Below are positions 1 to 64,000 of a DNA stretch of 64,000 nucleotides, piece after piece; positions within the stretch are counted from its first letter, which is position 1, and each line of letters starts with the position of its first letter. This stretch comes from a virus. The notes beneath the pieces were generated by a model. It was not told the DNA's origin and did not search any database. It saw only the letters and a list, made by a program, of their open reading frames with translations. A program made the position numbers and the translations under genes. The stretch covers positions 1 through 64,000 of the IMG/VR virus record IMGVR_UViG_3300030060_004796, one strand, 5' to 3'.

Positions 1-633
1 AGAAAAATTACTTTAAGAGTTGGAAATGATCCAATTTATTTAGATCCTACAGCTGATCCTTATGATCTTATTAAAATATATGCAATTGAAGCTGGTGGAT
101 TTTCTATTGTTGCTCCAAATTTAAGAGATGCAAAAAATACACCTGGCTGTAAATTTTATTTAGATAAACTAGAAGATACAGTAAGTACTAGAACAGAATT
201 ATCTAAACTAAGAAATAGAGCACTTGCTGCATTAACTAATATGTATGATTCAGAAAATACTAAATTATTCTATGTAGCTAAAATATGTGACATGAATAGT
301 ACTCAATATAATAAATCTACAGCTAATGATGTTATCTATGAAGTTATGGATGATTTTATTCATGCTAAAGGTCATGATAGTAATCAAAGAAGATGTGCTG
401 AAAAATTCCTAGAAGTATCAAGATTGAGTATGGAAGATTTGAAACTAAAAGCAATTATTAAAGATGCAAGTGGATATAGTATTATATCTAATAAAGCAGA
501 TGGATGGATTTATTTTGGTTCAGTGAAAATGGGTAAAACTCCAGAAGGATGTTTAGAATGGTTAAAAAATCCATTAAATGAAGAACATCAAATGGGAATG
601 TTAAGTCAAGTAGAATACTACTGGAACATGTAA
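1..633 (+). CDS. Conserved crAss-like virion-module protein (5'-truncated; position matches the gene after the major capsid protein)
   Basis: Frame 1 is open from base 1 (RKITLRVGNDPIYLDP...), so the 241 start in the ORF track is internal. The assignment rests on synteny with the downstream ring, auxiliary capsid and hub genes. Confidence 0.6.
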   Translation, partial: RKITLRVGNDPIYLDPTADPYDLIKIYAIEAGGFSIVAPNLRDAKNTPGCKFYLDKLEDTVSTRTELSKLRNRALAALTNMYDSENTKLFYVAKICDMNSTQYNKSTANDVIYEVMDDFIHAKGHDSNQRRCAEKFLEVSRLSMEDLKLKAIIKDASGYSIISNKADGWIYFGSVKMGKTPEGCLEWLKNPLNEEHQMGMLSQVEYYWNM

Positions 634-635
634 TT

Positions 636-1376
636 ATGAATAATACTACACTACAAATAAAATTTAGACAAAGACTTAATAAGCTTGCTAGTAATGACTA
701 TGATAATATAGAATGTTGGCAAATAGTTGAGGCTTTTAATAAAGCACAAATTGAGTGGTGTAGAAGACAATTACATGGAAACAATATGTATAAAGAAGGT
801 GATGAAATGTCTAAAAGACGTATTGATGATCTTCAGCTTTTAGTAACGGATGTTGGTTTGACTTTTAATACTGAGGATACTTATATTGAGTCAACCAATT
901 TTCCAACTAATTATTTAGAATATAAAAGAGTTTCTACTGAAGCATTTACTAAATGTTGTCCTGTAACAGAAACCCCTAATGATCTAAACGGTCCTTTAAC
1001 AAGAGGAAGATCAATGACAGTTTACTTATCTGAAGAAGCTAATGTAGATCTTATAATGAGAGATCCTCTTAAAAGACCTGATTTTGAATGGGGTGAAACA
1101 TACTGTACATTACAAGGTAATAGAATTAGAATATATAGAAGAGATTTTGAAATTGTAAATCCTTTACTTACATATTATAGAAAACCAAGAGACATAGAAA
1201 TAGAAGACTGTGTAGATCCTTATACATTAGTTGCATCTGCAGCAGATGTAGAATGTGAATTCAAAGATGATATAGTTGAATTATTAATTGATGAAGCATG
1301 TTCTATAATTGCAGGAGATATAAATGATGCAAATCAGTATATTAGAGGATCTGGATCAGCAGAAAAAAATAATTAA
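636..1376 (+). CDS. Tail ring / head-tail connector protein (crAss-like)
   Basis: 246 aa; the N-terminal helical pattern 'RLNKLASNDYDNIECWQIVEAFNKAQ' and 'YYRKPRDI' resemble crAss-like ring proteins; synteny fits. Confidence 0.6.
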   Translation: MNNTTLQIKFRQRLNKLASNDYDNIECWQIVEAFNKAQIEWCRRQLHGNNMYKEGDEMSKRRIDDLQLLVTDVGLTFNTEDTYIESTNFPTNYLEYKRVSTEAFTKCCPVTETPNDLNGPLTRGRSMTVYLSEEANVDLIMRDPLKRPDFEWGETYCTLQGNRIRIYRRDFEIVNPLLTYYRKPRDIEIEDCVDPYTLVASAADVECEFKDDIVELLIDEACSIIAGDINDANQYIRGSGSAEKNN

Positions 1377-1380
1377 TATA

Positions 1381-1412
1381 TTAGTTTAAACAAATAAAAA
1401 GTAGTATATTAT
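1381..1412 (+). promoter_or_regulatory. Putative late promoter TTAG-N20-TATATTAT
   Basis: Intergenic; same GTA(T/A)ATTA core and upstream element spacing as at 6006, 11625 and 28341. Confidence 0.55.
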
Positions 1413-1472
1413 TTATGTATATCAATATCAATATTAATCAGTTGGGGTAAAACCTAACACAAAACAAAAATT

Positions 1473-2912
1473 ATGGCTTATTTTAATCATGCGTTTGCTA
1501 AAGCTTTTTATGCTGCAACGCACAATCAAACAACTACAGAGACTACTGCTGACTTAGGTGGAGCAGCTGGAACTGACTTAGGAGAATTTGCAATTGCTGA
1601 TTCTGGTTATAAGATTATGAATGCTGTAGGAGTAGCTGCACATGCAGGTGGATTCTATTTAGCGCAATCATCTTTCCAGACTTCTGATACAATTGGAAAC
1701 AATCCAGGACACGGAGGATACTCTGAGTCTCACAAATCAAAAATGATCCTTAAGAAATATATCTCTGATATGTGGATTACGGATTGTGTAAATGAGGCTG
1801 CTACAGTTTATGAATTAACAGTTAAACCAACAGTAGCAACAGGTTCAGATTCACAATCATGTTTCCCATGTGGATCAGATCCTATTTTAAGAGTGGATAT
1901 TAAAGGTACTGCGGCATTAAGATTATTAAATCACAATGCTTATCAATCTTTATCAGGTTCTTTACCAATGTTTGGATCTGACTCTGTAACAGCTGCTGCT
2001 ACAGAACCAACTAATGGTGTAGATATGTGTTGCGTACCACAAGATGCAACTCACGTTGGTATTGCTCCATCTATTGTTGCTCTTAACTGGGTAGATCAAT
2101 TTAACAACGATCCTATTTTAAGTAAATTAGGAGTTGCTAAATTACAGAATAATAGAACTGGTGCAGCAACTACTTGGGATAATACAACTGCTGCAAACTT
2201 AACTGCAATTTATGCAGGTGGTGCAAGAGGTGTAACATCTGCTGGTGGTGCTGGTGCACAAACATTTACAGCTATTGCTTCAGGTGCTACAGGTTACTTT
2301 AGTGCTAATCAGTTTAAAGTTGTTATTTCTCTTTACACTAGTTGTGAACTACAAACTCAATTTTCTTCTTGTTCATTTGATACAAGAGACTTCTACTTAA
2401 TGGGAGGTCTTAAAGTATCTGCTGATTTACAAGATGAGGTAGGTCAACCATGTGTTGCTTGCCAAGGATATGTAGTAGGAGAAGAAGCAACTACATTTAA
2501 GCAACGTAGAACATCTTCTGATACAGCAATCAATGATATTCTTTTAACTGAAAACTACAGACAATCTCCTTATAACCAAGGAAACAGAGACTCTAGTAGA
2601 TTTAGAGAGCAAGAAGGAATGTCAGGAATTATTGGTGAATTAGGTAGAGATGCTACTACAAGTTCTTGTAATGGTGCGTTTAGAGTTTATCACTTATTGC
2701 ACAATGTGCCTAGATTTAACAATCCTTCTGGAGTGTTTGATAATGATCAATATCACTACAAAGTATATGTTAAATGTGCTAGTTCATCAGTAATTGCATC
2801 TTTGGATACTGATTGGTTAGCAATTGCAATTGATGCAGGAATACACAAACTTGATGGTTCAGGTATTGTTACATCAGCTGCAGATCTAGTTGACAAAGGT
2901 GGTGACTACTAA
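1473..2912 (+). CDS. Virion structural protein, probably auxiliary capsid protein
   Basis: 479 aa, Ala/Gly/Thr-rich and beta-rich; has its own promoter and a strong terminator (as expected for a high-copy product); position matches the crAss-like auxiliary capsid gene. Confidence 0.5.
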   Translation: MAYFNHAFAKAFYAATHNQTTTETTADLGGAAGTDLGEFAIADSGYKIMNAVGVAAHAGGFYLAQSSFQTSDTIGNNPGHGGYSESHKSKMILKKYISDMWITDCVNEAATVYELTVKPTVATGSDSQSCFPCGSDPILRVDIKGTAALRLLNHNAYQSLSGSLPMFGSDSVTAAATEPTNGVDMCCVPQDATHVGIAPSIVALNWVDQFNNDPILSKLGVAKLQNNRTGAATTWDNTTAANLTAIYAGGARGVTSAGGAGAQTFTAIASGATGYFSANQFKVVISLYTSCELQTQFSSCSFDTRDFYLMGGLKVSADLQDEVGQPCVACQGYVVGEEATTFKQRRTSSDTAINDILLTENYRQSPYNQGNRDSSRFREQEGMSGIIGELGRDATTSSCNGAFRVYHLLHNVPRFNNPSGVFDNDQYHYKVYVKCASSSVIASLDTDWLAIAIDAGIHKLDGSGIVTSAADLVDKGGDY

Positions 2913-2941
2913 TAGTTAACACTCTATATACATAGATTAAG

Positions 2942-2970
2942 AAGGGGGCAGAAAAATCTGCTCCCTTTTT
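2942..2970 (+). terminator. Intrinsic terminator
   Basis: 11-bp stem aagggggcaga / tctgctccctt (one G-U pair), aaaa loop, followed by a T-run. Confidence 0.85.
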
Positions 2971-2994
2971 ATTTCTTTTAATCAAGTAAATTTT

Positions 2995-3003
2995 GTATAT
3001 TAT
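2995..3003 (+). promoter_or_regulatory. Putative late promoter core GTATATTAT
   Basis: Same core as other intergenic copies; lies just after the terminator and about 35 nt before the 3038 ATG. Confidence 0.5.
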
Positions 3004-3037
3004 TAGTGAATAGTATACTTATTTAAACATATAGCAT

Positions 3038-3586
3038 ATGGCTTCCAAACACATTTTAAGCTTAGATGTCATTGAAACTGCAAATTGCTCAGTATTAAAT
3101 GTTGTTGATACAAGCGTTTATTCTGATCAATTGCCAGTCACATGTCCAGAGCTGCTTATTACTCCTCCAGGTTTTAATGCTCCTGTATTAATAGAAGTAC
3201 AGGAAGGTTTTAATTTACCATTAAACACATGTTCATTAGGAATTCAAACTACTAGTTGTAATACCTCAATAAACACATTACCTGATGGAATATATATCAT
3301 AAAATATCAGGTGGCTCCTTCTGATAAAGTATACGTAGAATATAATCATCTAAGAACCACAGAACTACTAAGCACATACTATCAAAAACTATGTGACCTA
3401 GATGTACAACCATGTGAACCTTCTTCTACTAGAAAAGATCTATTAGCAGAAATGTATTATATAAGAACATTAATTGATGCAGCTAAAGCAAAAGTAGAGT
3501 ATTGTCAAAGTCCAAATGAAGGAATGGAACTTTATAATTTTGCAAAAAAGAAATTGAAGAAAATAACATGTGATATATGTTGTTAA
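3038..3586 (+). CDS. Cys-rich structural protein, possible tail hub/collar protein
   Basis: 182 aa with an Ig-like N-terminal part ('LPDGIYIIKYQV') and a helical C-terminus ending CDICC; synteny with crAss-like hub genes. Confidence 0.45.
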   Translation: MASKHILSLDVIETANCSVLNVVDTSVYSDQLPVTCPELLITPPGFNAPVLIEVQEGFNLPLNTCSLGIQTTSCNTSINTLPDGIYIIKYQVAPSDKVYVEYNHLRTTELLSTYYQKLCDLDVQPCEPSSTRKDLLAEMYYIRTLIDAAKAKVEYCQSPNEGMELYNFAKKKLKKITCDICC

Positions 3587-3597
3587 GATCTTAAGTT

Positions 3598-5976
3598 ATG
3601 GCTAAGAAAAAAACACATGAAGAGCAGGTAAAGCAAATTAATGTAAAACAATTATTTGCTGATAAGGTGTATAAAAAAATGAGGGCTGATAGATATGGTC
3701 TTACATTTTGCTGCCCAAATGACTTAGAAAAAATAAACATTAAGAATTATACTTGTAATTGGCAAGATCTTAAAGTAATTCAATATGATGAATCATTTAC
3801 ACAAACAATGATTCAAGATCCAGGTATTCAATTATGTGCACCTCCTTCAGTTTTAAATCCACAAACAGGTTTATGTGAATCATCAGTAACTGCAACTACA
3901 GTTGGTACAAACACATATTCACAAGCAAATGCTGAACCAAACGGAACACCTACTCCAGTAACTGCTGAAAATGTATGGAGATTTGGTAAAGAATGTCCTA
4001 TTATATTTTCAATGCCAACAGCTACAGATGGTTCAGGTTCTAATCCAGAGTTTATTGGAAATAGTTCAGCTGAATTAGGAGGTGGAAGTTGGTGGATAAC
4101 ATATGATGCTAGAGACGGTAGTTCAACTGGTGGAGTTAATGGTCCTCAACATAATCCATTATATCATCAAGGTGTAACAGAAACTAGTTTAATAAATGCT
4201 TTAGCTAAAGCACCACCAACAGGGTGGCCAGGTAATACAACATTAGAATTTGCTGTTCCTATTACTGTACCTGTAACAAAAAATTATTATGTATTATTAG
4301 CTGCAGACAACCACTATGGTATGTCACTTGATGGTACACCTATAATTACATCATCTGATGCTGTTACAGCAAAAAATATGACATGTTTAGCTTCAGGGCT
4401 TGGTTCTAATTGTAATGTAGTTAATTTACCTTCTAATTGTAATAAACAATATACAGGAGGCGGATACCCAAATAATTATGGATATATAAGAGCTTGGTTA
4501 TATGAAATTAGAATAACAGCTGGCTGTCATAACCTTGTACTAAAAGGAATTAATGATGGTGCTAACGGTATGTTTGCTTTTATGGTGTTAGATAATACAA
4601 GAGCAGAAATTATAGCCTCTACTTCAAGAGATGATTTAACTGAAATTGCTTCATCTGATCAAGTTAATAATTTCTATAGTAATATAAGTGCAACTATTCC
4701 ATGGTCATGTACACCGCCTGCAGTATTATATACTGGTGCACCATATTCAGCAAGTTGTCCAGGATGTCAAACACAAACCTCTACTACAACATATGAATGT
4801 CCTCCAGGATTTACACTTAATACTAATACAAATTTATGTGAAGGTGTTGTTGAAGGTTGTGATACAGAAACATTAATGATACTTGTTGTAAATCAAAATG
4901 GAGATCCAATGCCAAATTATGACATTGTATTTGATGGAGGTAATTATACAACAAATGATTTAGGTGAATTAGTAATTGTAGTTGAAAACGCTTCTGTAAA
5001 TACTACACATACATTTAATATTTCATGTATATGTATAACTACAAGTGGAGGATGTGCTATTCAACAAATTGATATTGTTGTTACAGATCCTGATATTGAA
5101 ACATGTGAATATCCTGATTTACCTTGTGAGTGTGTTGCACCATCATTTTTATCAGAAATATTTAAATCTCCAAATATGACGGTATCATTTACAGATGCAA
5201 ATTTTGCAGCTGGAAATACTGTTACAGCAACATCATATACTTTAGCTTGGAGACTTAAAGGAACAACTACTTGGGGTCCATGGAATGAAATTACAGGATT
5301 AACAATGGATCCATTAACAGGAGTAATATCATATAACTTCTTAGCTTTAGATCCAGGATTTTATGAATATAAAATAAAAAGTATTTGTGATGATTCAGAA
5401 TCAGCTTGGTCAGCACTAAATCCATTTATAATACCAGAAAGACCTGTAGATGTAACAGGATGTATAGATGAAAAAGCTGATAATTATAATCCTTTAGCAA
5501 CTACAGCTTGTGATAATTGTTGTACTTATACTGTTTATGGTTGTACAGATCCAACAGCTATAAATTATTATGGAACTGTTCCATCAAATACTACCTTAAT
5601 TGATAATGGTTCTTGTTATTATAATTGTTTAGCGTGTACTGCAATGGGTGCTATTACTACAGTTCCTGGATGTTGTGATTCAGCAGCTTCTAATTATAAT
5701 CCTGCTGCAACATGTGACGATGGTTCTTGTATCCCTATTTTCTATGGATGTATAGATCCAAGTGCGGCTAATTATACTTCAAACCCTAATGTTATACATG
5801 ATGGAAGTTGTGTATGGATTGGATGTACAGATCCTAATTATCAATGGTGTTCTGAGTATATAGGACCTGCAGGACCAGCACCATCACCAACAGGGTTTAT
5901 AGATCCAATAACAGGACAGGTATTAATGGGTACTAATATAGATAATGGAGCATGTAGTAATTGTTATCAATCCTAA
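3598..5976 (+). CDS. Modular tail hub/fibre adhesin: short anchor, PA14-like jelly roll, Ig/FN3 domains, GCTD repeats
   Basis: PA14-like 'YYVLLAADNHYGMSLDG...ITAGCHNLVL'; FN3-like 'YTLAWRLKGTTTW...YEYKIKSIC...SAWS'; five GCxDxxAxNY...DGSC repeats. Confidence 0.6.
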   Translation: MAKKKTHEEQVKQINVKQLFADKVYKKMRADRYGLTFCCPNDLEKINIKNYTCNWQDLKVIQYDESFTQTMIQDPGIQLCAPPSVLNPQTGLCESSVTATTVGTNTYSQANAEPNGTPTPVTAENVWRFGKECPIIFSMPTATDGSGSNPEFIGNSSAELGGGSWWITYDARDGSSTGGVNGPQHNPLYHQGVTETSLINALAKAPPTGWPGNTTLEFAVPITVPVTKNYYVLLAADNHYGMSLDGTPIITSSDAVTAKNMTCLASGLGSNCNVVNLPSNCNKQYTGGGYPNNYGYIRAWLYEIRITAGCHNLVLKGINDGANGMFAFMVLDNTRAEIIASTSRDDLTEIASSDQVNNFYSNISATIPWSCTPPAVLYTGAPYSASCPGCQTQTSTTTYECPPGFTLNTNTNLCEGVVEGCDTETLMILVVNQNGDPMPNYDIVFDGGNYTTNDLGELVIVVENASVNTTHTFNISCICITTSGGCAIQQIDIVVTDPDIETCEYPDLPCECVAPSFLSEIFKSPNMTVSFTDANFAAGNTVTATSYTLAWRLKGTTTWGPWNEITGLTMDPLTGVISYNFLALDPGFYEYKIKSICDDSESAWSALNPFIIPERPVDVTGCIDEKADNYNPLATTACDNCCTYTVYGCTDPTAINYYGTVPSNTTLIDNGSCYYNCLACTAMGAITTVPGCCDSAASNYNPAATCDDGSCIPIFYGCIDPSAANYTSNPNVIHDGSCVWIGCTDPNYQWCSEYIGPAGPAPSPTGFIDPITGQVLMGTNIDNGACSNCYQS
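5458..5964 (+). repeat. Five Cys-rich GC(T/I/C)DxxAxNY...D(D/N)GSC protein repeats
   Basis: GCIDEKADNYNP, GCTDPTAINY, GCCDSAASNYNP, GCIDPSAANY and GCTDPNY are visible in the translation. Confidence 0.85.
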
Positions 5977-6005
5977 TAATATTAAATGAGAAACAAAATG
6001 AATAA

Positions 6006-6041
6006 CTTGGTTGTATCATAAAAAATCTGTATATTATAATG
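6006..6041 (+). promoter_or_regulatory. Putative late promoter CTTG-N20-TATATTATAATG
   Basis: Near-identical in architecture to 11625-11660 (aacttg...gtaWattataatgtat). Confidence 0.6.
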
Positions 6042-6080
6042 TATACATGTATTTAATACAACTACAAAGAAAAAATATTT

Positions 6081-9000
6081 ATGATTCCTAATAAATCAAA
6101 TACAACAAACGGATGTGATAATACATCTTCAAATTGTGTAATTTGGCAAGGTCCAGATCTTCCGTGTGTTAATGTCTGTAATGGTGATACCATTAGTGAC
6201 ATACTTGCAAAAATGTGTGAAGTATTAATTAATACTACAAGCACAAGTACAGGTGTAGATATTTCAACTATTAATCAATTATGTTTAGAAGAAACATACG
6301 GTGTTGCAAATAATGTACAAGGATTAATTCAAAACATAATTACTGAAGTATGTACAATAAATAACCATCCGGGTACTGATCCTTGTTCTTGTGTTATACC
6401 TTTACCTCCTTGTTTGCAGTATAGAGATGAACAAGGTAATTTTATATCAACTCTTCCATTACATGATCCTAATACAGGAACTGGATATGCAGTAATGTTA
6501 GCAAATAATATTTGTGCTAATATAGCTGCAATTGACCAACTTCAAAATGCTTCAACAGGTCATGAGGGTAGAATTGTTGCATTAGAAAAGCGTCCAGCAG
6601 GAGAAAGATATATAGCACCAAAAGTAGTTCCAAGTTTTGTTGGAAAAGTTGGTGTACCATCATCATTAGAAAATGTATTAAGATTAACAGAAGAATCAGT
6701 TGGAGAATTACAAAGAGCAACAGGATCACCAACAGCAATAAGTAATGCATTAAATGTTGCACCAAACCTTAACGGTAGAGATAGATTAAGCGGTAAAGGT
6801 ACAATGTCAGCAATAGCTCAATGGAATAATAATGCTATAAACATGGCACAATCATTCCAAAACTTGTGGATCACAATGAATGACACAAGAAATGCTGTTC
6901 AAAGTATAAAAGAAACTGTGGCAAATCCATTATGTGGAGATGTAACTTTTGATGTAAAAGGACATATAAATAGAAATGCAGAAGGTGCTTTTGTAGCTAT
7001 CAGTTTAGATTTTACAGATACATCTATTCCAACTGATTATACAAGTTGTGATAGCAGAGGAACTAAAGTAACAATTACTGATTCATCTTTAAACTCAATA
7101 GTAAAATATGTAGATGTAGTACAATTTTATCAAAACAATGGTGTATTTGGATTAGCTACTGGTGAAATGGGTAATTTAGATTTAGGAAGTAATTATTCAG
7201 TTAAAGTAGAATTCTGTGTATCAAATGGAGAAAATCAATGTTCTGAAATTTATCCTTTTACAATAGATAATGAATTACAATGTCCTAACTTAGATATAGG
7301 AACTGTAACAGCAGATACAATACCTTTTTCTATTAGTGGTGTAAGAATACCATCAGGTAAAGGTCATACATTATCTGTTGTTTTAAAAAGTAGTGCTGGT
7401 TCTGTAATAGATTCAAGATCATTTTCTACTTTTAGTTCAGGAGTAAGTGGAAACTTTACTAATCTTGTAGGATCTACATCATATCAAATAACAGTGGAAA
7501 TACAAAGAAGTGGTAGTTCAACCCCAATTGTATGTGCAACATCTACTGTTTCAACAACAGCTCCAGCATGTGCACATGAACATAAAATACCAGCAACAAC
7601 TGGTTGGTTTACATCAACAACGGCTGAAACAAATTTACAACAAGGTGCAAATACAATTGAAATTGCATCATATAATGATGGTGTAACTCAGACTAAATGG
7701 AAAGTAGGTTTTGATACAACTAATACCCCAATTGTTACACAACAAAGTGGATATACGGATGTATCAGGATGGAATCATGCAGGAAGTTTTTTAGCTAATG
7801 AATACTCTACTGCAGCATTAGTAATAGGAGGTCTTGCAACATCTCCTTTAGTGCCAAGCGGAATTACTAGAGCTGATAAAGAAAGTGGATGGAAATATAT
7901 GGGAAGTTTAATGTCTCCAAATAGTACACTATTATATATTTATGCAAGTATTGACACATCAAGTCATACAGTTAATGATGTAATATTTGCATGTAATTGT
8001 ACGGGACTATATATAGATACTCCACAACCAGTATTTTATACTAAAATTGGAGGAAGTGTTGTAACAGAAATTGATGCTATAGGATATACTGAAGGTGATG
8101 AAGGTTACACATGGTCAATAACTTCACAACCTTCTCATGGTACAGTAAGTAGTGTGGGTGGGTATCCAACAAAAAGTAAAACAAAATACTTGTATGGTCA
8201 AAATGGAGACAATATGATTTCTGATTCATTTACTGTTTCATTAACTAATCAGTGTGGACAAGTTGTATCAAATAAAATTGTATCAATATTACCAGCAAAA
8301 CCAATTAGATATACAACTTCAGAAATTGTAGTATTCTTTGATACTACAACAATGACGACAACTAGAGCTAATACTATTAAAGCATCATTTCTTGATACTA
8401 TAAATCAAATGAGTTCTAGCTCACCAACACCTAATATATATTTTATTGCTGTTCAAGGAACAAATGCTGGAGATTATTTAAAACATCCAAAAGGATTAGT
8501 TGAAAGAATTAATGGAAATACAGAATATAGTGCAGGTAATAAATCAATAGATATACCAACCGTTGGAGCTTGGTATACAGATGTTATGGCAAGTGGTGCT
8601 ACATTACCAGCTTGGTTCACAGGATCAACTAATGTGTTCCCACCAGATATTAAAATAATATCTTTTGTTAATAAAATGAGTTCTACATCAGGAGCATATA
8701 CAAGTGCTACAACGGTTCCAGTTGTACCGTCTTGGGCTGGATTTGGACCTACAACTTCTAACTGGGCTAATCCACATTTATATTCAGAAGATTATGCTTG
8801 TATTTCTGACATGTTACCTTCAAGTATTCCAACAACAGGTAATAGACAACCTTGGACTGTACTTGTACAAGCTATATCAGCTATCCCTTGGACTACTGGT
8901 AGTATTCCATTTACGTTTGACCAGGTTGTTATACCTATAATTCAAGATTCAGCAGGAACATCAGCTGTAGCGGCATTACAACAAGCAACGGCTATTAATG

Positions 9001-9686
9001 GAGAAGATTTATTAACTCCACAAGAACTTGGAGGTCAAAAATTTGGATTAAGAGAATATGGATTTGATGGAGCTTCAGGTATAAATATTAATGAGTATTT
9101 AAATTCTGCAGCAACAGGTACACCATTACCATATAGTGGAACTACATCATCTTCAGGAGGAGGTATTGCATTAACAATTCAAGGATTAAAAGATCTTACT
9201 AGTAGTAGTATAATATCTCATAATTACTTTGAAAATAATGATGACTTTAATACTACAACTAATACTAAAATATTAGGATTTATAAGAGGAATGTTTGGAA
9301 TGGATCAAGATGGAAGTGGTCAACCTACAAATAAAGGATTTGGATATATAGGAGGAAAGGGAACTTTATTTGGAATTAGTGATGTAGCAGGTGCACCAGG
9401 TCGTGCTGCTGCATGTGTTAATGCCAACCCTGGAGTGGTTAGCATATATACATCTGCTGGAGTTGATACTTCAGGTGGTTCTGCAGATTGTTTTAGTTCT
9501 ATTGCAGAAAGTAGAGCATATCTTTCTCCAACAGCAGCAGCAAATAATATAGCAGGTATTGAGGAACTTACTAATGATAGATGGTACGCTATTAATCCTG
9601 GAACAGGAAGTGTAAGTTATATTGCTCAATATAAAACAACAGCAGTAGTAGGTAAACATTGGACAGGTATAACGCAATGTACATAA
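6081..9686 (+). CDS. Tail fibre/spike-like protein with Cys-rich N-terminus, Ig/FN3 domains and a degenerate vWA-like domain
   Basis: 1201 aa; N-terminal 'CDNTSSNCVIWQGPDLPC'; FN3-like 'FTNLVGSTSYQITVE'; Big/cadherin-like 'SQPSHGTVS'; 'EIVVFFDTTTM' beta-strand. Confidence 0.55.
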   Translation: MIPNKSNTTNGCDNTSSNCVIWQGPDLPCVNVCNGDTISDILAKMCEVLINTTSTSTGVDISTINQLCLEETYGVANNVQGLIQNIITEVCTINNHPGTDPCSCVIPLPPCLQYRDEQGNFISTLPLHDPNTGTGYAVMLANNICANIAAIDQLQNASTGHEGRIVALEKRPAGERYIAPKVVPSFVGKVGVPSSLENVLRLTEESVGELQRATGSPTAISNALNVAPNLNGRDRLSGKGTMSAIAQWNNNAINMAQSFQNLWITMNDTRNAVQSIKETVANPLCGDVTFDVKGHINRNAEGAFVAISLDFTDTSIPTDYTSCDSRGTKVTITDSSLNSIVKYVDVVQFYQNNGVFGLATGEMGNLDLGSNYSVKVEFCVSNGENQCSEIYPFTIDNELQCPNLDIGTVTADTIPFSISGVRIPSGKGHTLSVVLKSSAGSVIDSRSFSTFSSGVSGNFTNLVGSTSYQITVEIQRSGSSTPIVCATSTVSTTAPACAHEHKIPATTGWFTSTTAETNLQQGANTIEIASYNDGVTQTKWKVGFDTTNTPIVTQQSGYTDVSGWNHAGSFLANEYSTAALVIGGLATSPLVPSGITRADKESGWKYMGSLMSPNSTLLYIYASIDTSSHTVNDVIFACNCTGLYIDTPQPVFYTKIGGSVVTEIDAIGYTEGDEGYTWSITSQPSHGTVSSVGGYPTKSKTKYLYGQNGDNMISDSFTVSLTNQCGQVVSNKIVSILPAKPIRYTTSEIVVFFDTTTMTTTRANTIKASFLDTINQMSSSSPTPNIYFIAVQGTNAGDYLKHPKGLVERINGNTEYSAGNKSIDIPTVGAWYTDVMASGATLPAWFTGSTNVFPPDIKIISFVNKMSSTSGAYTSATTVPVVPSWAGFGPTTSNWANPHLYSEDYACISDMLPSSIPTTGNRQPWTVLVQAISAIPWTTGSIPFTFDQVVIPIIQDSAGTSAVAALQQATAINGEDLLTPQELGGQKFGLREYGFDGASGININEYLNSAATGTPLPYSGTTSSSGGGIALTIQGLKDLTSSSIISHNYFENNDDFNTTTNTKILGFIRGMFGMDQDGSGQPTNKGFGYIGGKGTLFGISDVAGAPGRAAACVNANPGVVSIYTSAGVDTSGGSADCFSSIAESRAYLSPTAAANNIAGIEELTNDRWYAINPGTGSVSYIAQYKTTAVVGKHWTGITQCT

Positions 9687-9705
9687 TAATTAAAAAATAA
9701 AAAAA

Positions 9706-10311
9706 ATGGCTTGTAATAGATGTGGACATACAAAATCATCACCATGTGCCTGTCAAGATCATGGTTTAACTACACCTTGTTCTTATACAAATTGTGAGAC
9801 ACCAGCATGTGAAGAAGTAATATGTTCTGAATGTATTATAGAATGTAATACTATACAAAATAGATCTACAGGTTCTGTAACATGGGAAGCTGAAAGATCA
9901 GCAGGTATAACATCAACACCTGGAATAGCTGTAAGACAAGCAGCAAGTAGTGTTGAATTATTACAAAGATTAGCTTTAGCAACAACTGATCCAGCAGGAG
10001 GAGATGCAATGGCTGTTGCAATTGCACCATTTTCTGTAAATAGTGTTTTAACAACATCTGTTGATATTGCATGGTCTAATGTTCCAACAGCAGTAACTTC
10101 TGTTAGTATATATAAAGCACCAGCTGCTTCATCTACATGGTCTTTAGTTAAGACTATAAATACTAATGTAAAAACAACTTTAAAGGACACAATTACAGGA
10201 TTAACAACAGGGACAGCATATAAATTTAAATTAGTATCAACAGCACCAGGTGGTGAGGGAAGAGCTAATATAAATGCTAATTCAGTTGCATTATATGTAA
10301 CAACTAAATAA
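9706..10311 (+). CDS. Small virion protein with Cys-rich N-terminus and C-terminal FN3 domain
   Basis: MACNRCG...CACQD...C repeats; FN3 signature 'VDIAWSN...SIYK...W...ITGLTTGTAYKFKL'. Confidence 0.65.
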   Translation: MACNRCGHTKSSPCACQDHGLTTPCSYTNCETPACEEVICSECIIECNTIQNRSTGSVTWEAERSAGITSTPGIAVRQAASSVELLQRLALATTDPAGGDAMAVAIAPFSVNSVLTTSVDIAWSNVPTAVTSVSIYKAPAASSTWSLVKTINTNVKTTLKDTITGLTTGTAYKFKLVSTAPGGEGRANINANSVALYVTTK

Positions 10312-10359
10312 TATAACAAAAGTGGAGACAGTTTGTTGGTTTTAACTCTGCAATTGTTG

Positions 10360-10392
10360 GAAGCCCCAGAGAAATCTGGGGTTTCTGTTTTA
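10360..10392 (+). terminator. Intrinsic terminator with GAAA tetraloop
   Basis: Stem gaagccccaga / tctggggtttc, loop gaaa, followed by tgtttt. Confidence 0.85.
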
Positions 10393-10407
10393 TATAGCAA
10401 TTTTTTT

Positions 10408-10416
10408 GTATCTTGC
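10408..10416 (+). promoter_or_regulatory. Possible Bacteroidota-type -7 promoter element (GTATCTTGC)
   Basis: Resembles TAnnTTTG; lies between the terminator and the 10442 ATG. Confidence 0.4.
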
Positions 10417-10441
10417 CAGCAATTTTAATTAAAAATAACTT

Positions 10442-11623
10442 ATGGAATCATTACTAGAAAAAATCAAAGCTTCCTTCAAGTGGAAGAAAACTTCTGATTA
10501 TTGTGCAGAAAAATTAAATATCACAATAGATGACTATGATAAACTAAAAGACTATGTGAAATCTCAAGAATTAATGGAAAATTCTTCAACTTCATATGAG
10601 TATAATTTAGAAAAAGGTGAAGCAAAAATGGAAACAATGAGTTCATCAGAACCAAAATCACCTGAAGAAATAATTGATGTTTTAAATATTGATACCACAA
10701 AGTGGAAATTATCTAGTTATTGGAATAAACAAATGGGTGATCACTGGAGAGTTTCAGCAATGGTAACAAGAATAAAAGATAATGAAATAGATAATGTTGC
10801 TGAGTTATTAAAAGGATTTAAGCCAAAAAAATATAAAGAAGTAAAAAGAATTAAAACTCCAGGTAGAACAAAAACAGCTGGAGTTTTGTCATTACAGGAT
10901 ATACATTTTGGTAAAGAAGGGAATGAAACTATTGATAAATGTTTTGAAGAAACAATTATTGATCTAGTTGAAAGAGCTACAAGTGCTCACCACCTAGAGA
11001 AAATATACTACGTGGTAGGAGGTGATTTAATCAACATGGATACATGGAGTGGTACTACCACTAGTGGAACACCTTTAGATAACTGTATGACTGCTACAGA
11101 GGCTTATATGCAAGCCTTTAATGCCATTCAATGGAGTATTAATTATATTAAACAGTTTTGTGATACTTTACAAGTAGTATATATACCAGGTAATCATGAT
11201 AGACTTTCTTCATTTCATTTAGCTCATGGGTTATCTAAATGCTTTGATAATCCAAGTATACTCTGGGATGTAGTTTATCTTGAGAGAAAAGTATTTACAT
11301 ATGGAGATAACTTCTTTGCATTTGAACATGGTGATGTAAATACTAAAAATTCACTTATGTTATACTCTATGGAATATCCGAGAGAATGGGGTAAGACATT
11401 ATTTAGAACATTATATACAGGACATTATCATCATAAGAAAAAAATAGAATATATAACTGCACATGAAAATACTGGGTTTATGCTTAAAATATTACCAAGT
11501 CTTTCAAGAACAGATTATTATCATTATCATAATAAATTTGTAGGATCAAGAAGATCTGGTGTCTTATCATTACATACTCCAGATAAAGGTGAGATTTGTG
11601 AACTGACATATTCACCTGAATAA
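10442..11623 (+). CDS. Calcineurin-like metallophosphoesterase with N-terminal extension
   Basis: All five motifs are present: DIHFG, GGDLIN, PGNHD, FEHGD, GHYHH. Confidence 0.85.
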   Translation: MESLLEKIKASFKWKKTSDYCAEKLNITIDDYDKLKDYVKSQELMENSSTSYEYNLEKGEAKMETMSSSEPKSPEEIIDVLNIDTTKWKLSSYWNKQMGDHWRVSAMVTRIKDNEIDNVAELLKGFKPKKYKEVKRIKTPGRTKTAGVLSLQDIHFGKEGNETIDKCFEETIIDLVERATSAHHLEKIYYVVGGDLINMDTWSGTTTSGTPLDNCMTATEAYMQAFNAIQWSINYIKQFCDTLQVVYIPGNHDRLSSFHLAHGLSKCFDNPSILWDVVYLERKVFTYGDNFFAFEHGDVNTKNSLMLYSMEYPREWGKTLFRTLYTGHYHHKKKIEYITAHENTGFMLKILPSLSRTDYYHYHNKFVGSRRSGVLSLHTPDKGEICELTYSPE

Positions 11624-11624
11624 A

Positions 11625-11660
11625 CTTGAATAAATCACCTTTTTTTTGTAAATTATAATG
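11625..11660 (+). promoter_or_regulatory. Putative late promoter CTTG-N20-TAAATTATAATG
   Basis: Matches the copy at 6006-6041; overlaps the annotated ATG at 11658, so the real start may be 11673. Confidence 0.55.
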
Positions 11661-12194
11661 TATGGTAATATTATGATAAGTAATTTTAAAAAACCTAATT
11701 TAAATGCTCCAAGATATAGAGAAAAAGTCTTGGGGTTATTAAATGCGGATTTAATTAATGAATTTAAAGAAAAAAACCCAATATACTCTCAGATAGATAA
11801 CACTAAATTTAAAAAAATAATAAACTTATTTAATGAGAGAATATGGAAAGAAGTTATAGAAAATAGAGATGGTGTAGAACTCCCTGATTCTTTAGGATAT
11901 ATATTTATAGGTACATGTCCTGCAGCAAAGAGTGTCAATACAGATTATGCATTATCTAGAAAATATGGAAAGGTCTTACAGAATAAAAACTGGGAGACTG
12001 ATGGTAAAGTAGCAAAAATATTTTATACAAATTATTCTACTAAATACCGTTTTAAAAATAGAGAGCTCTGGCAGTTTACTGCTGTAAGACAATTTAAAAG
12101 AGCTGTTGCTAAGTCATATCCTAAAAAGTGGACTAAGTATATTAGAATGGAAAATAAGAAAAGAGTAGCTGATATGTATAAGAAAAATAAATAG
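11658..12194 (+). CDS. IHF/HU-like DNA-binding protein (crAss-like tail-module IHF); start may be 11673
   Basis: 'IINLFNERIWKEVIENRDGVELPDSLGYIFIG' resembles the HU/IHF helix-beta motif; the protein is basic; IHF-like genes precede ring/muzzle genes in crAss-like phages. Confidence 0.6.
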   Translation: MYGNIMISNFKKPNLNAPRYREKVLGLLNADLINEFKEKNPIYSQIDNTKFKKIINLFNERIWKEVIENRDGVELPDSLGYIFIGTCPAAKSVNTDYALSRKYGKVLQNKNWETDGKVAKIFYTNYSTKYRFKNRELWQFTAVRQFKRAVAKSYPKKWTKYIRMENKKRVADMYKKNK

Positions 12195-12199
12195 AAAAT

Positions 12200-12871
12200 A
12201 TGACAACAATAGGAGAAGCAGTCTCAAGAGTGAGACAATCTATAAAAGCTGAGGTACAAGATTCCTTTGTTACAGACAGATATATCTATAGCCTTATACT
12301 AAAAAATGCTCAGTTATTAATGAGAAGACAAGACAATGCTAATAAGCTAATGAAGTTTAATGGTGTTTGGCAAGCTTTACCTTTTGTTGAATTAATTGAA
12401 GTAGATAAAGTAGAAGCTAAGTGTGCTGGTATACAAAGTGGTTGTACAATTAAAAGAACTAAAGAAAAACTTCCAGTTTTTATGGAAGGTTATTGGGGGC
12501 CACTTATCCGTACAGTAAGCTCTATAGATACTTCTATTGAAGTACAACCAACAAATCCTGGTACATATACTTCAATGACTAAAACCACATCTCATAAATA
12601 TAATAAAACAAAATATTACTGGTGGTTAAATGATTATATCTACATTCCAAATGTAGAATGGGATGCAATTAAAATAGAAGGTGTTTTTGAAGGAGATATT
12701 TCTAAATGGAATTGTGATGTAGATGATGATTGTACACCTAGATATTTACAGCAAATGTATATTCCAGAATTCTTATTTGCTGAAATTGAAACTCAAGTAA
12801 TGAATCAACTTATGAATACTATGAAAGTTCCTACAGAAGATTCTGATAATAAATTAAATATTAATAGATAA
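12200..12871 (+). CDS. Tail ring / tubular protein
   Basis: 223 aa; 'IGEAVSRVRQSIK...FVTDRYIY' N-terminus; C-terminal 'SDNKLN'; translationally coupled to the next gene (TAATG). Confidence 0.6.
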   Translation: MTTIGEAVSRVRQSIKAEVQDSFVTDRYIYSLILKNAQLLMRRQDNANKLMKFNGVWQALPFVELIEVDKVEAKCAGIQSGCTIKRTKEKLPVFMEGYWGPLIRTVSSIDTSIEVQPTNPGTYTSMTKTTSHKYNKTKYYWWLNDYIYIPNVEWDAIKIEGVFEGDISKWNCDVDDDCTPRYLQQMYIPEFLFAEIETQVMNQLMNTMKVPTEDSDNKLNINR

Positions 12872-13791
12872 TGGCTGTCTCACATAAATATAGAACGTTT
12901 GATCAATTACTTGAAGATGTATCAGTTGATTTTTCAACTCAAGCATTAGAAGGTATGATTGAACCTCAGCAATTAATTAAAGTTGCTACAAGGGTAAATT
13001 ATGATTTAGGTCTTAGAATCAATAGAACAAAAGAAGCTGTTATAGATATTGAACATAGTAAGGGTCAATTACCAGAAGATTTTTATACATTGAATTATGC
13101 ATTTTGTTGTGGGTCATATACGGTTAGTAATACACCTCCAGCAGGGACAACAGTAGATACAACATATACAAAGTATGTTCCAGATCCAGGAGATCCAAAG
13201 CAATGTTTAGATCCTGAAGATTGTAAAGATGTATGTGTAGTTAAAACATGTCCAACTACAACTACAGATGGAAGAACTACAACTACAACTTATGATGAAT
13301 ATATGGTTGTACAATTTGTAGGTGCAGAACAATATAGAACTTATTCAAACTATATGCCTTTAAGAATAAGTACATCTAACAAAGTATTATGTGATTGTCC
13401 AAATGTTAATGTTCAAGCAATGAATATTGCAGAGATAAGAGATAATTATTTAATTACAAATTTTAAAACAGGCAATGTATATATAAGCTATCAAGGATCA
13501 ATGGAAGATAATGAAGGAAATCTTTTAGTCTTAGATCATCCATATTGTAATGAATATTATGAATATGCTTTAAAAGAGAGAATTTTAGAAAATATGATAT
13601 TTGCTGGAGAAAATGTATCTCAACAATTATCTTTTATTCAAGGTAAATTAAGAGCTGCAAGAAATAACGCTCTAGGATTTGTTAATACTCCAGACTTTGA
13701 AGAAATGAGAAAAATATGGGAAGTAAATAGAAGAGCACAATATCATAATTACTATAATATGTTTAAAAGTCATCCAACATTAGGTGGATAA
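12871..13791 (+). CDS. Tail ring / tubular protein (P22 gp4-like adaptor family)
   Basis: 306 aa; 'VYISYQGSMEDNEGNLLVLDHPY...EYALK' is typical of crAss-like ring proteins; lies immediately before the muzzle. Confidence 0.6.
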   Translation: MAVSHKYRTFDQLLEDVSVDFSTQALEGMIEPQQLIKVATRVNYDLGLRINRTKEAVIDIEHSKGQLPEDFYTLNYAFCCGSYTVSNTPPAGTTVDTTYTKYVPDPGDPKQCLDPEDCKDVCVVKTCPTTTTDGRTTTTTYDEYMVVQFVGAEQYRTYSNYMPLRISTSNKVLCDCPNVNVQAMNIAEIRDNYLITNFKTGNVYISYQGSMEDNEGNLLVLDHPYCNEYYEYALKERILENMIFAGENVSQQLSFIQGKLRAARNNALGFVNTPDFEEMRKIWEVNRRAQYHNYYNMFKSHPTLGG

Positions 13792-13804
13792 AAAATAGTT
13801 TAAA

Positions 13805-16800
13805 ATGGCTGAGAAGCAAAACACACCAAAATTACAGAATACTTCTGATATAGATACTGACGTATTTGTAAAAGGAATGACTAAAGATCCTGATTCTAGT
13901 ATGATTACTAAGGAGCAATGGACTCATGCACGTAATGCTATTAATAATTCTGTAGATGGTGATCTTGGAACGCTAGGTAATGAACCTGCAAATAAACAAT
14001 GTTCATCAGCTCCTTTTACTATTATTGGAGCTATTCATTTATATGGAGACAAATGGGTTTTATTCTCAACAAATAATCAACAAAGTGAAATAGGAACATG
14101 GGATGACAGTGAATGTAAGTATGAAAGAATAGTAAATGATTTTAGTTGCTATCAATGTTTAGAGCAACTTGGAGGAATAGAAGAAACTCCATGTTTAAAT
14201 TTTAATACTCAACATTTAATTACAGGAGCATCAAAAGAAAACTTTGATTGTTCATGGCAAGTTTATTGGGATGACGGTGTAAATCCATCAAGAACTTTAA
14301 ATTTAGATAATATACCATGGAAGCAAAATGTAATATCTGATGAAGGTGCTGATTGTGTAATATATGAAGATGCTATTCCTTTATGTCTTGATTGTGAAAA
14401 AATAAGACTTGCACCACTAATTGATATTCCATGTATTGAATTATCTAAATCTGTAGATGGAGGTCAATTAAGAAATGGATCATATCAAGTATATATAGCA
14501 TATGTAATTAATGATCAGAAAATAGGTGATTATTATGGTATTTCAAATATACAACCTTTATTTGCACATGAAGATATGTTATCTGGTTTAGAAATAAAAA
14601 TTTCTAATTTGGATAAAGAATTTGAGTATTATGAATTAGTTATAGCTAGAAATACTCAAGGTGAACAAACAGCAAAGCAAATAGGTTTTTATAGTACTGA
14701 ACAAACTAATATAAGTATTGACTATATAAATGAAAAACTTCCTTCTAAACCATTAGGTACATTACCACTAACAACACCAGCTTATGAAAGATCTGATAAG
14801 ATGTATGTTGTAAATGATTATCTTATAAGACAAGGACCTACAGAACAATTTGATTTTAACTATCAACCTTTAGCAAATAATATTCACGTACATTATACAG
14901 TTACTGAATTTCCAGATGACTATTATGCCAAAGGTGGTAATAAACCTACATTCATGCGTGATGAGGTTTATTCATTTTTTATAAGATTTGTCTATAATAC
15001 TGGTGAAAAATCTGCATCTTATCACATACCTGGAAGAGCTCCTTATAATTGGCCTGGTATTACTGATCCTGCAGGTAACAATCCTAATGTATTAGATCCA
15101 TGGCCGGGAAATAATGATTTAGGAACAGCATTATGGAATCAAAATGGTGGTCTTGGTACAGCTGATGTAGACAGATTATTTGAAGTACACAATACTGCAG
15201 ATGATGGATGGAATCCAGCTGGTATAGCTTCAAATACTTTAGAATTACAAACAGATGATGGAGGAAGAGTTATACGTGAAGGACATATGGCATACTGGGA
15301 ATCTACAGAAAGATACCCTCAAGATCCTGTAAGATGGGGTGATTTATGTGGTCAACCTATTAGACATCATAAAATGCCTGATGAAACAACAGCATATGTA
15401 GGAATGTTTGAAGATCCAACAGGAGCAACTGTTGTAAATCCAAATAACTTTTTAGATAGAACTGGACAAAACAATGCAACAATAAATGTATTAGGAGTTA
15501 GATTTACAAATATTGCATGGCCAAGATTTAATGCATCATCAGATGAATTATGTGGCCCAGATAACGGAGCACCAACAGGACCAAGAATCCCAAATATAGT
15601 TGGATACGAAATATTAGTGGGATCAAGAGAAGGTAATAAATCTATTATAGCAAAAGGTATTACAAGAAATATGAGAAGATATAATCTTCCTAATACTTCA
15701 ACAGGTCATGAAATAGGCACAGGAAATCTAACAGGATATATGGCAAACTATCCATTTAATGATTGTAATGCAGATCCTTATCTATCCGCTGGTAATGATT
15801 GGACATATACAAGAAATGGTGGTATAGTTAATCCAGGAGGAAATTACACTGCAGGTGATACTGCAACAAATATTTTTACATTTCATTCACCAGATACATC
15901 ATTTAATAAACCTTTTTTATCTCCGTATGAATTAAAATCATATGGTATATGTACAGGTACACAAGTTGGTAATTTTGTAAAATCCGAAAAACATCCTCAA
16001 CATAAATTACTTAGAAATATTTCTATGTGGATTGCTATAATTGTAGGTGCAGGTTATGCAATTGGAGAGATGCGTGGTAAGAAAAATAAAAAAATGATAC
16101 CACCAAAAGCATTAAATGTAGGTTTGGTTGGTTTTGGAGAACAGCACGGTGGTAATAGAACTACAATTGTTAATACACCAAGTACATCATTTGCTAATGG
16201 ATGGACAGCTATTGCCACTACAACTAGCGCATCATTTAATGAAAATACAACAGCAAGAAGTGGAGGTAGACAAGGATCAGCTGCTCCGTATGATGATGGT
16301 AGTAATGTTGTAGGTGGAGTAGTAACTGGAGCAGGAACTTCAACAGCTCCAACGTGGGCTCCTATTGGTTCTTTAGGTAGACTTGATACAGATGGTGATC
16401 AATTTATGATGGCTAACTATAATACTAATTTAGCTAATCCTCTTACTGGTATAAACTCTGGAGCTGGTGGACAAGGTGTTTTATTAAGTACAGCAACTGT
16501 TGCCGGAGCACCAAAACTATTTCATTCAGGTTCAAGGGCTCTTGGTATGAATATTGGATATGAACCAAATGTAAGAAATAACATGAGAAACTGGGGTCCT
16601 AATAGAGGTTATATTGGGGCAGGTGAAGAATGGACTTATGAAGGAACTAGATTTGAAAGCATGCCTTCATTAACTCAAATTTTATTTGGTGCATATCAAT
16701 TTATGATGTTCACTGCAGAAGGTGGTCAAGTTATAATAGACCTTATATATAATTTAGTATCATATCAAGATTATGCTTGGAAATATAATAGTCAAGGTTT

Positions 16801-19800
16801 GTATTGGTCTACACAACAAAGAAGTGCGGGAGGTGTATTTAGACAACTAGTTAATAAAGGAAGATATGTTGGTTCGTCCATGCAAAATCTTACAGCTAAT
16901 ATTAGAATTAATAATGTTCAAAGACCAAAAACAGTTGTTATAAATACAGTAACAAATGGAGCAGATTTTGATCCTATAGGAACTTTTGATCAATCTAGAT
17001 TTTGTATTGGTCCTACTTCTACAGGAGGTATTTTAGGTGCATGGTTTAATCCAGGTGCAGAAGTAAACTCTACTATTGGTGCACACTATTGCGCTTTAAA
17101 AACTAATTTTACAAATCAATATGGACAAATAGATCAAATTAAACAAATTCCTGTTGGATGTATAACATACTTTGCTGATCAAATTAAACCTGAAGATGAT
17201 CACAGTCCAAGAGATCTTGATGACATGCTATTTACCACAGACATTGTCTATGGAGGTGATTGTTATATAAATAGATATTCAGAAAAAGTTATAATGCCTT
17301 TCTTCTGGGATTTTCAAAAAGACATGCCAGATGGAATGCCTTATGATTATAAACTAAGAGCTAATGTACCACGTCCTGTATTTTGGATGGACACTAAGAA
17401 ATTTGAATTATCTCAATTAGTTAGAGACATTGTAAATTTTGGATGGTTAATTAGTCAAATTACTGGTGGTGGTGGTGGTGGTTTAAGTAACTCATTACCT
17501 TCAGGATTATTTGTATTAGATAGACCTACTGGTGATCTTGGTGGTGATGATGGTACTAACCAAACAACTGGTGCTGGTGGAATTGGTGCGCCTTCTGGTG
17601 GTGGACCAGGTGCTTTGGCTAATGCACCAAATATGGCTGTATCAGCAACACAAGATAATAATAGAAGATCAATTTTCCATGTTGTAAATGGATACATGTA
17701 TACTCATTGTAATGGAGTTAATGAATTTTATTGTGAATCTCCTATTAATACAGCATTTAGAGATTGGGAAGATGTAGATGAAAAAAGACATTATGATAGA
17801 TTAGAGTATACAGATGTAGATGCATTATTTCATGCAGATATTATTAAAAAAGATAACTACTATAAATATGATACTTCATTAAGTAAATCAAGATTTAATA
17901 CTCAACTTATATCATATGGATTTATACAAGCAAGAGATTATGATCCTTTAGTAGCTGAAGATTGTTACACACATTATCCTAAAAGATTGATGTACTCTCT
18001 TCAAGCTCAGTTAGAAGCTAAGAAAGATTTCTGGAGGGTATTCCTACCATACAACTATAAAGACTTTAAGAATAAGGTTAATGTCATCAAACCAGTTAGT
18101 AAGAGTGGTGCAATGATTTTATTCCCACACTTATCTCCAGTACTTTGGCAAGGTGTAGATCAACTAGAAACAGACTTAGGAACTAAGCTTACTATTGGTG
18201 ACGGAGGACTATTTAGTCAGCCTCCACAAGCTATTGTAAATGCAGATTTACCACATGAATATGGATCATGTGAAAGCGCAAGAAGTGTTGTTAATACACC
18301 GTCAGGTTTATTCTTTATTTCTCAAGCACAAGGTAAAATATTCCAGTACACTCAAGGTCTTACCAATATTGCAGATCAGGGAATGAAACAATGGTTTAAT
18401 AAATATTTACCATCAATTCTTTTAAAACAATTTCCAGAAATGGAACATTGTGATAGTTGGATAGACAATCCAGTTGCTGGAGTAGGATGTCAATCAGTAT
18501 ATGATCCTAATTATGATTTAGTATATTTTTCTAAAAAAGATTTTGAATGTACATTACCTGAATGTATAGATTATGTTCCTTGTGAAGGATTTGTATATAA
18601 TCATTCAAAATGTGAAAATGTAGAACCACAAGCATGTTGTCCTGAAGGAGATGATCCTTATAATCCTTATGTATTTGTTCCAGGCGGACCTACATGTCCA
18701 CCAGGATTTGCTGTTGTTAGTTGTTTAAATGGTAGTCCTTGCTGTACAGATTATAGTGGTAATCCTCCATTTCCTGCTACCATAACAGAACCAACATGTG
18801 AAAGAATAATAACATTACCTGCAGAAGAAGATCAATCAAGTGGTCAAGTTGATATTGTATTTGCGGTAGATAGTTCAAATTCAGTGGACGGTGCTATACC
18901 ACAAAATGTTGGTAATATGCAAAACTTTGTAAGAACAATGATTACGGAGTTAAACATAAATAATGGAATAACTAATGGAGATATAAGAGTTGGTTTAATT
19001 CATTTTGGTGGAGGTAGAGCTGTACGTTTTCCTTTATTTAACGGTCAGCAATCTTCTCTTCCAAATTCTGATGAAATGTTTGAATTTGCAAATCAAATTA
19101 CACTAACTAATAGTGTACCAACATTATTGAATTGGATTGGAAATCCAGGTGCCTGGAATGGTACTTTTCATCCAGCAGATTATAGATCTACATACGGTGC
19201 TGCAAGTAACTCTATTGCTAATGGTGGACCTAGTTATGACCTACCATATGGTACTGATATACTTGCTGGTATTTGGGGTGGACAAAATTTACTATATGGT
19301 CTTGGAGCTAGAGCATGCCCTAAAGTATTAATTACAATTTTTGATGGGCCAATGGGATATAAATGTGATGGAGGAGGTGTTGCTGGTGCAAACAATCCAT
19401 TAGCAGGATCAGCTGGAGCAGGTTTCTTCTACACCAATACACCGTACAGTGTTGGTGGTATTACAGGACCTGATACATTTAATGGAATGACAGTTCCAGA
19501 TCCAGCTCTTGTAGCAGCAGGTACACCAGCTATATCAACACCAGATATTAGATGGGATGATGCATCTTTAGGTGGAGGCTATGATCCTTGTTTTAATACT
19601 AATCAAGGTTTTGCTCAAACTGCAAATGCATATGATGCACAATGGTTTGAAACTAATGTTAGAGCAGCAGGTAACTATACTCAACAAGTTCCATTTATTC
19701 AAAAAAATTATTCTATTGTTGTTGATCCACAAGGTAGTGCTCCTACAGCTACTCATATAGCTTATTCAGAAAGATATGCTGGTGGTGGTGGATTATTACC

Positions 19801-22204
19801 AGCAGATTGTACATTTGGAGGAAGTTTTTCTAACATTGCACAAATTCAAGCTATTGCGCAAGATATAATTACTGCTATTACACCGCCTCCTGTTTATTCA
19901 TGTCCACCTGGATGTGACTTAGTAACAACATCTGCAGGTCAATTTTATTGTGAATGTATTGATTATTTAGATCCTGAATATATTGATATTACATCACCGG
20001 TTAATATAGAGGATGATTTATATTTTAAAGATGTTTCATGGACAGTAAGTTACGATCCTAAATATAAAGCATGGATGTCTTTCCATGATTGGCATCCACA
20101 ACTAATGATTCCTAGTTTAAATCATTTCTTTACAACAAATACTTATGAAGATCTAGAATCACAGCCAAGTTGTCCTCCAGGATTTACTTGGAATCCTACA
20201 ACACAAACATGTTGTCAAACATACCAAGGAGAATTTGAGGCAGATATTATTGTTGATGAAGTTCCTGTTGAAATAGATATTGATTCTATTCCTTGTAAAA
20301 TAGATATTGTATTAGCTTTAGATGCATCAGGATCTATGGGTCTTGGAGCTGACGGAGCTAATGATAATTGGAATGCTGCTGAAATTTTTATAAATGAGTT
20401 TGTATTTAACCTAGCAGATGAAATGATTATAGGTAATATACAAATAGGATTAAATCATTGGTCTAATCCAACTTTTGCAGGTATTAATGCAGCTAGCGGA
20501 CTTAATCCAATTACAAATGATACATACCCATCAATAGGAAATGGAAATACAGATGTTATTGGTGGTGTTACATATACTTATGCACAAGCAGTAGTACCTG
20601 ATGGAACAGGTGGTTTATCTATGACTAATAATCCAAGATTAGTATATGATGCAAGTGGAAGTGCAGTAACAACACAGTTTTGTTTTGCAACTAATCCTCA
20701 ACAGGGTACTGCAACTGAAATGGCAGAAGCTTATCAGTATTCTCAAAATCAATTATGGGAGGTAAAAGCTTCTGCTCTAGGAGATAGAACATTAGATCCT
20801 GGATATAGAAGAATATTAGTTTTTATATCTGATGGTGGAGATTTTGTAACTCACCCACTTAATCCTGTAGCTAATCCACCAAACATGGATGGAACTGCAT
20901 TTGGTAATACAGGCGGAGGTGCTTTACATAGTCCTCCTAGTAGTGGTGGTGGAATGATAACACCACAAAATAATACTGTAGATTGGAGTAATAACAATGT
21001 AGGGGGTGCTGGAACAGATGCTCTAATTAATGGTCAACAAGTACATTCTCAAAATATAACTATTTTTGCAAGCAATGGAGGAGGTGCACCAGCTGCAGGA
21101 AGTCAAACTGGGTATGAAGCTGTTGCAAATTGTGCTACTTATGGAACTTGTAATAATATGTGGGATGTAGATACAGGTCCAGGATGTAATCCTTTACAAG
21201 ATTGCCCATCAACAGTTGCAAGTGCAATAAGTAGTAATTTATGTACACTTCCTCCTGTTTGTATTTGTCCTCCAGGATATGAAAGAATAACTAGCAATTT
21301 AGATGGTACTGCACCACCTCACCAAGTTTATAGTGATCTAGATGATTGTGAACCAGAAAGAGCTGGTATATGTAGAAAATTAGAATGTGAATGTGATGTT
21401 GCTAATTTACCAATACCAACTATTCCTACTACAACAACAGGAAACTGCCCAACAGATATTTTAAATGGAATAGCTTTATACTACAATGAAGACACTTTTG
21501 TAGGAGATCCATCTTGGACAGGATACTCTAGTAATCCTGTAATGTGTCATTATGATTATGAATGTTGTGTTGAAGGTACAACAATTAGAGGTGGAATATG
21601 GAAACATAATGATAGATGTGATTTATTTGCAAACTACTATGGTAAAAATTATCCATGGGAAGTTGAATGGGTAGAAACTGTTGGTCAATCCGTAAATACT
21701 ATTAGAAGTATTGAATATCAATTAGAGTCATATATTTATAAAGGTAACTTAGCAGATGATTGTGGTGACAGGTTCCATGATTTAGATTGGAATTTTGATG
21801 AAGCTATTATTCATAACACAGAACAAGTTTCTGGATTACTAAGATTTAATTTAGATCCAAAAAATAATGTACCTTTGATAACTGAATACCCAATAATTAC
21901 AGGTAATGATATTCAAATACTATATAGTAAGGTAGAACAAAAATATAGATTTAATCAGTTCTGGGATATTACAAGAGACAGAGGAGAGTTTGATCCTAAC
22001 TGGAATTCATCAATATTTATAACACAGTTAAACGGTTACATAAGAGATCTAAATCAAGCAAACTTAGATTACTTTAAACCTTCCTTACAACGTAAGAAGT
22101 TTAGACATTACTGGAATAAAGTAGTTCTTAGAAAAAATATTTCAGGTAATAGAAAAATGATATTTAAATTAGCTAATACAAAAATTAATGCATCCTTTAG
22201 ATAA
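13805..22204 (+). CDS. Tail muzzle / stabilisation protein (P22 gp10-like) with two inserted vWA domains
   Basis: N-terminal 'FVKGMTKD...NAINNS...LGNEPAN', internal 'SWTVSYDP...WMSFHDW' and C-terminal 'IWKHN...NYYG..YP' resemble crAss-like muzzles; MIDAS DSSNS at 18869 and DASGS at 20321. Confidence 0.75.
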   Translation: MAEKQNTPKLQNTSDIDTDVFVKGMTKDPDSSMITKEQWTHARNAINNSVDGDLGTLGNEPANKQCSSAPFTIIGAIHLYGDKWVLFSTNNQQSEIGTWDDSECKYERIVNDFSCYQCLEQLGGIEETPCLNFNTQHLITGASKENFDCSWQVYWDDGVNPSRTLNLDNIPWKQNVISDEGADCVIYEDAIPLCLDCEKIRLAPLIDIPCIELSKSVDGGQLRNGSYQVYIAYVINDQKIGDYYGISNIQPLFAHEDMLSGLEIKISNLDKEFEYYELVIARNTQGEQTAKQIGFYSTEQTNISIDYINEKLPSKPLGTLPLTTPAYERSDKMYVVNDYLIRQGPTEQFDFNYQPLANNIHVHYTVTEFPDDYYAKGGNKPTFMRDEVYSFFIRFVYNTGEKSASYHIPGRAPYNWPGITDPAGNNPNVLDPWPGNNDLGTALWNQNGGLGTADVDRLFEVHNTADDGWNPAGIASNTLELQTDDGGRVIREGHMAYWESTERYPQDPVRWGDLCGQPIRHHKMPDETTAYVGMFEDPTGATVVNPNNFLDRTGQNNATINVLGVRFTNIAWPRFNASSDELCGPDNGAPTGPRIPNIVGYEILVGSREGNKSIIAKGITRNMRRYNLPNTSTGHEIGTGNLTGYMANYPFNDCNADPYLSAGNDWTYTRNGGIVNPGGNYTAGDTATNIFTFHSPDTSFNKPFLSPYELKSYGICTGTQVGNFVKSEKHPQHKLLRNISMWIAIIVGAGYAIGEMRGKKNKKMIPPKALNVGLVGFGEQHGGNRTTIVNTPSTSFANGWTAIATTTSASFNENTTARSGGRQGSAAPYDDGSNVVGGVVTGAGTSTAPTWAPIGSLGRLDTDGDQFMMANYNTNLANPLTGINSGAGGQGVLLSTATVAGAPKLFHSGSRALGMNIGYEPNVRNNMRNWGPNRGYIGAGEEWTYEGTRFESMPSLTQILFGAYQFMMFTAEGGQVIIDLIYNLVSYQDYAWKYNSQGLYWSTQQRSAGGVFRQLVNKGRYVGSSMQNLTANIRINNVQRPKTVVINTVTNGADFDPIGTFDQSRFCIGPTSTGGILGAWFNPGAEVNSTIGAHYCALKTNFTNQYGQIDQIKQIPVGCITYFADQIKPEDDHSPRDLDDMLFTTDIVYGGDCYINRYSEKVIMPFFWDFQKDMPDGMPYDYKLRANVPRPVFWMDTKKFELSQLVRDIVNFGWLISQITGGGGGGLSNSLPSGLFVLDRPTGDLGGDDGTNQTTGAGGIGAPSGGGPGALANAPNMAVSATQDNNRRSIFHVVNGYMYTHCNGVNEFYCESPINTAFRDWEDVDEKRHYDRLEYTDVDALFHADIIKKDNYYKYDTSLSKSRFNTQLISYGFIQARDYDPLVAEDCYTHYPKRLMYSLQAQLEAKKDFWRVFLPYNYKDFKNKVNVIKPVSKSGAMILFPHLSPVLWQGVDQLETDLGTKLTIGDGGLFSQPPQAIVNADLPHEYGSCESARSVVNTPSGLFFISQAQGKIFQYTQGLTNIADQGMKQWFNKYLPSILLKQFPEMEHCDSWIDNPVAGVGCQSVYDPNYDLVYFSKKDFECTLPECIDYVPCEGFVYNHSKCENVEPQACCPEGDDPYNPYVFVPGGPTCPPGFAVVSCLNGSPCCTDYSGNPPFPATITEPTCERIITLPAEEDQSSGQVDIVFAVDSSNSVDGAIPQNVGNMQNFVRTMITELNINNGITNGDIRVGLIHFGGGRAVRFPLFNGQQSSLPNSDEMFEFANQITLTNSVPTLLNWIGNPGAWNGTFHPADYRSTYGAASNSIANGGPSYDLPYGTDILAGIWGGQNLLYGLGARACPKVLITIFDGPMGYKCDGGGVAGANNPLAGSAGAGFFYTNTPYSVGGITGPDTFNGMTVPDPALVAAGTPAISTPDIRWDDASLGGGYDPCFNTNQGFAQTANAYDAQWFETNVRAAGNYTQQVPFIQKNYSIVVDPQGSAPTATHIAYSERYAGGGGLLPADCTFGGSFSNIAQIQAIAQDIITAITPPPVYSCPPGCDLVTTSAGQFYCECIDYLDPEYIDITSPVNIEDDLYFKDVSWTVSYDPKYKAWMSFHDWHPQLMIPSLNHFFTTNTYEDLESQPSCPPGFTWNPTTQTCCQTYQGEFEADIIVDEVPVEIDIDSIPCKIDIVLALDASGSMGLGADGANDNWNAAEIFINEFVFNLADEMIIGNIQIGLNHWSNPTFAGINAASGLNPITNDTYPSIGNGNTDVIGGVTYTYAQAVVPDGTGGLSMTNNPRLVYDASGSAVTTQFCFATNPQQGTATEMAEAYQYSQNQLWEVKASALGDRTLDPGYRRILVFISDGGDFVTHPLNPVANPPNMDGTAFGNTGGGALHSPPSSGGGMITPQNNTVDWSNNNVGGAGTDALINGQQVHSQNITIFASNGGGAPAAGSQTGYEAVANCATYGTCNNMWDVDTGPGCNPLQDCPSTVASAISSNLCTLPPVCICPPGYERITSNLDGTAPPHQVYSDLDDCEPERAGICRKLECECDVANLPIPTIPTTTTGNCPTDILNGIALYYNEDTFVGDPSWTGYSSNPVMCHYDYECCVEGTTIRGGIWKHNDRCDLFANYYGKNYPWEVEWVETVGQSVNTIRSIEYQLESYIYKGNLADDCGDRFHDLDWNFDEAIIHNTEQVSGLLRFNLDPKNNVPLITEYPIITGNDIQILYSKVEQKYRFNQFWDITRDRGEFDPNWNSSIFITQLNGYIRDLNQANLDYFKPSLQRKKFRHYWNKVVLRKNISGNRKMIFKLANTKINASFR

Positions 22205-25200
22205 TGAAGAAACCAAACCTTAAATATAATTTACCTAGTTATTCTGAAAAGTTTTTAGAATCTCTTAATCCTAGGATGCAGGCGTTAAGATCCTCATTAG
22301 GTTATAGTGATTATTCTCCTTTTAGAAATGAACCTTTCATAGATATTAAAACTCCAACGGGTATGATAGATATGTCAAATACAGGTATTCCATTATATGC
22401 TAATGGTAGGCTTTTAGCTCCATATTCTGGATTACATAATATGGGAACAACAAACGTTAGAGAAATACCTGCACGTAACATAGAAAATTTTACAGTCAAA
22501 TTTCCATTAAAAAAACATTTAGATAACAAGTTTAGACTTAGTGGAAATGTAAATCCATCAATTAATCTTAATAGTCCGTATTTATTAGATCTATATGGTA
22601 GATTAAGAGGAGAATATAATTTAAATAAAAATGTAAATATTTTTGGAGAAGCAACTACATCAACAACAGATGGTGTTAGTATTAATCCAGCAACAATAAA
22701 AGGTGGTTTAAATATTAATTTCCAAGATGGTGGTCAGTTAATGAGAGCTCAATATGGAATAGAACCTTATTTAGCAGTTCAAGATAATACATATGTTGAT
22801 ATACCACCACCACCTCCAGCACCAACAAAAGTTATAGATCCATGGCCTCAAGGTTCATATAGACCAGCTGATCCAGAACCTGCATGGTATAAAAAATTAC
22901 TTAATGTTGTAGCTCATCCAATGGAGGCTTTTGGTAGAAGTATTGCTAATCAAGATTGGTGGACAGGTGACTTGGGACAAGGAATACCAATGAGTCCACA
23001 ACATAGTGCAAGTACTTTGGGTGGTTTTGATTTGCTCAATACATTTGTTAATCCTGCTAGTTGGATAGAAGATGTAACTGATTCTGAATCTTTAGGTGAA
23101 GGTGCCCTTAATACAGCAATGATATTACCTATTTTTAAAGGTGGTAAAGTAATTAAACATGCAGATGAAGTTGTTGATGCTTCAAAACAAATAACTAAAG
23201 GTTCAGGTAAAGTAAAAATAGAAGATCCAAATGCATTATATAGAGTAGTAGATGTTCCTGTGGGAACAAGTGCAGATGAAATAGTTAAAGCTGCAGAGTA
23301 TGGCACAACAATACCAAAAGTAACAACTACAGGAAGACGTACAGGATATTCACAATTACAAAGAGAAACTCCTTTTGATGTATTAAATACTACTAGTAAT
23401 CAAGGATGGATTTTAGGTAGAGGAACAAATGATCCAGGTAATTTACTAAATTTATATGGAGGAAAAAATCCTTATGTAATAAAGATGGGTAGAGGAAATC
23501 CTTATGTAGGAGCAGAAAGTCTTAGTGCTATTAATCAAAGAACAGATATTTTAAGAAATTTTACTTTTCCATACACTCAAAATGTAGGAAAATGGAATCC
23601 ACTTAAAGGTCAATATGATTTACCTTTAGAACTGGGTGCAGGTGTATATACAACAGTTGGAAAAAGTGTAGATGATCTTGCCAAGATAATGCCAGGATCT
23701 ATTGTTAATCCTAATATGGTAAGTAGAGGTAGCAATAATATTACTACAATATTTGGTCCAAAAGGTTTTCAAGTTAGACAACCACAAGAAGTTTTACCAA
23801 TGAGTGAATATATAAAACGTGTAGGAAATAATCCTAATTTTAAATTTAATCTAGGAGGATCATTACCAAAAGCACAAGAAGGACCAGGCACTGATAATGA
23901 AAGATTAGATGCACATTCACTACATCCTGTTGCATCTCAGTCAAACTGGAAAGATTTACTAAGTTATAATATTAATCCATTAAATTGGCCTAATATTTTT
24001 AAACATAGTATAACAAGACCAGCTGAAATAGCTTTTCAAGGAGGGATAAATGAATGGTTAGCTGCAAATGTAAGACCTGGTGAGTATCCAAATATACCAC
24101 AATTAATAGGTGAACTTGAAGGTGGAAACCATTATATGAGAAGTATTAAAAATCCTGGTGGATATATTATGAATCAGGTAGATTCAGAGCCTTGGACAGA
24201 TAAGCAGGGAGATTTAACAATTGATGAAGAAGCTTGGAGAATGTCTTTGGGATTACCTGGACAACCTGGAGACATACCTAATAAATATATATTTAAATCA
24301 GATAATGTACCTTCTATAGGTGCAAATGAAGGAGATGTTTTTTATACTACAGATTTATTTGATTGGGATAAAGCAATTAATAAATTTAATAATCTAAGAA
24401 ACGAGTATGGTACAGAAGACTTTGATTTTTCTGATGTAGAAAATTTTAACCCAGCACAACGTTCTAGGGATCTAGACACTGAATATTGGAAGAAAAAAGA
24501 AGAGTATGAAGAAAGCATGAAGGATTCAGATGAAGAAATAGATTTTCATAGTACAGAAGAAGCTAAAATATTAAGGGAACAAATTAAAAACTTTGAGATG
24601 ATAAAAGGATATCACAAAGTACTAGATAAAAGTGGACAACCAATTCCTAATACTTATAGTTTTGTAGGAGGAGGATCTGATTATATAACGGATAGGGGGT
24701 TTGAAGAAGGCCACACCTTAGATCCTTTTGCAAATCTTACAATGAGTATGGGGGAAGATGATAAAGGTAGATTTATATCTTATTATGATAAATATGATTT
24801 TGATAGTCCAATAACTAGGAATTTTATAACTCCTATAAATTTCTATGATAAAAGATATATAAAACAAAATGATGATGGACAATGGATAATAGATCCAGAT
24901 CTAGATCCAGATCAACCAAGGAAACAAGATGGTGGTGGTGTAGACTTTAGCTCACTTCAAAAAGGAATTAAATGGGTTGAAAGTTTAAATGGTGAGTTAA
25001 TGAAAAATACACAATCATCTGCATCAGGTTACTATGGACAACTTTTTGATGAAATAGAATATGATGGAACAAGAGATGAATTTATTGCTGATACAACTTT
25101 TCAAGATGAGCTATTTAGAAAAAGAGCACATGGTGAAATTGAAGGTGTCCCAGGATTAATATCTAATGGAATAGAACTAGCAGAAGAATATAAAGATGTA

Positions 25201-28200
25201 GATCATGGACTAACTACTTTAGAAATAGCTGGTTTATCTAATATGCTAGGAAGACAAGGAACAAGAGAATATCTTGGAAATGTTATAAGAGATGGTAGAA
25301 CACTTGCAAATGTATTTCCACATTTATATGGAGATGATGTAAATCAAGCAAATAAAACACCTGATGAATATATTCAAAAGTTTAATGAAGGCCTAACAAA
25401 AAGAGAAGGTGGTGAATTTTTAAATAAAATAAGAAGACTAAATCAACAATTAAAAATATATAACTCTGGTGGTAGAATATCTCCACTAGCAAAAAAAGAA
25501 TTGATTGATCTAGAAATGATTAAACCTAAAATGCAAGGTGGAGGGTCAGTTCAACAAAGTTCTTATGTAACTAAAAGAGGAGATAATCTAAGTAGGATAG
25601 CTAGAAATAATAATATGACATTATCTGAGTTATTAGAATTTAATCCAAGATATTTAAATAACCCAAGTGCAATAGGAGTTGGAGATGTTATACAATTGTC
25701 TGATGCACCAGTTCAAAATAACTCTACACCTAATATGGTGTATGAAGTAAAGGGTGGAGATAGCTTATCAAAAATAGCAAGTCAATATGGTATAAGATAC
25801 CAAGATATTGCAGCATTAAATAATATAAATGATCCTACTAAAATAATGCCTGGACAGGTTATAAGACTTCCAGATAATGCTGTTGTTAGAGGATCTAATG
25901 TAACACAACAACAACATAGAGCACATTCAGTATATATACCTAGTCAAAGTAATGTTATTGTAAATTCAAATACTGGTACAAATGAAGTGTGGGCTAAAAG
26001 AGAACTAGATTCTGATGGAAATTGGAAAACTACAGGTAAACGTGCTTTAATCAATGAAATAAATAAAGATACTCAAGCAAATAGAATTGTTAGAGGTATG
26101 AATGATGTTGCTGAATCTGAAACAATAAATTATACAATTCAGAGTGGAGATATGCTAGGTAAAATAGCACGACAAAATGGTGTATCTGTACAAAAATTAA
26201 TGGAGGATAACAATATCACTGACCCTAGAAGAATACAACCGGGTCAAGAACTTACAATAAATAAGTCAACAGGAAATCCATATATTATTGTGGATGAAAA
26301 AGCTGGAAGAATGCATGTATATTATCCAGGAAATTCTGATCCAGTAAAGAGTTATCCTATTGTATCAGGATTAAATGAAGGAGATGCACAAACTAAAACA
26401 GTGATTAAATTCTTTAAGGATAATGAAGAAATACCACAAGAAGAACTTCAACCACTTATGGATAAACATGGTTTTGATGAGGTTGGACAAATTACATCTC
26501 TTCCAGGATATACTAGTGAAACAATGTGGGATCTTGGAAACAAATCAACGGGTGCTGGTGTTTACACTATTGATGCAGTAAATGAAAAAACTAAATATAT
26601 GGGAAATTCTTCTTCATTTGTATTAGCAAATCAAGCAGGTGATAGACCTGGTACAGTAATACACTCTACACCCAGTGCAAGTATGACAGGAAGATTAAGA
26701 GCATTAGATGAGGGTATGTCAGGTGATGAAGCTAGAGCATTAGGTATTGGTACAAATGGATGTATAAATGGAACTTGTAGTGCAATGACAGAATTATTTG
26801 AAAATCCTGATATAGGTAATGGAACACAAGTGTTTGTATTACCTGAATGGGAGGGAGATAACTTTGTATATGAAAATGGTCAAATAAACTTTTATACAAG
26901 ACAGTCAAATGATGAAAGATCAATGACATATGAAACAGAAAGCGGTCAAGTAATGGTGAATCCTCAAGGGTTAAATGAAACTCCAGGAAATAAGCAAGGT
27001 AATTATAAACCTATTAATATTACATTTGACAAAGAATACTATCAAAATAATTCTGAAAGATATGATGGAAGTGCTGACAATGAGAATGCAGAATTTAAAA
27101 AACATACACAACCATTTTTACAAGCATTGACAGGTAATAAAAAAACCATGATGGATAAATTTGGAATGGATGGAGATACATATAATGATCTGTCTATGAT
27201 TGCTTTTGGAATTTATGCTTATGAAAGTGGAATGGGAGATATTAATAGTAGTCTTGAAAATGCAACAAAATTTGCAGCAAAAGCTGGAGGTATGGGTCAA
27301 ACTAATCCAGACGTAGTTTCTAAATACAATACATATGGTTTAAGAGATCAAGATAATAGTATAGGTTTTACACAAATACAATGGCAATGGTTAGATGAAG
27401 AAGAAAAAGAAATGTTAGGGAAATTAGATATTGATGAATCTAACTATGCGGAACATTTAATGGATCCTGCAAAATCTGCAGATGTAACAATGGCTATATT
27501 ATACAACCGTCATAAAAATAATCAATCTGCAGTAAATATAAGAAATGATAAAGCTAGAGAAGAAGCAATAGCTAATGGTGAAGAATTTAAAGACAGTGAT
27601 AAAGAAGTTTATGATCCTTTTCTATATCTTCCAAAAACCTGGAATAAAGCGGATGGATATACAGATATGGTAAATAAATATACTGACTACATTACTGTAA
27701 CAGAAACAGATATTGATGATGTTGATAATAGTGTGATTGTCAAAGGAGAATACTCTGATGATAATGAAGCATATAACATAAGAGAAGAACTGAAAAGACA
27801 AGAAAATTTACATGGCCCTAATGCAGATTGGAAAAGTAAATCTACACAAATTATTGAAGATGTAGGTGATTTCCTTGGTGTAGATGGTTACACAGCTGAT
27901 GAAGGTGTAGTAGGAGATGTTCTTGACAAAGCTATGGACTATGTTGGAAAGGACGCAAAAGATGTAACATTTGGTAATATAGCATCAGATGTTTATGATG
28001 TAGGTGCGCAAGCAGTAGATAGAACTATAGATTCTGTTGTTGATGGTTATCAAGCTGTAACAAATGCTGCATCAGATGCTGCTGATGCTGTTGGTGAATG
28101 GTGGGATAATGTAGATTTGAATCCTCTTTGGAAACTAGGAGGAGAGTTTGGAGTAAAAAATCAAGTACAATTTTATGATGACTATATCAGTGGTGTATAC

Positions 28201-28332
28201 AAAGGAACAAGACAAGAAAATAGTGCAAATAAATTATATGATAAACTAAATAGAATGTATTACAATGATTCTAAGAAATCAGGTAAGAGTCAAATTGATG
28301 TTATGAGATCTATCCTGCATGGCAATAGGTAG
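22204..28332 (+). CDS. Internal cargo polyprotein: lysozyme/transglycosylase-like domains, 3 LysM, L,D-transpeptidase-like (YkuD) and other modules
   Basis: LysM at about 25564, 25741 and 26131; YkuD pattern 'IIVDEKAGRMHVY...IHST...TNGCING' (H 26662, C 26761); 'VES...SSASGYYGQ' (E 24979); 'YESG...GFTQI' (E 27223). Confidence 0.8.
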   Translation: MKKPNLKYNLPSYSEKFLESLNPRMQALRSSLGYSDYSPFRNEPFIDIKTPTGMIDMSNTGIPLYANGRLLAPYSGLHNMGTTNVREIPARNIENFTVKFPLKKHLDNKFRLSGNVNPSINLNSPYLLDLYGRLRGEYNLNKNVNIFGEATTSTTDGVSINPATIKGGLNINFQDGGQLMRAQYGIEPYLAVQDNTYVDIPPPPPAPTKVIDPWPQGSYRPADPEPAWYKKLLNVVAHPMEAFGRSIANQDWWTGDLGQGIPMSPQHSASTLGGFDLLNTFVNPASWIEDVTDSESLGEGALNTAMILPIFKGGKVIKHADEVVDASKQITKGSGKVKIEDPNALYRVVDVPVGTSADEIVKAAEYGTTIPKVTTTGRRTGYSQLQRETPFDVLNTTSNQGWILGRGTNDPGNLLNLYGGKNPYVIKMGRGNPYVGAESLSAINQRTDILRNFTFPYTQNVGKWNPLKGQYDLPLELGAGVYTTVGKSVDDLAKIMPGSIVNPNMVSRGSNNITTIFGPKGFQVRQPQEVLPMSEYIKRVGNNPNFKFNLGGSLPKAQEGPGTDNERLDAHSLHPVASQSNWKDLLSYNINPLNWPNIFKHSITRPAEIAFQGGINEWLAANVRPGEYPNIPQLIGELEGGNHYMRSIKNPGGYIMNQVDSEPWTDKQGDLTIDEEAWRMSLGLPGQPGDIPNKYIFKSDNVPSIGANEGDVFYTTDLFDWDKAINKFNNLRNEYGTEDFDFSDVENFNPAQRSRDLDTEYWKKKEEYEESMKDSDEEIDFHSTEEAKILREQIKNFEMIKGYHKVLDKSGQPIPNTYSFVGGGSDYITDRGFEEGHTLDPFANLTMSMGEDDKGRFISYYDKYDFDSPITRNFITPINFYDKRYIKQNDDGQWIIDPDLDPDQPRKQDGGGVDFSSLQKGIKWVESLNGELMKNTQSSASGYYGQLFDEIEYDGTRDEFIADTTFQDELFRKRAHGEIEGVPGLISNGIELAEEYKDVDHGLTTLEIAGLSNMLGRQGTREYLGNVIRDGRTLANVFPHLYGDDVNQANKTPDEYIQKFNEGLTKREGGEFLNKIRRLNQQLKIYNSGGRISPLAKKELIDLEMIKPKMQGGGSVQQSSYVTKRGDNLSRIARNNNMTLSELLEFNPRYLNNPSAIGVGDVIQLSDAPVQNNSTPNMVYEVKGGDSLSKIASQYGIRYQDIAALNNINDPTKIMPGQVIRLPDNAVVRGSNVTQQQHRAHSVYIPSQSNVIVNSNTGTNEVWAKRELDSDGNWKTTGKRALINEINKDTQANRIVRGMNDVAESETINYTIQSGDMLGKIARQNGVSVQKLMEDNNITDPRRIQPGQELTINKSTGNPYIIVDEKAGRMHVYYPGNSDPVKSYPIVSGLNEGDAQTKTVIKFFKDNEEIPQEELQPLMDKHGFDEVGQITSLPGYTSETMWDLGNKSTGAGVYTIDAVNEKTKYMGNSSSFVLANQAGDRPGTVIHSTPSASMTGRLRALDEGMSGDEARALGIGTNGCINGTCSAMTELFENPDIGNGTQVFVLPEWEGDNFVYENGQINFYTRQSNDERSMTYETESGQVMVNPQGLNETPGNKQGNYKPINITFDKEYYQNNSERYDGSADNENAEFKKHTQPFLQALTGNKKTMMDKFGMDGDTYNDLSMIAFGIYAYESGMGDINSSLENATKFAAKAGGMGQTNPDVVSKYNTYGLRDQDNSIGFTQIQWQWLDEEEKEMLGKLDIDESNYAEHLMDPAKSADVTMAILYNRHKNNQSAVNIRNDKAREEAIANGEEFKDSDKEVYDPFLYLPKTWNKADGYTDMVNKYTDYITVTETDIDDVDNSVIVKGEYSDDNEAYNIREELKRQENLHGPNADWKSKSTQIIEDVGDFLGVDGYTADEGVVGDVLDKAMDYVGKDAKDVTFGNIASDVYDVGAQAVDRTIDSVVDGYQAVTNAASDAADAVGEWWDNVDLNPLWKLGGEFGVKNQVQFYDDYISGVYKGTRQENSANKLYDKLNRMYYNDSKKSGKSQIDVMRSILHGNR

Positions 28333-28340
28333 CTCAAATA

Positions 28341-28372
28341 TTAGCAAATCTCATGATTATTTAGTATATTAA
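28341..28372 (+). promoter_or_regulatory. Putative late promoter TTAG-N20-TATATTAA
   Basis: Same architecture as 1381-1412; in the 59-nt gap before 28392. Confidence 0.55.
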
Positions 28373-28391
28373 TAAAGTAAACTGTAACTTA

Positions 28392-31300
28392 ATGTTTTAT
28401 TATAACAATCCATATATTAAAGGTTTTGAACACGGTGGTGAGCACTGGATGAATGTACTTGGTGAAGAAGTTGATCCATCTGACATAACTACTGATGGAA
28501 TTTACTTTAAAACTGATGCTGATGGTATGCAATCTAAACATGTATATTCAAGAGGTGCATGGCAACAAGGAACAGGTCCTAGTAGTAGTAATAATAACAA
28601 TAATAATACTCAAAACAATCCTCCCAATAATACACAAAGTAATACACAAAGTAATACACAAAGTAATACACCAACTGAAACAGAAGAAGGAGTTTATGCT
28701 GATCATGATGATGCTTATGATTATAAAGTAATTGATGGTGTTTGGTACACAAGAAAAAAAGGATCAACAGAAGAATGGATTAGTTTAGCTGAAAATGAAG
28801 AAGCTACAAATAAATTAAATTCAGCATATCCAGAAGCAATAAGTACAGACAATGCTACAAATGATGACGAAAAAACAGATGATGATATTGTAGAAGAAGC
28901 AAATAAAAATATTGAAGGAGATAATAATGCTGTATATTATGATGGAGAATTTAGATCTCCTGAAGAAGCTAATTTATTATCTGGTGTAGGTGACACAGGT
29001 TTATTTGATTTAGTAAAGGCTATAGATACAACTTACGATAGCTTTAAGGATGAAAACTATTATGATCCAGGAACAAGAATGGATTATATGAAAATAGATT
29101 TTAAAAATACATCAGGTGAAGGGTTGTATTTTGATGAAGAAAGATTTTCTAAAAATCCTAATAAACCAGGTAGTTTTTTAATAGATGAAGAGCAGGCACA
29201 AGAACAGGACATGCAGCAGTTTCTTGATGATAGACACAAAAGAAATCCAAAATTATATTCTAAAGTAAAAGATTTTGACATAGATCTATATAACAAGACA
29301 GGACACCTAGACTATAGAAAAGGATTATTTAACAGAAAGCATGAAGGATTCTTAGGAGATCAATTAGAAAATAAATATGGAGACGCTTCACATATAGGTT
29401 GGACAATGGATAAAATGGGTAACTATGAAGATGCATTTGATTACTTAACACAAAATCCTGATGACCCAACTAAATTTAATCAACAAGATTTTGATGATGG
29501 ATTTGGAGGTATACCATTTGATCCTAACAACCCTTTAAATTATGACTTAAGTGATGAGTATAGAAATAGTCCAAAACATAATCCATATATAGAATATGGT
29601 GATCATGATAATCCTAATATAATTCAAAACAAAATGGGAGATGGAAGGTATAGTAAAGTGCCACAGTTTCCACTTACACCAGAATCTCCTGACTTTATTC
29701 AACCAGATCCTAAATCAGATCCAGATCCAGATATTGAATCAGATTTAAATATTAAAAGTGCAGAAGATATTGCTGCAGAAGAAGAAGCAAAAAAACTAAA
29801 AGAACAACAGTTAGACTATATAGAAGAACAATTAAGAAAGTCACAGAAAAAACAATATGGTGGTATGTTTCAAAATGGAAGTGGTAGTTGGTTAGATAAC
29901 TTTAGTACAGAAAACATAATTAAACGTTTTTCTCCAAACACTCATAAAAAAATAAAAAATGTAGAAAGTCAGTATGAAGGATATAGTAATCCAGATGCAA
30001 ACCGTATTTTAAATATGTTTCTAGGAAATGATGCAAACTATGAATTGCAAAATGTAGATGCATATAATTTAGATGCTGATATAGTAAATACTAATACAGG
30101 TAAAGTAGATGAAAAATTAACAAACTTTGCAATGAGAAATATTGGTAATGCAAAAGATTTAAATAATATTTATCAAGATTATAATTTAGATAATGCTAAT
30201 TCAGTATGGGATTGGGCTAACCCTTTCTTTTTCAATGATGATGCATCAGACAATAGAGAAACACTTTATGATGTAGCAACTGATATTTATAAAACATATC
30301 CTAATGAAGTAAACAGACATTGGGTAAATTTGAGAGACAAAACATTACAACAAGTAGATGATGCATGGGTAGAAGGAAGAGATAATGTTGTTAATACAGT
30401 AGATGATGCTTGGGTAAATACAAGAGATACTGTATCAAATACAGCAAAAGATGTTTGGAATTGGGCCACTGATTGGCAAGATGGTGGTGAACCAACATAT
30501 CAAGTAGAGGTTATTAAATACCCTCTTGGTTATAAAAATATGCCACCAGGTCACATTGAATCAAGAATATTAAATCCAGATAGTTTACCAGAAAAATACA
30601 AAAAATTAGATAAAGATGGTGATCCAATTTATAAACCATATTTAAATGCTTGGATTAGTGGAAATAAAAAAGTAAGATATAATGCAGATGATGATTATAC
30701 ATCTGGTATACAAACACTTATCTTAAATCTAAATGAATCAGATTTAAAAAAATATATGAATACAGCTCAACAAAGTTCAAGGGGTGAAAGTATAGATACA
30801 TGGTTTGGAAGTATACCAACAGCATGGGGTGGAGGTCCAGGTGACTATGATTTTATAACTAATAATTGTGCAGATCAAACGTGTACAGCATTTGGATTAA
30901 ATGAGTCTGCATATACAATGGGAGGAATAACAACACCACAACAAGTATTTGATGCACTTCAGGAGGATCCAAGATTATTGGCAGGATCAATAAAAGGAAA
31001 TCAAACAAATCTAGAAAGAGTGGGAAAAGGTATTCATGGTATTACAAATCTATATAAAGTACCATGGAATATGGGTAAACATTTAGTTAATAAAACTGGA
31101 GAAGGGATAGATTATATAGAAGATAATACAGATCTTCAATTTGACTGGGAAGGTGTTAAGAATATTCCTGACTATCATTATGATAATTGGATTCAACCAA
31201 CTGGTGAGTTTATAGAAGATACTTATGAAGATACTAAATCAGGTCTTAGAGATGTAGGAAATGCAATCAATAGTTTCTTTGGAGGTAGCAGTAGTTACTG

Positions 31301-32429
31301 GAAGCAGGGTGGAGAATTACCTAAGTATCAGTTTGCAGGTTCTCCCTTTAGTGTGCAAAATCAACAAGGTATTTTACAAGGAGCAAATACAGGATATGAT
31401 CTATATGGTAATCAAATAGAACCATTTAAGTTTGGTAATCTTTCAGTATCAAATCCTAACTTATCATTGACAAATTCAAACTTAACAACACCTCCTGAAA
31501 AGACTGAACCATTCTTTAACTCTGAGGATAGAATGTTTGCATATAATCAATCTGTAAATAGATCAATGGATGAATGGGATGCATTTACTGCAGATATGAA
31601 TGATAGAATACAAAACCCATCTTTAATCCAAACAGAAACAGATATACTACAAACTCCTTCATTAGAGATTGACCCTAATCTACAAAAAGATATGGAACTT
31701 AGATCAGATATGTTTGACCATAGGTTACAAAGAACTGATCCAGATGCATGGATGAGAAAAAAGAAAAAAGAAATGAGGGATAGTGAAAGAGAGTTTAAAA
31801 AGAATATGGAAGATCTAAGAGATGATATGCCTAAATATGAAGGTACAAGAAAGAATCTAAGAGATTATGAAAAAGCTAAAGAATTAGGTTTTGAAGATGA
31901 TTTCTCTGATCCGGATGATCCTAAGTTTATGATGGCAGAATATAAAGACTATCTTAAAAGTGAAGAAGAAGAAGATCTTAGAAGAGAGTTAAGAGAAGAT
32001 CAATTAAATGAAGATAACAAAGATAGAGGTATGTCATTTGGAGATAAAGCATGGGCAGGGTTTAATAGATTTATGGATAGTAAAGGTGTTCAAACATTTA
32101 GTAAAATTGGACAAGGTGCAGTAAGAATAGCTAAACCTTTAAATAGTATTATAGAAAATTACAGATCAGAACAGCAAAAAGATAGTATGATGAAAAATGC
32201 ATATCTATCAGACAATATGTTTGCAGCTAAAGATGCAGATATAACAGGAAGTAAAGGAGATTATGATGCTAACACAGGTATATTTAGACCAGATGATAAA
32301 GTAGTAGTTGGTCAAACTTATGCAATGCATGGTGGTGAGCATATATATAACAGAGGAGGAGAGATGGAAATAGATATGAATACATATAAACAATTAGTGG
32401 CCGCAGGGGCAGAAATAGAAATTATATAA
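28392..32429 (+). CDS. Internal cargo polyprotein containing a permuted papain-like Cys peptidase module
   Basis: Acidic, modular 1345 aa; 'PGHIES' (H 30552) precedes 'YDFITNNCAD' (C 30867); six GG linkers. Confidence 0.65.
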   Translation: MFYYNNPYIKGFEHGGEHWMNVLGEEVDPSDITTDGIYFKTDADGMQSKHVYSRGAWQQGTGPSSSNNNNNNTQNNPPNNTQSNTQSNTQSNTPTETEEGVYADHDDAYDYKVIDGVWYTRKKGSTEEWISLAENEEATNKLNSAYPEAISTDNATNDDEKTDDDIVEEANKNIEGDNNAVYYDGEFRSPEEANLLSGVGDTGLFDLVKAIDTTYDSFKDENYYDPGTRMDYMKIDFKNTSGEGLYFDEERFSKNPNKPGSFLIDEEQAQEQDMQQFLDDRHKRNPKLYSKVKDFDIDLYNKTGHLDYRKGLFNRKHEGFLGDQLENKYGDASHIGWTMDKMGNYEDAFDYLTQNPDDPTKFNQQDFDDGFGGIPFDPNNPLNYDLSDEYRNSPKHNPYIEYGDHDNPNIIQNKMGDGRYSKVPQFPLTPESPDFIQPDPKSDPDPDIESDLNIKSAEDIAAEEEAKKLKEQQLDYIEEQLRKSQKKQYGGMFQNGSGSWLDNFSTENIIKRFSPNTHKKIKNVESQYEGYSNPDANRILNMFLGNDANYELQNVDAYNLDADIVNTNTGKVDEKLTNFAMRNIGNAKDLNNIYQDYNLDNANSVWDWANPFFFNDDASDNRETLYDVATDIYKTYPNEVNRHWVNLRDKTLQQVDDAWVEGRDNVVNTVDDAWVNTRDTVSNTAKDVWNWATDWQDGGEPTYQVEVIKYPLGYKNMPPGHIESRILNPDSLPEKYKKLDKDGDPIYKPYLNAWISGNKKVRYNADDDYTSGIQTLILNLNESDLKKYMNTAQQSSRGESIDTWFGSIPTAWGGGPGDYDFITNNCADQTCTAFGLNESAYTMGGITTPQQVFDALQEDPRLLAGSIKGNQTNLERVGKGIHGITNLYKVPWNMGKHLVNKTGEGIDYIEDNTDLQFDWEGVKNIPDYHYDNWIQPTGEFIEDTYEDTKSGLRDVGNAINSFFGGSSSYWKQGGELPKYQFAGSPFSVQNQQGILQGANTGYDLYGNQIEPFKFGNLSVSNPNLSLTNSNLTTPPEKTEPFFNSEDRMFAYNQSVNRSMDEWDAFTADMNDRIQNPSLIQTETDILQTPSLEIDPNLQKDMELRSDMFDHRLQRTDPDAWMRKKKKEMRDSEREFKKNMEDLRDDMPKYEGTRKNLRDYEKAKELGFEDDFSDPDDPKFMMAEYKDYLKSEEEEDLRRELREDQLNEDNKDRGMSFGDKAWAGFNRFMDSKGVQTFSKIGQGAVRIAKPLNSIIENYRSEQQKDSMMKNAYLSDNMFAAKDADITGSKGDYDANTGIFRPDDKVVVGQTYAMHGGEHIYNRGGEMEIDMNTYKQLVAAGAEIEII
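28629..28670 (+). repeat. 12-bp tandem repeat aatacacaaagt x3.5 (NTQS)
   Basis: Directly visible in the sequence. Confidence 0.9.
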
Positions 32430-32432
32430 ATT

Positions 32433-35400
32433 ATGAAAGTAAAAATAAAAAAATTACCAAAAGGTTTTTCCATGCATGATGGAAAAGTGTACAAAGACGG
32501 GGGTACAACAGGTGATCAATTTAACTATGGTTTAGTGGGAGTTCCTTCAACAGGTTCTTCAAATGCTTCTAATCCATTTAGTTCAGTTAATTATTCTCTA
32601 AACCCTGTGCCTAGAGAAGAAGCAAACCTTGAAGCAGAAAAAGGTGAGACAGTATTAACAGATATGAACAATGATGGAAATTTTGAATTATACAACATCA
32701 CTGGTAATAGACATAGTAGTGGAGGTACCCCGTTAAACCTACCACCACAATCTTTTATTTATTCTGATACAACTTCAATGAAGTTAGATAAATTTGAGTT
32801 AGCAGAAATGGGATTAACTTCTCCAAAAAAAATTACCCCTGCTAAAGTTTCTCAAAACTTTCAATTAAATAATTTTATTGCATTACTAGATGATGATCAC
32901 ACTGATAATATAACAAGAGATACTGCAGAGTATATGTTATCAAAAAATAAAAAATCATTATCTCAATTAGCATTTTTACAAGAAGCAAAGAAAAAATTTG
33001 AAGATGGTGTTCCATTAGCTGCATATCCATATCTACAAGAGAAGGGATTAAATCCTTTAGAATTTTCTCAAAAAATTCAAAATATATCACAAAAGGAAGC
33101 AGAGCAACAGATGATGATGCAACTTCCTATTGAGCAACAAATAGAAATTTTAATGGCTAAAAGACAAGCTGCACAACAACAACAAGCTATGCAACAACAA
33201 CAAGCTATGCAGCAGCAAGGTATGGTACCACCAAGTCAAGGTGGTCAAATAGGAATGCAGGGTGAAAACATTCAAGCTGAAGCTATGATGCCTCAACAAG
33301 GAGGTATGCCACCAATGGCACCACCTCAAGGAATGATGCCTCCAATGCCACCTAATATGCAACCTAACATGCAGTCTAATATGCAACCAGCTATGGCTAG
33401 ACGTGGAGGTCAGCTATCTCACCTACTACCAAAAGCTCAAAACGGACTAACAGAATTTACAGCACAAGCTCCAATATATAATGCAGTTGGTGAGTGTGTT
33501 ATGAACTGTAGACAAATAAACGTTCAACCTGTAGCTGATTTTGAAATAGGTGCTGGTATGTCTGCAGGTAAAATAGGTGATGAGTTCACAGGCTCTGGAA
33601 AACTTACATCAGGTTTTTCATTTAATCCTAATATGGGACAAGGTGGTCTTGATGCTTATATTGGTGGTAACATAGGAGGAAGAGCAACATCTGTTAATCA
33701 AGATGATGTTACTTTAAGTCCATTTGCTAATCTAGTAGCACGTGGAGGATATTCTGGTCATTTACCTCCAGTTAATTTTAGAAATAGACAAGGCTTACCT
33801 TTTGGTCTGGGAGCTTTTTATAATAAAAGCTTAATGGGTAATGAAGGTAATGTTTTTGGAGGATACGGTCAGTTAGGTAACTTCAATATTACTGGAGGAT
33901 ATAATTTTGACACTAATAGCCCACAGTTTACTGCTGGTATTGGAATACCTATTAGACAAAAAGGTGGTGAAGATTTTGAACCACATATGATGTATGATCC
34001 AAAATCAGGAAAAGGTTTTATGGCAAACACTTATGAAGATCATTTACGTATGAAAGAAATGGGCTATCTTCATCAAGAAGAAATGAGAAATGGTGGGTCA
34101 TTACCTTCTTATCAAGATACAGGAGAAACTGGTAACTGGGAAGGTGATCTTTCTTTAAACTTTGGTGATACAAATAGACCAACAGTGTTTATGTCAGGAA
34201 GAAATATAACATCAAGTGGAACAGATGGTCAAACTGGATTTGGTGATATGAATGTTGATAAATACCGTGGTTGGAATTTTGGACTTAATCCTAATGCAGA
34301 AGGAAAAATGCCATGGGGTTGGTACGATCATGATACTGATACAAGGTTTACATCAGATATGGATTTAAGTCAGTATACATTTGACAGATCAAATACTAAG
34401 ATGAATTTTGATAGAAGTATGGGTATAAATAAATATTCTACAGATCCAGGAAATAGAAGTAGAATGTATGCAGAAGGTAGACTTGGTGCTGGATGGGGTG
34501 TAGGTAATGTTTGGGATAGAGTATTTCCTAATTCTCCAGATAATAATTTAATGGAGTCAAAACATGTTCATTATTTAAATCCTTATCTAAGTGGTGAGGC
34601 TGGTATAGATATTGGTCTTAATAAGGACAATGAATCATTAGGATTAAAAGGAACATATAATACAGGATGGAGTCCATATGGAAAAGGATTTGGTATAGGT
34701 GCTAATTTTAAATCAGACAACTTTGGAGTTAATATAGGAGTTGATGATCTATTTAGAGGTAATCAACCTCAGTTTGGTATGTCATATAATTTTAGAAAAG
34801 GTGGTCAACCATTGCGTAAAGCACAAGGAGGTATGGATATTAAGTATGATATATATAATAGAAATATGCTTAATAACGTAATACCAGCTGATAAAACAAG
34901 GGTTGCAGTAAAACCTCCTATATTACCTTTAATAAATAATGATCAACCTGTAATAGAACCTGGTACTCAAGGAAGTATTAATAGTCCTATTGTTCAGAAT
35001 ACTGAACAAATTTTGGACAATATGCAATCATCATATGAAAATCAGTTAGCTACTTATCAGGCAAATTATCAGAGTCTTATGAATCAATACCAGACTCAGA
35101 TGAATAGTATGATTCCTCCAGCAAGTCAACAAGCTAGTTTACTTGGAGCAACAAACTACCCTGATGAAAGTAAGATTGCAGTTTGGGAAACTCATATTGA
35201 GAATGGTGGACCACCACCAGAGAATCCAGATATTAATTATACAACAGCGTATAAGAATGTGTATAATAAAGATTTTGAACCTGAAGAAAAAAATGATAGA
35301 TCAAATAGACCTATTAATAATATAACAAATGTATATGATCAACAAGATCCAGATGCAGGAAATCAAAGTCAAGGCCCTCCAGGAATGGGATACCCAGGAA

Positions 35401-37961
35401 CAAACCTTCCTGCAGGAAATAATAATGATGACGGAACTATAGCTGGAAGAGCAAAAGGTTTACCACTTGATTACACAAATACAGATAACCCTTATTATGT
35501 AGGTGCTAATTGGATGTTCCAAAAAGGTGGAGATATAGATTTAGCTATCCAAGTAAAAAAAGACAAAGAACTTTTAGAAAACAGTTCATGGTGGAATGAT
35601 AATATTTGGGGTCCTACAAAAAATTACTGGAATAGAAGTAGTTGGGGTGATATGATAGGTGATGCAGGTGTTGGTATGATGGCAAAAATGATGCCTGCGA
35701 CATTAATTTCAAATTTTCTTCCTAATTATGCATTTAGTCCAACATATAGAGATTATGTAAATCCTATGATTGATGGTATTAAAGATGAGTTTGTAAAAGA
35801 TAAAGGTATAAGTAATTGGGAACTAATTGAAAAGCAAAAAGATTTTCCTGAACAAAAAAGAAGAGGTGGAGGACTACCTAAAGCTCAGTATAACTTTAAT
35901 ATGGATAATGTAGCTGCGTCAGATAGTACATATGTTAATATGCCAACTGTTGGTGCATATAATATACAAACTAAGCCTACATATGAAATAGGACAGAATT
36001 ATGAAGAGTTAGTAAGTGAATATAATCCTCTTGGTACCTATATGGGTGATATGAGTAGTTACAATGCAGGAACAATTGACAGAACTGATAAAGACAAACA
36101 AATGGATAAAATGGCAATGATGAATCCTGTATCAAGTATTGGTGTAGGATTAAATGCTATTTATGATGGATTGTTTGGTAGTCAATATGGAGGATCATTT
36201 GCAGGTGGTGGTGAGCTACCAATAGCTAAAAAAGGTATTGAATACAATGGTAAAACATACAGTAAAAGAGATCTAAAGAAATTAAAAAATAGTAAAGATC
36301 CTGTAAAGATAGATTTGTATAATAAAATCATGGGTATTGATACAAGAAATCAACAAGAAATAGCTAATGACCAAACACAGAACATCAACCAGATGCGTGA
36401 AAATATTGAAGGCTCAACTACTGTAACAGACTTAACAGGTGGTACAGGAGACTGGGGTGCTTGGTATATGCAAGATGGTCAATCTGAATATAGAGATCAA
36501 AGATATGAAGCATATAAAGCTAGACGTGAAAGTAAAGGTCTAGATGTATTAGATCCAGAAGAATTCCATAATGTATATGTAGAGTTCCAAAAACAAAATG
36601 CATGGCTTGAAGCAAATTTAACTCAAGAAGAAAGAAATGAGAAGAATTGGGATCAAAGTAGAACCTATGGTAAAAATAAAAGATACCAAGAATCTTTAGA
36701 CGGTTCAGGATTTACACCTTTATCTGATGACATGATTAGTCATGTTCAATCAGGATATATTGGAGGTGTTGCATTAAATAAAATGAACGAAGATAATCCA
36801 GATGGTAACATCACTAATTATATGCAAAGTGGTGTGGATGATCAAACTGTATTTGGAATGTCTATATCTCCAGAAGATGGTGTATTTGGTAATACAACTA
36901 ATGATCAAAGAGAAAGTATTTATACAGAAGAAGTTGTAGATCCACAACAGTGTGTTAATGCAGAAGCAATGCAAGCTGCTTGTACAGAAATTGGAGGTAC
37001 ATGGACACCATTTAATGAAGAAGATGGAACAGGTTGTAATTGTGATAAGCAAATTCCACCAGACAAGATTCCACCTCCTCCAGAAAAGAAGCAAACACCT
37101 TTCTGGTTACAAGATGAGCTAGGTTTAGCTAATGCAATGGATACTAAGATGAGTCTAAAGAAACGTTATCCTTGGGCTCCAACTTATGATCAACCTCAAA
37201 TTGATGGTGTATTTAAAGATCCAACAAGAGAAATTGCTGCAATTGGTGAACAGGCTGCTATAGCATCTGAAGCTGCAACAGCATTTGGTGGACCAAGGAG
37301 AGCTATGACTGCTGCTCTTGCTGCACAAGGTAAAGCTAGTACAGCAATTGCGGATGCTATAAATAGAGTTCAAAGTGACAATGTTACTATTGCTAATGAT
37401 ATTAATACTAAGAATGCTGAATTTGAATATAAAACTCAAATGTTAAATAACAATGAGTTAAAGCAATTATATGATAATACAGTATTAACTGAAGAGAACT
37501 ATGATAATGCACTTAGAAAAGCTAATGCAAATATTACAGCGCAATTACAGAATGCTTATACTAATAGAGCAAATACAGCTAATCTAAATAGTATTTATCC
37601 TCAGTTTAGAGTAACACCAGAAACAGGTGGTTTTGTTGAAATTACAGATCCTAAAGCATTTTATGCTAATCCTAATGATGCAATAGATCCTGCAACTTAT
37701 GATGAACAATATGTAAAAACTATTGAGATGCTTAGAAAGAATAACGTTCCTGAAGATCAATGGCCAAAGTATAACAACCCTGGTTTAAATAAAACAGGGA
37801 ATACTACTTGGGCTCAACAGAATGCAGGTGCTATCACTAATTCAGGGTATCAAGGAGGAGCTCCAACAGCATCTTACGGTAGAGAAACAAGAAAAAGAAA
37901 CAGAATACTTAAAAAAGGGGGACAATTAAGAAATTGGTTTTCTCCATTAAGGGGTGATTAA
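32433..37961 (+). CDS. Internal cargo polyprotein: conserved N-terminal domain, two beta-barrel-like modules, helical C-terminus
   Basis: N-terminal 'EAEKGETV...GNRHSSGGTP...SFIYSD' resembles crAss-like cargo proteins; two amphipathic beta-strand modules; ten GG linkers. Confidence 0.65.
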   Translation: MKVKIKKLPKGFSMHDGKVYKDGGTTGDQFNYGLVGVPSTGSSNASNPFSSVNYSLNPVPREEANLEAEKGETVLTDMNNDGNFELYNITGNRHSSGGTPLNLPPQSFIYSDTTSMKLDKFELAEMGLTSPKKITPAKVSQNFQLNNFIALLDDDHTDNITRDTAEYMLSKNKKSLSQLAFLQEAKKKFEDGVPLAAYPYLQEKGLNPLEFSQKIQNISQKEAEQQMMMQLPIEQQIEILMAKRQAAQQQQAMQQQQAMQQQGMVPPSQGGQIGMQGENIQAEAMMPQQGGMPPMAPPQGMMPPMPPNMQPNMQSNMQPAMARRGGQLSHLLPKAQNGLTEFTAQAPIYNAVGECVMNCRQINVQPVADFEIGAGMSAGKIGDEFTGSGKLTSGFSFNPNMGQGGLDAYIGGNIGGRATSVNQDDVTLSPFANLVARGGYSGHLPPVNFRNRQGLPFGLGAFYNKSLMGNEGNVFGGYGQLGNFNITGGYNFDTNSPQFTAGIGIPIRQKGGEDFEPHMMYDPKSGKGFMANTYEDHLRMKEMGYLHQEEMRNGGSLPSYQDTGETGNWEGDLSLNFGDTNRPTVFMSGRNITSSGTDGQTGFGDMNVDKYRGWNFGLNPNAEGKMPWGWYDHDTDTRFTSDMDLSQYTFDRSNTKMNFDRSMGINKYSTDPGNRSRMYAEGRLGAGWGVGNVWDRVFPNSPDNNLMESKHVHYLNPYLSGEAGIDIGLNKDNESLGLKGTYNTGWSPYGKGFGIGANFKSDNFGVNIGVDDLFRGNQPQFGMSYNFRKGGQPLRKAQGGMDIKYDIYNRNMLNNVIPADKTRVAVKPPILPLINNDQPVIEPGTQGSINSPIVQNTEQILDNMQSSYENQLATYQANYQSLMNQYQTQMNSMIPPASQQASLLGATNYPDESKIAVWETHIENGGPPPENPDINYTTAYKNVYNKDFEPEEKNDRSNRPINNITNVYDQQDPDAGNQSQGPPGMGYPGTNLPAGNNNDDGTIAGRAKGLPLDYTNTDNPYYVGANWMFQKGGDIDLAIQVKKDKELLENSSWWNDNIWGPTKNYWNRSSWGDMIGDAGVGMMAKMMPATLISNFLPNYAFSPTYRDYVNPMIDGIKDEFVKDKGISNWELIEKQKDFPEQKRRGGGLPKAQYNFNMDNVAASDSTYVNMPTVGAYNIQTKPTYEIGQNYEELVSEYNPLGTYMGDMSSYNAGTIDRTDKDKQMDKMAMMNPVSSIGVGLNAIYDGLFGSQYGGSFAGGGELPIAKKGIEYNGKTYSKRDLKKLKNSKDPVKIDLYNKIMGIDTRNQQEIANDQTQNINQMRENIEGSTTVTDLTGGTGDWGAWYMQDGQSEYRDQRYEAYKARRESKGLDVLDPEEFHNVYVEFQKQNAWLEANLTQEERNEKNWDQSRTYGKNKRYQESLDGSGFTPLSDDMISHVQSGYIGGVALNKMNEDNPDGNITNYMQSGVDDQTVFGMSISPEDGVFGNTTNDQRESIYTEEVVDPQQCVNAEAMQAACTEIGGTWTPFNEEDGTGCNCDKQIPPDKIPPPPEKKQTPFWLQDELGLANAMDTKMSLKKRYPWAPTYDQPQIDGVFKDPTREIAAIGEQAAIASEAATAFGGPRRAMTAALAAQGKASTAIADAINRVQSDNVTIANDINTKNAEFEYKTQMLNNNELKQLYDNTVLTEENYDNALRKANANITAQLQNAYTNRANTANLNSIYPQFRVTPETGGFVEITDPKAFYANPNDAIDPATYDEQYVKTIEMLRKNNVPEDQWPKYNNPGLNKTGNTTWAQQNAGAITNSGYQGGAPTASYGRETRKRNRILKKGGQLRNWFSPLRGD
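33102..33395 (+). repeat. Gln/Met/Pro low-complexity tract
   Basis: QQQQAMQQQQAMQQQGMVPP...PPMPPNMQPNMQSNMQP; the DNA repeat caacaacaacaagctatg occurs twice. Confidence 0.85.
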
Positions 37962-38008
37962 ACTTTAAAAGTGTACTGATATGATATTAACAAACTATAA
38001 AAATTTAT

Positions 38009-38016
38009 TATCTTTG
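38009..38016 (+). promoter_or_regulatory. Canonical Bacteroidota -7 element TATCTTTG
   Basis: Exact TAnnTTTG match ending 4 nt before the ATG at 38021. Confidence 0.6.
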
Positions 38017-38020
38017 TAAT

Positions 38021-41000
38021 ATGGCAACTTATATAAAAGGAGTAACGGATTATATACCTGTCTTGGAAGCATTCAAGCCAGACTATAAGTTCTTATCTGA
38101 TGTTTTAACAGTTAGGCAGGACAGGTATGATACAAACTATAAACAATTAAATAACTTATATAGTAAAGTTGTTCATGCACCATTATCTAGAGAGGATAAT
38201 CAAGAACAAAGAGAACAATATGCTAATACATTAAGTAACGGTTTAAAACAAGTATCAGGATTAGATCTATCATTACAACAAAATGTAGATGTTGCTAAAG
38301 GATTATTTAAACCATTCTTTGAAGATAAAGCAGTGGTGAAAGATATGGCTTTTACAAAATCATATCAAAAACAAATGCAACAAGCTAATACATTTATGAC
38401 ATCATCAAGTGAAAAGATGAGAGATAAGTATTGGCAAATAGGTGTACAAGACCTTAAGTATCAAATGGATGACTTTAAAAACAAAGATGCTAATTGGGCA
38501 TTGTCAGCTCCTATGCCTGCTTATGTTGAGAATCCTAATATATATGAAAGATCATTTGAATCATTAAAAGATAGTGGTCTTAAAATTAAACAAACTACAC
38601 TTGAGGGTGATTGGATTATAACTACACAAAATGGTACAGCTTTAACTAGACAAATTGTAGGGTATGAAAAAGGTGAAGATGGAAAGTTAGATCCAAATAA
38701 ACCTATAATTAGAAATCCTGCTGGTGAACACTTAAAGAATACTGTAATGAAAGACCCTATTGTTACTAGAGGTCTTTTAACAGAAGCTAAAGTAAAAGGA
38801 AGACAGTTCTCAGAAGATCCTGCAAACATACAAAAGTATGGAAGTTCTGAAAAAGCATTAGAATTTTGGGCTCAAGATATATTATCAACACAAACAAAAA
38901 AGGATCAAGAAGATCTTGTTGTTGCAGAACAAGAGGTGAAGTCTGAAAGTATAGCTGCAAGAAACTGGGAAAACTATAAGAAAAAGCATGGTATTATACC
39001 AGGTACACCTGAAGATGAGATGTACTTAAAAGCAATGTTTAATAAACAATTAGTTGTACAAAATAGAGATGCTTTAAAAAGTAGAGTTACAAATCAAAAG
39101 GGTCCAGCATCTGATATGGATCAACTTTTAAATAAAGCATATGCAGCTTATATGGGTAGTGTTATGGGACCTAAAATGACACAAGCTGCAATAGCTTATA
39201 GTCAAATAGATGCAGAACAAACGTTTGAAGCTAATCCATTTAAGAAAATGGAGTATCAACATAGATTTGATCTTAATAAAATGGCTATTCAGTATCAATA
39301 TGATATAGGTAAAATACAAGCTAGACATATTGCTGATATGGAGTTACAACAATTAAAAAATCAAGGAGCAGGATTAGGTGGTAATGATTTAGCAGGTATG
39401 TTAGGTATTACTGGAGGCATGCAAACAAAAGATGGTGATGCAAATATAAGTGGTAGTTTAGCAGGTGTTGATATAGATGGAGATGGTGAGATAGATGATG
39501 ATGAAAGATCATGGGTAGACGTGTTTGCTCAAAATCAAAATGATTTAACACAACTATTAAATTCAGCTGATCAAGCTGATATTTCATTTGTAGAAAAACT
39601 AATAGCTTCAAATTCAGATGACATGGTAGGTGTTGGAGGTTATTTAGGAGGTGGTCAAATTAAATACACCTACTACAAAGATGCAACTAGTGAAGGTGTA
39701 GAAAAAACAGCTGATATTGCTACAGCATTTTCAGATTTAACTGATCAAAGTAATGCAGGGTATCAAAGAAATTCTCTAGAGTTTGGAAGAATAGTTAAGA
39801 ATGTTAGAGGTAAATATGAAAACATTATACAATTAGAAGATGGTTCTGCATTAAATTATGATTTAGCAAACTTAAATATGGATTATGGTAATGCTGCACA
39901 AATTCATGAATTATATAATTCAACTAAAAATACAAGAACAAGAATAAATGAAAAGGTTGAAGAAATGAATAATGTTTATAAAACTGTTCAGGATTATCAA
40001 CTTACAAAAGATAAAAAAATATTTGCAGGTGGTAGTTATGGATATGTTGAAAATACACACCCACCAGTTCTTCTCACACAAGGTCAAATAGATATGCTAA
40101 ATAAAGGTGTAATGTGGCATGATGTAAAATATGCTTCAGACAATGGAAATATTAAAGAACCAGTTCTTGATGGTAGTGGACAACCTGTATACAGAAGAGT
40201 TTCAGAAGATGAGTATGCTACAATATTTGCTAATATGATGAATTTACAGACACATCAAAGAAACCAACTTATAGGTGGTTCACAAGATAGAGATGATCAT
40301 GAATTTTTAGTTTATGAAAATAGAGGTTTACTTGATGACTATGAAACAGAAGCTGAAAAATATTGGAATGTAGACTATGTATCATTAGCAGGTTCAGGTC
40401 AACAAGTAATGGATATGGAAGATCTAGATACTGAATGGCAATTTGACCGTGAAAAAGCATTAAAAGATGGTAGAAAAAAATACGAAACATTAAATAATGG
40501 TTTAAATGCTATTATGAGTGATAAAGGTGCTGCTGGAAGAGGGCAGACATATGATTTAAGAGCTGAGATTATTGGTCAAGAAATTACAGGTGCACCAGGA
40601 GAAACTGCATACAATCAATATACATCAGTATTTGATCCTGCTTCACCAAGTCAAGTTTCAATTGGACAACTAAGGTCATTGATTTTTGGAATGAATAACA
40701 CACCAAATCAGAATGTACTTAAAACTATTAGTATTGGTGATAATAGAACTCTCACTACAGCTGAGATAGGACACGGTAAAGATGCTGAATATGGTAATGT
40801 ATTAGCTCAAAAAATATATGATAAGTATATTGAAAGCTTAGTTACTAATAAGACAGATAAAACACAAGGAAGACCTTTTGTTGGCATATCATACGTAGAA
40901 AAAGTTAGTGGACCAGAACAACCAGATGATGAAAGAGTAGCTGGTTATCATTTAAATTTTGGAGCAGATTATGCTAATACTTTTAAAGGAATGTTTGTTA

Positions 41001-41437
41001 CATCTGATGGTAAACATGATGCAAAAGGTTTTGCTAACTTCTTACAAAATGGTATAACTATAACTCTTCCACAAGATAAAGATATTAATCCTTATAAATC
41101 TACTAATCAATTATTATCATTTACTGACTTAGCAATTAAAGATGAAGGTAATTACACAAGTACTCCTATTCTTAATGGTGGTCATTATACTATCTATAAA
41201 AACTCACAAGGTCAGTATGTACAAGAAACAACTACTTACTTATTTGATGATAATACAGGAGGTATACCAGCACAAACAACAGTTAGTCAGGTACTGCCTG
41301 TAGATCCTAGTCAATTAGACATGTTAGTTATTAATATGGATGAACGTTTATTTCAACTTCAAAAGCAAAATCTTAATAAGAAAGCTGCGTGGGAGAAAAA
41401 AAATAAAGGTAAGACAGAACCTAATAATGCTCAATAA
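38021..41437 (+). CDS. Internal cargo / ejection protein
   Basis: 1138 aa, no Cys, helical N-terminus; lies directly before the virion RNAP as in crAss-like phages; EF-hand-type loop at 39470. Confidence 0.6.
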   Translation: MATYIKGVTDYIPVLEAFKPDYKFLSDVLTVRQDRYDTNYKQLNNLYSKVVHAPLSREDNQEQREQYANTLSNGLKQVSGLDLSLQQNVDVAKGLFKPFFEDKAVVKDMAFTKSYQKQMQQANTFMTSSSEKMRDKYWQIGVQDLKYQMDDFKNKDANWALSAPMPAYVENPNIYERSFESLKDSGLKIKQTTLEGDWIITTQNGTALTRQIVGYEKGEDGKLDPNKPIIRNPAGEHLKNTVMKDPIVTRGLLTEAKVKGRQFSEDPANIQKYGSSEKALEFWAQDILSTQTKKDQEDLVVAEQEVKSESIAARNWENYKKKHGIIPGTPEDEMYLKAMFNKQLVVQNRDALKSRVTNQKGPASDMDQLLNKAYAAYMGSVMGPKMTQAAIAYSQIDAEQTFEANPFKKMEYQHRFDLNKMAIQYQYDIGKIQARHIADMELQQLKNQGAGLGGNDLAGMLGITGGMQTKDGDANISGSLAGVDIDGDGEIDDDERSWVDVFAQNQNDLTQLLNSADQADISFVEKLIASNSDDMVGVGGYLGGGQIKYTYYKDATSEGVEKTADIATAFSDLTDQSNAGYQRNSLEFGRIVKNVRGKYENIIQLEDGSALNYDLANLNMDYGNAAQIHELYNSTKNTRTRINEKVEEMNNVYKTVQDYQLTKDKKIFAGGSYGYVENTHPPVLLTQGQIDMLNKGVMWHDVKYASDNGNIKEPVLDGSGQPVYRRVSEDEYATIFANMMNLQTHQRNQLIGGSQDRDDHEFLVYENRGLLDDYETEAEKYWNVDYVSLAGSGQQVMDMEDLDTEWQFDREKALKDGRKKYETLNNGLNAIMSDKGAAGRGQTYDLRAEIIGQEITGAPGETAYNQYTSVFDPASPSQVSIGQLRSLIFGMNNTPNQNVLKTISIGDNRTLTTAEIGHGKDAEYGNVLAQKIYDKYIESLVTNKTDKTQGRPFVGISYVEKVSGPEQPDDERVAGYHLNFGADYANTFKGMFVTSDGKHDAKGFANFLQNGITITLPQDKDINPYKSTNQLLSFTDLAIKDEGNYTSTPILNGGHYTIYKNSQGQYVQETTTYLFDDNTGGIPAQTTVSQVLPVDPSQLDMLVINMDERLFQLQKQNLNKKAAWEKKNKGKTEPNNAQ

Positions 41438-41448
41438 AAACCAACAGT

Positions 41449-44400
41449 ATGGCAGATCAAGAAAATTTTGATGCAAATGTAAATTCAACTGAGAATGCTT
41501 TGGATATGAATTCTATAGTTAATACTGATGATATGCAAGTACCATCATTTAACTCTGATATTGTAGACCAAGTACTTCCAGGAACTGATCATGTTATTCC
41601 AGAAGTTAAACCTTCTGTAGACATGGGCAATCCTGTGTATCCAGATATAGAAGGACCTGGTACAGGTATTGTAAACTTTGAAGAACCATATCCTGGAAAT
41701 TTTAATTATGATACAGAATTATTTGAAGATGTTGTAGATCAGGCTATTGAAATACAAGGAATGCCTAATCTAGAAATGAATCAGCCTTTCTTTGATATGA
41801 TTGACAGAGCAGCTATTGATATAGATAAATATCCAATCATGTTTTCAAATAATGACATGAATGCTGCTTATCCAGGAAGAGCTGGTACAGATTTTGATCC
41901 ATTTAGAACAAGTACAGGTATTCCAGATTTGAGTACACAAAACGGTATTAAAGCATTTTTATCTAGTGCAGTTGATGTAACAAAACAAATAAAAGGTCCA
42001 GATAAAACTCCAGGATATAGAGATCCTTTTCACTACAGTGCAAGAGACTATGACTTAGATAGATATTATAGACATCCTAGATTTTCTGATTTAGGATTCC
42101 ACCCTATGGCTGATAATGAAGCTTATTATCAAGCTAACTCTAGCAAGTGGGATAATTTTACAAGAACACGTAGTGCTTACATGGATATGTTTGGTCCAGC
42201 ATTTACTTCAGGATGGAGATCTATAGGTCAGATGTTTACAGGTGAAACTTTACAATCTGATATGATTGGAGCCATGGCTATGGATGATGCAATGAGAGTT
42301 GGTAGATCTACAAGTGGAGGAACACGTGGATTCTTTAATGATCTATTTCTTAATAGTGCATATACTATGGGTATTATATCAAGTATTGCTGTAGAAGAAT
42401 TAGCATTATTTGGAGCTGCGGCTTTACAAGGGGGTCTGAATCCTGCTGCTGATGCCGCACTTATTGGTAGAACTGGTATGAATATCGGTAGAGTTTTACA
42501 AGCAATAAAAAGAATGTTTACCGTAGGTGAACGGGGTGCTGCTGGTACTAGGATGCTTGCCAAAATGAGAAATCTTAATAATGTTAAAGCCTTTATGACA
42601 GCAGCAAAAGCTGGCGGAAAATCTACAGGTAGATTTTTTGCTCATGTATTTGGTCCAGAAACATTATATCAATATAAGAAATTTAAAACTGCTGCTAAAG
42701 CTGGTGATAATTTCACGCAAATGGCAAAAGCTGCAGGATATGCAGGTGGTTTATATAGGGACTTTAGAGCTATTAATTTAGCTTGGGCAGAATCTAAGAT
42801 GGAAGCCGGTCTTGTTGAAATGGAATTACAAAAATCACTCTATGAAGAAGTGATGGCTCTAAAGGATGGAGAAGATCCATCTGTAAAAGAAATGGAAATG
42901 ATTGTTAGTGATGCTAGAGCAGCAGCATTAACAACTTCACTTATTAATATGCCTATTATATATGCAAGTAATAAACTTGTATTAGATGGTGCATTAAGAG
43001 GATTTAAACCTTTAGGTAGGATAATGGATGAATCTTTATCTGGGCCATTTGGTAGAATACTGTTTAGAAAGGGTCTAAAGGAAAATCCATTTGTTGATAT
43101 GGGTAAGAAGTGGATTATTGGTGAGAATATGAGAAGAATGTGGAAGGCTGGTTTTAAAGCTAGTTGGAAACACATGGGTGCTACAGCATTAAGATATTCT
43201 ACAGCAAACTTTGCAGAAGGTATTCAGGAACTTGCACAAGAAGCTACATCACATGGTGTAAAATCTTACTTTACAAGTTTATATGATAGCCCAATGGGTA
43301 TAGCAAATGATGTTCATTTAGCACAAATGACACAAGCTCATCAAGCAGGTACAGAATCTATGTATGGTAATTATACACATACAGATAGAATATCAGGTAT
43401 GACAGCTGCAGAAGCTATTAGTAAAGGTGCAGCTTCACAATGGAGCGGTCAAGGTCTTCATACATTTATGTCAGGATTCTTAATGGGTGGAATTGTACAA
43501 GGTCCTCAAAGATTAATGTTTGATGTTACTCCAAATGTATTAAGATGGGGTAAGGACAAAGTGATGAAAACTACAGATTATGCTGACTATAGAGCTAAAA
43601 GAGATAAAGAAATAGGTAATGCGGTAGATACATTAAATAAAGTTTATGCAGATCCTAAGAAGTATTTTGACATAACTAAGTTAAATGCTATGACTCAGAA
43701 AGAGTTAAATAGTGCAATGTTTAAAGCAGCAGGAGCTGATGACATAACTAGCTTTATGGACTATAAAGATCATGGTGTCTTTAGTGCCTTATATACTGTA
43801 ATGGCTACAGGAAACTTAAATAACTTTACTGAACAACTTAAAGATTTTAAGAACTTAGATGACACAGCATTAAAAGAAGCTTTTAGTTCTGTTTCTTCTA
43901 CTCCAGAAAAAATTAGAGCACGTATTGATAAAATGCTTACTAGAGCAGAAGAAATCAAAAAAGGTTATAACAAAATGAAAGATGAATTTGTTAATCCTTT
44001 TAATCCTGATAGATATAAAAAAGATAGCAGATCATACCATGAAGAACAATTAAGACAAATAGCATTTGAGCATGCCAAGATGATGGCTATGTTTACGCAA
44101 ACAACTTTTGAACAATCATTAGAAAGAGCTAATGATATTTATAATACACTATCTTCTGATCCTGTACTAGGAAGTATTTCAGAGAGTGATATTAGAGCTT
44201 TGACAAGTAGAGAAGGTTTAGCAAAAGAAATAGCTCTATTAGAAAAAGAAGTAGAATTAGGTGCTAAAACAAAAGAAGAAAAAGAAATATTAGCTAGAAA
44301 GAAAAAGAAGTTAGAACTCCTTAAAAATTATTCTGAAATATTTAATGATTCAAGCAATCAAGCTTCAACCAACGGTCAAATGTATTCTGAATTATTTGAG

Positions 44401-47400
44401 ATGGATGGAAAAACATATAAAACAAAATCTATGAATATAGGTAGGTATGACAAAAGAAAGATGGGTAAATTAAAACCTGCATTTGTTGCATACCTACAAT
44501 TCTTAGCTGAAACAAATGATGATCTTGTTATTAATGATAAAATAATACCTACTTTAAAAAAGATTATAGACTTTGGATATTTAAAAGGTAGAGCTTCTGA
44601 TTATGCACAAGCTGCTAATGTTCTAATGAATCCTGGAAATCTGTATGAAATGACAGATAGATTAGCAGCCATAATGGGAGAAGCTTGGGAACAACATAAG
44701 AATAAAAATAATCTTACATTAAAACTTAAAAAATATCACGATCAAACAATACGTAGACAATTTCTAAAAGATCTTGCAGATGATATGATTCAACCTGATC
44801 CTGATCAAACAGTAGCATTCCTAGAAGAAGGTATAATGCCTACAGACTTTTATGATGGAACACCAGGCAGTGAGGGTTTAATAACTAAAAGTAGTGATCC
44901 ATTAAAGTGGGCAACTATAGAAGGACTTAAAGAAAACTATTATGAAGCAACTAAAGTAGATAAGGGTGAAACAACTGACGCTACTAAAGAAGAAAGAAGG
45001 CAGGCTGAGTCAGAAACTTCAGAAGGAACTCAAGCAGAACCTGACTTTGAAAGTGTTACAGGAAGAAGTAAATACCAACAGTTTCTACAAAAAGATAAAG
45101 ATACACGTGAGATTATAGAAAGAAAGTATAAAGAATATAAATCTACTTGGAATTCTGAGCAAGGTCCGCTTATGAGTAAGAATGAATGGGCTGCTTCACC
45201 ACAAGGTGGAAAAAATATTATAAAGTCTAGATATGAGTTAGATCAAATGTATCAAGCAGAACCTGCTGAAGTAAAAGATAAATATCCTACTCTAGAAGAT
45301 TGGATAATTGCAAATAAAAAGAATCCTTTAATTGCAGGAACAAACGGAATACTCACTAAAAATAATGTTGGTATTTCAGATGTATCTGTAAACTTATCTA
45401 AAGAAACAGGAGTACAAAGAGATAAACTTGATGGTAACCAAAAAGTAATTGCTACAGATAAGGCTACTGGATTAAGTGTTATTGAGGTAACTAACTATGA
45501 TGATAATAATAATAAAGATGTACAATATTATATATCAGATAAAGACCCACAAAATAGAGTTTGGAAAACCTATGAAAATCTAAACCCTAAAGGTAAACAA
45601 GTAATTAGATCTGGATATGTAAAAAAGACAGATGCAGTAAAAGCATATAATTATATATTAAGAAATATGCCTTCAGACACTGTGTTTGAATTTGGTAAGG
45701 ATGATCAAGGAATGCCTATTAAGTGGACAACTTCAGATATTGTACTTGACTCTGCAGATAATGAATATATTGTTAGATCTAATCCTAAGATGGTTAGAAG
45801 AAATAATAATCTTTATGTAGTACCAATTGGTAAAGCTAAAGCTAAAAAAGGAGAGGATGAAAGAGTTTATATAACAGAAGATGAATGGAGAACTCAAGGA
45901 TGGAAAAAGAAAGAAGAATCAAAACTTGATATAGGTACAACAATACAGAAACTTAGTTCATTTGAACCAGTTAAAATATATCCTTTTGACGGAAGTAAAG
46001 TATTATTTGGAAAGTTTAAAAATCATCCAGTACCAGAGGAAGGAGCAGAGTTGTCATTTGATGATGTTTTAAGGAGTTTATCAGAAGAGGATAGAAAAAA
46101 TATTACATTCCTAGTTGAAAAGAATCCAGCGTATGATCAATATTTGCAAGACTTAGAAAGTGGAAGTCTTCAGCCATATCAAGGTGATCCTAGATTTGAT
46201 CCAAATCCAGCTATACGTAAAGGACAAAATAAATATGAAGTTACTATAATGTTGGGTAATAGACCTATTGGTAAGATGATGGGTGTTGGGATAGCAACAT
46301 TAGTAGATCCTAAAACTGGACAAAAAATTGATGGACACAAAATAACTACAGAACAAACAGAAAGAATTTTCAGACTTAATGGTAGAGATGCAGCAGATGT
46401 AGCAGCAATGGTTAGAAGAAATTATGCAAAGGCTAATTTAATAACTAGAGAAATTGAAAATAGAATTGGAACTAAAAGTTCAACTGTAATTAAAATCAGT
46501 AGTTTACAAGATATTGAGTTAAATGTGTTACCTGGTTACACAGGATGGTATGTTGATAATGACAACAATCCTATTAATCCTAGATCTCCTGGTGCAAAAA
46601 AGAATGCTAAACGTGCTTCAACACCGTGGGCAGATATACCTCAATCATATAATAATTATGATGGTGAATTAATTATATATGACACAAAAAGATCAAGAGA
46701 TTCAGGAAGAAGATCTTCTACAAAAGTGTGGTCAATTGATCCAAGTAGTGCAAGAGGTAAAACAATATCTAATGAGATTACAAATTACATTCAGAAAAAA
46801 GGCTTATTATCTGTAGGTCAATTGGGATCAGGTAGATACTTACAGTTTGTGAAACTACCAAATGGTACAATTCATCATTTTGAATTAAAGTTAGATCCGC
46901 TATCAGAAGAAAGCTTAAATGATATTGCTGTTGATATTAAAAATAAACAACAGGAACTTATTGGTAAGGCATATAATGAAAAAGGAAAATTAAACAAAAA
47001 GCAAGCGGTACTTACAAGAGATAAAATTAACCAAGAACTAGCAGAATCTTTCTACATACTTTCAAATATTGTTGGGGATGATATAGAAATCTACTTTAAG
47101 GAAACAGGTGAGATGATGTTTAAAGTAGAAAGAGAAGATTCAAAAGTAACTATAGCTCTTGAAGAAAAATTCTTTGAACTTATCACAGATGGAAAAAGTT
47201 TAATAGAAACAATTAATAATGAGTTTAAAAGAGTGGAGGCAGATAAAGCAAAGAGAGATAAAAAGTTTAAGAAAACTAACTTTAATCTTACAATGGAAAG
47301 CTTTTCTCCATCTATACCAGCTAACTTAACTGATCCAACTCAACTTGTAGATTCTGGTGTTTCAGCAAGAGTTATAGCAACTGTGTCATGGGGACAATTA

Positions 47401-50400
47401 GCTGATATTAATTATACAAATGAAGTTAAGATTAAGGAAGAAATAAATGGTCCTAGTACAACAGGAGGTACAATGACACAAACAACTCCTTATGGAACAG
47501 AGCAAGGCCCAGAAGTACAGCTACCAAATACTACAAAAGAAAATGCTTATGAGATTCCAAAATCAAAGTTTACTATACCAGAAGTAACTAGTAATGAAGA
47601 TAGATTAGCATTAATAGAAGAAACTTTAACTGAAGACCATAAGCGTACAGTAGCTTTAATGCGTGAAAAAAATATTGCTCCAGAAAAAATAGAGAGTTTT
47701 ATATTTAGTAAAGCTAAAGAAACAGGTCAAGGAAATAATCTATTAGTGGATTTTGAAATGGAAGACATTTTAAATAATCCAAAAGAGTATAGTGAAGCAT
47801 TAGTAGTTAATGCTATGAGAAGAAGAATAGATGGAAGTAGTCCTATTAGTAGTGGTAGTGCTGAATCTAGAACAGCAGAAAATCTAGCAGAAATTAAACA
47901 AGATATACAACAAGGAGAACAGTTTAATAAAACTTTTAGTAATGAGAATGCTGCTGGTAGATATAGAGCTGGTGAAGGTTATGTAGCATTTCAAGGAAAA
48001 TATAGAACTGGTCAAATAGGATTGCGAAGATTGGCATATGAATCACTTATTGATTTAGGAATTCTTGAAGGTATTGACAATCTAACAGAAACTGAAATAA
48101 CAGATGAACTATGGGCAGAGTTAATGGAGCAAGAGTTTAAGAATCTTCCTGAAGGTATCTTAATGCCTATAAGAAGAAAGATTGCAAACTCTACACCACT
48201 TACACCAAGAGAAAGATTAATTATTGACGCATTAGAAAGTCAAGGTAAAAATATACTTGATGGAATAACTTCTGAAGAAGCTGCCACTCAAAAGAATGAA
48301 GATAATTTACAAGCAGAGTCAGGTAATCAAAATATATTAGATCAAATATCTAAAAAAAGAAATGAAATAGCTCAAGCTAAAGATAAAGTAGAAAGAGAAC
48401 TTACAGCTCAAATACAAAAAGCAAATCCAGAAATGTCTAAACCAGAAGTAGAAATTCAGGTTAATGAGATGATGGAGCAAGATGATGAGATTAAAAAGTT
48501 AAATACTGAATTAGCAAAATTACAATCTAAATTAGGGTATAAAATATTACCAGAATTTGATGGGAATGATGTTGAAAATATTGACAATTTTATAGACTGG
48601 GTTAAAAATAATTTACCAGAAGCTATTATGGTTGGTGATATTGATGATTTAGGTAGAAGATTAAAAGCTAATGGTGTAACTATTGGTGCGTTTGTTATGG
48701 AACTATCTAAGGTTTCTGGAGGAATAAAAGATCTTGTAGGTAAAGTATATGTAGGAAAACAATCTCCATTTAGATACCATGAGGCATTTCACGGTGTATT
48801 TAGAATGTTACTTACTGATGCTGAAATTAAAAAATATCTTGGTGTAGCTAAGAATGATGTACGTAAAAAAATGCAAAGCTCTAAAGGTTATGAAATACTA
48901 CCTGGAGTGTTTGTTAAAAATATGAATCAAGCTAGAATAACTCTAAGAGGTCTAGCAAAGTCATATGCTTTAATGGACAATGCAACATTAGATGAAAGAA
49001 TTTATGAAGAATATCTAGCTGATGAGTTTGAAAAATTCAAAACAAATCCAAGATCTTCTAAGGTAGGATCTGAAGTTAAAAGTTGGTTTACACGTTTATT
49101 AGAATGGATCAAAAATATTTTCTTAGGATATAACTCTTCAGAATTAAATGACTTATTTACAAGTATAGATTCTGGAAAATATAGAGAAGCAGGTATTCAA
49201 GAAAATGTATTTACAAGAGAAGCTATGCAAGAAATTGCTGAAGGAGGTGTAGTTACTTCAACAGCTTTGAAAGCAATTAGAAAAGGAGATCCTATTGAGT
49301 CAGTAAGGCCTACTGTTAGAAACGGGGTAGTAATTCCTGATGGAAGAACAATCTATATAAATAATTATTTTACAGCTAAAGAGACAAATGGAATAGTTGC
49401 AGAAATAGGAGCTATGTATCTCAATAGATTAGATACTCTTGCTGATGATCCTAATTTTACAGGAGAATACAATCCTTCAGCAATACTTGACCAAACAATA
49501 GATGAGTATATAGAAAGGTATAATTTTGCTAGAGCAACGGAAACTTCTGACGGAACTAAAAATTATTACTATGCTGGCAAAATAAATAGACAGACTAGAG
49601 AAAAATTAAATGAAAGATATAAGTCATTAAAGCAATATAAATCTGATGTTAAAGATTCTGTTACAGAATATCTAGAATTGTTTGATGAAGATGTTACATC
49701 TGAATTAGAAGTTTTAGAAAAAATTGATATGGATTCTGGAGGTCAAGTTAAGACAACAGAACAATATGAAAAAGATGCAAATGAAATAGGAGGATGGAAA
49801 TCATTAAGTAAAGGTGTACGTAAATTTCTTGCAACTACAACTAAAGAAGTGAAAGATGAGTTTACTGGAGAAATAGTTTCTGTTCCAGTTGATTATATTA
49901 CAGCATACAATGCGTTAATGAAATCTTTATCAGGTATGACTAATATACATAGTATGCTTGTTAAGTTAAAATTATTCTCAGAATCAAGTGAAGATGCAAG
50001 AGCAGTTATAGATGCAATCTTTACTAAAGCTAATCTTTCTAATATTACACTAGAGGATTTTATAAATGGAAATTATAAGCTTGATCAAGTAACTAATGAA
50101 GTTTTCTTCCAAGGTATTATAAAAGCATTTTCACAATTTAGAACGGATTATTATTATTTAGAAACAGATGTAGAAAAAGGACTTGTAAATATATTTAAAG
50201 CAAATCATAGAGATGATGCTCATACTCAAACTGATAAATGGCAAGGAAATTATACAAGTAAATTAGAGAATTTAAATACAAATCCTAATGCTCTTAGTGC
50301 TGCACAAGATCCTTGGGGTAGTATTGTATTTAATTCTAATAAAGAATCAATTAAAGAAGAAGAGTTAAATACAACATCAAAAAGAATTCAAAGACAAATA

Positions 50401-53400
50401 GAAAATAGTATAGGTTTTAATCTTAGTTGGATGACTGTTAAATATATGATTCTATCAAACGGTATTCAAAATAAAACAGATGCTCAAGCAAAATTCTTAA
50501 ATACATTTAAAAGTGAGATAGAATTTAATTTAGATGATGTTTCTCAAATTCAAACAGCTATTTCAAATCATGGACTTACAAAAGATAACCGTCAAACTGG
50601 AAACTTATTTTATGATATGAATGAAGTTTCTGTTGAGGAAGAAGAAAATGAAGTTAATGCAGAAGGAACAGATGTAAAATCTAGAATTAAAAAGCTAGCA
50701 AAATTAAATGCAATTTTTGATGACACAGTAGGTGCTACAGTATTTAGGAATCCAGAAGGAAAACTTATATATGCTCATCAAATGCCAACTTATGATCTAG
50801 AGAAAATAGCAGAATTAAATAGTGAAGATGCTATAGATGAGTTAATGAACAGTAACAGATTCTTAAATTCTAACTATTTATTAAATGATCCTAGATTTAG
50901 AAAACTAGCTGCGGATGGTAAGCTAAGAATATCTAGAGTAGCTGGACAAAAAATAGTAGACTTAAATACTGATAGTGAAGGTAACTTTAAAGCATCTAAT
51001 GGTATTGATCTAAGTAGAAGAGCTGTAACATTTGGAGATTCTACACCTAAAGATTTTTTATCTCAAATGATAAATCTTTATATAGCTGACTATAATAATT
51101 TAAACGGTAAAGTTCCAGAAAATACGTATAAAGCTGAAGATGATTTTGGAACAATGATAGACAAACCATTTACTACTTCATTAGTTAATGTTACAGTAAT
51201 TGCAGAATCTAACACAGCTGACTTTGTACCTATACCTATTATAACCGCAGTACAACTAAAGAATGGAAAATCTACAATAACTGATGAATATGTAGATGAT
51301 GTTATGACTGAAGTTGAAAATGAATATAATAGAATTCAACGTGAGGTACAACAAACAGAAGGATATACAGAAGACAACCTTAAAGGATATAATGAATTTA
51401 CTTCTGTTGAAGATATAAATGATGAAGATGCTAAAACAGATAGAGCAGCTAAATTTGGAACTACTGCTGAACTATTAAAAAGCAAGAAGAGAACTTCAGA
51501 AACAATTAGAGAAGTTGGAGATGGTATTGAGTTTGCTTTAGGTCCTGCTGAAGTAAAGTCAGCAAAATCCGGAACAAGTATAATACTAAGAGAAGTTGGA
51601 CATAATAATAAGAAGCTGGGTCTTAATCAAGATGAGTCAGTAAGAACTCCTATTTATACTTTAAAAAGTAAAAAAGAAACTGAAGAAACTTATTCAGTAA
51701 CATATAAAGGTGTAGTTTCTGTAGAGTCATATTCTGTAGATACTATAAAAGAAATGTTAAATGAGGATTGGTCAGAAGCAAAAGATGGTACTCATACTCA
51801 TAAAGTAAAGCTTGGTGATGAATCAATATGGGTTAGAAGTGCTAGACAAAGAGATTGGATTAATGGCAAAAAAGATCTTGAAGTATTTGAGGTTATACCT
51901 TCTTCAAAAGTAGAAACGGAGATAACAGAACTAGGTGAGGAAATAATAACAACTGAAGATAACGTATTAAAAGAACTACAAAGAATTGCAAGAACTGAAG
52001 TTGATGATAAGGGTAATCCTTTATCATTTGATGAAGCACTTAAGATGACTAAAGAAAAGACAGGAATTGATCCTAGAGCATTAGTTATTCAAAGATTAAA
52101 TCAAGAGTTTGAAGAGTTTATGGAAGTTATAGGTCCGGGACAAACAGGAGCTATCAATCAAATAGATAAAAGATTAACTAGCAAACTAACAACAGCAGAG
52201 GGAAAAACAAACAAGAATACAGAAAGATCAATGGTTCTTCTTAATCTTGAAAATAACAATACAGATAATCACAACTTAAAACAAATATTTTTTAATGATT
52301 ATCTAAATAGAATATCTATTAAACAAATTCTTATGGGTGATAGAGCTTTAGGTCTTAAGGATGTTGTGGATGAGATCAAAAGAATGAAAGCCTTAAATGC
52401 TGCTGGACCAAGTGCTGAAAGTGTTATTTATGCTCCTGAAAAAGGAGTGATGCATCCTACTAAACATATTAGTCTTATAACTATGACTGATGTTGAGACT
52501 CCTTCTAAATATAATACAAAAGGCAAAGAAGGTAAAGTTACTGAGACTGATGCTCAAATGTGGGGAACTACTAAAGGGTTTAGACATACAATGTTTGGAT
52601 TTGGAATGCTTAATTCTGCACAAGCTAAAATATTAGACAAGATAGAAGCAGGAGAAGATATTAGTATAGATGAATTTTATGGTGCTGGAGTTTCTAAAAA
52701 TGGATATAAACAATTAGGTGCTATTTTAAATTCTCAAAAACTTGTTTATTTTGATGGAGAAGTATTTCTAAAGATGTCTAATATTGTATTAACTAAGGCA
52801 TTGACTTCTGATCCACAAACTAATTTCCAAACTGCTCTTCCAGGAAGAGAAGATATGCATAATCTAAGATTAAAGCTAGAAAAGATAGAACAAGAAGGTG
52901 ATCAAACTATTGCTTTTGCTGTGCCTGAGTCTGCTTCTAAAATGGTTAAAAGAAATGTTATAGATTATACAAGAGCTTTTGATGCTAATTTAGAATTAAG
53001 TCCTGAAAATATTTCTAGCCTTGATGCACGTTGGATGAGATTACAACAAGTTAATCCATCTAATAAAGAAATCATTATTGATCCAACACAAATAAAACAA
53101 ATCATCACAAGTGAGCAAGATGATAGTGTTCAAGTAATGTTTGCTGGAGAAATGATCCCAATAGGAAAAATAAGAGAAATCTACAATGATGCTGTAAGTA
53201 ATAGAGTTGAAATTAAATATCTAGATAGAAGAAACTTAATATTTGATTTCCAAATAGGACAAGATGAATTACAAGCAAGTATTAAGAAAGGACAAGTAAC
53301 TCCTGATCTATCTGCATTCTTAGAATACGCAAAAAATAGTTTAGCAGCATCAGGTGCAAGAGCACAATTTATGGAATTATTTGAAGTGGATAAAGCTGGT

Positions 53401-56400
53401 CAGCCAAAATATGATCTAAACAATCCTATTACAATCAATAAATTCCAAGAACTATTTATGTCATTCTTCACTAAAGGTGTAATGAGTGAAAAGGTAAGTG
53501 GTGAATCAGTTGCATTAGTATCTGGGCAAGGTATGAAAGTAATTAAGAAGGTTAAACAATTAGATCCTGTAACAGGTCAACCTATTGAATGGGAAGTTAT
53601 TAGAATGCAAGACTACGCTAATCTTAAAAATAGACCAGAAATAAAGTATCTTAATTATACAGATGTTGCTAATAAGACATTTGCAGATATGAGAGTAGGT
53701 GATTTATATGTAGATGAATTAAAAGCTAATGTAAAAGAGTATGATGAAAATGGAAAGGAGACAGGACTAGTATATTCTGAAATGATGTTGCCTGCACATC
53801 ATTCATCATTAAAAAATATTAAATCAGGACAAAAGATTCCTGATGTTGTATCAAAAGCATTTGCTACACGTATTCCATCACAAGATAAACACTCTGCAAT
53901 TAATCTTAGACTTGTAGACTTTATGCCTGTATTTTATGGATCTTCAGGAGTATTCCCACCAGATCTTATTGAAATATCTGGGGCTGACTTTGATATTGAT
54001 AAACTATATGTACAATTTAAAGAGTTTTATAGACAAGATGGTGAGTTTGTTGAGTATGGAAAAACAAAAGATACTGATAAACAATATGAAGAGTACCTTA
54101 GATATAAGCAAGCAGAGTCTAAGCAAAAAGGTACATCTATGCATATGGCTGTACAGAAGTGGAATAATAGAGGAAGAATTATTGATATAGATTTAGATGC
54201 TGATGTTTCTCTTCCTTCTGAAGAAATTATTGGAGGATTAAGATTGCTAGATCTGCCAGTAACAAGAGAAGAGTTTGCAGAATACCTAAAGAAAAATAAT
54301 AATAGACTTCCATATTCTGGAGCACATAGTAATAAAGCATTGGATGCTAAGTATGCTTTATTAGGAAACGAAGGAATGACAGAAGGTAGAAATGGTAGAG
54401 ATGTTGGAATTGCTTATGAGCCAGCTGTATTAGATCCTTTAGAAGATGTATGGAGCTTTATACAAAAAGAACTTCCGGAATTAGCAGAACAGGTTCAAGA
54501 AGAAGGTGTTATAGTAGATAATATGCTTGGTATGTATAGAGCATGGAAAAACAACAAAGAAGGTGCTAATTCTATTGGAGCTATTGTATTACCTAATATA
54601 GTATTAAATTTACTTAAAGAATACAAGGTTGATTTAAGATCAAAAACTTCAAACGGCAAAAGAATTTTAGGTGGTAACTTAGAACTTAATGGTATTCAGT
54701 ATAAAAGTTTTAAAGGAGATTATGCTATAAATCCTGAAACTAAAAAACCAGATGTAAATGGTTTAAGAAAACAATTTGTAATATCTGCTTTAGTTACAGC
54801 TGCAACAGATAACGCAAAAGAAAGATTGCTTGCAAAACTTGGTTTAAATAAAGATGCATTAGCTACTGTTGGTACATTACTAAGTGTTGGTGTAGATATT
54901 AATACAGCAATATTACTTATTAATCAACCAGATATAAAGCGTATGTATGCTTTAGTTGCTAATAAAGAAAAGCCTACTGATCCAGGAATGGACTCAATGG
55001 TCAAAAGAGAACTAGAAGCAATTTTAGCAGAAGATGCATTAGCAGAAAAAAATTCTAAAAAAGTTAATGTTGATAGTGAATTATTAATAAGACACATAAA
55101 AGGTGGAGAAGTTGCTACATATGAAAGATTTGCTATATTAAAACAATTCCAAGAAGCTAGAACTTTAAAAGAAAATGTAGGCCATCTTCAAGCATTAGTA
55201 ACTAAAGTAGCAGGTTTAGGTAGAGGCATGAAAGAAATGTATGATTCTTTTGAAAGCTTTGAAAAGTTAGGATCTGAACTTAACAATGTACAATTTGGAA
55301 AAGAAGAAATTCCTTTTGACTCAAGAGAACTATTTAAAGGAAAAACATTCCAAGCAACATACTATAAAATATTCCAAAATATACAACAATTAACACCTAC
55401 TGTATTCTTAACAGAAACAGATGAGTTTAGAAAAATTACAAGTGCTATTATAGCAAACATGAAAGATCAGAGTCCAGAAAGGGTTCAGAAAGTAAAACGA
55501 GATGTTCTTTCTTATATGATTGGAAAAGGATACACAACTTATCTTGGTAAAGTAGGAAAAGCAACTCTAGCAGCATCTTTACAAAACGGAATGATATATG
55601 ATGAGTTTGCTGATGGTCTTACAATAGTAGATGTAATAAATGAAATTAAAACTCTACTAAAAGGTAAATCAAATTACTTTATAGATCAATTTGTATATGC
55701 AAAGGATACAAGAAATCCAAATAATAAGTCAGGTATTAATCAAGCTGTATCTAATACATGGGGTAGAATTGGTGCTGATCAAATGACAGTTATTCAAAAT
55801 AGTCTTAGAGAATTATATGCTGATGAAAATATTAGACACAACGTATATCACTTACTACATTATGAATTAGTTAAGAATGGATTACAATATAGTGAAGGTA
55901 CATTATTAAGTGCATTCCCAGCAGCTATGTTAGATGAATTATTATTAGTATCAGAAACTATTAAGGATACATTTAATAATGAGATTGTTACTAATGAAAT
56001 GTATAACAAATTATTTGGAATGTCTTTTGATGAATTAATTTCAGAAGTAACAGAAGGTTATTTACAGAGTAGAAGTAATGTATACTATACTCCTGAAATA
56101 AAAAAGACAAAATCTGAAGCTCTTACATATAATAAAGAAGAAGGTATATTAGATGTTAGTAGATACAGCAGACGTAAACCTAGAAGTAAGAAGAAAGGAA
56201 AACACAAAAGAAAAGGTACAGGTAAAGTATTTGATGGAGTACTTAGAAGAGCTGGTTTTGAACAACAAGAAAATGAATTTGAATTCCCTCTAGTTATTAC
56301 AATGAATGTAGGAACTAAAAGGAAGCCAGACTATAGGACTTTCAAGCTTGAAGAAGTATATTCAACTAACAAGATTGAAAAAACAGAATTATCTGATCCG

Positions 56401-57030
56401 AGTTTCACACCACAAATGATAAATGTTGATACAGACTTTGGAAAAGCTACGGGATATAGAGCAGTATATAAAGAGTTTGATACATTTGGATCTATGCAGC
56501 AAAATGGAATGGGATTCATGTGGGGTGATAGATCAACATACCAATATTTACAAGATGAAATAAACAAAACAACAAGTGCTGTTGAAGATGGAAATCAACA
56601 ACAAGATGATATGATTAATAAACTTGCTAGTCAAAAACAAAAATCTCCAATAGGCCCTGGAACAAATGTAAATATTAATGCAACAAATGATTCAGTGAAA
56701 ACATCAGATAATAATAATAATCCTGTATCTTTGTCTAAGATTCAAAAACTAAGTGAAAAGGGAGAACCTGATTTTGATGCAATCATAAAGAAGGCTGCAC
56801 CAGCAACAGGTTTAAAGAAAGAAGCAATGAGTGAAAATGCTACTCAACCTGGAGAAAATAAAGTTTTAGAAGATTTTTATAATAACTTAACAAAACTTGA
56901 TAAAGCAATGCTTGCTAAAGCAGCAGATATATCTAACATAGAAGAGTTAATAGAAGATTTTAATGATCCTAATAATCAGTATAATGAAGAGGATTTTATA
57001 GAGAATCTTAAAAAATGTTATAGTAAATAG
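41449..57030 (+). CDS. Giant virion-packaged DNA-directed RNA polymerase (crAss-like, two-barrel) with fused zincin protease domain
   Basis: Catalytic 'SGADFDIDK' (53986-54000) preceded by 'RIPSQ' (53869), the signature of the phi14:2 gp66-type RNAP; zincin 'HEAFH' (48778-48792) plus 'YEEYLADEF'. Confidence 0.92.
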   Translation: MADQENFDANVNSTENALDMNSIVNTDDMQVPSFNSDIVDQVLPGTDHVIPEVKPSVDMGNPVYPDIEGPGTGIVNFEEPYPGNFNYDTELFEDVVDQAIEIQGMPNLEMNQPFFDMIDRAAIDIDKYPIMFSNNDMNAAYPGRAGTDFDPFRTSTGIPDLSTQNGIKAFLSSAVDVTKQIKGPDKTPGYRDPFHYSARDYDLDRYYRHPRFSDLGFHPMADNEAYYQANSSKWDNFTRTRSAYMDMFGPAFTSGWRSIGQMFTGETLQSDMIGAMAMDDAMRVGRSTSGGTRGFFNDLFLNSAYTMGIISSIAVEELALFGAAALQGGLNPAADAALIGRTGMNIGRVLQAIKRMFTVGERGAAGTRMLAKMRNLNNVKAFMTAAKAGGKSTGRFFAHVFGPETLYQYKKFKTAAKAGDNFTQMAKAAGYAGGLYRDFRAINLAWAESKMEAGLVEMELQKSLYEEVMALKDGEDPSVKEMEMIVSDARAAALTTSLINMPIIYASNKLVLDGALRGFKPLGRIMDESLSGPFGRILFRKGLKENPFVDMGKKWIIGENMRRMWKAGFKASWKHMGATALRYSTANFAEGIQELAQEATSHGVKSYFTSLYDSPMGIANDVHLAQMTQAHQAGTESMYGNYTHTDRISGMTAAEAISKGAASQWSGQGLHTFMSGFLMGGIVQGPQRLMFDVTPNVLRWGKDKVMKTTDYADYRAKRDKEIGNAVDTLNKVYADPKKYFDITKLNAMTQKELNSAMFKAAGADDITSFMDYKDHGVFSALYTVMATGNLNNFTEQLKDFKNLDDTALKEAFSSVSSTPEKIRARIDKMLTRAEEIKKGYNKMKDEFVNPFNPDRYKKDSRSYHEEQLRQIAFEHAKMMAMFTQTTFEQSLERANDIYNTLSSDPVLGSISESDIRALTSREGLAKEIALLEKEVELGAKTKEEKEILARKKKKLELLKNYSEIFNDSSNQASTNGQMYSELFEMDGKTYKTKSMNIGRYDKRKMGKLKPAFVAYLQFLAETNDDLVINDKIIPTLKKIIDFGYLKGRASDYAQAANVLMNPGNLYEMTDRLAAIMGEAWEQHKNKNNLTLKLKKYHDQTIRRQFLKDLADDMIQPDPDQTVAFLEEGIMPTDFYDGTPGSEGLITKSSDPLKWATIEGLKENYYEATKVDKGETTDATKEERRQAESETSEGTQAEPDFESVTGRSKYQQFLQKDKDTREIIERKYKEYKSTWNSEQGPLMSKNEWAASPQGGKNIIKSRYELDQMYQAEPAEVKDKYPTLEDWIIANKKNPLIAGTNGILTKNNVGISDVSVNLSKETGVQRDKLDGNQKVIATDKATGLSVIEVTNYDDNNNKDVQYYISDKDPQNRVWKTYENLNPKGKQVIRSGYVKKTDAVKAYNYILRNMPSDTVFEFGKDDQGMPIKWTTSDIVLDSADNEYIVRSNPKMVRRNNNLYVVPIGKAKAKKGEDERVYITEDEWRTQGWKKKEESKLDIGTTIQKLSSFEPVKIYPFDGSKVLFGKFKNHPVPEEGAELSFDDVLRSLSEEDRKNITFLVEKNPAYDQYLQDLESGSLQPYQGDPRFDPNPAIRKGQNKYEVTIMLGNRPIGKMMGVGIATLVDPKTGQKIDGHKITTEQTERIFRLNGRDAADVAAMVRRNYAKANLITREIENRIGTKSSTVIKISSLQDIELNVLPGYTGWYVDNDNNPINPRSPGAKKNAKRASTPWADIPQSYNNYDGELIIYDTKRSRDSGRRSSTKVWSIDPSSARGKTISNEITNYIQKKGLLSVGQLGSGRYLQFVKLPNGTIHHFELKLDPLSEESLNDIAVDIKNKQQELIGKAYNEKGKLNKKQAVLTRDKINQELAESFYILSNIVGDDIEIYFKETGEMMFKVEREDSKVTIALEEKFFELITDGKSLIETINNEFKRVEADKAKRDKKFKKTNFNLTMESFSPSIPANLTDPTQLVDSGVSARVIATVSWGQLADINYTNEVKIKEEINGPSTTGGTMTQTTPYGTEQGPEVQLPNTTKENAYEIPKSKFTIPEVTSNEDRLALIEETLTEDHKRTVALMREKNIAPEKIESFIFSKAKETGQGNNLLVDFEMEDILNNPKEYSEALVVNAMRRRIDGSSPISSGSAESRTAENLAEIKQDIQQGEQFNKTFSNENAAGRYRAGEGYVAFQGKYRTGQIGLRRLAYESLIDLGILEGIDNLTETEITDELWAELMEQEFKNLPEGILMPIRRKIANSTPLTPRERLIIDALESQGKNILDGITSEEAATQKNEDNLQAESGNQNILDQISKKRNEIAQAKDKVERELTAQIQKANPEMSKPEVEIQVNEMMEQDDEIKKLNTELAKLQSKLGYKILPEFDGNDVENIDNFIDWVKNNLPEAIMVGDIDDLGRRLKANGVTIGAFVMELSKVSGGIKDLVGKVYVGKQSPFRYHEAFHGVFRMLLTDAEIKKYLGVAKNDVRKKMQSSKGYEILPGVFVKNMNQARITLRGLAKSYALMDNATLDERIYEEYLADEFEKFKTNPRSSKVGSEVKSWFTRLLEWIKNIFLGYNSSELNDLFTSIDSGKYREAGIQENVFTREAMQEIAEGGVVTSTALKAIRKGDPIESVRPTVRNGVVIPDGRTIYINNYFTAKETNGIVAEIGAMYLNRLDTLADDPNFTGEYNPSAILDQTIDEYIERYNFARATETSDGTKNYYYAGKINRQTREKLNERYKSLKQYKSDVKDSVTEYLELFDEDVTSELEVLEKIDMDSGGQVKTTEQYEKDANEIGGWKSLSKGVRKFLATTTKEVKDEFTGEIVSVPVDYITAYNALMKSLSGMTNIHSMLVKLKLFSESSEDARAVIDAIFTKANLSNITLEDFINGNYKLDQVTNEVFFQGIIKAFSQFRTDYYYLETDVEKGLVNIFKANHRDDAHTQTDKWQGNYTSKLENLNTNPNALSAAQDPWGSIVFNSNKESIKEEELNTTSKRIQRQIENSIGFNLSWMTVKYMILSNGIQNKTDAQAKFLNTFKSEIEFNLDDVSQIQTAISNHGLTKDNRQTGNLFYDMNEVSVEEEENEVNAEGTDVKSRIKKLAKLNAIFDDTVGATVFRNPEGKLIYAHQMPTYDLEKIAELNSEDAIDELMNSNRFLNSNYLLNDPRFRKLAADGKLRISRVAGQKIVDLNTDSEGNFKASNGIDLSRRAVTFGDSTPKDFLSQMINLYIADYNNLNGKVPENTYKAEDDFGTMIDKPFTTSLVNVTVIAESNTADFVPIPIITAVQLKNGKSTITDEYVDDVMTEVENEYNRIQREVQQTEGYTEDNLKGYNEFTSVEDINDEDAKTDRAAKFGTTAELLKSKKRTSETIREVGDGIEFALGPAEVKSAKSGTSIILREVGHNNKKLGLNQDESVRTPIYTLKSKKETEETYSVTYKGVVSVESYSVDTIKEMLNEDWSEAKDGTHTHKVKLGDESIWVRSARQRDWINGKKDLEVFEVIPSSKVETEITELGEEIITTEDNVLKELQRIARTEVDDKGNPLSFDEALKMTKEKTGIDPRALVIQRLNQEFEEFMEVIGPGQTGAINQIDKRLTSKLTTAEGKTNKNTERSMVLLNLENNNTDNHNLKQIFFNDYLNRISIKQILMGDRALGLKDVVDEIKRMKALNAAGPSAESVIYAPEKGVMHPTKHISLITMTDVETPSKYNTKGKEGKVTETDAQMWGTTKGFRHTMFGFGMLNSAQAKILDKIEAGEDISIDEFYGAGVSKNGYKQLGAILNSQKLVYFDGEVFLKMSNIVLTKALTSDPQTNFQTALPGREDMHNLRLKLEKIEQEGDQTIAFAVPESASKMVKRNVIDYTRAFDANLELSPENISSLDARWMRLQQVNPSNKEIIIDPTQIKQIITSEQDDSVQVMFAGEMIPIGKIREIYNDAVSNRVEIKYLDRRNLIFDFQIGQDELQASIKKGQVTPDLSAFLEYAKNSLAASGARAQFMELFEVDKAGQPKYDLNNPITINKFQELFMSFFTKGVMSEKVSGESVALVSGQGMKVIKKVKQLDPVTGQPIEWEVIRMQDYANLKNRPEIKYLNYTDVANKTFADMRVGDLYVDELKANVKEYDENGKETGLVYSEMMLPAHHSSLKNIKSGQKIPDVVSKAFATRIPSQDKHSAINLRLVDFMPVFYGSSGVFPPDLIEISGADFDIDKLYVQFKEFYRQDGEFVEYGKTKDTDKQYEEYLRYKQAESKQKGTSMHMAVQKWNNRGRIIDIDLDADVSLPSEEIIGGLRLLDLPVTREEFAEYLKKNNNRLPYSGAHSNKALDAKYALLGNEGMTEGRNGRDVGIAYEPAVLDPLEDVWSFIQKELPELAEQVQEEGVIVDNMLGMYRAWKNNKEGANSIGAIVLPNIVLNLLKEYKVDLRSKTSNGKRILGGNLELNGIQYKSFKGDYAINPETKKPDVNGLRKQFVISALVTAATDNAKERLLAKLGLNKDALATVGTLLSVGVDINTAILLINQPDIKRMYALVANKEKPTDPGMDSMVKRELEAILAEDALAEKNSKKVNVDSELLIRHIKGGEVATYERFAILKQFQEARTLKENVGHLQALVTKVAGLGRGMKEMYDSFESFEKLGSELNNVQFGKEEIPFDSRELFKGKTFQATYYKIFQNIQQLTPTVFLTETDEFRKITSAIIANMKDQSPERVQKVKRDVLSYMIGKGYTTYLGKVGKATLAASLQNGMIYDEFADGLTIVDVINEIKTLLKGKSNYFIDQFVYAKDTRNPNNKSGINQAVSNTWGRIGADQMTVIQNSLRELYADENIRHNVYHLLHYELVKNGLQYSEGTLLSAFPAAMLDELLLVSETIKDTFNNEIVTNEMYNKLFGMSFDELISEVTEGYLQSRSNVYYTPEIKKTKSEALTYNKEEGILDVSRYSRRKPRSKKKGKHKRKGTGKVFDGVLRRAGFEQQENEFEFPLVITMNVGTKRKPDYRTFKLEEVYSTNKIEKTELSDPSFTPQMINVDTDFGKATGYRAVYKEFDTFGSMQQNGMGFMWGDRSTYQYLQDEINKTTSAVEDGNQQQDDMINKLASQKQKSPIGPGTNVNINATNDSVKTSDNNNNPVSLSKIQKLSEKGEPDFDAIIKKAAPATGLKKEAMSENATQPGENKVLEDFYNNLTKLDKAMLAKAADISNIEELIEDFNDPNNQYNEEDFIENLKKCYSK

Positions 57031-57036
57031 GAAAAT

Positions 57037-60000
57037 ATGGCAACAAAATGTTATAATAGAAATAGTGCAGAGTATCAAAGTCTACAAGGAAAACTTGGTA
57101 AAAATATTTTTGTAGATAGTGTTATTGACAAGTGGCAAAAAAGTAATAACTCTGATATGATACCTACTGTGGAACAGGTTGATAAATTTTTAAATCAACA
57201 AAAAACTATGCTTAATCTTAAGAAGAGAGAGTATAGTGAAGCTGTTCTTGCAAACTTATCAAACAAAGGACTTATAAGTAAGTGGAATGGTGAGTACTAT
57301 ATAAATGTAACTGAGCCAGGTCAAATAGAAAGAATAGATAGAAAGGTTGCTGAATTAAATAGAATAAAAGCACTTAGATTATTAAAACTATGGGGTGTTA
57401 ATCCAGAAGCAATAACTATGGAGAGAACAGATAAAACCTATAGAGTTGATATAAATCCAAACATATTTACAAAGGGAGATCTGATAGCTCAAGATAATAT
57501 TAAAAATCATACACATGTTTTAGATATTCTTGAACACATGAGTGATTTATTTCCTCAACTAAATATTCAAGTAGCAACAGTAAAAGAAGCAAGAGAATAT
57601 TACGACAACTTAAGTGAAGAACAAAAAAGAAAAGTATCATTTGATCAGATTACAAGTTACTATGTAAAGGGTACAGTAATGATTATTAAAGGTAGAGTAA
57701 CACCAGAAACTGCTATTGAAGAAGTGTTACACCCTTTTGTTGATGCTGTATATCTAGAAAAGAGAAGTTTATTTGATGGACTCCTAAAGGAAGCAAGAGA
57801 AATGTTTCCTCAATTAAGAATGGAGGTAGATGCAGAGTATAATCAAAGAAGAGGTTTTTCTCAACGTGATAGAGATCTTGAATTAGTTACTCAAGCATTA
57901 TCTAGACATTTCAAAAGAGAATATGAAAATGAACCAACATCAAGTTGGAGAAGTAAAATAGCTCAACTATTAAAATTCTTATTAGATGTTATACAGGATC
58001 TAAGTGCTTTTGTATCTGGGAAAAGATTAGGTATATCAGCATCTATGCTTAACTCTAATAATACATTAACTAGTATTGCCAAACTTCTTAATACTCAAGA
58101 TCTACAATTTAAGTTTACAACAGATTCAGTTTTAGATACAAAAGTTAGATACTCTTTAACTCCAAAGTTAGAAGCAGCATTAAATAAATATAAAGATTTT
58201 GCAACAGAGCCAATTCAAAAACAGATAATAGATAACCTATTTCATAAAGCTCTTAGTAATAAAGAAATATTTCCTGATTTTACTGCAGGAAGTCCATTGA
58301 CTGGAACTGAAACTCCTTTAGTAGTACTTGATAAAGATACTCATGTCTATAAAAATGTAGAAACTCTTGAGGTATATGATTCAACAACAACAAAAATAAA
58401 AGGTAAGTTAGATGATGATGCTGGTTTATATAAAATCAATAGAGATATAGGTAATGACTTTGATATGATAATGGAGTTTTTAGCACTGCAAGAAGCTAAT
58501 GAAGCTGAGGCACTTGAAATTCTATTACCTAAAATGAAAGTTCTTGATAGAGATGCAACAATAAGGGCTATTTCTAAAATGGAAGATAAGCTTGCAGAAT
58601 ATAGAGAAGCAGGTGCTGTTATAATTCCACAGGTAGTAGTAGCAGATGCAGCGTCTAAAACTGCTGGTACTATAGATCTAATGGCTATTCATAAAGATGG
58701 TACAATACAAATAATAGATTTAAAGGTTAGTAAGAATTCTATTAATACAGATATGTATGATAGACTATTTCCTGTAAATGAAGGCAGTATTTGGTATGAT
58801 CCTTCACTAAAGAAAAATGAGCAATTTGGATTAACTACAAGAATGCAGCAAGGTTTGCAGGTTAATACTTATAGAAGAATGCTTATTAATATGGGATATA
58901 CAGTAGATCCTATTAGTAAAACTTTACATTTTAATGTTGATGTAACAGGTAAAGGAAAGAAACAAGAGTTTAAGGGTACCTTTAAATTTGATGGTGAGGT
59001 TAATCATCCATCAAGTCAAGCATTAACACAGGTTGATGAACTTGTTCCTTTAAATCCAGATATAAAACATAAGGAAACTATGGAAGAGGATCCTTATATT
59101 ACTGAAGATGAGGCACTTCCACAAGATGATGTAATAGAAGAAAGGATTTATGCAGCTCAAGTAGAAACTGTTAAGCAGTACAAAGACAAGCTTGTAACAA
59201 GAAGAGAGGTAATTGAACAACTATTAGATAGAGAAAAACAAACAATCTTCACTAAAAATTTACTAAACAATATAGATAGGGCTATCACTGACATTAATGT
59301 TGCTATAACAGAAGGAAGAGCTGATATTGTTTATGAAGAATTATTACAACAAAATATAGAAGAGCTAAAACAATTTATAGAATATGTAGAAACTGGTGAT
59401 AAAACTAGTTCTGAATATATTGATATGGTTTTAAAAATGGAAGATATAGCAACTACATATGCAGGATTAGATGTAGTAAGTCTTCCAGAAGGTATATCTT
59501 TAGGTAATAAAAAAGAGGCACTTAGAAATACTCTAAAAGAACTTGTTGATAAAATTAGAGGTGATGGAGCTTATACTAATAAAGGACTTGTTGATGAAGG
59601 AATTTACCAACACGTAAGAGAAATATATAAAGCAAATACAAATAGAACAGATCTTACAGATGCAGAAATAGATAAGATAATGTCTGAGATGGAAGATATG
59701 AGTTCTATAAATTATGGTACAAGTGATTTAGCTACAAGTAGAGATCCTTTATCACAGATAATGGATAAGCTATATAAAAGACAAGTTCAAAAAACAATTG
59801 ATAAAGTTGAGGAAAGAAATAGAGAACTAAGAAGGTTAGGTACAAAGCTGGAAAAGTTATCATCAGGTAAAGTTGATTTTAGTTATATGTTAAACTTTGA
59901 TAAGGAGGGTAATTTTAAAGGAACTTATGTAGAACAAATAGGACCACAATATGATGCCTTATTCAATGAAGTTAGAGCAGAGTTAACTGATGACAGAGGA

Positions 60001-62589
60001 GAATGGAAAGATTATATTGTTAAGGCTAATTTAGAAGATTACACAAAAGAAGAACTTGAATGGAATAAAAAAATAAAAGCTGCAAGAAGAAAGTATGCTC
60101 AATTAATGGAAGCAGAATCTGTTGTAGATGAAAGAAGAGTGGATGGTAAATACCATAAATATAATGCTGAATTTAGAGCTGCTAGAGAAGAGGTTTTAGA
60201 ATTTCGTTATAATGCAGATAGTACATGGGGATGGTGGCAAGCTAAAAGAGGTGTTTCATCAGTAAAAGTTAATGAGTTTTACCGTAAATACTATGAAGAA
60301 AGTGTAGTTACTAAGGTTAATGAAGACGGCTCTGTTTCACAAGTGACTTCAAAAAGGTTTCCAAAAAGAGATTATGTAGAAAAAAGAACTACATCAAGAG
60401 GTGGAAAACTTAATGATATGGTCAACCCTAAGTATGAAAAAATTATGAATCCTGATCCTACTAATTCATTGGCATTAGCACAAAAGGAGTTTTTTATATT
60501 TTTCCAAAAAGAATTTTTAAGTTTATTAGATAAACTTCCTAGTAGTGTTAGAGATCAAATGATAGGTAGAATACCTGTTGTTAGAGATAATGCTCTCACT
60601 CAAATGAAAAGAGAAGGAGGTTTAATTGCAGGATTAGCTTCTAGAGCTTCTAGAGGTTGGAAAAATTTATGGAGAACAACATCAAGACAAGAAAAAGTAA
60701 TAGTTGATGCACAAGGACAATTCATAGATACACTACCTATATTCTATGTTGGTCAACCACAAAATGAAAAATTATTAGAATCTATTGATGATGAATTACA
60801 ATTATTAGAATCACAATACAAAGAAAAGAAAATAAAAATTGATGAGTATAAAGAAAAGAAAAATGGATTAATAACAAGAAGAAATGATCTTCAGTCTAAA
60901 CCTACATTGAATCAAATGAGTTTAGATATGGTAGATAATCTATTAAGATTTTCTGCAATGGCTGAGAACTATGAAGTAATGAATGAAATCAAAGGTACTC
61001 TTTTAGCATTTCAAAAAGTTATTGAAAATAGAAATTATTCTCCTTCTGGAACAAAACGTCTTTTCTCAAAGATTAGAGGTAGAGATACTACAGTAGGTAT
61101 GGGTCAAGAATCTAATATAACTGCTAGAGCAAGAAAGTGGATGCATATGGTGTATTATAATAATGATAGGCAAACAGAAGGTGCTCTAGATAAAATTTCT
61201 AAAAACTTAATTCAATTGTCATCATTAACATATGTAGGTTTAAACTGGTGGGGTAACATTAATAACTACGCAATGGGTAGAATGAATAATGCTATTGAAA
61301 CTATTGGTGGTAGATACTTTGAACCAGAAGCAATGTTAAGAGCTACAAAAGTATTTCAAGGAGCTGCAATGCAAGATGTTGTTAAAAAAATGGGTAGCAG
61401 TTCTACTTGGGCTGGTATAACTGGAGGTAAAGGTGCTTATGAAGATTATATACCTGAAAGTAAATATAACGGATTGGTTGGATATTTTAGAATGATGGAT
61501 GATATGGCAGATCTACGTGAGCAAGGTAGAGCTAAAGGTAAGGGTGGAGTTGTTAGAGAAGCAATGTCATGGGCATATTTATTCCAAGATGGAGCAGAGT
61601 ATAATGTTCAAACTAAAGTTGGTATGGCAATTCTTATGTCAACTAAAATGCAAAAACTAGATGATGCAGGAAAAGTATTAGATGAGATGTCTTTATATGA
61701 TGCCCTTCAATACAATAATAAGACTGGTGATGTAGCTTTAAAAGACGGTTATGATACTATGGTAAAGAAGAATGGTACTAAGGTTAAGTTTGATGATAAT
61801 GCTAGATATGATCTTAGAAATAATATCCGTGAAGTAAACAAACAAATTCATGGTAACTATGCTCATGCTGATAGAATGATTATTCAACAACACTTCCTTG
61901 GTCAGTTAGCAGCTCAGTTTAAAAAATGGGTAGCTCCAGCTATTAAAGCTAGATATAGAAGAGAATACTATGATGAGAATCTAGGTTGGATGGAAGGACG
62001 TTATAGAAGTGCTTGGTCATTTGTAGGATTTCTTTTTAAGGAAAAAGCTAGCATAAATAAGACTGTTAAAAGAATGAAATATGAGTTTGGTGATGAAAGA
62101 GCTTTAAATAAGATTCAAGGTATGAAGAGAACTCTAGCAGATTTTACATTTATGATGGCATCTTTTGCAATGGCTATGATCATGGATGCATTATTTGATG
62201 ATGATGATGAAGATAAAAATGTACACAGAAAAAGATTTGAGAATGCGTTAGTCTATCAATTTAATAGACAAGCAAGAGAGCTTATGTTCTTTACTCCATT
62301 TGGACTTAAAGAACAATTCTATATGACAGATTCTCCTATTGCTGTAACAAGAATGATGGGAGATATGGGTGACGCTGTAATTGCTACATTCAAAGTACCT
62401 CTTGCATATAGTTATCAGCTAGCAAGTCCGGACTATGATATAACAAAAGATAAAGCTATATATTATCAAAGAGGTCCTAGAAAAGGAACAATGAAAGTTT
62501 CCAAAGAATGGAGTGATGTTATACCATTACTTTATACGATCAATAGATATAGAGCCTATGACACTGTTAAAGATTTCTGGGTTAAGTAA
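57037..62589 (+). CDS. Internal cargo protein: degenerate zincin, PD-(D/E)xK nuclease domain and helical ejection-type C-terminus
   Basis: 'AIEEVLHPF' (57718); 'AGTIDLMAI...IIDLK...QQGLQVNTY' (58663-58870). Confidence 0.75.
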   Translation: MATKCYNRNSAEYQSLQGKLGKNIFVDSVIDKWQKSNNSDMIPTVEQVDKFLNQQKTMLNLKKREYSEAVLANLSNKGLISKWNGEYYINVTEPGQIERIDRKVAELNRIKALRLLKLWGVNPEAITMERTDKTYRVDINPNIFTKGDLIAQDNIKNHTHVLDILEHMSDLFPQLNIQVATVKEAREYYDNLSEEQKRKVSFDQITSYYVKGTVMIIKGRVTPETAIEEVLHPFVDAVYLEKRSLFDGLLKEAREMFPQLRMEVDAEYNQRRGFSQRDRDLELVTQALSRHFKREYENEPTSSWRSKIAQLLKFLLDVIQDLSAFVSGKRLGISASMLNSNNTLTSIAKLLNTQDLQFKFTTDSVLDTKVRYSLTPKLEAALNKYKDFATEPIQKQIIDNLFHKALSNKEIFPDFTAGSPLTGTETPLVVLDKDTHVYKNVETLEVYDSTTTKIKGKLDDDAGLYKINRDIGNDFDMIMEFLALQEANEAEALEILLPKMKVLDRDATIRAISKMEDKLAEYREAGAVIIPQVVVADAASKTAGTIDLMAIHKDGTIQIIDLKVSKNSINTDMYDRLFPVNEGSIWYDPSLKKNEQFGLTTRMQQGLQVNTYRRMLINMGYTVDPISKTLHFNVDVTGKGKKQEFKGTFKFDGEVNHPSSQALTQVDELVPLNPDIKHKETMEEDPYITEDEALPQDDVIEERIYAAQVETVKQYKDKLVTRREVIEQLLDREKQTIFTKNLLNNIDRAITDINVAITEGRADIVYEELLQQNIEELKQFIEYVETGDKTSSEYIDMVLKMEDIATTYAGLDVVSLPEGISLGNKKEALRNTLKELVDKIRGDGAYTNKGLVDEGIYQHVREIYKANTNRTDLTDAEIDKIMSEMEDMSSINYGTSDLATSRDPLSQIMDKLYKRQVQKTIDKVEERNRELRRLGTKLEKLSSGKVDFSYMLNFDKEGNFKGTYVEQIGPQYDALFNEVRAELTDDRGEWKDYIVKANLEDYTKEELEWNKKIKAARRKYAQLMEAESVVDERRVDGKYHKYNAEFRAAREEVLEFRYNADSTWGWWQAKRGVSSVKVNEFYRKYYEESVVTKVNEDGSVSQVTSKRFPKRDYVEKRTTSRGGKLNDMVNPKYEKIMNPDPTNSLALAQKEFFIFFQKEFLSLLDKLPSSVRDQMIGRIPVVRDNALTQMKREGGLIAGLASRASRGWKNLWRTTSRQEKVIVDAQGQFIDTLPIFYVGQPQNEKLLESIDDELQLLESQYKEKKIKIDEYKEKKNGLITRRNDLQSKPTLNQMSLDMVDNLLRFSAMAENYEVMNEIKGTLLAFQKVIENRNYSPSGTKRLFSKIRGRDTTVGMGQESNITARARKWMHMVYYNNDRQTEGALDKISKNLIQLSSLTYVGLNWWGNINNYAMGRMNNAIETIGGRYFEPEAMLRATKVFQGAAMQDVVKKMGSSSTWAGITGGKGAYEDYIPESKYNGLVGYFRMMDDMADLREQGRAKGKGGVVREAMSWAYLFQDGAEYNVQTKVGMAILMSTKMQKLDDAGKVLDEMSLYDALQYNNKTGDVALKDGYDTMVKKNGTKVKFDDNARYDLRNNIREVNKQIHGNYAHADRMIIQQHFLGQLAAQFKKWVAPAIKARYRREYYDENLGWMEGRYRSAWSFVGFLFKEKASINKTVKRMKYEFGDERALNKIQGMKRTLADFTFMMASFAMAMIMDALFDDDDEDKNVHRKRFENALVYQFNRQARELMFFTPFGLKEQFYMTDSPIAVTRMMGDMGDAVIATFKVPLAYSYQLASPDYDITKDKAIYYQRGPRKGTMKVSKEWSDVIPLLYTINRYRAYDTVKDFWVK

Positions 62590-62590
62590 A

Positions 62591-62758
62591 ATGGAAAAAG
62601 ATAAAAAGTGGTATATTGATCAATATAATAGGAATAGACCCTATAAAAACCAAGTGACAAGTTGGAAAGAATTAAGAATTAAACAAAAACTTGAACTAAA
62701 TGGAAATAAAGAAGCCTTACAAACCACTACCAGATTACCTAGCAATAGGTCCATCTGA
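62591..62758 (+). CDS. Small basic hypothetical protein (55 aa)
   Basis: ATG at 62591 immediately after the preceding stop, in an A-rich context; overlaps the SET gene by 59 nt. Confidence 0.45.
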   Translation: MEKDKKWYIDQYNRNRPYKNQVTSWKELRIKQKLELNGNKEALQTTTRLPSNRSI

Positions 62759-63020
62759 TATACACGGAGCAGGTATTATTGCCAAAGAAGATATACCTGC
62801 CGGAATAGATATGGGTATAACTCATGTGTATGATCCAGAATTTCAACATGACTATATTAGAACTCCATTAGGAGGATTTATTAATCATTCAGAAACTCCT
62901 AATTGTGAATTAGTGGAAGATGACAGTGATGTTAGTTATAAAAGAATAAAGACTCTACATAAAATAGAAGCTGGAAAAGAGCTAACCTTAAAGTATAGTT
63001 TATATAAACTTAATGATTAG
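62700..63020 (+). CDS. Minimal SET-domain protein (putative lysine methyltransferase)
   Basis: 'SDIHGAGIIAKEDIPAG', 'GFINHSETPNC' and 'AGKELTLKY' are the SET signature motifs. Confidence 0.9.
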   Translation: MEIKKPYKPLPDYLAIGPSDIHGAGIIAKEDIPAGIDMGITHVYDPEFQHDYIRTPLGGFINHSETPNCELVEDDSDVSYKRIKTLHKIEAGKELTLKYSLYKLND

Positions 63021-63032
63021 TTAACATAAACA

Positions 63033-63081
63033 GGGGTTACATTACGTATCTTATTTATATGAAACGTATAGATGTAACCCC
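63033..63081. terminator. Long inverted repeat between convergent genes (bidirectional terminator-like hairpin)
   Basis: ggggttacat (63033-42) pairs with atgtaacccc (63072-81); inner tacgt/acgta pairing with a 3-nt bulge. Confidence 0.6.
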
Positions 63082-63133
63082 AATAGTTTATATTGCAATA
63101 ATGATTATTGTTTTTGTTTTAGGCACTATCTAA
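63059..63133 (+). CDS. Possible 24-aa single-pass membrane peptide
   Basis: Reads MKRIDVTPIVYIAIMIIVFVLGTI; start codon lies inside the hairpin; below the ORF-track size cutoff; could be spurious. Confidence 0.3.
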   Translation: MKRIDVTPIVYIAIMIIVFVLGTI

Positions 63134-64000
63134 CTTCACAGGCACCACCGGCACAAGCCAGTTCACCTGATAAATTAGTATTGTCATCATCTTCAGTAAC
63201 ATTGAATAAGTCAATATTCATTAAGGACTTTTCAAGTTCTATGAATTTCTTTTTTGTAATATCCTCAAATGGAGCTTGAGTATAAGTACCACCATCATAA
63301 GGTAAAACAGATAAACCATTATAATGATCCCTATTCTTCCACATCCACTCACCTGCCATATCCCAATCTTCCTCTTTAAGACTTACAGTAGCAGAGACAT
63401 TGTGAGTATTACTTCCAGATCTATGACCTGGTTTAACCCATTCAGTGGCTACCTTTTTAATTCTTTCAAGAAGTGCAAAAGGAGACTCTGTTCTAAGTAT
63501 AGATCCTTCTGGAGCTGACTGAGGTATACTAATTACAGCAGTATCATGTCCACGGAATACACAGTCTTCTATTAATTCAGGATGGTTTTCTACTAAATAA
63601 CTATAAATAGATTCATTCTTACCAACACGTATTCTTCTTACATAATAATCATTATGCCAAGCATGAATACCAGAGCTTGTTCCTAATGTTAATGAGGTTG
63701 TACCAGCAGGTTTAACTGTAGTGCATCTAGCTGCTTTTTTCACTCCTATTAACTTTGCTACTCTTGCGTTCTCTTTTTTTACTATACTTGCAGCTTCCTT
63801 CATATCCATTTGGAGCACAGCGGCACTCCCTATTCCTGTCATTGACACACCTATAAGAGCGTCTTTTTCTGTTGTTTCTTTCCATATCTCTCTTAAATAA
63901 TGAAAGTTAGTATATCCAGCTTGTAGTGTTCCAATGAAAGCAGCACCTTTAACTCTTTCATTTAAATCATCTTGTGATTCAATTGTTGACACATTTACTT
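63126..64000 (-). CDS. nrdJ: Class II (adenosylcobalamin-dependent) ribonucleotide reductase, C-terminal part; 5' end outside the window
   Basis: 'CTTVKPAGTTSL...SSGIH', 'THNVSATV', 'YTQAPFE' and C-terminal redox pair 'ACAGGACE'; the frame is open to the window edge. Confidence 0.93.
   Translation of the reverse strand, partial: VNVSTIESQDDLNERVKGAAFIGTLQAGYTNFHYLREIWKETTEKDALIGVSMTGIGSAAVLQMDMKEAASIVKKENARVAKLIGVKKAARCTTVKPAGTTSLTLGTSSGIHAWHNDYYVRRIRVGKNESIYSYLVENHPELIEDCVFRGHDTAVISIPQSAPEGSILRTESPFALLERIKKVATEWVKPGHRSGSNTHNVSATVSLKEEDWDMAGEWMWKNRDHYNGLSVLPYDGGTYTQAPFEDITKKKFIELEKSLMNIDLFNVTEDDDNTNLSGELACAGGACEVR

What the first reader, a model, noticed from the sequence alone, without database searches (positions are those of the whole stretch)
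18560..21560. Two intact vWA/MIDAS domains inserted at separate sites in the tail muzzle
vWA1 has 'VDIVFAVDSSNS' (18869), 'YGTDI' and 'ITIFDG' (19343). vWA2 has 'IDIVLALDASGS' (20321), 'QGTAT' and 'LVFISDGG' (20831). They are separated by a muzzle-core segment (SWTVSYDP...WMSFHDW, about 20030-20130), so these are two independent loop insertions. MIDAS vWA domains mediate metal-dependent adhesion in integrins and pilus tip adhesins (PilY1, RrgA). Inference: the muzzle, thought to gate DNA and cargo exit, here also acts as a receptor-binding tip.
Basis: partly seen in the sequence, partly recalled or inferred. Interest (0 to 1): 0.75.

Follow-up and report, generated by a model that had tools for sequence, protein, structure and literature searches.

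The report
Two vWA adhesion modules in muzzle
The tail-end "muzzle" protein of a complete 120-kb marine crAss-like phage carries two integrin-type, metal-binding (vWA/MIDAS) domains on cysteine-rich stalks, spliced into two neighbouring loops that relatives use as swappable display sites, so they probably help the phage bind its host, though this is untested.

Summary
Alignment with insert-free homologues shows two inserts (residues 1581-2046 and 2111-2594) around a conserved 64-aa core piece. AlphaFold models of both match vWA domains (Z 16-18.6 to Mfa5 tip pilin and the integrin alphaM I-domain). Both have a complete D-x-S-x-S...T...D set.

New here:
- The sites map to two tight turns in the C-terminal beta-propeller of crAss001 gp44 (H1200/C1201 and D1235/G1236). 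They are not in the distal "crass" domain, so "tip" is not shown.
- The two inserts are paralogous cassettes (CPPG Cys frame + vWA + Cys frame), and each site carries its own old lineage.
- Among 118 marine homologues, 95 have a vWA at site 2 and about 61 at site 1. Others have nothing, a bare stalk, unknown domains or a reprolysin-like protease. The core tree needs at least 11-12 state changes per site.
- The vWA parts diverge far faster than the core (13-50% versus 60-94% identity).

vWA muzzles are therefore common in this uncultured clade. This scan has already noted them on other genomes. I found no paper describing them. Receptor binding is plausible but inferred.

The parts
13805..22204 (+). 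Muzzle protein gene (2799 aa, P0001)
   Evidence: Pfam crAss_MUZ PF25731 scores 93.5 bits against a cut-off of 27. PHROG virion structural protein. The gene follows CrAss_Ring_2 and CrAss_Ring_1 genes. Foldseek matches 7qok_A with probability 1.00.
18545..18829 (+). Insert 1, N-terminal Cys-rich beta stalk (residues 1581-1675, contains CPPGF)
   Evidence: Absent from P0118, Lbo-JY46 and csAssE-Sib. Conserved Cys at 1582, 1587, 1593, 1603, 1612 and 1665. The model shows short beta hairpins with pLDDT up to 95.
18830..19909 (+). vWA1 domain with inserted arms (residues 1676-2035); MIDAS residues D1689, S1691, S1693, T1817, D1847
   Evidence: Pfam VWA 40 bits. Model pLDDT 79, pTM 0.77. VIA Z 18.6 to 6tnj; Z 17.6, rmsd 2.5 A over 189 residues to 8ce6.
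19910..19942 (+). Insert 1, C-terminal Cys frame (SCPPGC...CEC, running on to about residue 2051)
   Evidence: Conserved Cys at 2033, 2037, 2049 and 2051. Collinear with the C-terminal frame of insert 2.
19943..20134 (+). Conserved muzzle core piece B between the inserts (residues 2047-2110)
   Evidence: BLASTP to Lbo-JY46 1379-1453, csAssE-Sib 2000-2056 and phi17:2 2052-2096. Found in 118 of 120 homologues. Corresponds to gp44 about 1201-1235.
20135..20284 (+). Insert 2, N-terminal Cys frame/stalk (residues 2111-2160, SCPPGF...CC)
   Evidence: 54-84% identical to the nearest homologues, far above vWA2 itself. Retained alone in the stalk-only relatives P0101, P0102, P0052 and P0061.
20285..21256 (+). 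vWA2 domain (residues 2161-2484); MIDAS residues D2173, S2175, S2177, T2304, D2343
   Evidence: Model residues 115-438 match 6tnj at Z 16.1 (176 aligned, rmsd 2.7) and 1mf7 at Z 15.1. Pfam is below cut-off.
21257..21586 (+). Insert 2, C-terminal Cys-rich stalk (residues 2485-2594, CICPPGY...CRK.ECEC)
   Evidence: Conserved Cys at 2480, 2486, 2488, 2515, 2523, 2528, 2530, 2548 and 2581. Matches ins2 HMM positions 270-360 even in relatives with no vWA.
21587..22201 (+). Conserved C-terminal muzzle core C (residues 2595-2799)
   Evidence: 77-94% identity to the nearest homologues. BLASTP to Lbo-JY46 1460-1654, E 8e-20. hhalign to gp44 1236-1371.
12200..13791 (+). Two tail ring protein genes directly upstream (context)
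   Evidence: Pfam CrAss_Ring_2 E 6e-18 for 12200-12871 and CrAss_Ring_1 E 3e-8 for 12871-13791.

Best explanation
The gene encodes the tail muzzle of a marine crAss-like podophage. Two paralogous cassettes of about 470 aa are spliced into two neighbouring tight turns of its C-terminal beta-propeller. Each cassette is a disulfide-type Cys-rich CPPG stalk carrying a vWA head with a complete MIDAS and extra arms. If the muzzle is a hexamer, as in crAss001, the virion displays 12 such heads. They would sit around the ring-proximal shoulder of the muzzle rather than at its extreme tip. Proposed mechanism (inferred): a MIDAS-bound Mg2+ or Ca2+ ion, both plentiful in seawater, is completed by an acidic group of a host-surface ligand. 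This gives multivalent, metal-dependent attachment that holds the muzzle against the outer membrane. Rapid divergence and cassette gain, loss and replacement at the two sites retune specificity. Because the gate loop lies in the same propeller (blade 4 in crAss001), binding could also be coupled to opening. That last step is speculative.
For: Shown:
- Muzzle identity and synteny.
- Two inserts relative to insert-free homologues: P0118 has 12 and 11 aa at the two sites; Lbo-JY46 and csAssE-Sib are contiguous there.
- Mapping to gp44 H1200/C1201 and D1235/G1236: BLASTP E 2e-6 and hhalign 94%.
- vWA folds, with the best matches to adhesins: Mfa5 Z 18.6 and 16.1; RrgA, GBS104, PilB and SpaC Z 16-17; alphaM I-domain Z 17.6 and 15.1.
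- Both domains have all five MIDAS residues. Across the family, 48 of 61 site-1 modules and 73 of 95 site-2 modules keep all five.
- vWA1 is 27-50% and vWA2 13-37% identical to the 12 nearest homologues, whose cores are 60-94% identical.
- The two loops are display sites. Inserts run from 5 to 1771 aa and from 10 to 770 aa, and the core tree needs at least 11 and 12 state changes.
- Some relatives carry a reprolysin-like metalloprotease at site 1, E 1e-8 to 1e-11.
- 39 of the protein's 65 Cys lie in the insert region. Like other outer virion proteins it is Cys-rich (2-5%), whereas the six downstream giant proteins, presumed cargo/ejected by crAss synteny, hold 12 Cys in about 13,400 aa. This fits an external, oxidised location.

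Established knowledge: MIDAS vWA domains bind ligands through a metal-completing acidic residue. Integrin alphaI domains are likewise vWA domains inserted in a loop of a seven-bladed propeller.
Against: - No binding, metal dependence or virion location has been measured, and no member of the clade is cultured.
- The sites lie in the propeller, not the distal crass domain that the crAss001 authors proposed as the cell-contact surface. Whether the turns face outward in the hexamer was not computed.
- Non-adhesive vWA domains (TFIIH p44, Ku80, Rpn10) match almost as well, at Z 14-16. The fold alone therefore does not show adhesion.
- About a fifth of family modules have lost one or more MIDAS residues, and some relatives lack the domains altogether. 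The domains are thus dispensable.
- Fast divergence could reflect relaxed constraint rather than host-driven selection.
Confidence: 0.55

Rival explanations
1. The vWA heads are intra-virion docking sites. Their MIDAS binds an acidic residue of a tail fibre, hub or other appendage protein, so the cassettes anchor accessory tail parts to the muzzle collar rather than touching the host.
For: Many vWA/MIDAS domains mediate stable protein-protein contacts inside complexes; TFIIH p44, Ku and Rea1-MIDAS are among the structural matches. The sites are ring-proximal, near where appendages attach in podophages (PMC10172136). The upstream 792-aa Cys-rich protein shares the CPPGF frame.
Against: A conserved internal partner should constrain the binding face, yet the vWA parts are the fastest-diverging segments. 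The domains are lost or replaced at least 11-12 times while the core is kept. Replacement by a protease does not fit a docking role.
Confidence: 0.18
2. The modules give weak, non-specific adherence to marine particles, exopolymers or cell surfaces generally. This would resemble Ig-like decoration domains that raise encounter rates, and would not determine host specificity.
For: The domains are dispensable, with insert-free and stalk-only relatives. MIDAS residues are lost in about 20% of modules. There would be 12 copies per virion if the muzzle is hexameric.
Against: Most modules retain a perfect MIDAS, and the two site-specific lineages are old. The best matches are specific tip adhesins.
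Confidence: 0.12
3. The modules lie inside the tail lumen and hold or regulate cargo proteins or DNA at the gate.
For: The gate loop is in the same propeller, and cargo fragments bind the muzzle in crAss001 (PMC10172136).
Against: Twelve modules of about 50 kDa are unlikely to fit the channel. The frames are Cys-rich like outer virion proteins, whereas the presumed cargo proteins are almost Cys-free. Inserts of up to 1771 aa occur at the same site.
Confidence: 0.04

Closest known systems
crAss001 gp44 muzzle protein (PDB 7QOK; Pfam crAss_MUZ PF25731)
   Same: Homologous N-terminal and C-terminal core (Pfam 93.5 bits; BLASTP gp44 1083-1209 = query 1443-1589, E 2e-6; Foldseek probability 1.00). 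Same gene order after the ring proteins. The published idea that muzzle insertions alter surface properties and that the muzzle contacts the cell.
   Different: gp44 (1371 aa) has tight turns at 1200/1201 and 1235/1236 where this protein has cassettes of 466 and 484 aa. The insertions published for gp44 relatives are in the crass and IG2 domains, not the C-terminal propeller. No vWA has been reported in gp44 or its relatives.
Integrin alpha I-domains (alphaM/CD11b 1ido, 1mf7, 8ce6; alpha2 1aox)
   Same: vWA fold with a perfect MIDAS (Z 15-17.6, rmsd 2.5-3.1 A, 18-23% identity). Like the alphaI domain, it is an inserted domain in a loop of a seven-bladed beta-propeller (established knowledge).
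   Different: Unrelated host protein. Here there are Cys-rich stalks, about 150 extra residues of arms, and two copies per chain. No partner beta subunit. No evidence of open/closed allostery.
Bacterial pilus-tip vWA adhesins (Mfa5 6tnj, RrgA 2ww8, GBS104 3tvy, SpaC 6m3y, PilB 7b7p)
   Same: Top structural matches for both modules. More residues align (219-234) than with I-domains, because the vWA core carries inserted arms. The domain is displayed at the end of a filamentous or tubular organelle.
   Different: No pilin, isopeptide or sortase features. Sequence identity is only 14-17%. In 1.84 billion representatives, the only strong matches are muzzle proteins or fragments of them; the other hits cover just a short N-terminal stretch of the vWA.
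'Evolved' Dit/Tal baseplate proteins of siphophages with carbohydrate-binding modules inserted in loops (from my own knowledge, not tested here)
   Same: Same principle: a conserved tail-end scaffold protein carries exchangeable host-binding modules in surface loops.
   Different: Different scaffold, different phage morphotype, and a different module type (CBM rather than vWA/MIDAS).

Membership tests
crAss-type muzzle protein (Pfam PF25731) | Sequence match above the curated cut-off | tested here: met
   93.5 bits against a cut-off of 27, three stretches. The C-terminal piece matches model positions 1180-1221 weakly. P0093 matches 1109-1188 just before site 1.
crAss-type muzzle protein (Pfam PF25731) | Gene position directly after tail ring protein genes and before large cargo/vRNAP genes | tested here: met
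   CrAss_Ring_2 at 12200-12871 and CrAss_Ring_1 at 12871-13791. Giant ORFs follow from 22204 onward.
crAss-type muzzle protein (Pfam PF25731) | Structural correspondence to the gp44 propeller | tested here: met
   Foldseek 7qok_A probability 1.00 over 179 columns, though E is only 0.019. hhalign of an insert-free C-terminal profile to gp44 952-1371 gives 94%.
crAss-type muzzle protein (Pfam PF25731) | Hexamer capping the tail barrel | not testable with these tools
   Assumed by analogy with crAss001 (PMC10172136).
vWA domain with MIDAS | Rossmann-like vWA fold | tested here: met
   vWA1 Z 18.6 (6tnj) and 17.6 (8ce6). vWA2 Z 16.1 (6tnj) and 15.1 (1mf7).
vWA domain with MIDAS | D-x-S-x-S after beta1, Thr before alpha3, Asp after beta4 | tested here: met
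   D1689/S1691/S1693/T1817/D1847 and D2173/S2175/S2177/T2304/D2343. Their positions agree with the model's secondary structure.
vWA domain with MIDAS | Bound divalent cation and metal-dependent ligand binding | not testable with these tools
   Needs biochemistry or an experimental structure.
Gram-positive / type V pilus tip adhesins | Pilin architecture (sortase or lipoprotein-sorting signals, isopeptide or strand-exchange domains) around the vWA | not tested
   No test for pilin or sorting features was run. The flanks here are muzzle core and CPPG Cys frames, and sequence identity to the tip adhesins is only 14-17%. I treat the resemblance as one of fold and display logic only.

The most novel reading that the evidence does not exclude
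The C-terminal propeller of the muzzle is a programmable sensor platform on the DNA-exit gate. Two cassette sites accept exchangeable heads (vWA adhesins, a metalloprotease, unknown domains) on a reusable disulfide stalk. As in integrins, ligand binding at the MIDAS of a propeller-inserted vWA domain would be transmitted mechanically to the propeller and so to the gate loop, coupling host recognition directly to opening of the tail in an abundant, uncultured group of marine phages.
Probability: 0.12. Interest if true: 0.8.

Novelty: new variant of a known kind. Interest (0 to 1): 0.55.

Why it matters
How crAss-like phages recognise their hosts is largely unknown, and attention has gone to their fibres and the distal crass domain. 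This family shows that the muzzle propeller carries two hot spots where adhesion or enzyme modules are exchanged. The commonest module is an integrin-type MIDAS domain. That gives concrete, testable candidates for host-range determinants in abundant uncultured marine phages, such as metal-dependent binding and MIDAS point mutants. It also gives a sequence marker, the CPPG-framed cassette, for finding displayed modules in other tail proteins. The parallel with integrin alphaI domains, a vWA inserted in a seven-bladed propeller, is a notable case of convergent architecture.

Tried and rejected
- A sequence search of the whole protein against PDB chains gave only a marginal mussel PTMP1 vWA hit (E 0.049). 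gp44 was not found by sequence.
- hhalign of a 14-sequence full-length alignment against gp44 aligned only the N-terminus. The C-terminal mapping needed an insert-free sub-alignment.
- The search for related loci with the single sequence returned only 2 IMG/VR loci, so I used protein ids instead.
- My first insert-1 HMM was spoiled because MAFFT placed the fragment's first residue far upstream. I rebuilt it from extracted inserts.
- My first MIDAS conservation counts were biased, because I had chosen rows that contain D.S.S. The unbiased counts replace them.
- Pfam found no domain in the muzzle homologues of cultured phi17:2, csAssE-Sib and Lbo-JY46. It also found none in the large unknown inserts of P0072, P0077 and P0042. 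The CBM_14 hit in P0051 is only the CPPGF frame.
- Searches for cellular relatives of vWA1 found essentially only muzzle proteins or fragments. No donor could be named.
- The ESM Atlas added only 'VWA'. BFVD gave weak generic phage and giant-virus vWA hits.
I therefore could not check disulfide pairing, MIDAS geometry or whether the insert ends are adjacent.
- I considered a gene fusion or frameshift artefact and rejected it: the frame is continuous and dozens of homologues have the same length and architecture.

Full report
**What is there.**
The finding lies in a single 2799-aa ORF, 13805-22204 on the + strand. The window is the first 64 kb of a 120,198-bp IMG/VR virus record that CheckV rates complete. 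The protein matches Pfam crAss_MUZ (93.5 bits, cut-off 27) and PHROG virion structural families. It directly follows genes matching CrAss_Ring_2 and CrAss_Ring_1 and precedes a run of giant ORFs. That is the crAss-type tail and cargo gene order.

In GenBank phages the only relatives are distant, at 23-28% identity. They are the muzzle homologues of Leptolyngbya phage Lbo-JY46, Cellulophaga phages phi17:2 and phi4:1, Flavobacterium FpV-type phages and the epsilon crAss-like csAssE-Sib. In csAssE-Sib the gene is annotated as the muzzle protein.

**Checking the observation.**
All the quoted motifs exist once.

- vWA1 passes Pfam's VWA cut-off (40 bits against 23.8).
- vWA2 does not pass by sequence (23.4 bits against 27).

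**Are they insertions?**
BLASTP against Lbo-JY46 shows three collinear blocks:

| Query residues | Lbo-JY46 residues |
|---|---|
| 21-1580 | 10-1386 |
| 2047-2110 | 1379-1453 |
| 2595-2799 | 1460-1654 |

The query therefore has two extra segments, 1581-2046 and 2111-2594, around a 64-aa core piece. csAssE-Sib gives the same picture.

A search of 5.8 billion proteins found more than 700 homologues, almost all from marine metagenomes and on contigs of up to about 120 kb. In 118 of the best 120, the three flanking anchors are found. The spacing between them ranges from 5 to 1771 aa at site 1 and from 10 to 770 aa at site 2. P0118 (1676 aa) has only 12 and 11 aa.

**Folds.**
The AlphaFold model of residues 1581-2046 used 45 aligned sequences and reached pLDDT 79 and pTM 0.77. 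It has about 95 residues of short beta hairpins followed by a vWA domain (model residues 96-455). Its matches:

- Mfa5 tip pilin, 6tnj: Z 18.6.
- CD11b I-domain, 8ce6: Z 17.6, rmsd 2.5 A over 189 residues, 23% identity.
- RrgA, GBS104, PilB and SpaC: Z 16-17.

The model of residues 2047-2799 is weaker overall (pLDDT 66), as expected for propeller fragments taken out of context. Its residues 115-438 are nonetheless a vWA domain. They match 6tnj at Z 16.1 and the alphaM I-domain at Z 15.1. The core part hits the crAss001 muzzle 7qok_A with probability 1.00.

In both models the MIDAS Thr sits just before a helix, and the Asp sits at the end of the strand corresponding to beta4. In vWA2 the family-conserved Thr is T2304.

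**Where in the muzzle.**
- BLASTP aligns gp44 1083-1209 with query 1443-1589 (E 2e-6).
- hhalign of an insert-free C-terminal profile covers gp44 952-1371 (94%).
- Site 1 corresponds to the turn between VYFTYKDH and CLCYSE, at gp44 1200/1201.
- Site 2 corresponds to the turn between FYAFKD and GKMWEQF, at gp44 1235/1236.

According to the crAss001 paper, residues after 1021 belong to the seven-bladed propeller. The propeller sits above the IG domains and the distal crass domain, and it carries the gate loop in blade 4 (PMC10172136).

The cassettes are therefore on the ring-proximal propeller, not at the tip. The same paper already suggested that the muzzle contacts the cell and varies by insertions, though in the crass and IG2 regions. 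I could not compute whether the two turns face outward.

**The cassettes are paralogues.**
Insert 1 and insert 2 align collinearly, from the CPPGF...CC frame through beta1-alpha1-beta2 (31% identity, E 5e-7). They align again at the C-terminal PP..CPPG frame. A family HMM of insert 2 hits insert 1 at E 2e-19.

In a tree of 142 vWA modules, 44 of 47 site-1 modules form one clade. Three (P0017, P0026, P0027) sit among the site-2 modules. The site label needs 2 changes on the tree, against about 40 in shuffles. This was FastTree only.

Each site thus carries an old lineage of its own, with occasional transfer between sites. Searches of 1.84 billion representatives, and of proteins of similar length, found the module essentially only in muzzle proteins.

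**A cassette system.**
Tally among the 118 homologues:

- 95 have a vWA at site 2.
- About 61 have a vWA at site 1.
- 46 have a vWA at both sites.
- 12 have a vWA at neither site.

These 118 are the best-scoring hits to a double-vWA query, so the proportions are biased upward.

On a tree built from the core only, the state changes at least 11 times at site 1 and at least 12 times at site 2. P0118 (no inserts) is nested among site-2-vWA proteins. P0052 and P0061 differ from P0075 by a core distance of about 0.01, yet keep only a 132-aa stalk at site 2.

Stalk-only forms match just the two Cys frames of the HMM. Other relatives have unknown domains of 400-770 aa in the same frames. P0064 and P0093 carry a reprolysin-like metalloprotease at site 1.

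**Signs of function.**
Identity to the 12 nearest homologues, by region:

| Region | Identity |
|---|---|
| Core segments (Gly-rich 731-1000 excluded) | 60-94% |
| Insert 2, N-terminal frame | 54-84% |
| vWA1 | 27-50% |
| vWA2 | 13-37% |

Despite this divergence, all five MIDAS residues are kept in 48 of 61 site-1 modules and 73 of 95 site-2 modules. These counts replace the biased ones.

The insert region holds 39 of the protein's 65 cysteines. Outer virion proteins in the window contain 2-5.5% Cys. The six downstream giant proteins, presumed cargo or ejected proteins by crAss synteny, have 12 Cys in about 13,400 residues. This argues that the cassettes are external.

**Interpretation.**
The structural claims are solid. 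The functional claim is that these are metal-dependent adhesion heads displayed on stalks, which help bind the host and tune specificity. It is the best-supported reading (about 0.55) but is inferred from fold, motif conservation, evolutionary behaviour and the company kept at these sites.

The rivals are:

- docking of other virion parts (about 0.18);
- non-specific adherence (about 0.12);
- a lumenal role (about 0.04).

vWA domains from non-adhesive complexes match nearly as well. A fifth of family modules have lost MIDAS residues.

**Novelty.**
I found no paper linking a muzzle protein with a vWA domain. GenBank relatives lack the inserts. vWA domains as such are known in many phage proteins.

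This scan has already flagged vWA inserts in muzzle proteins of several other genomes, and one follow-up reached a similar verdict. The arrangement is thus common in nature and new only to the literature. I rate it a new variant of a known kind: a tail-end scaffold with exchangeable host-interaction modules.

Noticed in passing
window 22204-62589 versus 636-22204: Sharp cysteine partition. The six giant downstream proteins, presumed cargo or vRNAP by crAss synteny, have 12 Cys in about 13,400 aa (0-0.3%). The upstream virion and tail proteins have mostly 1.5-5.5%. This fits ejected proteins that must stay unfolded-competent and outer proteins that are disulfide-stabilised.
   Followed up: partly
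window 3598-5976: A 792-aa protein with 5.2% Cys and no Pfam or PHROG match carries ECPPGF..C and CAPP/CTPP motifs like the frames around the muzzle cassettes. The same stalk may display a domain in a second tail protein.
   Followed up: partly
window 22204-28332: A 2042-aa protein directly after the muzzle has three LysM repeats (E 2e-40) and a YkuD L,D-transpeptidase-like domain (E 5e-6). It is probably an ejected peptidoglycan-acting protein.
   Followed up: no
relatives P0064 (residues 1950-2131) and P0093 (residues 1932-2192): A reprolysin-like M12B metalloprotease domain occupies muzzle site 1 in some relatives, next to a site-2 vWA.
   Followed up: partly
relatives P0052, P0061, P0087, P0014, P0101, P0102: Stalk-only forms at site 2 (132-167 aa): the two Cys frames remain but the vWA head is gone. 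In P0052 and P0061 this is a very recent loss relative to P0075.
   Followed up: yes
window 10442-11623: A 393-aa SbcD/Mre11-like DNA repair exonuclease (phrog_704, E 4e-45; weak Metallophos) sits among the tail genes, just upstream of the ring proteins.
   Followed up: no
own genome G000:C1:85218-85391 (-), outside the window: A third, weak vWA match (16.5 bits, below cut-off) lies in a 424-aa ORF elsewhere in the genome. crAss001 also has a separate vWA-like protein, gp52.
   Followed up: no
window 15995-16804 (muzzle residues 731-1000): A Gly-rich segment of the muzzle core is much less conserved (36-53% identity) than its surroundings (60-80%) among close homologues.
   Followed up: no
L003:2569-9438 (Cellulophaga phage phi17:2 gp043): This cultured relative has its own segment of about 300 aa at site 1 (between residues 1734 and 2052) with no Pfam match. 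It is a possible experimental handle on the display site.
   Followed up: no

Follow-up and report, generated by a model that had tools for sequence, protein, structure and literature searches.

A conserved peptide joins the modules of three cargo-type proteins

Three large proteins of an uncultured marine crAss-like phage (complete genome 120,198 bp), termed W1, W2 and W3, were found to be strings of modules whose joints carry a short conserved peptide, aromatic-basic-x-Gly-Gly-x-LPKAQ-x-Gly (in its fuller form [F/Y/K]-[K/R/Q]-x-G-G-x-L-P-K-A-Q-x-G-[L/I]). This motif lies at module edges, is exclusive to the block of cargo-type genes, is under selection as a peptide and marks the joints at which modules have been exchanged. 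It is tentatively read here as a Gly-Gly hinge followed by an LPKAQxG docking or address tag, a reading that is favoured over cleavage at the Gly-Gly sites and that corresponds to the packaging or threading signal named as an alternative in a first-pass annotation of this DNA. No published description of the peptide was found in the literature searched, in line with the statement of that annotation that no characterisation of the linker was known.

Positions given here are those of the window, the 64,000-nucleotide stretch of DNA analysed, and all features lie on its plus strand. The ORF of W1 (2042 aa; 22204..28332) has joints at residues 176, 551, 910, about 1069 and 1979, that of W2 (1345 aa; 28392..32429) at 490, 698, 973 and 1314/1322, and that of W3 (1842 aa; 32433..37961) at 325, 511, 554, 790, 1032, 1145 and 1258. 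The three genes are placed between a muzzle homologue and homologues of the virion RNA polymerase (RNAP), as are the cargo genes in phage crAss001. Comparison to crAss001 using BLASTP related the 2799-aa neighbouring protein to gp44, a 5193-aa protein to gp47 and gp50 and an 1850-aa protein to gp49, and a portal homologue was identified in the genome by its match to gp20 (2.7e-21). This synteny, along with domain content, indicates that W1, W2 and W3 are probably carried in the phage particle, and synteny also suggests that they may be delivered with the DNA.

Enzymatic and other modules

Pfam profiles placed LysM (three repeats; 2.3e-40) and the L,D-transpeptidase-like YkuD domain (4.9e-6) in residues 1119-1545 of W1 (25558..26838), and sequence matches to LysM proteins were obtained in the PDB. 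W2 possesses a permuted papain/NlpC-P60-like module at about residues 699-879 (30486..31028), in which the His (PPGHIE) precedes the Asn-Cys (NCAD); in an alignment of ten sequences, His32 and Asn136-Cys137 were invariant. When its AlphaFold2 model was compared using VIA-align, the best matches were to TseH (6v98, Z 7.0), MARTX RID (Z 6.7), YiiX (Z 6.2), 3kw0 (Z 5.7) and DeSI-1 (Z 3.9), with TseH also being the best match of Foldseek (E 0.11). The predicted structure, with these modest matches, places the module in the permuted papain-fold NlpC/P60 superfamily (YiiX C92, TseH, LRAT, PPPDE). W3 contains a mini-module of approximately 40 residues, EDFEPHMMYDPK...GYLH (33969..34091, residues 513-553), between two junction Gly-Gly motifs; it was also identified in gene 20 of Methylophilales myophage Melnitz, there without flanking Gly-Gly motifs.

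Occurrence of the junction motif

The first-pass annotation had listed 23 Gly-Gly sites in the three proteins, eight of them continued by an LPKAQ-like half. Translation of the three ORFs showed Gly-Gly at each of the 23, and the pattern GG-x(0-5)-L[PMR]x[AY][QK] was matched eight times, with its Gly-Gly at residues 176 and 551 of W1, 973 of W2 and 325, 554, 790, 1145 and 1258 of W3. The two copies of W1 are FQDGGQLMRAQYG (22720..22758, residues 173-185) and FNLGGSLPKAQEG (23845..23883, residues 548-560, with homology blocks ending at 562-563), and the single copy of W2 is WKQGGELPKYQFAG (31299..31340, residues 970-983, with 13 block ends within 15 residues). The copies of W3 are ARRGGQLSHLLPKAQNG (33396..33446, residues 322-338, 27 block ends), MRNGGSLPSYQDTG (34083..34124, residues 551-564, 17 block ends), FRKGGQPLRKAQGG (34791..34832, residues 787-800, 17 block ends), KRRGGGLPKAQYN (35856..35894, residues 1142-1154, 7 block ends) and FAGGGELPIAKKG (36198..36236, residues 1256-1268), the last of which immediately precedes the conserved C-terminal module. 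A six-frame search of the window and of the whole 120,198-bp genome identified no bipartite copy outside W1-W3, the three downstream giant proteins included, as had been stated for these.

Residue shuffles of W1-W3 (5000) gave a mean of 0.02 bipartite copies and a maximum of 2, against the eight observed. The bipartite form is thus in clear excess over background. For plain Gly-Gly the excess was mild (60 copies where 43.2 would be expected; Poisson p=0.009). The 2799-aa muzzle-like neighbour is richer still in Gly-Gly (50 against 27 expected), and so Gly-Gly alone is not the signal. The context of the listed sites is an aromatic residue or Met, then a basic residue or Gln, then x-GG-(E/Q/S). 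Glu, Gln or Asp directly follows Gly-Gly at 14 of the 23 listed sites and at 2 of 31 others (Fisher p=3e-5), a comparison in which the listed sites may have been chosen by such features. Several joints possess the Gly-Gly half alone (KQDGG, WQDGG, RQKGG, FQKGG and WKLGG) and are module boundaries all the same.

Modular organisation and exchange at the joints

Module boundaries were taken as the ends of BLAST homology blocks shared with 82 homologous proteins and 116 motif-bearing ORFs of other contigs. These ends lay at residues 174, 562-563, 905-913, 1058/1072 and 1969-1979 of W1 and at 491-498, 693-700, 971-973 and 1306-1322 of W2, while W3 (65 homologues) was found to have conserved N-terminal (1-338) and C-terminal (1268-1842) modules. 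The location of Gly-Gly at domain boundaries proved to hold for 17 of the 23 listed sites, which have at least three block ends within 15 residues, and the remainder lacked such support. Among the latter are W1 1089 and 1113 (0-1 ends) and W1 1069 (2 ends); W2 15 and W3 1829 are too close to a terminus for this test, and W3 23, likewise near the N-terminus, just reaches three. Unlisted Gly-Gly sites mostly have 0-1 block ends at this distance. W2 and W3 have 323 internal block ends, of which 189 were no more than 15 residues away from a listed site; with sites placed at random (2000 trials) this number averaged 49 and never exceeded 148. These figures are descriptive because the homologues are not independent. 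This clustering of block ends bears out the description of W1-W3 as strings of modules with the motif at the joints.

Comparison of module order across related phages showed whole modules to be present in other proteins and in other orders, having moved between phages and among W1-, W2- and W3-type proteins exactly at motif sites, as had been anticipated. Module 1-177 of W1, for example, is fused to a W2-type body in the related protein P0091. At the one joint modelled with AlphaFold2, that before the C-terminal module of W3, the chain passed from pLDDT below 50 to a confident fold directly behind the motif (GGGELPIAKKG).

Conservation and distribution of the motif

Across 218 non-redundant instances, the motif forms a 15-residue island of conservation (positions -6 to +8) within unconserved flanks rich in Gly, Pro and Asn, a pattern that is typical of docking peptides and is counted in favour of a tag. 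The residues held most tightly (L, P, A, Q and G) are all downstream of Gly-Gly, with conservation running eight residues beyond it. The codons used in the motif do not depart from the background, indicating that selection acts on the peptide, which is likewise counted for the tag. The suggestion that the linkers are conserved as DNA microhomology hubs for module shuffling is disfavoured on the same ground.

The motif was identified on at least 119 IMG/VR contigs, and the 50 records checked were pieces of genomes of about 110-125 kb. Among 14 near-complete genomes it is limited to one strand-consistent block of at most 13 kb, with a reversed-pattern control giving no matches. This limitation to one clade would fit a clade-specific receptor. 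A tblastn search with the carriers revealed no motif-bearing relative among 50,697 phage records, nor was a cultured member found.

In related phages, small basic or membrane proteins that stand alone also bear the motif close to their N-terminus, and it can thus be considered a tag in its own right, beyond its place in linkers. Irrespective of the upstream module, it is kept at the orthologous joint that precedes the conserved C-terminal module, and in some members Gly-Gly has been lost there while the LPxA[KQ]xG-type half is retained (LPLAKRG or LLMAQRG). Both this retention and the onset of the modelled fold after the motif are counted in favour of the tag.

Protein ends

W3 starts with MKVKIKKLPKG (32433..32465, residues 1-11; family consensus MKVxIKxLPKG), and its relatives start with MKKKIKIKGLPKAQLG or MLKKVRIKRLPQAKTGF, all with the LPK half and no Gly-Gly. 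W1 starts with the variant MKKPNLKYNLPSYSE (22204..22248, residues 1-15), P0091 starting alike. At these natural N-termini (W3, its relatives and W1, ...NLPSYSE) the LPK half lies seven residues from the Met with Gly-Gly absent, which together with the stronger constraint downstream of Gly-Gly is counted for a tag. The N-terminus of W2 has a degenerate variant, MFYYNNPYIKGFEHGGEHW (28392..28448, residues 1-19), at the place of which its relatives have MF.YNNPY...LP.FQ.GE or ...GGSLPQAQNG.

In each of the three proteins a short leader precedes the first motif, and close to the C-terminus there is a junction-type Gly-Gly with a short conserved tail behind it. In W1 this is a tail module behind WKLGG (28138..28329, residues 1979-2042, with 13 block ends at 1969-1979) that forms the C-terminus of many carriers; in W2 it is GGEMEIDMNTYKQLVAAGAEIEII (32355..32426, residues 1322-1345); and W3 ends in LKKGGQLRNWFSPLRGD (37908..37958, residues 1826-1842), a stretch also represented in the family consensus.

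Docking tag or cleavage site

The favoured reading would have W1-W3 act as beads-on-a-string virion cargo or ejection proteins, in which each module, the first of every protein included, would be preceded by the motif of approximately 15 residues in a flexible linker at its N-terminal edge. Gly-Gly would be the hinge closing one module and LPKAQxG a small knob for a putative clade-specific component that recognises it, the motif thus being bound rather than cut. Candidate partners are proteins of the virion or of its assembly, such as those of the portal, capsid interior or tail rings, or, possibly, an envelope factor of the host encountered at ejection, and the tag may serve in loading the cargo, keeping it in order or threading it. 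If so, the same tag on all modules would let swaps between proteins and phages preserve function, which would explain the shuffling of cassettes. Some observations count against the tag: joints with Gly-Gly only are still module boundaries, pointing to a role of that half on its own; the sharp preference for Glu, Gln or Asp after Gly-Gly is more than a hinge needs; and the leaders and short tails fit removable propeptides equally well.

The first-pass annotation had instead proposed that the proteins are polyproteins cut into separate effectors. This explanation, in which a phage or host protease would cut at or beside Gly-Gly, in the capsid or after ejection, to free modules, leaders and tails, was not supported by the analysis and is considered somewhat less probable than the tag. 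GG-specific cysteine proteases are known from adenain, ASFV pS273R with pp220/pp62, Ulp1/SUMO and the C39 double-glycine leaders, papain-like viral and ubiquitin-type proteases cleaving after Gly-Gly. As in their substrates, Gly-Gly lies here at the edges of folded units behind hydrophobic and basic residues. The joints are moreover within flexible linkers, their context is consistent, with a Glu, Gln or Asp that would suit a protease site, and unrelated enzymes (LysM, YkuD, NlpC/P60-like) are arrayed along these proteins. Unlike in adenain and ubiquitin-type sites, the hydrophobic residue is one position further from Gly-Gly, and the long conserved LPKAQxG has no counterpart after the Gly-Gly of such substrates. 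T4-type head proteases remove propeptides, which the leaders and tails of W1-W3 resemble; T4 internal and phiKZ inner-body proteins are cut in the capsid by such a protease (T4 gp21 at L/I-x-E, phiKZ gp175 at S/A/G-x-E). Those proteins, packaged and ejected as W1-W3 may be, also bear a consensus peptide of few residues, some of it in N-terminal leaders for targeting; their motif is another one, and for W1-W3 cleavage is hypothetical.

Searches of the complete genome gave no match (E<=1) to Pfam C5 adenain (PF00770), C48 Ulp1 (PF02902), C39 (PF03412) or C97 PPPDE (PF05903), and no match to the prohead proteases S77 (PF03420) and S78 (PF04586), ClpP (PF00574) or MPTase (PF18818), although a divergent or host protease is possible. 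The sole papain-like module clusters with TseH (a cell-wall hydrolase), YiiX and acyltransferases, and among 50 motif-bearing records just 4 have it, as do 2 of the 14 that are near-complete. Conservation is stronger past Gly-Gly, N-terminal copies and some orthologous joints lack it, no natural C-terminus ending in Gly-Gly was seen, and for self-cleavage the motif has no Ser, Thr, Cys, Asn or Asp nucleophile. Polyvalent proteins of phages and conjugative elements, giant multi-domain proteins delivered with DNA, are predicted to release domains by embedded peptidases (Iyer et al. 2017, PMC5512222), which lends the proposal a precedent; unlike W1-W3, they have no conserved linker motif described (the word 'linker' is absent from PMC5512222), and their hallmark, the zincin-like MPTase, is absent here. 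Proteolysis is not mentioned in two crAss001 papers (PMC6235969, PMC10172136). On a gel of crAss001 from 2018, bands ran at about 270 and at over 300 kDa, which is close to what the giant RNAP-associated proteins would give, a match by size alone (PMC6235969); these proteins are without the junction motif.

A passive hinge kept by descent, in which a fold-neutral linker travels with cassettes because viable recombinants break within it, with neither partner nor protease, is unlikely. It would account for the variable module order and for moves between protein types exactly at motif sites, and conserved peptides delimit exchangeable cassettes in polymorphic toxins and T-even adhesins (VENN of CdiA, DPxGL of Rhs, the glycine-rich motifs of gp38), though what they mark is one boundary of a toxin or adhesin, or a structural scaffold, and they do not recur as tags along virion cargo. 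Against this reading, L, P, A, Q and G would not stay almost unchanged in over 200 instances of a neutral linker with synonymous codons at background. Nor would such a linker be retained at the very N-terminus of proteins or on small proteins of one module, where there is nothing to link, and the DNA that motif copies share is neither long nor uniform enough for homologous recombination. By analogy with the Tol- or TonB-box epitopes in disordered domains of colicins, the tags might be epitopes by which a host periplasmic factor stops the unfolded chain from sliding back on leaving the tail; regular tags on very long chains that must exit through a narrow channel, disordered flanks and periplasm-acting enzymes would suit this, but it is very improbable given a clade-specific motif, broadly conserved host envelope factors and no candidate receptor.

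Comparison with cargo systems

Returning to the docking tag, encapsulin cargo-loading peptides and the T4 capsid-targeting sequence are short peptides that direct unrelated cargo to an HK97-fold shell. The junction motif is likewise a short conserved peptide common to otherwise unrelated putative cargo; unlike those tags, present once at a terminus, it is repeated internally where modules begin, with any attachment to a shell being putative.

W1-W3 occupy the slot, from muzzle to virion RNAP genes, that cargo proteins C1 (gp45) and C2 (gp46) hold in crAss001 (PMC10172136; PDB 7qog and others; PF25725, PF25712). Neither family gave a match at E<=10 in the genome (hhalign probability 0.2-0.5), and weak leads to crAss001 cargo were limited to an Atlas match at rank 7 (0.87) and BFVD matches with E above 1e-3; this undetected homology counts against the tag. 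Gp45 differs from W1-W3 in its length (842 aa) and in having neither the LPKAQ half nor enzyme modules. It starts with MAKKKIKRRGKMPP, resembling MKVKIKKLPKG of W3, and has five aromatic-GG-x-L (phi-GG-x-L) sites. Its two segments resolved by cryo-EM on the tail barrel (214-245) and portal wing (425-552) start right at GG209 and GG427 (PMC10172136), and these docked segments are counted, by analogy, in favour of the tag.

Genomic setting of the putative cargo proteins

The window constitutes the initial 64 kb of a single viral record of 120,198 bp, and on sequence comparison this genome is crAss-like. Its portal (113,498-116,270) was found to match gp20 of Bacteroides phage crAss001 (2.7e-21), with additional crAss001 matches identified for a 2799-aa protein ending at position 22204 (muzzle protein gp44), a 5193-aa protein (RNAP-associated gp47 and gp50) and a 1850-aa protein (gp49). 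Three giant modular proteins of the + strand, namely W1 (22204-28332, 2042 aa), W2 (28392-32429, 1345 aa) and W3 (32433-37961, 1842 aa), occupy together with a 1138-aa protein the slot held in crAss001 by cargo proteins C1 and C2 (PMC10172136). W1 possesses three LysM domains and a YkuD domain, and W1-W3 are regarded as putative cargo based on the synteny with crAss001 and these cell-wall domains. No Pfam cargo family gave a detectable match in the genome, Pfam and PHROGs searches on 17 motif-bearing proteins were almost blank, and a PDB sequence search with W1-W3 returned LysM as its sole result.

A bipartite Gly-Gly motif at module joints

All 23 Gly-Gly sites that the first-pass annotation had listed in W1-W3 were confirmed in position. 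The plain Gly-Gly (GG) dipeptide is only mildly enriched in these proteins (60 versus 43, p=0.009), and the muzzle protein has it at a higher frequency. This muzzle protein (13805-22204) has 50 GG dipeptides versus 27 expected, a stronger excess than that of the three cargo proteins, and zero LPKAQ tags. The signal resides in a bipartite motif and its context, not in GG itself. There are eight copies of this motif, GG-x(0-5)-L[PMR]x[AY][QK], in W1-W3 (0.02 expected from shuffles) and none in the rest of the genome across all six frames. Furthermore, E, Q or D follows 14 of the 23 junction GGs versus 2 of 31 other GGs.

A logo of 218 non-redundant instances confined the information to positions -6 to +8, [F/Y/K][K/Q/R]xGG[S/E]LPKAQxG[L/I][E], with unconserved flanks rich in Gly, Pro and Asn. 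The core frequencies of this logo are inflated, as many instances were taken from a pattern search, while its flanks, and homologs collected independently of the motif, are free of this bias.

Distribution of the tag among viral genomes

Using a back-translated DNA pattern, the motif was found on at least 119 IMG/VR contigs; among the matches listed, those of 116 lay in frame within a long ORF and had typical flanks. In 596 Gb of bacterial genomes the same pattern matched mostly by chance, in frames that were short and GC-rich; the few genuine matches resemble phage contigs binned into MAGs. Typical tagged cargo ORFs are present on L156 (CBDHFF010000001.1, 120,283 bp, a 'Rickettsiales bacterium' MAG) and L160 (labelled Clostridium sp.), and both appear to be genomes of crAss-like phages that were placed in bacterial bins. 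The locus of the W3 homolog P0004 lies on a 120,283-bp contig, with the cargo-gene order of the window.

Fifty motif-bearing records checked were pieces of ~110-125-kb genomes according to CheckV completeness values. In the 14 near-complete genomes the matches lie on one strand and span no more than 13 kb, and a reversed-pattern control gave 0 matches. Comparison of W2, W3 and two other motif-bearing proteins to 50,697 phage records (tblastn) identified no cultured relative with the motif. LPKAQ was also absent from Cellulophaga phage phi14:2 and crAss001, and a full-text literature search for 'LPKAQ' returned unrelated papers only.

Module exchange and tag variants

W1-W3 were compared to 65 W3 homologs, to 116 ORFs that bear the motif on other viral contigs and to 17 distinct W2 homologs (an eighteenth match, a fragment from the window itself, was left out). 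The proposal that the GG sites lie at domain boundaries was borne out, with 17 of the 23 having at least three ends of BLAST homology blocks within 15 residues and unlisted GGs mostly having none. Internal block ends of W2 and W3 adjoined a listed site in 189 of 323 cases versus 49 expected, these counts being descriptive because the homologs are related to one another. Shuffling of modules, also proposed, was found in the varying module order of W3 homologs. W2 module 695-985 is found inside W1-type proteins of other phages, W3 module 320-512 inside W2-type proteins, and in the homologous protein P0091 a W2-type body is joined to W1 residues 1-177, which end at the first W1 motif. Judged from alignment, some GG-only joints are decayed motif copies, such as WQDGGEPTYQ of W2, which aligns in a relative with RKQGGELPKAQTG.

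Codons of the motif follow background usage, which places selection on the peptide. Since they vary as in background, DNA-level roles as a recombination hub or internal Shine-Dalgarno sequence (GGAGG) were rejected, and the microhomology hub suggested by the first-pass annotation is disfavoured as the conserved function.

Natural N-termini possess the downstream half of the motif with the GG missing: MKVxIKxLPKG in W3 and its family, MKKPNLKYNLPSYSE in W1, MF.YNNPY...LP.FQ.GE in W2-type proteins, and MKKKIKIKGLPKAQLG or MLKKVRIKRLPQAKTGF in relatives. The tag at the joint preceding the conserved W3 C-terminal module is kept in orthologs regardless of the upstream module, with some members keeping LPLAKRG and having lost GG. 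An AlphaFold2 model of this joint (34-sequence alignment, mean pLDDT 62) has pLDDT <50 as far as the motif and a confident fold immediately past GGGELPIAKKG; a fold search with the W3 C-terminal model gave only generic long-helix matches in the PDB and weak BFVD rows.

W1, W2 and W3 each end in a short conserved tail that follows a junction-type GG near the C-terminus. That of W2-type proteins (32355-32426 and relatives) is strongly conserved as GGE(M/I)EIDMNTYKQL(I/V)AAGA(E/Q)IEI(I/L), and a cargo protein of the related contig L245 terminates in a similar ...ELHDDEIQKLIDMGYTVEYLD. Head-to-tail docking at the gene boundary, modelled as a complex of the W2 C-terminal 76 and W3 N-terminal 80 residues, gave a score (0.05) that speaks neither for nor against it.

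Possible docking or cleavage at the tag

Little is understood about the way tailed phages package very large proteins and inject them, and to our knowledge only one crassvirus virion structure exists. One conserved tag per cargo module edge provides a concrete handle on this process: it predicts sites of cargo docking or cutting, accounts for the recruitment and shuffling of new effector modules, and offers a rule by which injected effectors could be recognised from sequence in the genomes of uncultured marine phages.

The reading we favour, albeit tentatively, is that of a hinge with a docking or address tag. A further-reaching version, possible but less likely than the favoured reading, makes the tag a repeated cargo-address peptide of a marine crassvirus clade. 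Modular effector proteins, in megadalton amounts, would then be loaded and ordered into capsid and tail by multivalent docking of the GG-x-LPKAQ-x-G knobs on a 12-fold or lattice receptor, for which the portal wing and the capsid interior are candidates, and a module of any kind would turn into injectable cargo once tagged. If the tag is an address, it could serve to load foreign proteins into phage particles.

The crAss001 cargo protein C1, gp45, does not contain LPKAQ; it has five aromatic-GG-x-L sites and the N-terminus MAKKKIKRRGKMPP. Cryo-EM resolved two of its segments, one on the tail barrel (214-245) and one on the portal wing (425-552). Each begins right at a GG site, GG209 and GG427 respectively, and gp45 is treated by the authors as a single chain threaded through the portal (PMC10172136). 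As profile comparisons were insignificant, this link is one of analogy, not homology. An Atlas feature search placed a cargo-protein-1 cluster at rank 7 (0.87), which is only a lead. W3 residues 1-340 (32433-33452) form the module that is conserved most strongly in the W3 family, and they include ...NLEAEKGETVLTD...FIYSDTSKMKL. This module was aligned by eye and with hhalign to the gp45 portal-binding domain (...NLVEQGEVVYDDYVFSDRMEIP; E 0.29, not significant) and may be a distant portal-docking domain.

A serious rival to the address tag, itself possible, is Gly-Gly processing. A so far unrecognised protease may cut at the tags; if true, Crassvirales would gain their first maturation protease system. 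Polyvalent proteins (PMC5512222) and T4/phiKZ head-protease processing are among the nearest known kinds, with the tag described in neither. Eight Pfam protease families (adenain, Ulp1, C39, PPPDE, T4 and HK97 head proteases, ClpP, MPTase) had no match in the whole genome. A papain-like module does lie between WQDGG and WKQGG of W2 (30486-31028), with an invariant His followed by an Asn-Cys box and a model confident across residues 10-190. Structural matches were TseH (Z 7.0), MARTX RID (6.7), YiiX (6.2), a C92-like peptidase (5.7), DeSI-1 (3.9), Aichivirus 2A and PLAAT4, all permuted papain/NlpC-P60 folds with modest scores. TseH is a T6SS peptidoglycan hydrolase and MARTX RID an acyltransferase; as the fold takes in cell-wall hydrolases, acyltransferases and isopeptidases, a protease role is not assignable from fold alone. 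The module probably acts as an enzyme of the cell envelope. It cannot be the general tag enzyme, as it occurs in 4 of the 50 motif-bearing records (2 of the 14 near-complete ones). In some relatives it is housed in W1-type proteins.

Literature searches on crassvirus cargo and cleavage turned up no account of processing, and both crAss001 papers leave proteolysis unmentioned (PMC6235969, PMC10172136). Bands of ~270 and >300 kDa on the 2018 crAss001 gel (PMC6235969) are, on a comparison of size alone, near the giant RNAP-associated proteins, which are without the tag.

A passive linker retained by descent is unlikely and a host-factor ratchet more so, both being less likely than an address tag or Gly-Gly processing. 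Lacking a nucleophile, the motif is unlikely to cleave itself, and this reading was rejected. Lys-Gln cross-linking or Lys anchoring was rejected because the Lys position is variable among homologs collected independently of the motif (K, M, I, S, R, L, T, Q, E).

Tagged small proteins and mini-modules

In related phages the tag is also found near the N-terminus of small stand-alone basic or membrane proteins. Contigs L080, L104, L089, L112 and L120 encode tagged small basic proteins, some with one transmembrane helix and 2-3 tag copies; others end in ...KGSGSNGVL, resembling the C-terminal GxxGPNxL tails of small basic proteins elsewhere in the window's genome. Cargo-block proteins of a related phage (L245:4639-10001) contain two Pfam mini-domains, DUF5872 and DUF5754, whose other known occurrences are in large DNA viruses, and one of these proteins ends in YKRRGGGYRKAQNG, a junction-tag variant.

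Among the 50,697 phage records, W3 matched only Methylophilales phage Melnitz, a T4-like myophage that infects an OM43 betaproteobacterium, and did so through the HMMYDP mini-module. This mini-module of ~40 residues (W3 513-553, 33969-34091), (E/D)DF.PHMMYDPK.GKG..A.T.E.HLRMK.MGY.H, shares 58% identity with Melnitz gene 20 (L242:5155-6543) and is present in several other cargo proteins of crAss-like phages. Its richness in His and Met suggests metal binding.

Follow-up and report, generated by a model that had tools for sequence, protein, structure and literature searches.

The window analysed here, a stretch of 64,000 nucleotides (positions 1 to 64,000 of IMG/VR record IMGVR_UViG_3300030060_004796), is from a marine crAss-like phage. 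The Crassvirales rank among the most abundant phages known. The module described below lies in a 1345-aa ORF near the muzzle gene (Table 1), at a position that fits the Crassvirales cargo slot, which has the muzzle gene on one side and the virion RNA polymerase gene on the other. PMC10172136 gives the gene order and the cargo of crAss001, in which this slot encodes the cargo proteins gp45 and gp46. Judged by synteny with crAss001 only, the 1345-aa ORF probably encodes a phage cargo protein that is likely injected with the DNA. A tblastn search of the whole ORF against 50,697 GenBank phage records gave no match, and the PHROG search of the ORF returned a single row (E 0.099) located outside the module.

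Table 1. Positions of the module, its host ORF and neighbouring features in the window
Feature	Position	Strand	Basis or remark
Muzzle gene	13805-22204		matches muzzle family PF25731 (Pfam)
Neighbouring 2042-aa cargo protein	22204..28332	+	Pfam: three LysM domains and a YkuD L,D-transpeptidase-like domain
1345-aa ORF hosting the module	28392..32429	+	ORF list; second gene after the muzzle gene
Upstream junction KQYGG, boundary of the preceding module	29850..29864	+	homology breakpoints
Exchangeable cassette, ORF residues 695-974	30474..31313	+	translation
Bounding motif WQDGG, cassette start	30474-30488	+	translation
Predicted catalytic core (~172 residues), permuted papain-like domain	30486..31001	+	AlphaFold2 model, fold matches
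Invariant His in PPGHIE, A1 position 23, ORF residue 721	30552..30554	+	proposed general base
Invariant Asn in (V/I)N(R/A)W, A1 position 54, ORF residue 752	30645..30647	+	next core strand
Conserved Tyr, A1 position 121, seven residues N-terminal to the Cys	30846..30848	+	alignments
Invariant Asn-Cys, A1 positions 127-128	30864..30869	+	Cys (30867-30869), ORF residue 826, proposed nucleophile
Accessory motif IEDNTDLQFDWEGVKNIPDYHY	31116..31181	+	87 residues after the Asn-Cys motif
Bounding motif WKQGG, cassette end	31299-31313	+	translation

Module boundaries and homologues

Translation of the cassette reproduced exactly the series of motifs read by the earlier note, WQDGG...PPGHIES...GDYDFITNNCADQT...WKQGG, with the His before the Cys. 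The module has its core in common with ~80 proteins of uncultured phages, in which Gly-His, Asn and Asn-Cys do not vary. An exhaustive phmmer search yielded 46 representative proteins (six at E<=1e-30), and a profile search added 49 more clusters. The 44-sequence alignment (A1, with residue numbering starting at 30486) showed that G22, H23, N54, N127, C128 and P151 are invariant and that Y12, E25, W56, Y121, A129, C133 and T149 are at least 90% conserved. His23 is invariant in 44 of 44 sequences of A1 and in 17 of 17 of a second alignment (A2), in which Asn54, Asn-Cys and Tyr121 are also invariant. Of 86 proteins, a set that includes two of the window's own, 81 match a His...Asn-Cys regular expression; the misfits are fragments and one protein, P0048, which was rejected as a homologue because its Ig-like tandem repeat is a repeat-driven false positive. 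The module is far more than a chance pattern. The accessory motif IEDNTDLQFDWEGVKNIPDYHY lies 82-183 residues downstream of Asn-Cys in 12 of the 71 domain-bearing proteins, which account for nearly all of the 14 matches to this motif in the whole protein set; the motif also occurs in loci L002-L004, L014, L015 and L023. One short stand-alone homologue was placed on a viral contig. Neither the module nor the stand-alone form had a relative in 185,579 prokaryote genomes searched with exact short peptide patterns, which is weak evidence.

Comparisons with relatives showed that the module moves between proteins and that the homology breakpoints coincide with GG motifs, so that the earlier description of a cassette in a GG-punctuated protein holds. 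The homology of P0004 and P0007 to the ORF ends at residue 493/494, beside the GG at residues 490-491. Residues 696-986 recur at 73% identity inside P0059, an orthologue of the upstream LysM/YkuD protein (BLAST), and the combination of the module with the C-terminal part of the LysM/YkuD protein is found in P0059, P0060, P0063, P0068, P0071, P0062 and P0008. In P0004, the true orthologue of the ORF, the flanks are about 75% identical and the module 49%.

Predicted fold and closest known systems

Searches with the module and the whole ORF gave no Pfam, PHROG or PDB sequence model that matches the module; besides the PHROG row outside it, they returned only photosystem and septin rows at E about 1. 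The models PF05708, PF13387, PF25218, PF05903 and PF04970 gave no match over the whole phage genome. For Peptidase_C97 (PF05903) there was none at E<=1 on the module and none at E<=10 on the genome, and the LRAT/PLAAT model (PF04970) matched neither; the LRAT signature NCEHF is absent, with NCADQ in its place. Peptidase_C92 (PF05708) gave no match in a search whose control did recover the E. coli members, and the TseH model (PF25218) gave none either, though it also matched no control genome. The module and the genome were without match to Lnb_N (PF13387) at the 22.2-bit cut-off. Lnb_N/DUF4105 is nevertheless the only Pfam family that recurs among the homologues, always sub-threshold (5 of 17, best E 0.018; 1 of 44, E 0.0017). 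Alignment of the family profile with E. coli YiiX by hhalign gave a probability of 0.5%, with the Cys-containing motifs paired in the local alignment, and nothing was found with a thin C92 alignment.

The AlphaFold2 model built with the 44-sequence alignment is ordered over residues 1-172 (mean pLDDT 88, pTM 0.83), whereas the model from the single sequence was unusable (pLDDT 33). In the ordered model His23 opens the strand of residues 23-28, and Cys128 is located at the first turn of the helix of residues 128-135. In a structure search of 48,161 chains the top nine matches are all circularly permuted papain-like (NlpC/P60) proteins. TseH (6v98) is the best match (Z 7.9, rmsd 4.2 Å, 134 of 183 residues aligned) and MARTX RID (5xn7) the second (Z 7.8 over 134 residues); values of 7-8 are middling by the tool's own scale, and the case for the fold rests on the coherent match list. 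YiiX (2if6, Z 7.0) and a B. cereus peptidase (3kw0, Z 6.6) are followed by a Euglena complex subunit, Aichivirus 2A, DeSI, CLN5 and PLAAT4, and below rank nine there are only unrelated PEBP-like rows with Z 3.0 or less. The match list holds no canonical NlpC/P60 or CHAP structure. TseH is also the top Foldseek match (E 0.024), and the language-model neighbours are IcsB_M (top, 0.95), TseH and Lnb_N clusters, with scores of 0.94-0.95.

Thus, the fold class proposed earlier stands: the predicted His-bearing strand precedes the helix-start Cys, and the match list supports a circularly permuted papain-like (NlpC/P60-type) domain. The more specific label PPPDE/DeSI/LRAT-like is apt for the shared class, in which PPPDE/DeSI (PF05903) and LRAT/PLAAT (PF04970) likewise have His before Cys, but not for affinity, since DeSI-1 (2wp7, Z 4.5), PPPDE1 (3ebq, Z 4.2) and PLAAT4 (LRAT/PLAAT, 7zot, Z 3.2) are more distant than the matches at Z 7.0-7.9 and their Pfam models do not match. 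The permuted NlpC/P60 class is characterised by a Cys/His/polar triad plus an additional conserved tyrosine (PMC3142127). This hallmark is present in the invariant H23, N54 and C128 and the conserved Y121, with putative roles for the residues: Asn54 is the proposed third triad residue and Tyr121 a candidate for the extra tyrosine.

The closest known systems each share some features with the module. TseH, a T6SS effector of Vibrio cholerae, has the same permuted order of His, polar residue and Cys (triad Glu81-His64-Cys172, PMC11573676) and is likewise an enzyme that an injection machine brings into the envelope of another cell. However, it is ~10% identical to the module without an HMM match, its third residue is Glu rather than Asn, and it is a single-domain protein with an immunity partner, whereas the module forms a cassette within a giant phage cargo protein. 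Lnb (DUF4105), which N-acylates Bacteroides lipoproteins via a proposed Asn66-His49-Cys148 triad, has the triad types, the order His...Asn...Cys and the N-C motif in common with the module (PMC11573676), and it comes from the phylum infected by crAss-like phages. Unlike the phage module, Lnb is a housekeeping enzyme and an integral membrane protein with five predicted helices; reading of the ORF showed no hydrophobic helices flanking the module. RID resembles the phage module in being one effector among the several modules of a giant protein that is delivered, but MARTX modules are freed by a separate, dedicated protease domain, and RID and Shigella IcsB, at ~10% identity to the module, are lysine N-epsilon-fatty acyltransferases acting on eukaryotic proteins. 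In YiiX/YaeF (Peptidase_C92) a conserved Tyr accompanies a permuted Cys/His/polar triad, and YiiX binds lipid (PMC3142127); YiiX begins with a signal-peptide-like leader as do some stand-alone homologues; their Cys motif, however, is Y-C-S-E rather than N-C-A. The crAss001 proteins gp45 and gp46 have the same gene position after the muzzle gene and are giant proteins also carrying wall-active modules. The ejected T7 protein gp16, with its transglycosylase domain, is another example of an enzyme module in an ejected phage protein. No permuted NlpC/P60 module is described for the crAss001 cargo (PMC10172136), and none was found in literature searches. The module is a new sequence family within a known superfamily, in a new delivery context.

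Candidate functions in phage entry

The homologues share polypeptides with LysM, YkuD, SLT and DUF2272 modules. Among the stand-alone homologues, P0023, P0086 and P0108 have signal peptides and P0084 has the lipobox LIAAC. Together, the LysM, YkuD and SLT partners and the exported stand-alone homologues point towards the host envelope. The literature associates the permuted type with lipid-like substrates and not with peptidoglycan (PMC3142127, PMC12994826). Phospholipase activity has been described for Tox-Act1 and for TseH (PMC3142127, PMC12994826, PMC11573676), although TseH was inactive in a mass-spectrometry phospholipase assay and active only in a fluorescence assay (PMC12994826). On the predicted fold and this context, we give an even chance that the module belongs to an unnamed permuted papain-like family and works after ejection as a hydrolase or transferase on the acyl bonds of lipids or lipoproteins. 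The caveat attached to the earlier proposal, that the enzyme could be an amidase or acyltransferase with the envelope of the host as its target, is better supported than the linker protease that it qualified.

The main rival is a peptidoglycan amidase or endopeptidase that cuts stem peptides or cross-links of the host wall during entry, as is the case for the canonical NlpC/P60 and CHAP domains in virion proteins of phages. The partner modules and the export signals, which fit a periplasmic target, are consistent with this reading, and TseH was initially proposed as a cell-wall endopeptidase (quoted in PMC12994826). However, the structural neighbours are all of the permuted type with its lipid-like substrates, and the canonical wall-cutting folds are missing from the match list, making an amidase rather unlikely.

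Still less probable is an effector that would modify proteins of the host in its cytoplasm, for instance by attaching fatty acyl groups to lysines, as RID and IcsB do, or by removing a modifier. The second rank of RID in the fold search and the lead of the IcsB_M clusters among the language-model neighbours favour it. SET domains are present in three of the proteins that bear a homologue, as would be fitting for action in the cytoplasm, and according to PMC10172136 the cargo of crAss001 probably gets there. The signal peptides, the lipobox and the LysM/YkuD partners nevertheless point outside the cytoplasm, and RID and IcsB act on eukaryotic membrane-bound proteins. We know of no bacterial target class for acylation of this type.

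The earlier note had taken the module as a candidate processing enzyme for the GG linkers, a DeSI/PPPDE-like protease that would cut the cargo after Gly-Gly in the virion or after ejection. The fold class contains Gly-Gly-specific isopeptidases (DeSI-1, PPPDE1), the module sits between two GG junctions, and its Y-x5-N-C motif is one that we take to resemble that of DeSI/PPPDE. Analysis of co-occurrence showed, however, that the module is not coupled to the linkers. Among 27 related phage records only 5 carry it, and among the 18 that are at least 90% complete only 3 do, whereas the strict GGxLPKAQ linker is present in 15 of 28 records, 11 of which are without the module. Six of these 11, complete genomes with 1-5 linkers each, have no trace of it in an unfiltered six-frame profile search. 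One weak profile match (E 0.0095) in a module-less genome was rejected, as the His part is missing and the Cys is not preceded by Asn. The Peptidase_C97 model does not match the module, PPPDE1 is without the third polar residue (PMC3142127) whereas Asn54 is invariant in the module family, and the exported stand-alone homologues have no polyprotein to process. With so many relatives carrying GG-LPKAQ linkers without the module, the processing role was not borne out; on these distributions the module is probably not a protease for the Gly-Gly linkers, and we consider the proposal very unlikely. The GG junctions may be explained at least as well as boundaries of module exchange. A non-catalytic structural or docking domain that keeps the papain-like fold, in line with the many cargo regions regarded as packing material (PMC10172136), is very improbable, because the His, Asn and Asn-Cys are invariant down to ~25% identity while the rest varies freely, which is typical of an active enzyme.

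The acyl-bond enzyme in the host envelope, as the preferred reading, builds on the established conservation, predicted fold, cassette behaviour and independence from the GG linkers, and we infer its site of action and substrate. The His-Asn-Cys triad and the conserved Tyr would form the catalytic set of a previously unnamed family of thiol enzymes, carried as an exchangeable cassette by the giant proteins whose genes directly follow that of the muzzle in marine crAss-like phages. By gene order in synteny with crAss001, these cargo proteins would be loaded into the virion and leave it before the DNA does. The target of the Cys in the host envelope would be an acyl ester or amide bond, with a membrane lipid or a lipoprotein as the most probable substrate, and the enzyme would act as a phospholipase, a deacylase or an enzyme of acyl transfer. 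The envelope may thus be loosened or remodelled locally, beside the peptidoglycan-binding and -cutting modules of the same proteins. More specifically, and only tentatively, the module may be a virion-delivered Lnb/TseH-like acyl enzyme that strips or moves acyl chains of Bacteroidota phospholipids or lipoproteins and opens the envelope for the DNA.

If true, the permuted NlpC/P60 class would gain its first enzyme of phage entry, and the capsid-borne phospholipases of animal viruses would have a prokaryotic counterpart. The predicted fold puts the module next to effectors with which bacteria inject their rivals (TseH, Tox-Act1) or their hosts (RID, IcsB). Its removal as an explanation of the Gly-Gly linkers means that the linkers need another one, and exchange junctions, docking peptides and sites for a different protease are candidate roles. 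The ~80 clusters are covered by neither Pfam nor PHROGs models and might be described as a domain family of their own. The cargo proteins of Crassvirales are largely unannotated; one recurrent cargo module now has a predicted fold, a proposed catalytic triad and a testable chemistry.

Sequence conservation and predicted fold of the module

Translation of the window reproduced exactly the module text quoted in the earlier note, including its His and Cys (Table). A phmmer search of the full library collected 46 representative proteins, 27 of them at E ≤ 1e-10. Tara and other aquatic metagenomes are the source of homologues, and the marine Virus NIOZ-UU157 encodes one. The part common to the homologues corresponds to residues 8–180 of the module stretch, and the position of the domain varies greatly among proteins 171 to 3028 aa long. 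In a 44-sequence alignment, numbered from window position 30486, Gly22-His23, Asn54, Asn127-Cys128 and Pro151 are invariant, and conservation is 90% or higher at Tyr12, Glu25, Trp56, Tyr121, Ala129, Cys133 and Thr149. The module therefore represents a genuine domain family, in which a His...Asn...Tyr...Asn-Cys constellation is conserved. The 1130-aa protein P0048, whose 81-residue tandem repeat occurs in at least nine identical copies, was listed only through summed weak repeat scores and was discarded as unrelated.

A second Cys lies five residues past the catalytic Cys (N-C-A-D-x-x-C). At least 90% of the cargo-borne forms keep it, and the exported stand-alone homologues have another residue in its place; its role may be structural only, or that of a redox guard protecting the nucleophile. 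The motif IEDNTDLQFDWEGVKNIPDYHY occurs 82–183 residues past the Asn-Cys in 12 of the 71 module-bearing proteins and almost nowhere else. Some of its carriers share only ~30% core identity; lid, propeptide and docking element are candidate roles for it.

The structure model built without an alignment was useless (pLDDT 33), and the one built with the alignment reached a pLDDT of 88 and a pTM of 0.83, with residues 1–172 ordered. In this model His23 is placed at the start of a strand (23–28) and Cys128 at the start of a helix (128–135), a predicted papain hallmark in permuted order. Aligning the model structurally with 48,161 PDB representatives gave TseH (6v98, Z 7.9), MARTX RID (5xn7, 7.8), YiiX (2if6, 7.0), a permuted peptidase of B. 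cereus (3kw0, 6.6), a Euglena complex subunit (4.8), Aichivirus 2A (4.6), DeSI (2wp7, 4.5), CLN5 (3.5) and PLAAT4 (3.2) as the top nine matches, below which unrelated PEBP-like proteins appear at Z 3.0 or less. The individual Z values are middling, yet the list of matches to the model appears coherent. TseH is also the only notable Foldseek match in the PDB (E 0.024). A viral structure library contained one true homologue, its weak matches including poxvirus G6R-type and DUF4105 proteins, and the nearest clusters by protein language model are IcsB_M, TseH and Lnb_N (0.94–0.95).

The module had no match in Pfam or PHROGs, nor among PDB sequences in single-sequence and profile searches, and the C92, Lnb_N, TseH, C97 and LRAT models had no match over the whole phage genome. 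The sole recurrent signal, below threshold, is Lnb_N/DUF4105, seen in 5 of 17 short homologues (best E 0.018) and in 1 of 44 sequences at E 0.0017. The triads proposed for Lnb and TseH are Asn66-His49-Cys148 and Glu81-His64-Cys172, respectively (PMC11573676). The phage family keeps this order with His23, Asn54 and Cys128, although the spacing between His and Asn is longer and runs through a variable loop. An extra conserved tyrosine is a feature of permuted NlpC/P60 enzymes (PMC3142127), for which Tyr121 is a candidate. From the lack of curated matches, the sub-threshold Lnb_N signal and the triad order, the module is therefore a new sequence family within a known superfamily. It lies nearest to the TseH, DUF4105-Lnb, RID-IcsB and YiiX side, rather than to LRAT or to PPPDE/DeSI. 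The PPPDE/DeSI affinity put forward in the earlier note is not supported, as DeSI scores only Z 4.5 against 7.0–7.9 for TseH, RID and YiiX, and the C97 model is unmatched.

Exchange of segments between putative cargo genes and the GG linkers

The IMG/VR virus record is 120,198 bp long and has a completeness rating of 100%; the window covers its first 64 kb. Structural-protein PHROGs lie upstream of the muzzle gene, and ORFs of 2042, 1345, 1842, 1138, 5193 and 1850 aa follow it on the same strand. Cargo proteins at this slot in crAss001 are packed in the capsid and tail, and their ejection is thought to be partly unfolded (PMC10172136). The gene order suggests that the 1345-aa product is likewise a cargo protein. 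Its N-terminal third, in which no recognisable domain was found, contains an Asn/Thr/Gln-rich low-complexity run.

Features of the window and of the viral locus L147
Feature	Position	Strand	Remarks
Capsid-protein-like ORF	1473-2912		query for related records
Muzzle ORF	13805-22204	+	PF25731 (Crassvirus muzzle family) match, E 1.3e-26; vWA domain also present
Three adjacent putative cargo genes	22204-37961		exchange of segments between GG motifs
Strict GGxLPKAQ linkers (examples)	23854-23877; 35865-35888
Module-hosting ORF, 1345 aa	28392-32429	+	putative cargo, from gene order
N-terminal third of this ORF	28392-29860		NNNNNNTQNNPPNNTQSNTQSNTQSN
Module	30474-31313		between WQDGG and WKQGG
Module His	30552
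Module Cys	30867
Second Cys	30882-30884
IEDNTDLQFDWEGVKNIPDYHY motif	31116-31181
Next ORF downstream	32433-37961
Locus with the stand-alone homologue, L147	7357-8516		on IMGVR_UViG_3300025141_000020 (210,568 bp)

BLAST comparisons of relatives with the cargo ORFs of the window bore out the earlier description of the module as a cassette. Residues 696–986 of the 1345-aa ORF are found with 73% identity in P0059, the remainder of which is orthologous to the LysM/YkuD protein encoded upstream (67%). In P0004, the orthologue of the 1345-aa ORF, the flanks (95–493 and 970–1345) are 74–76% identical and the module only 49%; residues 494–692, from KQYGG to WQDGG, are missing and are replaced by residues 333–512 of the next ORF downstream. 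These alignments point to shuffling of the module among the cargo ORFs of the relatives. The breakpoints lie at KQYGG (490), WQDGG (698) and WKQGG (973), and at the GG pairs 325 and 511 of the next ORF. Over all homologues, a set picked through the module itself and with non-independent endpoints, 19 of the 45 distinct internal breakpoints are no more than 12 residues away from a GG, against a mean of 7.7 under random placement (19 reached in 1 of 5000 simulations). Segments between GG motifs are exchanged among three adjacent cargo genes, as the relatives P0004, P0007, P0059 and P0071 show. Because breakpoints fall at GG and inter-GG segments move between genes, the GG linkers may be exchange junctions, instead of or besides cleavage sites.

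All three cargo ORFs share a longer recurring linker, x-[KRQY]-x-GG-[SEQDG]-LPKAQ-x-G. The 27 large related records used for comparison were collected through the capsid-protein-like ORF (31–70% identity). With the phage's own genome counted, 15 of 28 records contain the strict GGxLPKAQ pattern at the DNA level, each of them on a single strand, and the reversed control pattern had no match in the same 28. The strict linker is encoded by nearly identical 24 bases, GGWGGW-NNN-TTACCWAAAGCWCAA, a similarity that codon bias could explain.

The module profile matched 5 of the 27 related records; among the 18 with a completeness of 90% or more, it matched 3. The linker is present and the module absent in 11 records, six of which, complete or nearly so (capsid identity 31–59%), were translated whole in six frames and searched with the unfiltered profile. 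The module was absent from all six: the profile scored E 1.9e-59 on the window and at best E 0.0095 in these records, a match that proved spurious on inspection. The same six records carry one to five GG...LPKAQ-type linkers each, in ORFs of 767–5447 aa. The earlier note had proposed the module as a candidate processing enzyme for the GG linkers, and this outcome, many linker-bearing relatives lacking it, is one that the note itself counted against the proposal. With 11 such records, six read whole, the module is probably not a dedicated enzyme of the GG linkers, linker cleavage as such not being disproved, and that it is a GG-linker protease is highly improbable.

Extracytoplasmic context and putative substrate

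The domains that share proteins with the module are LysM, YkuD, SLT and DUF2272. A SET (lysine methyltransferase) domain, unexpected for phage cargo, occurs in three giant module-bearing proteins and suggests that some cassettes act on host proteins. As read by eye, stand-alone homologues of 171–185 aa start with classic signal peptides, and a 241-aa one carries the lipobox LIAAC. Together, the partner domains and the export signals favour an extracytoplasmic target. The stand-alone proteins P0023, P0086, P0084 and P0038, spanning these lengths, are on short metagenome contigs. The 17 members of one stand-alone cluster come from several samples, and a pattern scan of 185,579 prokaryote genomes found no relatives of the stand-alone form. 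A further copy with a signal peptide lies on the T4-like viral contig of L147, near genes for a Gp23 capsid protein and an S77 prohead protease and directly after that for a membrane-anchored DUF2459 protein. Since DUF2459 is also classed as papain-like (PMC10318531), L147 holds two adjacent thiol-enzyme genes.

The module would be ejected with the phage cargo and attack acyl bonds of host envelope lipids or lipoproteins. RID and IcsB carry out lysine fatty acylation. Permuted clades with lipid-like substrates include YiiX, with a bound fatty acid, and LRAT/PLAAT, with phospholipase A and acyltransferase activities; phospholipase activity is known for Tox-Act1 and, in one assay, TseH, and Lnb performs lipoprotein N-acylation (PMC3142127, PMC12994826, PMC11573676). 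Because of these substrates and the extracytoplasmic context, the reading ranked first, with about an even chance of being right, is an enzyme that is packaged as gene order suggests, is ejected, and acts on acyl bonds in lipids or lipoproteins of the host envelope. That the module, found beside LysM, YkuD and SLT domains, is a peptidoglycan amidase is unlikely, and a cytoplasmic modifier of proteins, set against the extracytoplasmic target favoured here, is somewhat less likely still. Least credible of all, below even the linker protease, is that a domain with invariant His, Asn and Cys is non-catalytic.

A literature search found no such module described in the ejection proteins of crAss-like or other phages. 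The module adds a new sequence family to a known enzyme class, which it places in a new delivery context. It is of interest to specialists in phage entry and effectors, its chemistry being putative and its fold class well known.

Follow-up and report, generated by a model that had tools for sequence, protein, structure and literature searches.

Two pre-ejectosome ejection proteins of cyanopodophage A4 (Anabaena phage A-4L), gp27 and gp26, are joined by a Cys1715-Cys5 disulfide that is visible by cryo-EM (PDB 9K2V and 9K3A, as cited in PMC12002296; Hou et al., PNAS 2025). The bond is one structural detail of that paper, which states no rule of gene fission or fusion. In crassviruses, the RNA polymerase (RNAP) cargo is known from the cultured phage phi14:2, as gp67-gp66-gp65 with a crystal structure for gp66 (Drobysheva et al. 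2021, 10.1101/2020.03.07.982082), and from PhicrAss001, where gp47, gp50 and gp49 make up the RNAP-associated cargo block (Bayfield et al. 2023, PMC10172136). Virions contain these proteins, and ejection in a partly unfolded state has been proposed for them (10.1101/2020.03.07.982082; PMC10172136); for gp47, gp49 and gp50, partial unfolding is needed to leave the particle (PMC10172136). A DFDID-type motif has been reported for crAss-like virion RNAPs, and a crAss-like 'single huge polyprotein' has been noted (bioRxiv 10.1101/2020.03.07.982082). Such fused giant proteins contain the same modules in various combinations, and the literature on them suggests cleavage into components. The word 'cysteine' occurs in neither PMC10172136 nor 10.1101/2020.03.07.982082, 'disulfide' appears there just for capsid and tail proteins, and DTT or TCEP was present during purification and crystallisation of gp66 (10.1101/2020.03.07.982082). 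The N4-like phages (Schitoviridae) offer a further parallel, in that their giant virion RNA polymerase and the proteins ejected with it are nearly Cys-free; the suppression of cysteine in their ejected proteins (DEV gp71-73, N4 gp50-52) has been attributed to unfolded passage through the periplasm (PMC11445570).

Two giant cargo genes with facing lone cysteines

The window analysed here, 64,000 nucleotides in length, comes from a marine crAss-like phage and represents the late block of this crassvirus. Gene order runs from the ring proteins R2 and R1 and the muzzle protein (PF25702, PF24228, PF25731) through Cys-poor cargo proteins to the RNA-polymerase-associated cargo (Table 1), which has the same place after ring and muzzle genes as in phi14:2 and PhicrAss001. 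The four Cys-poor ORFs in between (2042, 1345, 1842 and 1138 aa, with 2, 2, 6 and 0 Cys, respectively) all lack a terminal Cys and probably encode cargo or ejection proteins; the 2042-aa ORF carries three LysM domains and a YkuD domain.

On motifs and BLAST similarity, the 5193-aa protein is a fusion of module A, the carrier of a zincin motif, and module B, the DFDxD RNA polymerase, while the 1850-aa protein is module C, which is gp49/gp65-like. Within module A, residues 2443-2581 match PhicrAss001 gp47 2156-2293 (1e-4), and the zincin columns Y2443, H2444, E2445 and H2448 show no variation among 27 homologues. The initial annotation had called this product an RNAP protein, a label borne out by GADFDID at residues 4178-4184, by the match of residues 4089-4193 to PhicrAss001 gp50 1387-1496 (1e-12) and by that to phi14:2 g066 (9e-5); D4180, F4181, D4182, I4183 and D4184 are invariant in family alignments. 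The 1850-aa protein matches PhicrAss001 gp49 (1e-23), phi14:2 g065 (2e-14) and the C-terminal part of p-crAssphage gp44 (8e-17). The locus shares homologous modules, HExxH, DFDxD and a gp49-like C module with phi14:2 and PhicrAss001, and both giant proteins are probably injected into the host.

Table 1. Features of the cargo block (positions in the window)
Feature	Position	Strand	Basis or remark
Four large Cys-poor ORFs, muzzle gene to A+B gene	22204..41437	+	Cys counts
5193-aa cargo protein	41449..57030	+	ORF call, Cys count, BLAST
HEAFH zincin motif, residues 2444-2448, near module A end	48778..48792	+	
DFDID catalytic motif, two-barrel RNA polymerase, residues 4180-4184	53986..54000	+	translation
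C-terminal docking tail (predicted), 5193-aa residues 5121-5193, ending ...EEDFIENLKKCYSK	56809..57027	+	
11-mer AAAATGTTATA, first copy	57012..57022	+	K-C-Y codons plus flanking A
Cys5190 codon TGT, only Cys of the 5193-aa protein	57016..57018	+	...LKKCYSK*, fourth from end
Stop TAG and 6-nt spacer between both ORFs	57028..57036	+	both ORFs in same frame
1850-aa cargo protein, module C	57037..62589	+	ORF call, Cys count, BLAST
N-terminal region, 1850-aa residues 1-225, predicted tail receiver	57037..57711	+	complex prediction
11-mer AAAATGTTATA, second copy	57045..57055	+	
Cys5 codon TGT, only Cys of the 1850-aa protein	57049..57051	+	MATKCYNR
Zincin-like domain, 1850-aa residues 157-350	57505..58086	+	structure search (VIA-align), alignment
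PD-(D/E)XK-like nuclease motif (putative), 1850-aa protein	58675..58725	+	near-invariant columns

ORF translations and Cys counts confirm what had been noticed at the outset, that each protein has a single Cys and that the two face each other across the junction. The 5193-aa ORF has one in-frame TGY codon, against 72 and 288 in the two other frames, so that Cys codons have been purged except at one place; the Cys content of the cargo block is 0.09%, versus 2.7% in the window's other ORFs. Schitoviridae, with a polymerase made as one polypeptide, have purged Cys completely, whereas crassviruses retain Cys exactly where a terminus faces another module. Under uniform placement, two lone Cys this near to adjoining ends have P ~2e-6, a post hoc figure, and the decisive evidence against chance is instead their conservation across relatives.

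Chance, composition or a DNA-level signal could in principle have made the K-C-Y ends without protein function, by way of the 11-mer repeat, translational coupling, in-frame TAG read-through or a recent 33-bp duplication. The two ORFs lie in the same frame, one TAG and two codons apart, and stop recoding occurs in some crassviruses (38 in-frame stops in the cr4_1 and cr56_1 A+B ORFs). The 11-mer reported by the initial annotation is indeed present in two exact copies, its only occurrences in the window, 33 nt apart, but by itself it lacks significance: 0.30 matches are expected and at least two occur in 5 of 100 shuffles. With strong codon bias (AAA 78%, TGT 94%, TAT 85%), two K-C-Y tripeptides share the same 9 nt with P = 0.44, and the repeat is a by-product of this bias that adds nothing to the shared K-C-Y peptides; it is absent from relatives at ~54% identity. 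Relatives keep both Cys with other codon contexts and frames, and in two of them (L001 and L002) stop and start overlap or sit out of frame, so that read-through is not a conserved feature; the other 16 window ORFs of at least 150 aa on the + strand read through under table 11. We give this explanation practically no weight, and the conservation data refute it for practical purposes.

Cysteine pairs follow the splits between modules

Crassvirus lineages differ in whether modules A, B and C are encoded by a single gene, by two genes or by three. Homologues also carry inserted accessory domains, namely PF18760 ART-PolyVal, PF01743 with PF01966, and PF13532. We examined 13 reference crassviruses from three families and found a Cys pair wherever the genes are split, with Cys on both new ends of every split, and none at fused joints or outer ends. 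In Steigviridae, A, B and C are three separate genes. The sole Cys of phi14:2 g067 is the last residue, g066 has two (residue 3 and position -2 from the end), and g065 has one at residue 3; in PhicrAss001 they lie at -3 in gp47, at residue 5 and -9 in gp50, and at residue 5 in gp49, and DAC15 and IAS virus show the same pattern. Intestiviridae have A followed by a B+C fusion, and p-crAssphage, cr110_1, cr8_1 and cr3_1 carry Cys at -1/-2 of A and at residue 3-5 of B+C, whose C-end has none. Suoliviridae have A+B followed by C, and the rule is obeyed in five genomes. Where phi14:2 and PhicrAss001 have two Cys pairs, our locus has one because A and B form one 5193-aa polypeptide, and the fused A-B joint contains no Cys. 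The earlier suggestion that the cysteines mark a point of fusion or fission is thus upheld, as the pairs sit exactly at breaks between modules that are fused in other lineages. In PhicrAss001, DAC15 and IAS virus the A and B genes lie on opposite strands, and the pairs therefore do not arise from a DNA signal at the gene junction.

The same pattern bears on a second alternative, in which each terminal Cys has an independent role, either linking a third virion component (the portal, the capsid lining or a DNA-bound protein) or serving as a modification or packaging signal, and the pairing is only apparent. Crassvirus virions do contain other disulfide-forming proteins (PMC10172136), and the C-terminal Cys has no fixed place, ranging from -1 to -12. 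However, a Cys directed at a third partner should persist internally after fusion, yet the 5193-aa protein has no such internal Cys, and an alignment of four B+C fusions contains a single conserved Cys column, the N-terminal one. Moreover, the cysteines always occur as C-end and N-end pairs that match the order A-B-C.

Conservation of the terminal cysteines in relatives

The initial annotation had set conservation in relatives beforehand as a test of its proposal, and both cysteines pass it by a wide margin; its claim that the pairing is unlikely by chance stands on this basis. Among 120 cluster representatives of the downstream (C) family, with 34-94% identity, 119 have the N-terminal Cys, at residue 3-5 or, in two likely mis-called starts, at residue 8. 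It is the sole Cys in 109, other Cys number 16 in 228,701 residues, and C5 is invariant in a 95-row module C alignment. In the upstream (A+B) family, 29 of 30 homologues have a Cys within the last 4 residues, which is the sole one in 27, and the family consensus ends in ...EExFIExxKKCYx with C5190 invariant. An independent whole-library search yielded 89 A+B representatives of at least 4000 aa: 84 have a Cys in the last 6 residues and three more have it 7-9 from the end, 52 contain exactly one Cys, and none has a Cys in the first 12 residues. The terminal Cys is mostly the only one in 2000-5000 residues.

Wherever both genes are on one contig, both Cys are present (L001, L002, L006, L018-L028 and L034). 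The outer ends lack Cys, a further point against independent roles: 0 of 30 A+B proteins have one in the first 12 residues, and among 120 C proteins just 1 has one in the last 12. Exceptions to the rule are a few representatives with no C-terminal Cys (P0156, P0230 and P0240) and some shorter matches that begin without the N-terminal one (P0193, P0214 and P0261), any of which may be truncated gene calls; L034, the relative examined for P0193, is a normal fusion that obeys the rule. A basic residue stands directly before the Cys in many family members: 65 of 119 N-termini have K or R there, as do 20 of 29 C-termini (19 K, 1 R). A basic neighbour would favour a reactive thiolate.

Predicted docking of the two ends

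The head-to-tail contact of the termini that was proposed at the outset is supported by complex prediction with controls and by analogy with the A4 structure. We modelled residues 1-360 of C with residues 5044-5193 of A+B in ESMFold2, using our own alignments, and obtained a docking score of 0.70 (0.76 and 0.70 in two runs but only 0.43 in another), against 0.08 for the best of three controls. In the calibration of the tool, which did not cover own alignments, 58 of 80 solved complexes attained this mark, compared with 2 of 110 mismatched pairs. Runs have at least 22% of contacts in common, and the pLDDT of the partner is at least 53, with modest values of 54-63. The predicted interface comprises residues 5121-5191 of the 5193-aa protein, including 5189-5191, and residues 3, 5-6, 20-32, 52-56, 117-124, 144-151, 161-186, 202-203 and 216-225 of the 1850-aa protein, so both Cys lie within it; the Cys-Cys distance is not among the outputs of the tool. 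This predicted docking, well above controls, also argues against independent roles, to which we assign a low probability.

The A4 complex resembles this prediction, as a C-terminal helix sits in a cleft between domains of the partner, where the disulfide locks it. A4 shares further features with our locus: the genes are consecutive and encode large, capsid-stored ejection proteins, and in the A-4L record the only Cys of the upstream protein is three from the end (Cys1715 of 1717) and that of the downstream protein is at residue 5. The N-termini are also alike (MSKHC in A4, MATKC in the 1850-aa protein, MSKRC in PhicrAss001 gp50). However, A4 is a 42-kb member of the Saffermanviridae that lacks a virion RNA polymerase, and it has one link rather than a chain. 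A4 gp26 and gp27 have no detectable BLAST similarity to the crassvirus modules (E >0.05), and the precedent is therefore one of analogy, not homology; a profile search against PDB sequences found nothing for the A4 proteins, and they were unlisted in the fold search.

A candidate disulfide tether

We consider a docked, disulfide-locked cargo chain the most likely reading, and a reasonably probable one, with the disulfide itself inferred. The last ~70 residues of A+B would dock in a cleft of the N-terminal region of module C and set Cys5190 beside Cys5, and an intermolecular Cys5190-Cys5 disulfide would form once the particle is out of the reducing cytoplasm. Two polypeptides would thereby become one head-to-tail chain of ~0.8 MDa, much as by gene fusion, and the link would hold the cargo at a 1:1 ratio and in a set order, both in the capsid and while threading the tail, until reduction in the cytoplasm of the next host cuts it. 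The timing of such a bond in virions, and its part in ordered ejection or in activation on reduction, are likewise proposed. Intermolecular disulfides are known in crassvirus virions, in the gp57 dimer and between the tail hub and ring proteins (PMC10172136), and we found no description of a terminal-Cys tether for crassviruses in the literature. The Cys rule suggests separate components that are re-joined after translation, the reverse of the logic of cleavage. The reducing cytoplasm in which particles assemble and the oxygen-free habitat of gut crassviruses both count against a disulfide, and the bond may for this reason form late or never in nature. The varying position of the C-terminal Cys also weighs against this reading.

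A thiolate-metal link would be possible in reducing cytoplasm or an anoxic gut, conditions that hinder disulfide formation, and the two thiolates with further ligands could bind a metal at the docked interface. In one version, the Cys pair would cover the metal in the adjacent zincin-like domain, which would stay latent up to ejection, on the model of the propeptide Cys or 'cysteine switch' of matrix metalloproteinases. A zincin or zincin-like domain does adjoin every junction checked for one. HExxH precedes the C-terminal Cys of A by ~185-255 residues in gp47, gp45, cr110_1, cr8_1 and cr3_1 (residue 2157/2341 in PhicrAss001 gp47 and 1743/1957 in p-crAssphage gp45), and the N-terminus of module C has HExxH at residue 245 in phi14:2 g065 and EExxH at 228 in the 1850-aa protein. 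The latter contains EEVLH at 228-232 plus E252, a gluzincin pattern with Glu in place of the first His; E228, E229, H232 and E252 do not vary across the 95-row alignment, and interface residues 216-225 adjoin the first three of them. The top VIA-align matches are anthrax lethal factor domains and PPEP-2/3, with middling Z of 5.5-6.6 (133-155 aligned, rmsd 3.9-4.7). Nevertheless, the first zinc-binding His is Glu in 95/95 aligned sequences of the clade, and the putative ligands 228, 229, 232 and 252 fall outside the confident interface list. Each terminus has one conserved Cys, with no conserved His, Asp or Glu near either, phi14:2 g066 and PhicrAss001 gp50 and gp49 have the N-terminal Cys without HExxH, and the solved A4 case is a disulfide. 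We therefore regard a metal bridge as unlikely, and infer a disulfide in its place.

Other domains of the 1850-aa protein

An AF2 model of residues 1-400 has a mean pLDDT of 75. Further downstream, GTIDLM ... IIDLKVSK (D547 ... D561-x-K563) is a PD-(D/E)XK-like motif, from which a nuclease function is putative, and PF12705 is found in some homologues.

Results

The 5193-aa protein and the 1850-aa protein encoded next to it were noted in the initial annotation to have their lone Cys at facing ends, both within K-C-Y, which was read as a possible head-to-tail tether. A count over every ORF confirmed the single Cys in each, at residue 5190 and residue 5, respectively. The 5193-aa ORF contains one in-frame TGT or TGC compared with 72 and 288 in the two other frames; therefore, it is selection, and not base composition, that has removed Cys codons. 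The six cargo ORFs (22204-62589) together hold 12 Cys in 13,410 residues (0.09%); for the ORFs before the cargo block (636-22204) the figure is 190 in 7,000 residues (2.7%), including 41 in the 792 aa of ORF 3598-5976 and 65 in the muzzle protein. Such a strong purge is shared with N4-like phages (Schitoviridae), the ejected proteins of which are almost without Cys, a feature put down to passage through the periplasm (PMC11445570). Unlike those phages, crassvirus cargo keeps one conserved Cys per facing terminus, so that the near-total Cys absence of Schitoviridae ejected proteins does not describe it.

Elsewhere in the block, the CX4C motif GTNGCINGTCSA (residues 1515-1528 of ORF 22204-28332) contains both Cys of its protein and lies within a YkuD match (1359-1545), and the similar CX4C motif TNNCADQTCTA (residues 822-834 of ORF 28392-32429) likewise contains both Cys of its protein. 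These look like active-site Cys of cell-wall enzymes, in which case the cargo would keep Cys only where chemistry needs it.

Positions and strands of features in and around the cargo block
Feature	Positions	Strand	Details
SbcD/Mre11-like exonuclease gene	10442-11623		phrog_704, 4e-45; within an otherwise structural + strand block
Tail ring protein 2	12200-12871	+	PF25702 CrAss_Ring_2, 6e-18
Tail ring protein 1	12871-13791	+	PF24228 CrAss_Ring_1, 3e-8
Muzzle protein	13805-22204	+	PF25731 crAss_MUZ, 1e-26, plus VWA
Four large Cys-poor ORFs after muzzle gene			First with three LysM repeats and a YkuD domain
5193-aa protein (ORF)	41449-57030	+	C-terminal end ...LKKCYSK, then TAG
11-mer, first copy	57012-57022		
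Codon of Cys5190	57016-57018		TGT
1850-aa protein (ORF)	57037-62589	+	N-terminus MATKCYNR; six bases after TAG of 5193-aa ORF
11-mer, second copy	57045-57055		
Codon of Cys5	57049-57051		TGT
E228-E229-x-x-H232 ... E252 of 1850-aa protein	57718-57792		EEVLH
PD-(D/E)XK-like motif of 1850-aa protein	58675-58725		GTIDLM ... IIDLKVSK

An 11-mer, AAAATGTTATA, had also been reported at both Cys codons. Its two copies are present, but it does not stand as a separate feature, as the expected number of matches is 0.30 and two are reached in 5 of 100 shuffles. With the codon family shares of AAA (78%), TGT (94%) and TAT (85%), two K-C-Y tripeptides would use the same nine bases with P = 0.44; the DNA repeat thus follows from the peptides and the codon bias, and a 33-bp duplication or DNA repeat signal, which was not significant, is accounted for in the same way. 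In the window and its nearest relatives (loci L018-L020 and L023), the two giant ORFs share a frame, with one stop plus two or three codons between them (57028-57036 in the window). In a clade at ~54% identity the two ORFs are out of frame, or stop and start overlap; stop-codon read-through or recoding of the in-frame TAG is ruled out by these relatives and is not part of the design.

Both genes follow the ring and muzzle genes, which is the genomic place of the Crassvirales RNAP-associated cargo block. The G+C content of the window is 32%, and its + strand holds 17 of the 18 distinct ORFs of at least 150 aa. Its source is an IMG/VR virus record of 120,198 bp with relatives in Tara and other metagenomes in JGI and ENA; an IMG/VR scan gave 3 loci and a metagenome scan 12, all from a narrow clade. 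The 5193-aa protein carries an invariant HEAFH zincin motif at residues 2444-2448, and residues 2443-2581 match residues 2156-2293, in the C-terminal part, of PhicrAss001 gp47 (BLAST, 1e-4), which identifies the zincin module. GADFDID at residues 4178-4184, invariant in 27 homologues, conforms to the DFDxD signature of two-barrel RNA polymerases, and BLAST aligns residues 4089-4193 with the catalytic region of gp50; the polymerase matches are PhicrAss001 gp50 (1e-12), p-crAssphage gp44 (6e-11) and phi14:2 g066 (9e-5). The 1850-aa protein matches the third module, namely gp49 (1e-23), phi14:2 g065 (2e-14) and a 2007-aa protein of cr1_1 (8e-23). Judged by these landmark motifs and BLAST matches, the 5193-aa protein is a colinear fusion of a gp47-like module (A) and the virion RNA polymerase (B), and the 1850-aa protein is module C. 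The two giant proteins, scanned against PHROGs and Pfam, yielded nothing beyond a sub-threshold DUF6047 match in the 1850-aa protein (residues 2-112; E 0.002; 18.6 bits, cut-off 27), no relevant match was found among PDB sequences with either protein (phmmer) or with a 95-row profile, and tblastn with the C-terminal 497 aa found no match among cultured or deposited phages. PhicrAss001 gp47, gp50 and gp49 are virion cargo at ~6 copies each, thought to exit via the tail partly unfolded (PMC10172136), and gp65, gp66 and gp67 of phi14:2 are all virion proteins, fused forms of which were noted in other phages (10.1101/2020.03.07.982082). Packing of RNAP-associated cargo into the virion is known only for these two phages, by mass spectrometry.

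Both terminal cysteines proved to be conserved in their families. Among 120 cluster representatives of the downstream (module C) family, 34-94% identical over the first 500 residues, Cys occupies residue 3, 4 or 5 in 119 (residue 8 in two, where the start was probably mis-called), within the motif M-x(1-3)-C-[YFPI]-N-[RK]-N. It is the sole Cys in 109 of them, and all other Cys of the family amount to 16 in 228,701 residues. In the upstream (A+B) family (30 representatives, down to 23% identity), 29 have a Cys in the last four residues, which in 27 is the sole Cys in ~5000 residues. The outer ends of the same proteins lack this feature: Cys is found in the first 12 residues of 0/30 A+B proteins and in the last 12 of 1/120 C proteins. 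An independent HMMER search of 1.8 billion representatives with the A-B joint region as query yielded 89 proteins of at least 4000 aa. Cys falls within the last six residues of 84 of these and seven to nine residues from the end of another three; the first 12 residues are free of Cys in all 89, and 52 of the proteins have a single Cys. The two Cys occur together at every locus in which a single fetched stretch spans both genes (15/15). The few cluster representatives without the terminal Cys are P0156, P0100, P0230, P0240, P0193, P0214 and P0261; the relative followed for P0193 is a normal fusion that obeys the terminal-Cys rule, and an IMG/VR scan for P0261 found nothing.

Several known uses of a terminal Cys were considered and rejected. 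With Cys four to five residues from the termini, there is no room for the halves of a split intein (about 100 and 35 aa) acting in protein trans-splicing, and neither Hint nor intein families turned up in Pfam scans of both giant proteins. A CaaX-type prenylation box does not fit a C-terminal context that varies (CYSK, CK, CR, bare terminal C, CNS); a lipoprotein signal would need a hydrophobic leader, which is missing ahead of Cys5; and the motif after Cys fits no family of N-terminal-nucleophile hydrolases, and this Cys moreover has a C-terminal counterpart. A redox partner encoded by the phage was also dismissed: outside the window there is only a thioredoxin-like match below threshold (19.8 bits, cut-off 23.5; 68080-68217 of the source record, G000:C1), and there is no glutaredoxin. 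Annotated thioredoxin genes occur a few kb from the RNAP cargo genes in p-crAssphage (gp39, gp37) and cr8_1.

Across Crassvirales, the cysteines follow the way in which the modules are divided into genes. Our census covers 13 deposited crassviruses, a small set from three families whose counts ignore shared ancestry, plus marine clades at 23-40% identity. In Steigviridae, A, B and C are three separate genes. The sole Cys of phi14:2 g067 is its last residue and that of g065 is residue 3, and the crystallised polymerase, g066, has two, at residue 3 and the last-but-one residue, making four Cys in 5398 residues, every one at a facing end. PhicrAss001 has one Cys at -3 of gp47, Cys at residue 5 and -9 of gp50 plus one internal, and one Cys, residue 5, in gp49; DAC15 and IAS virus (Steigviridae) show the same terminal pattern. 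Since the A and B genes lie on opposite strands in PhicrAss001, DAC15 and IAS virus, a nucleotide-level explanation tied to adjacent genes is excluded. In view of the conservation data, chance or a DNA signal can be set aside for practical purposes. In Intestiviridae, where B and C are fused (p-crAssphage, cr110_1, cr8_1 and cr3_1), A carries Cys at -1 or -2, B+C carries it at residue 3-5 (counted from an internal MSC start in cr110_1), and the C-end of B+C has it in 0/4; the only Cys column common to four aligned B+C fusions is the N-terminal one. Suoliviridae share the A+B and C arrangement of the window and have the Cys pair in five genomes, and the A-B joint of the 5193-aa protein is without Cys. 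Finally, in six proteins of 3292-4245 aa a polymerase is joined to an N-terminal domain resembling the one in the 1850-aa protein; every one of them has Cys at both ends, at residue 3-6 and in the last or last-but-one position. If each terminal Cys had a role of its own, the loss of both on fusion would be left unexplained, and we consider such independent roles very improbable.

Some of these records have peculiarities of their own. In IAS virus (L014, NC_049978; 7138-16120), gp055, with the N-terminus MSLYC, and gp056 overlap by 11 nt, and the record has ambiguous bases (X in translation); the two resemble a single module B gene disrupted by sequence errors. Under table 11, 18-38 in-frame stops interrupt the A+B and C genes of the Suoliviridae cr4_1 (L008) and cr56_1 (L010), in keeping with the stop-codon recoding known from some crassviruses, and the terminal-Cys rule is still valid in them.

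Structure prediction places the two ends in contact. Residues 1-360 of the 1850-aa protein (95-row alignment) were modelled with residues 5044-5193 of the 5193-aa protein (19-row alignment, leaving out row P0163 and later rows), giving a complex score of 0.70 (runs 0.76, 0.43 and 0.70) compared with 0.08 for the best of three controls. The 0.70 mark was reached by 58/80 solved complexes and 2/110 mismatched pairs, counts that apply only roughly because our own alignments were used. The runs had at least 22% of contacts in common, with partner pLDDT of at least 53. The confident interface comprises residues 5121-5191 of the 5193-aa protein and residues 3, 5-6, 20-32 and patches up to 225 of the 1850-aa protein, and thus includes both terminal Cys. 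The C-terminal segment of the 5193-aa protein is therefore predicted to dock in a cleft of the 1850-aa N-terminal region, as in the ejection proteins of cyanophage A4.

An AF2 model of residues 1-400 of the 1850-aa protein (pLDDT 75) comprises helices at the N-terminus, a small alpha/beta portion and a domain spanning residues 157-350. Foldseek with this model found nothing in the PDB at E 0.001 or better; by VIA-align, the best structural matches of the 157-350 domain are anthrax lethal factor domains and PPEP-2/3 (M34-type zincins), at middling Z of 5.5-6.6. E228-E229-x-x-H232 ... E252 is invariant in all 95 aligned homologues and reads as a gluzincin motif with the first His replaced by Glu, a regular HExxH being present at residue 245 of phi14:2 g065; the EEVLH site may be an altered metal site or belong to an inactive protease. 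This neighbouring domain bears on the main rival to a disulfide, a metal-thiolate bridge, possibly acting as a cysteine switch of the MMP type. Such a bridge would work without oxygen; however, conserved extra ligands are lacking, and the module C domain, zincin-like only at these Z scores, has EExxH...E in place of HExxH, and we regard the bridge as improbable.

Discussion

The conservation, placement and predicted contact of the two cysteines make it highly likely that they work as a pair at docked termini. We further consider it probable, with less assurance, that they form a head-to-tail tether in which the docked ends of successive modules are locked by the lone Cys pair, most simply through a disulfide. 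Each module would dock by its C-terminal tail onto the N-terminal region of its successor, a contact that the two lone Cys would lock after release from the cell, the link standing in for the peptide bond present in lineages with fused genes. Such a lock might keep the ratio at 1:1, put the threading in order, and allow release or activation once reduced in the host. Intermolecular disulfides are known from crassvirus virions, where they occur in the gp57 dimer and also join the tail hub to ring proteins (PMC10172136).

The single solved case of this kind is cyanophage A4 (Anabaena phage A-4L), in which cryo-EM shows a Cys1715-Cys5 disulfide between the ejection proteins gp27 and gp26 (PMC12002296). 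According to the genome record, gp27 (1717 aa) and gp26 (1114 aa, N-terminus MSKHC) have one Cys each, which are the bonded pair; the lone terminal Cys lie at -3 and residue 5 in A-4L and at -4 and residue 5 here. No BLAST match better than E 0.05 links A4 gp26/gp27 to the crassvirus modules, and the 95-sequence profile found nothing relevant to them among PDB chains. Foldseek and VIA-align did not list the A4 chains, but such a missing fold match is not evidence of difference. The link to A4 suggests a wider principle for ejected, otherwise Cys-avoiding proteins and, if the order-wide scheme proposed below is right, terminal-Cys chaining would be a general, convergent device of podovirus-like ejection systems.

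More tentatively, we propose an order-wide, redox-gated concatemer of RNA-polymerase cargo in Crassvirales. Each time A-B-C was split into separate genes, a docking helix and one Cys per new end would re-join the pieces after translation. The re-joined chain (~0.8 MDa here) would be packed as if it were one polypeptide and would likewise thread N to C through the tail, and the reducing cytoplasm of the next host would cut it, perhaps switching on a self-inhibited polymerase.

Crassviruses, the most abundant phages in the human gut, are also common in the sea. The finding bears on how their cargo is packed, on ordered ejection and on how the virion RNA polymerase is switched on, and a conserved signature of only two residues offers a concrete and cheap experimental handle. 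As an annotation rule, terminal Cys pairs tell which giant ORFs form one cargo chain, and in which order, and they explain how the same modules could fuse and split freely in evolution. Earlier work put the crassvirus protein cargo at ~5 MDa (PMC10172136; 10.1101/2020.03.07.982082); neither of these papers mentions its terminal cysteines, and a full-text literature search found no paper on those of the crassvirus RNAP cargo.

The giant proteins also carry other candidate enzyme domains. The PD-(D/E)XK-like motif of the 1850-aa protein is conserved in its family, with PF12705 in some homologues, which suggests that this RNAP-associated cargo protein includes a nuclease domain. Homologous giant proteins (representatives P0155, P0169, P0172 and P0174-P0179) contain PF01743 with PF01966 (nucleotidyltransferase plus HD), PF18760 ART-PolyVal, PF13532 2OG-Fe(II) oxygenase, PF15518 and PF12694, a set of enzyme domains that fits the 'polyvalent protein' theme.
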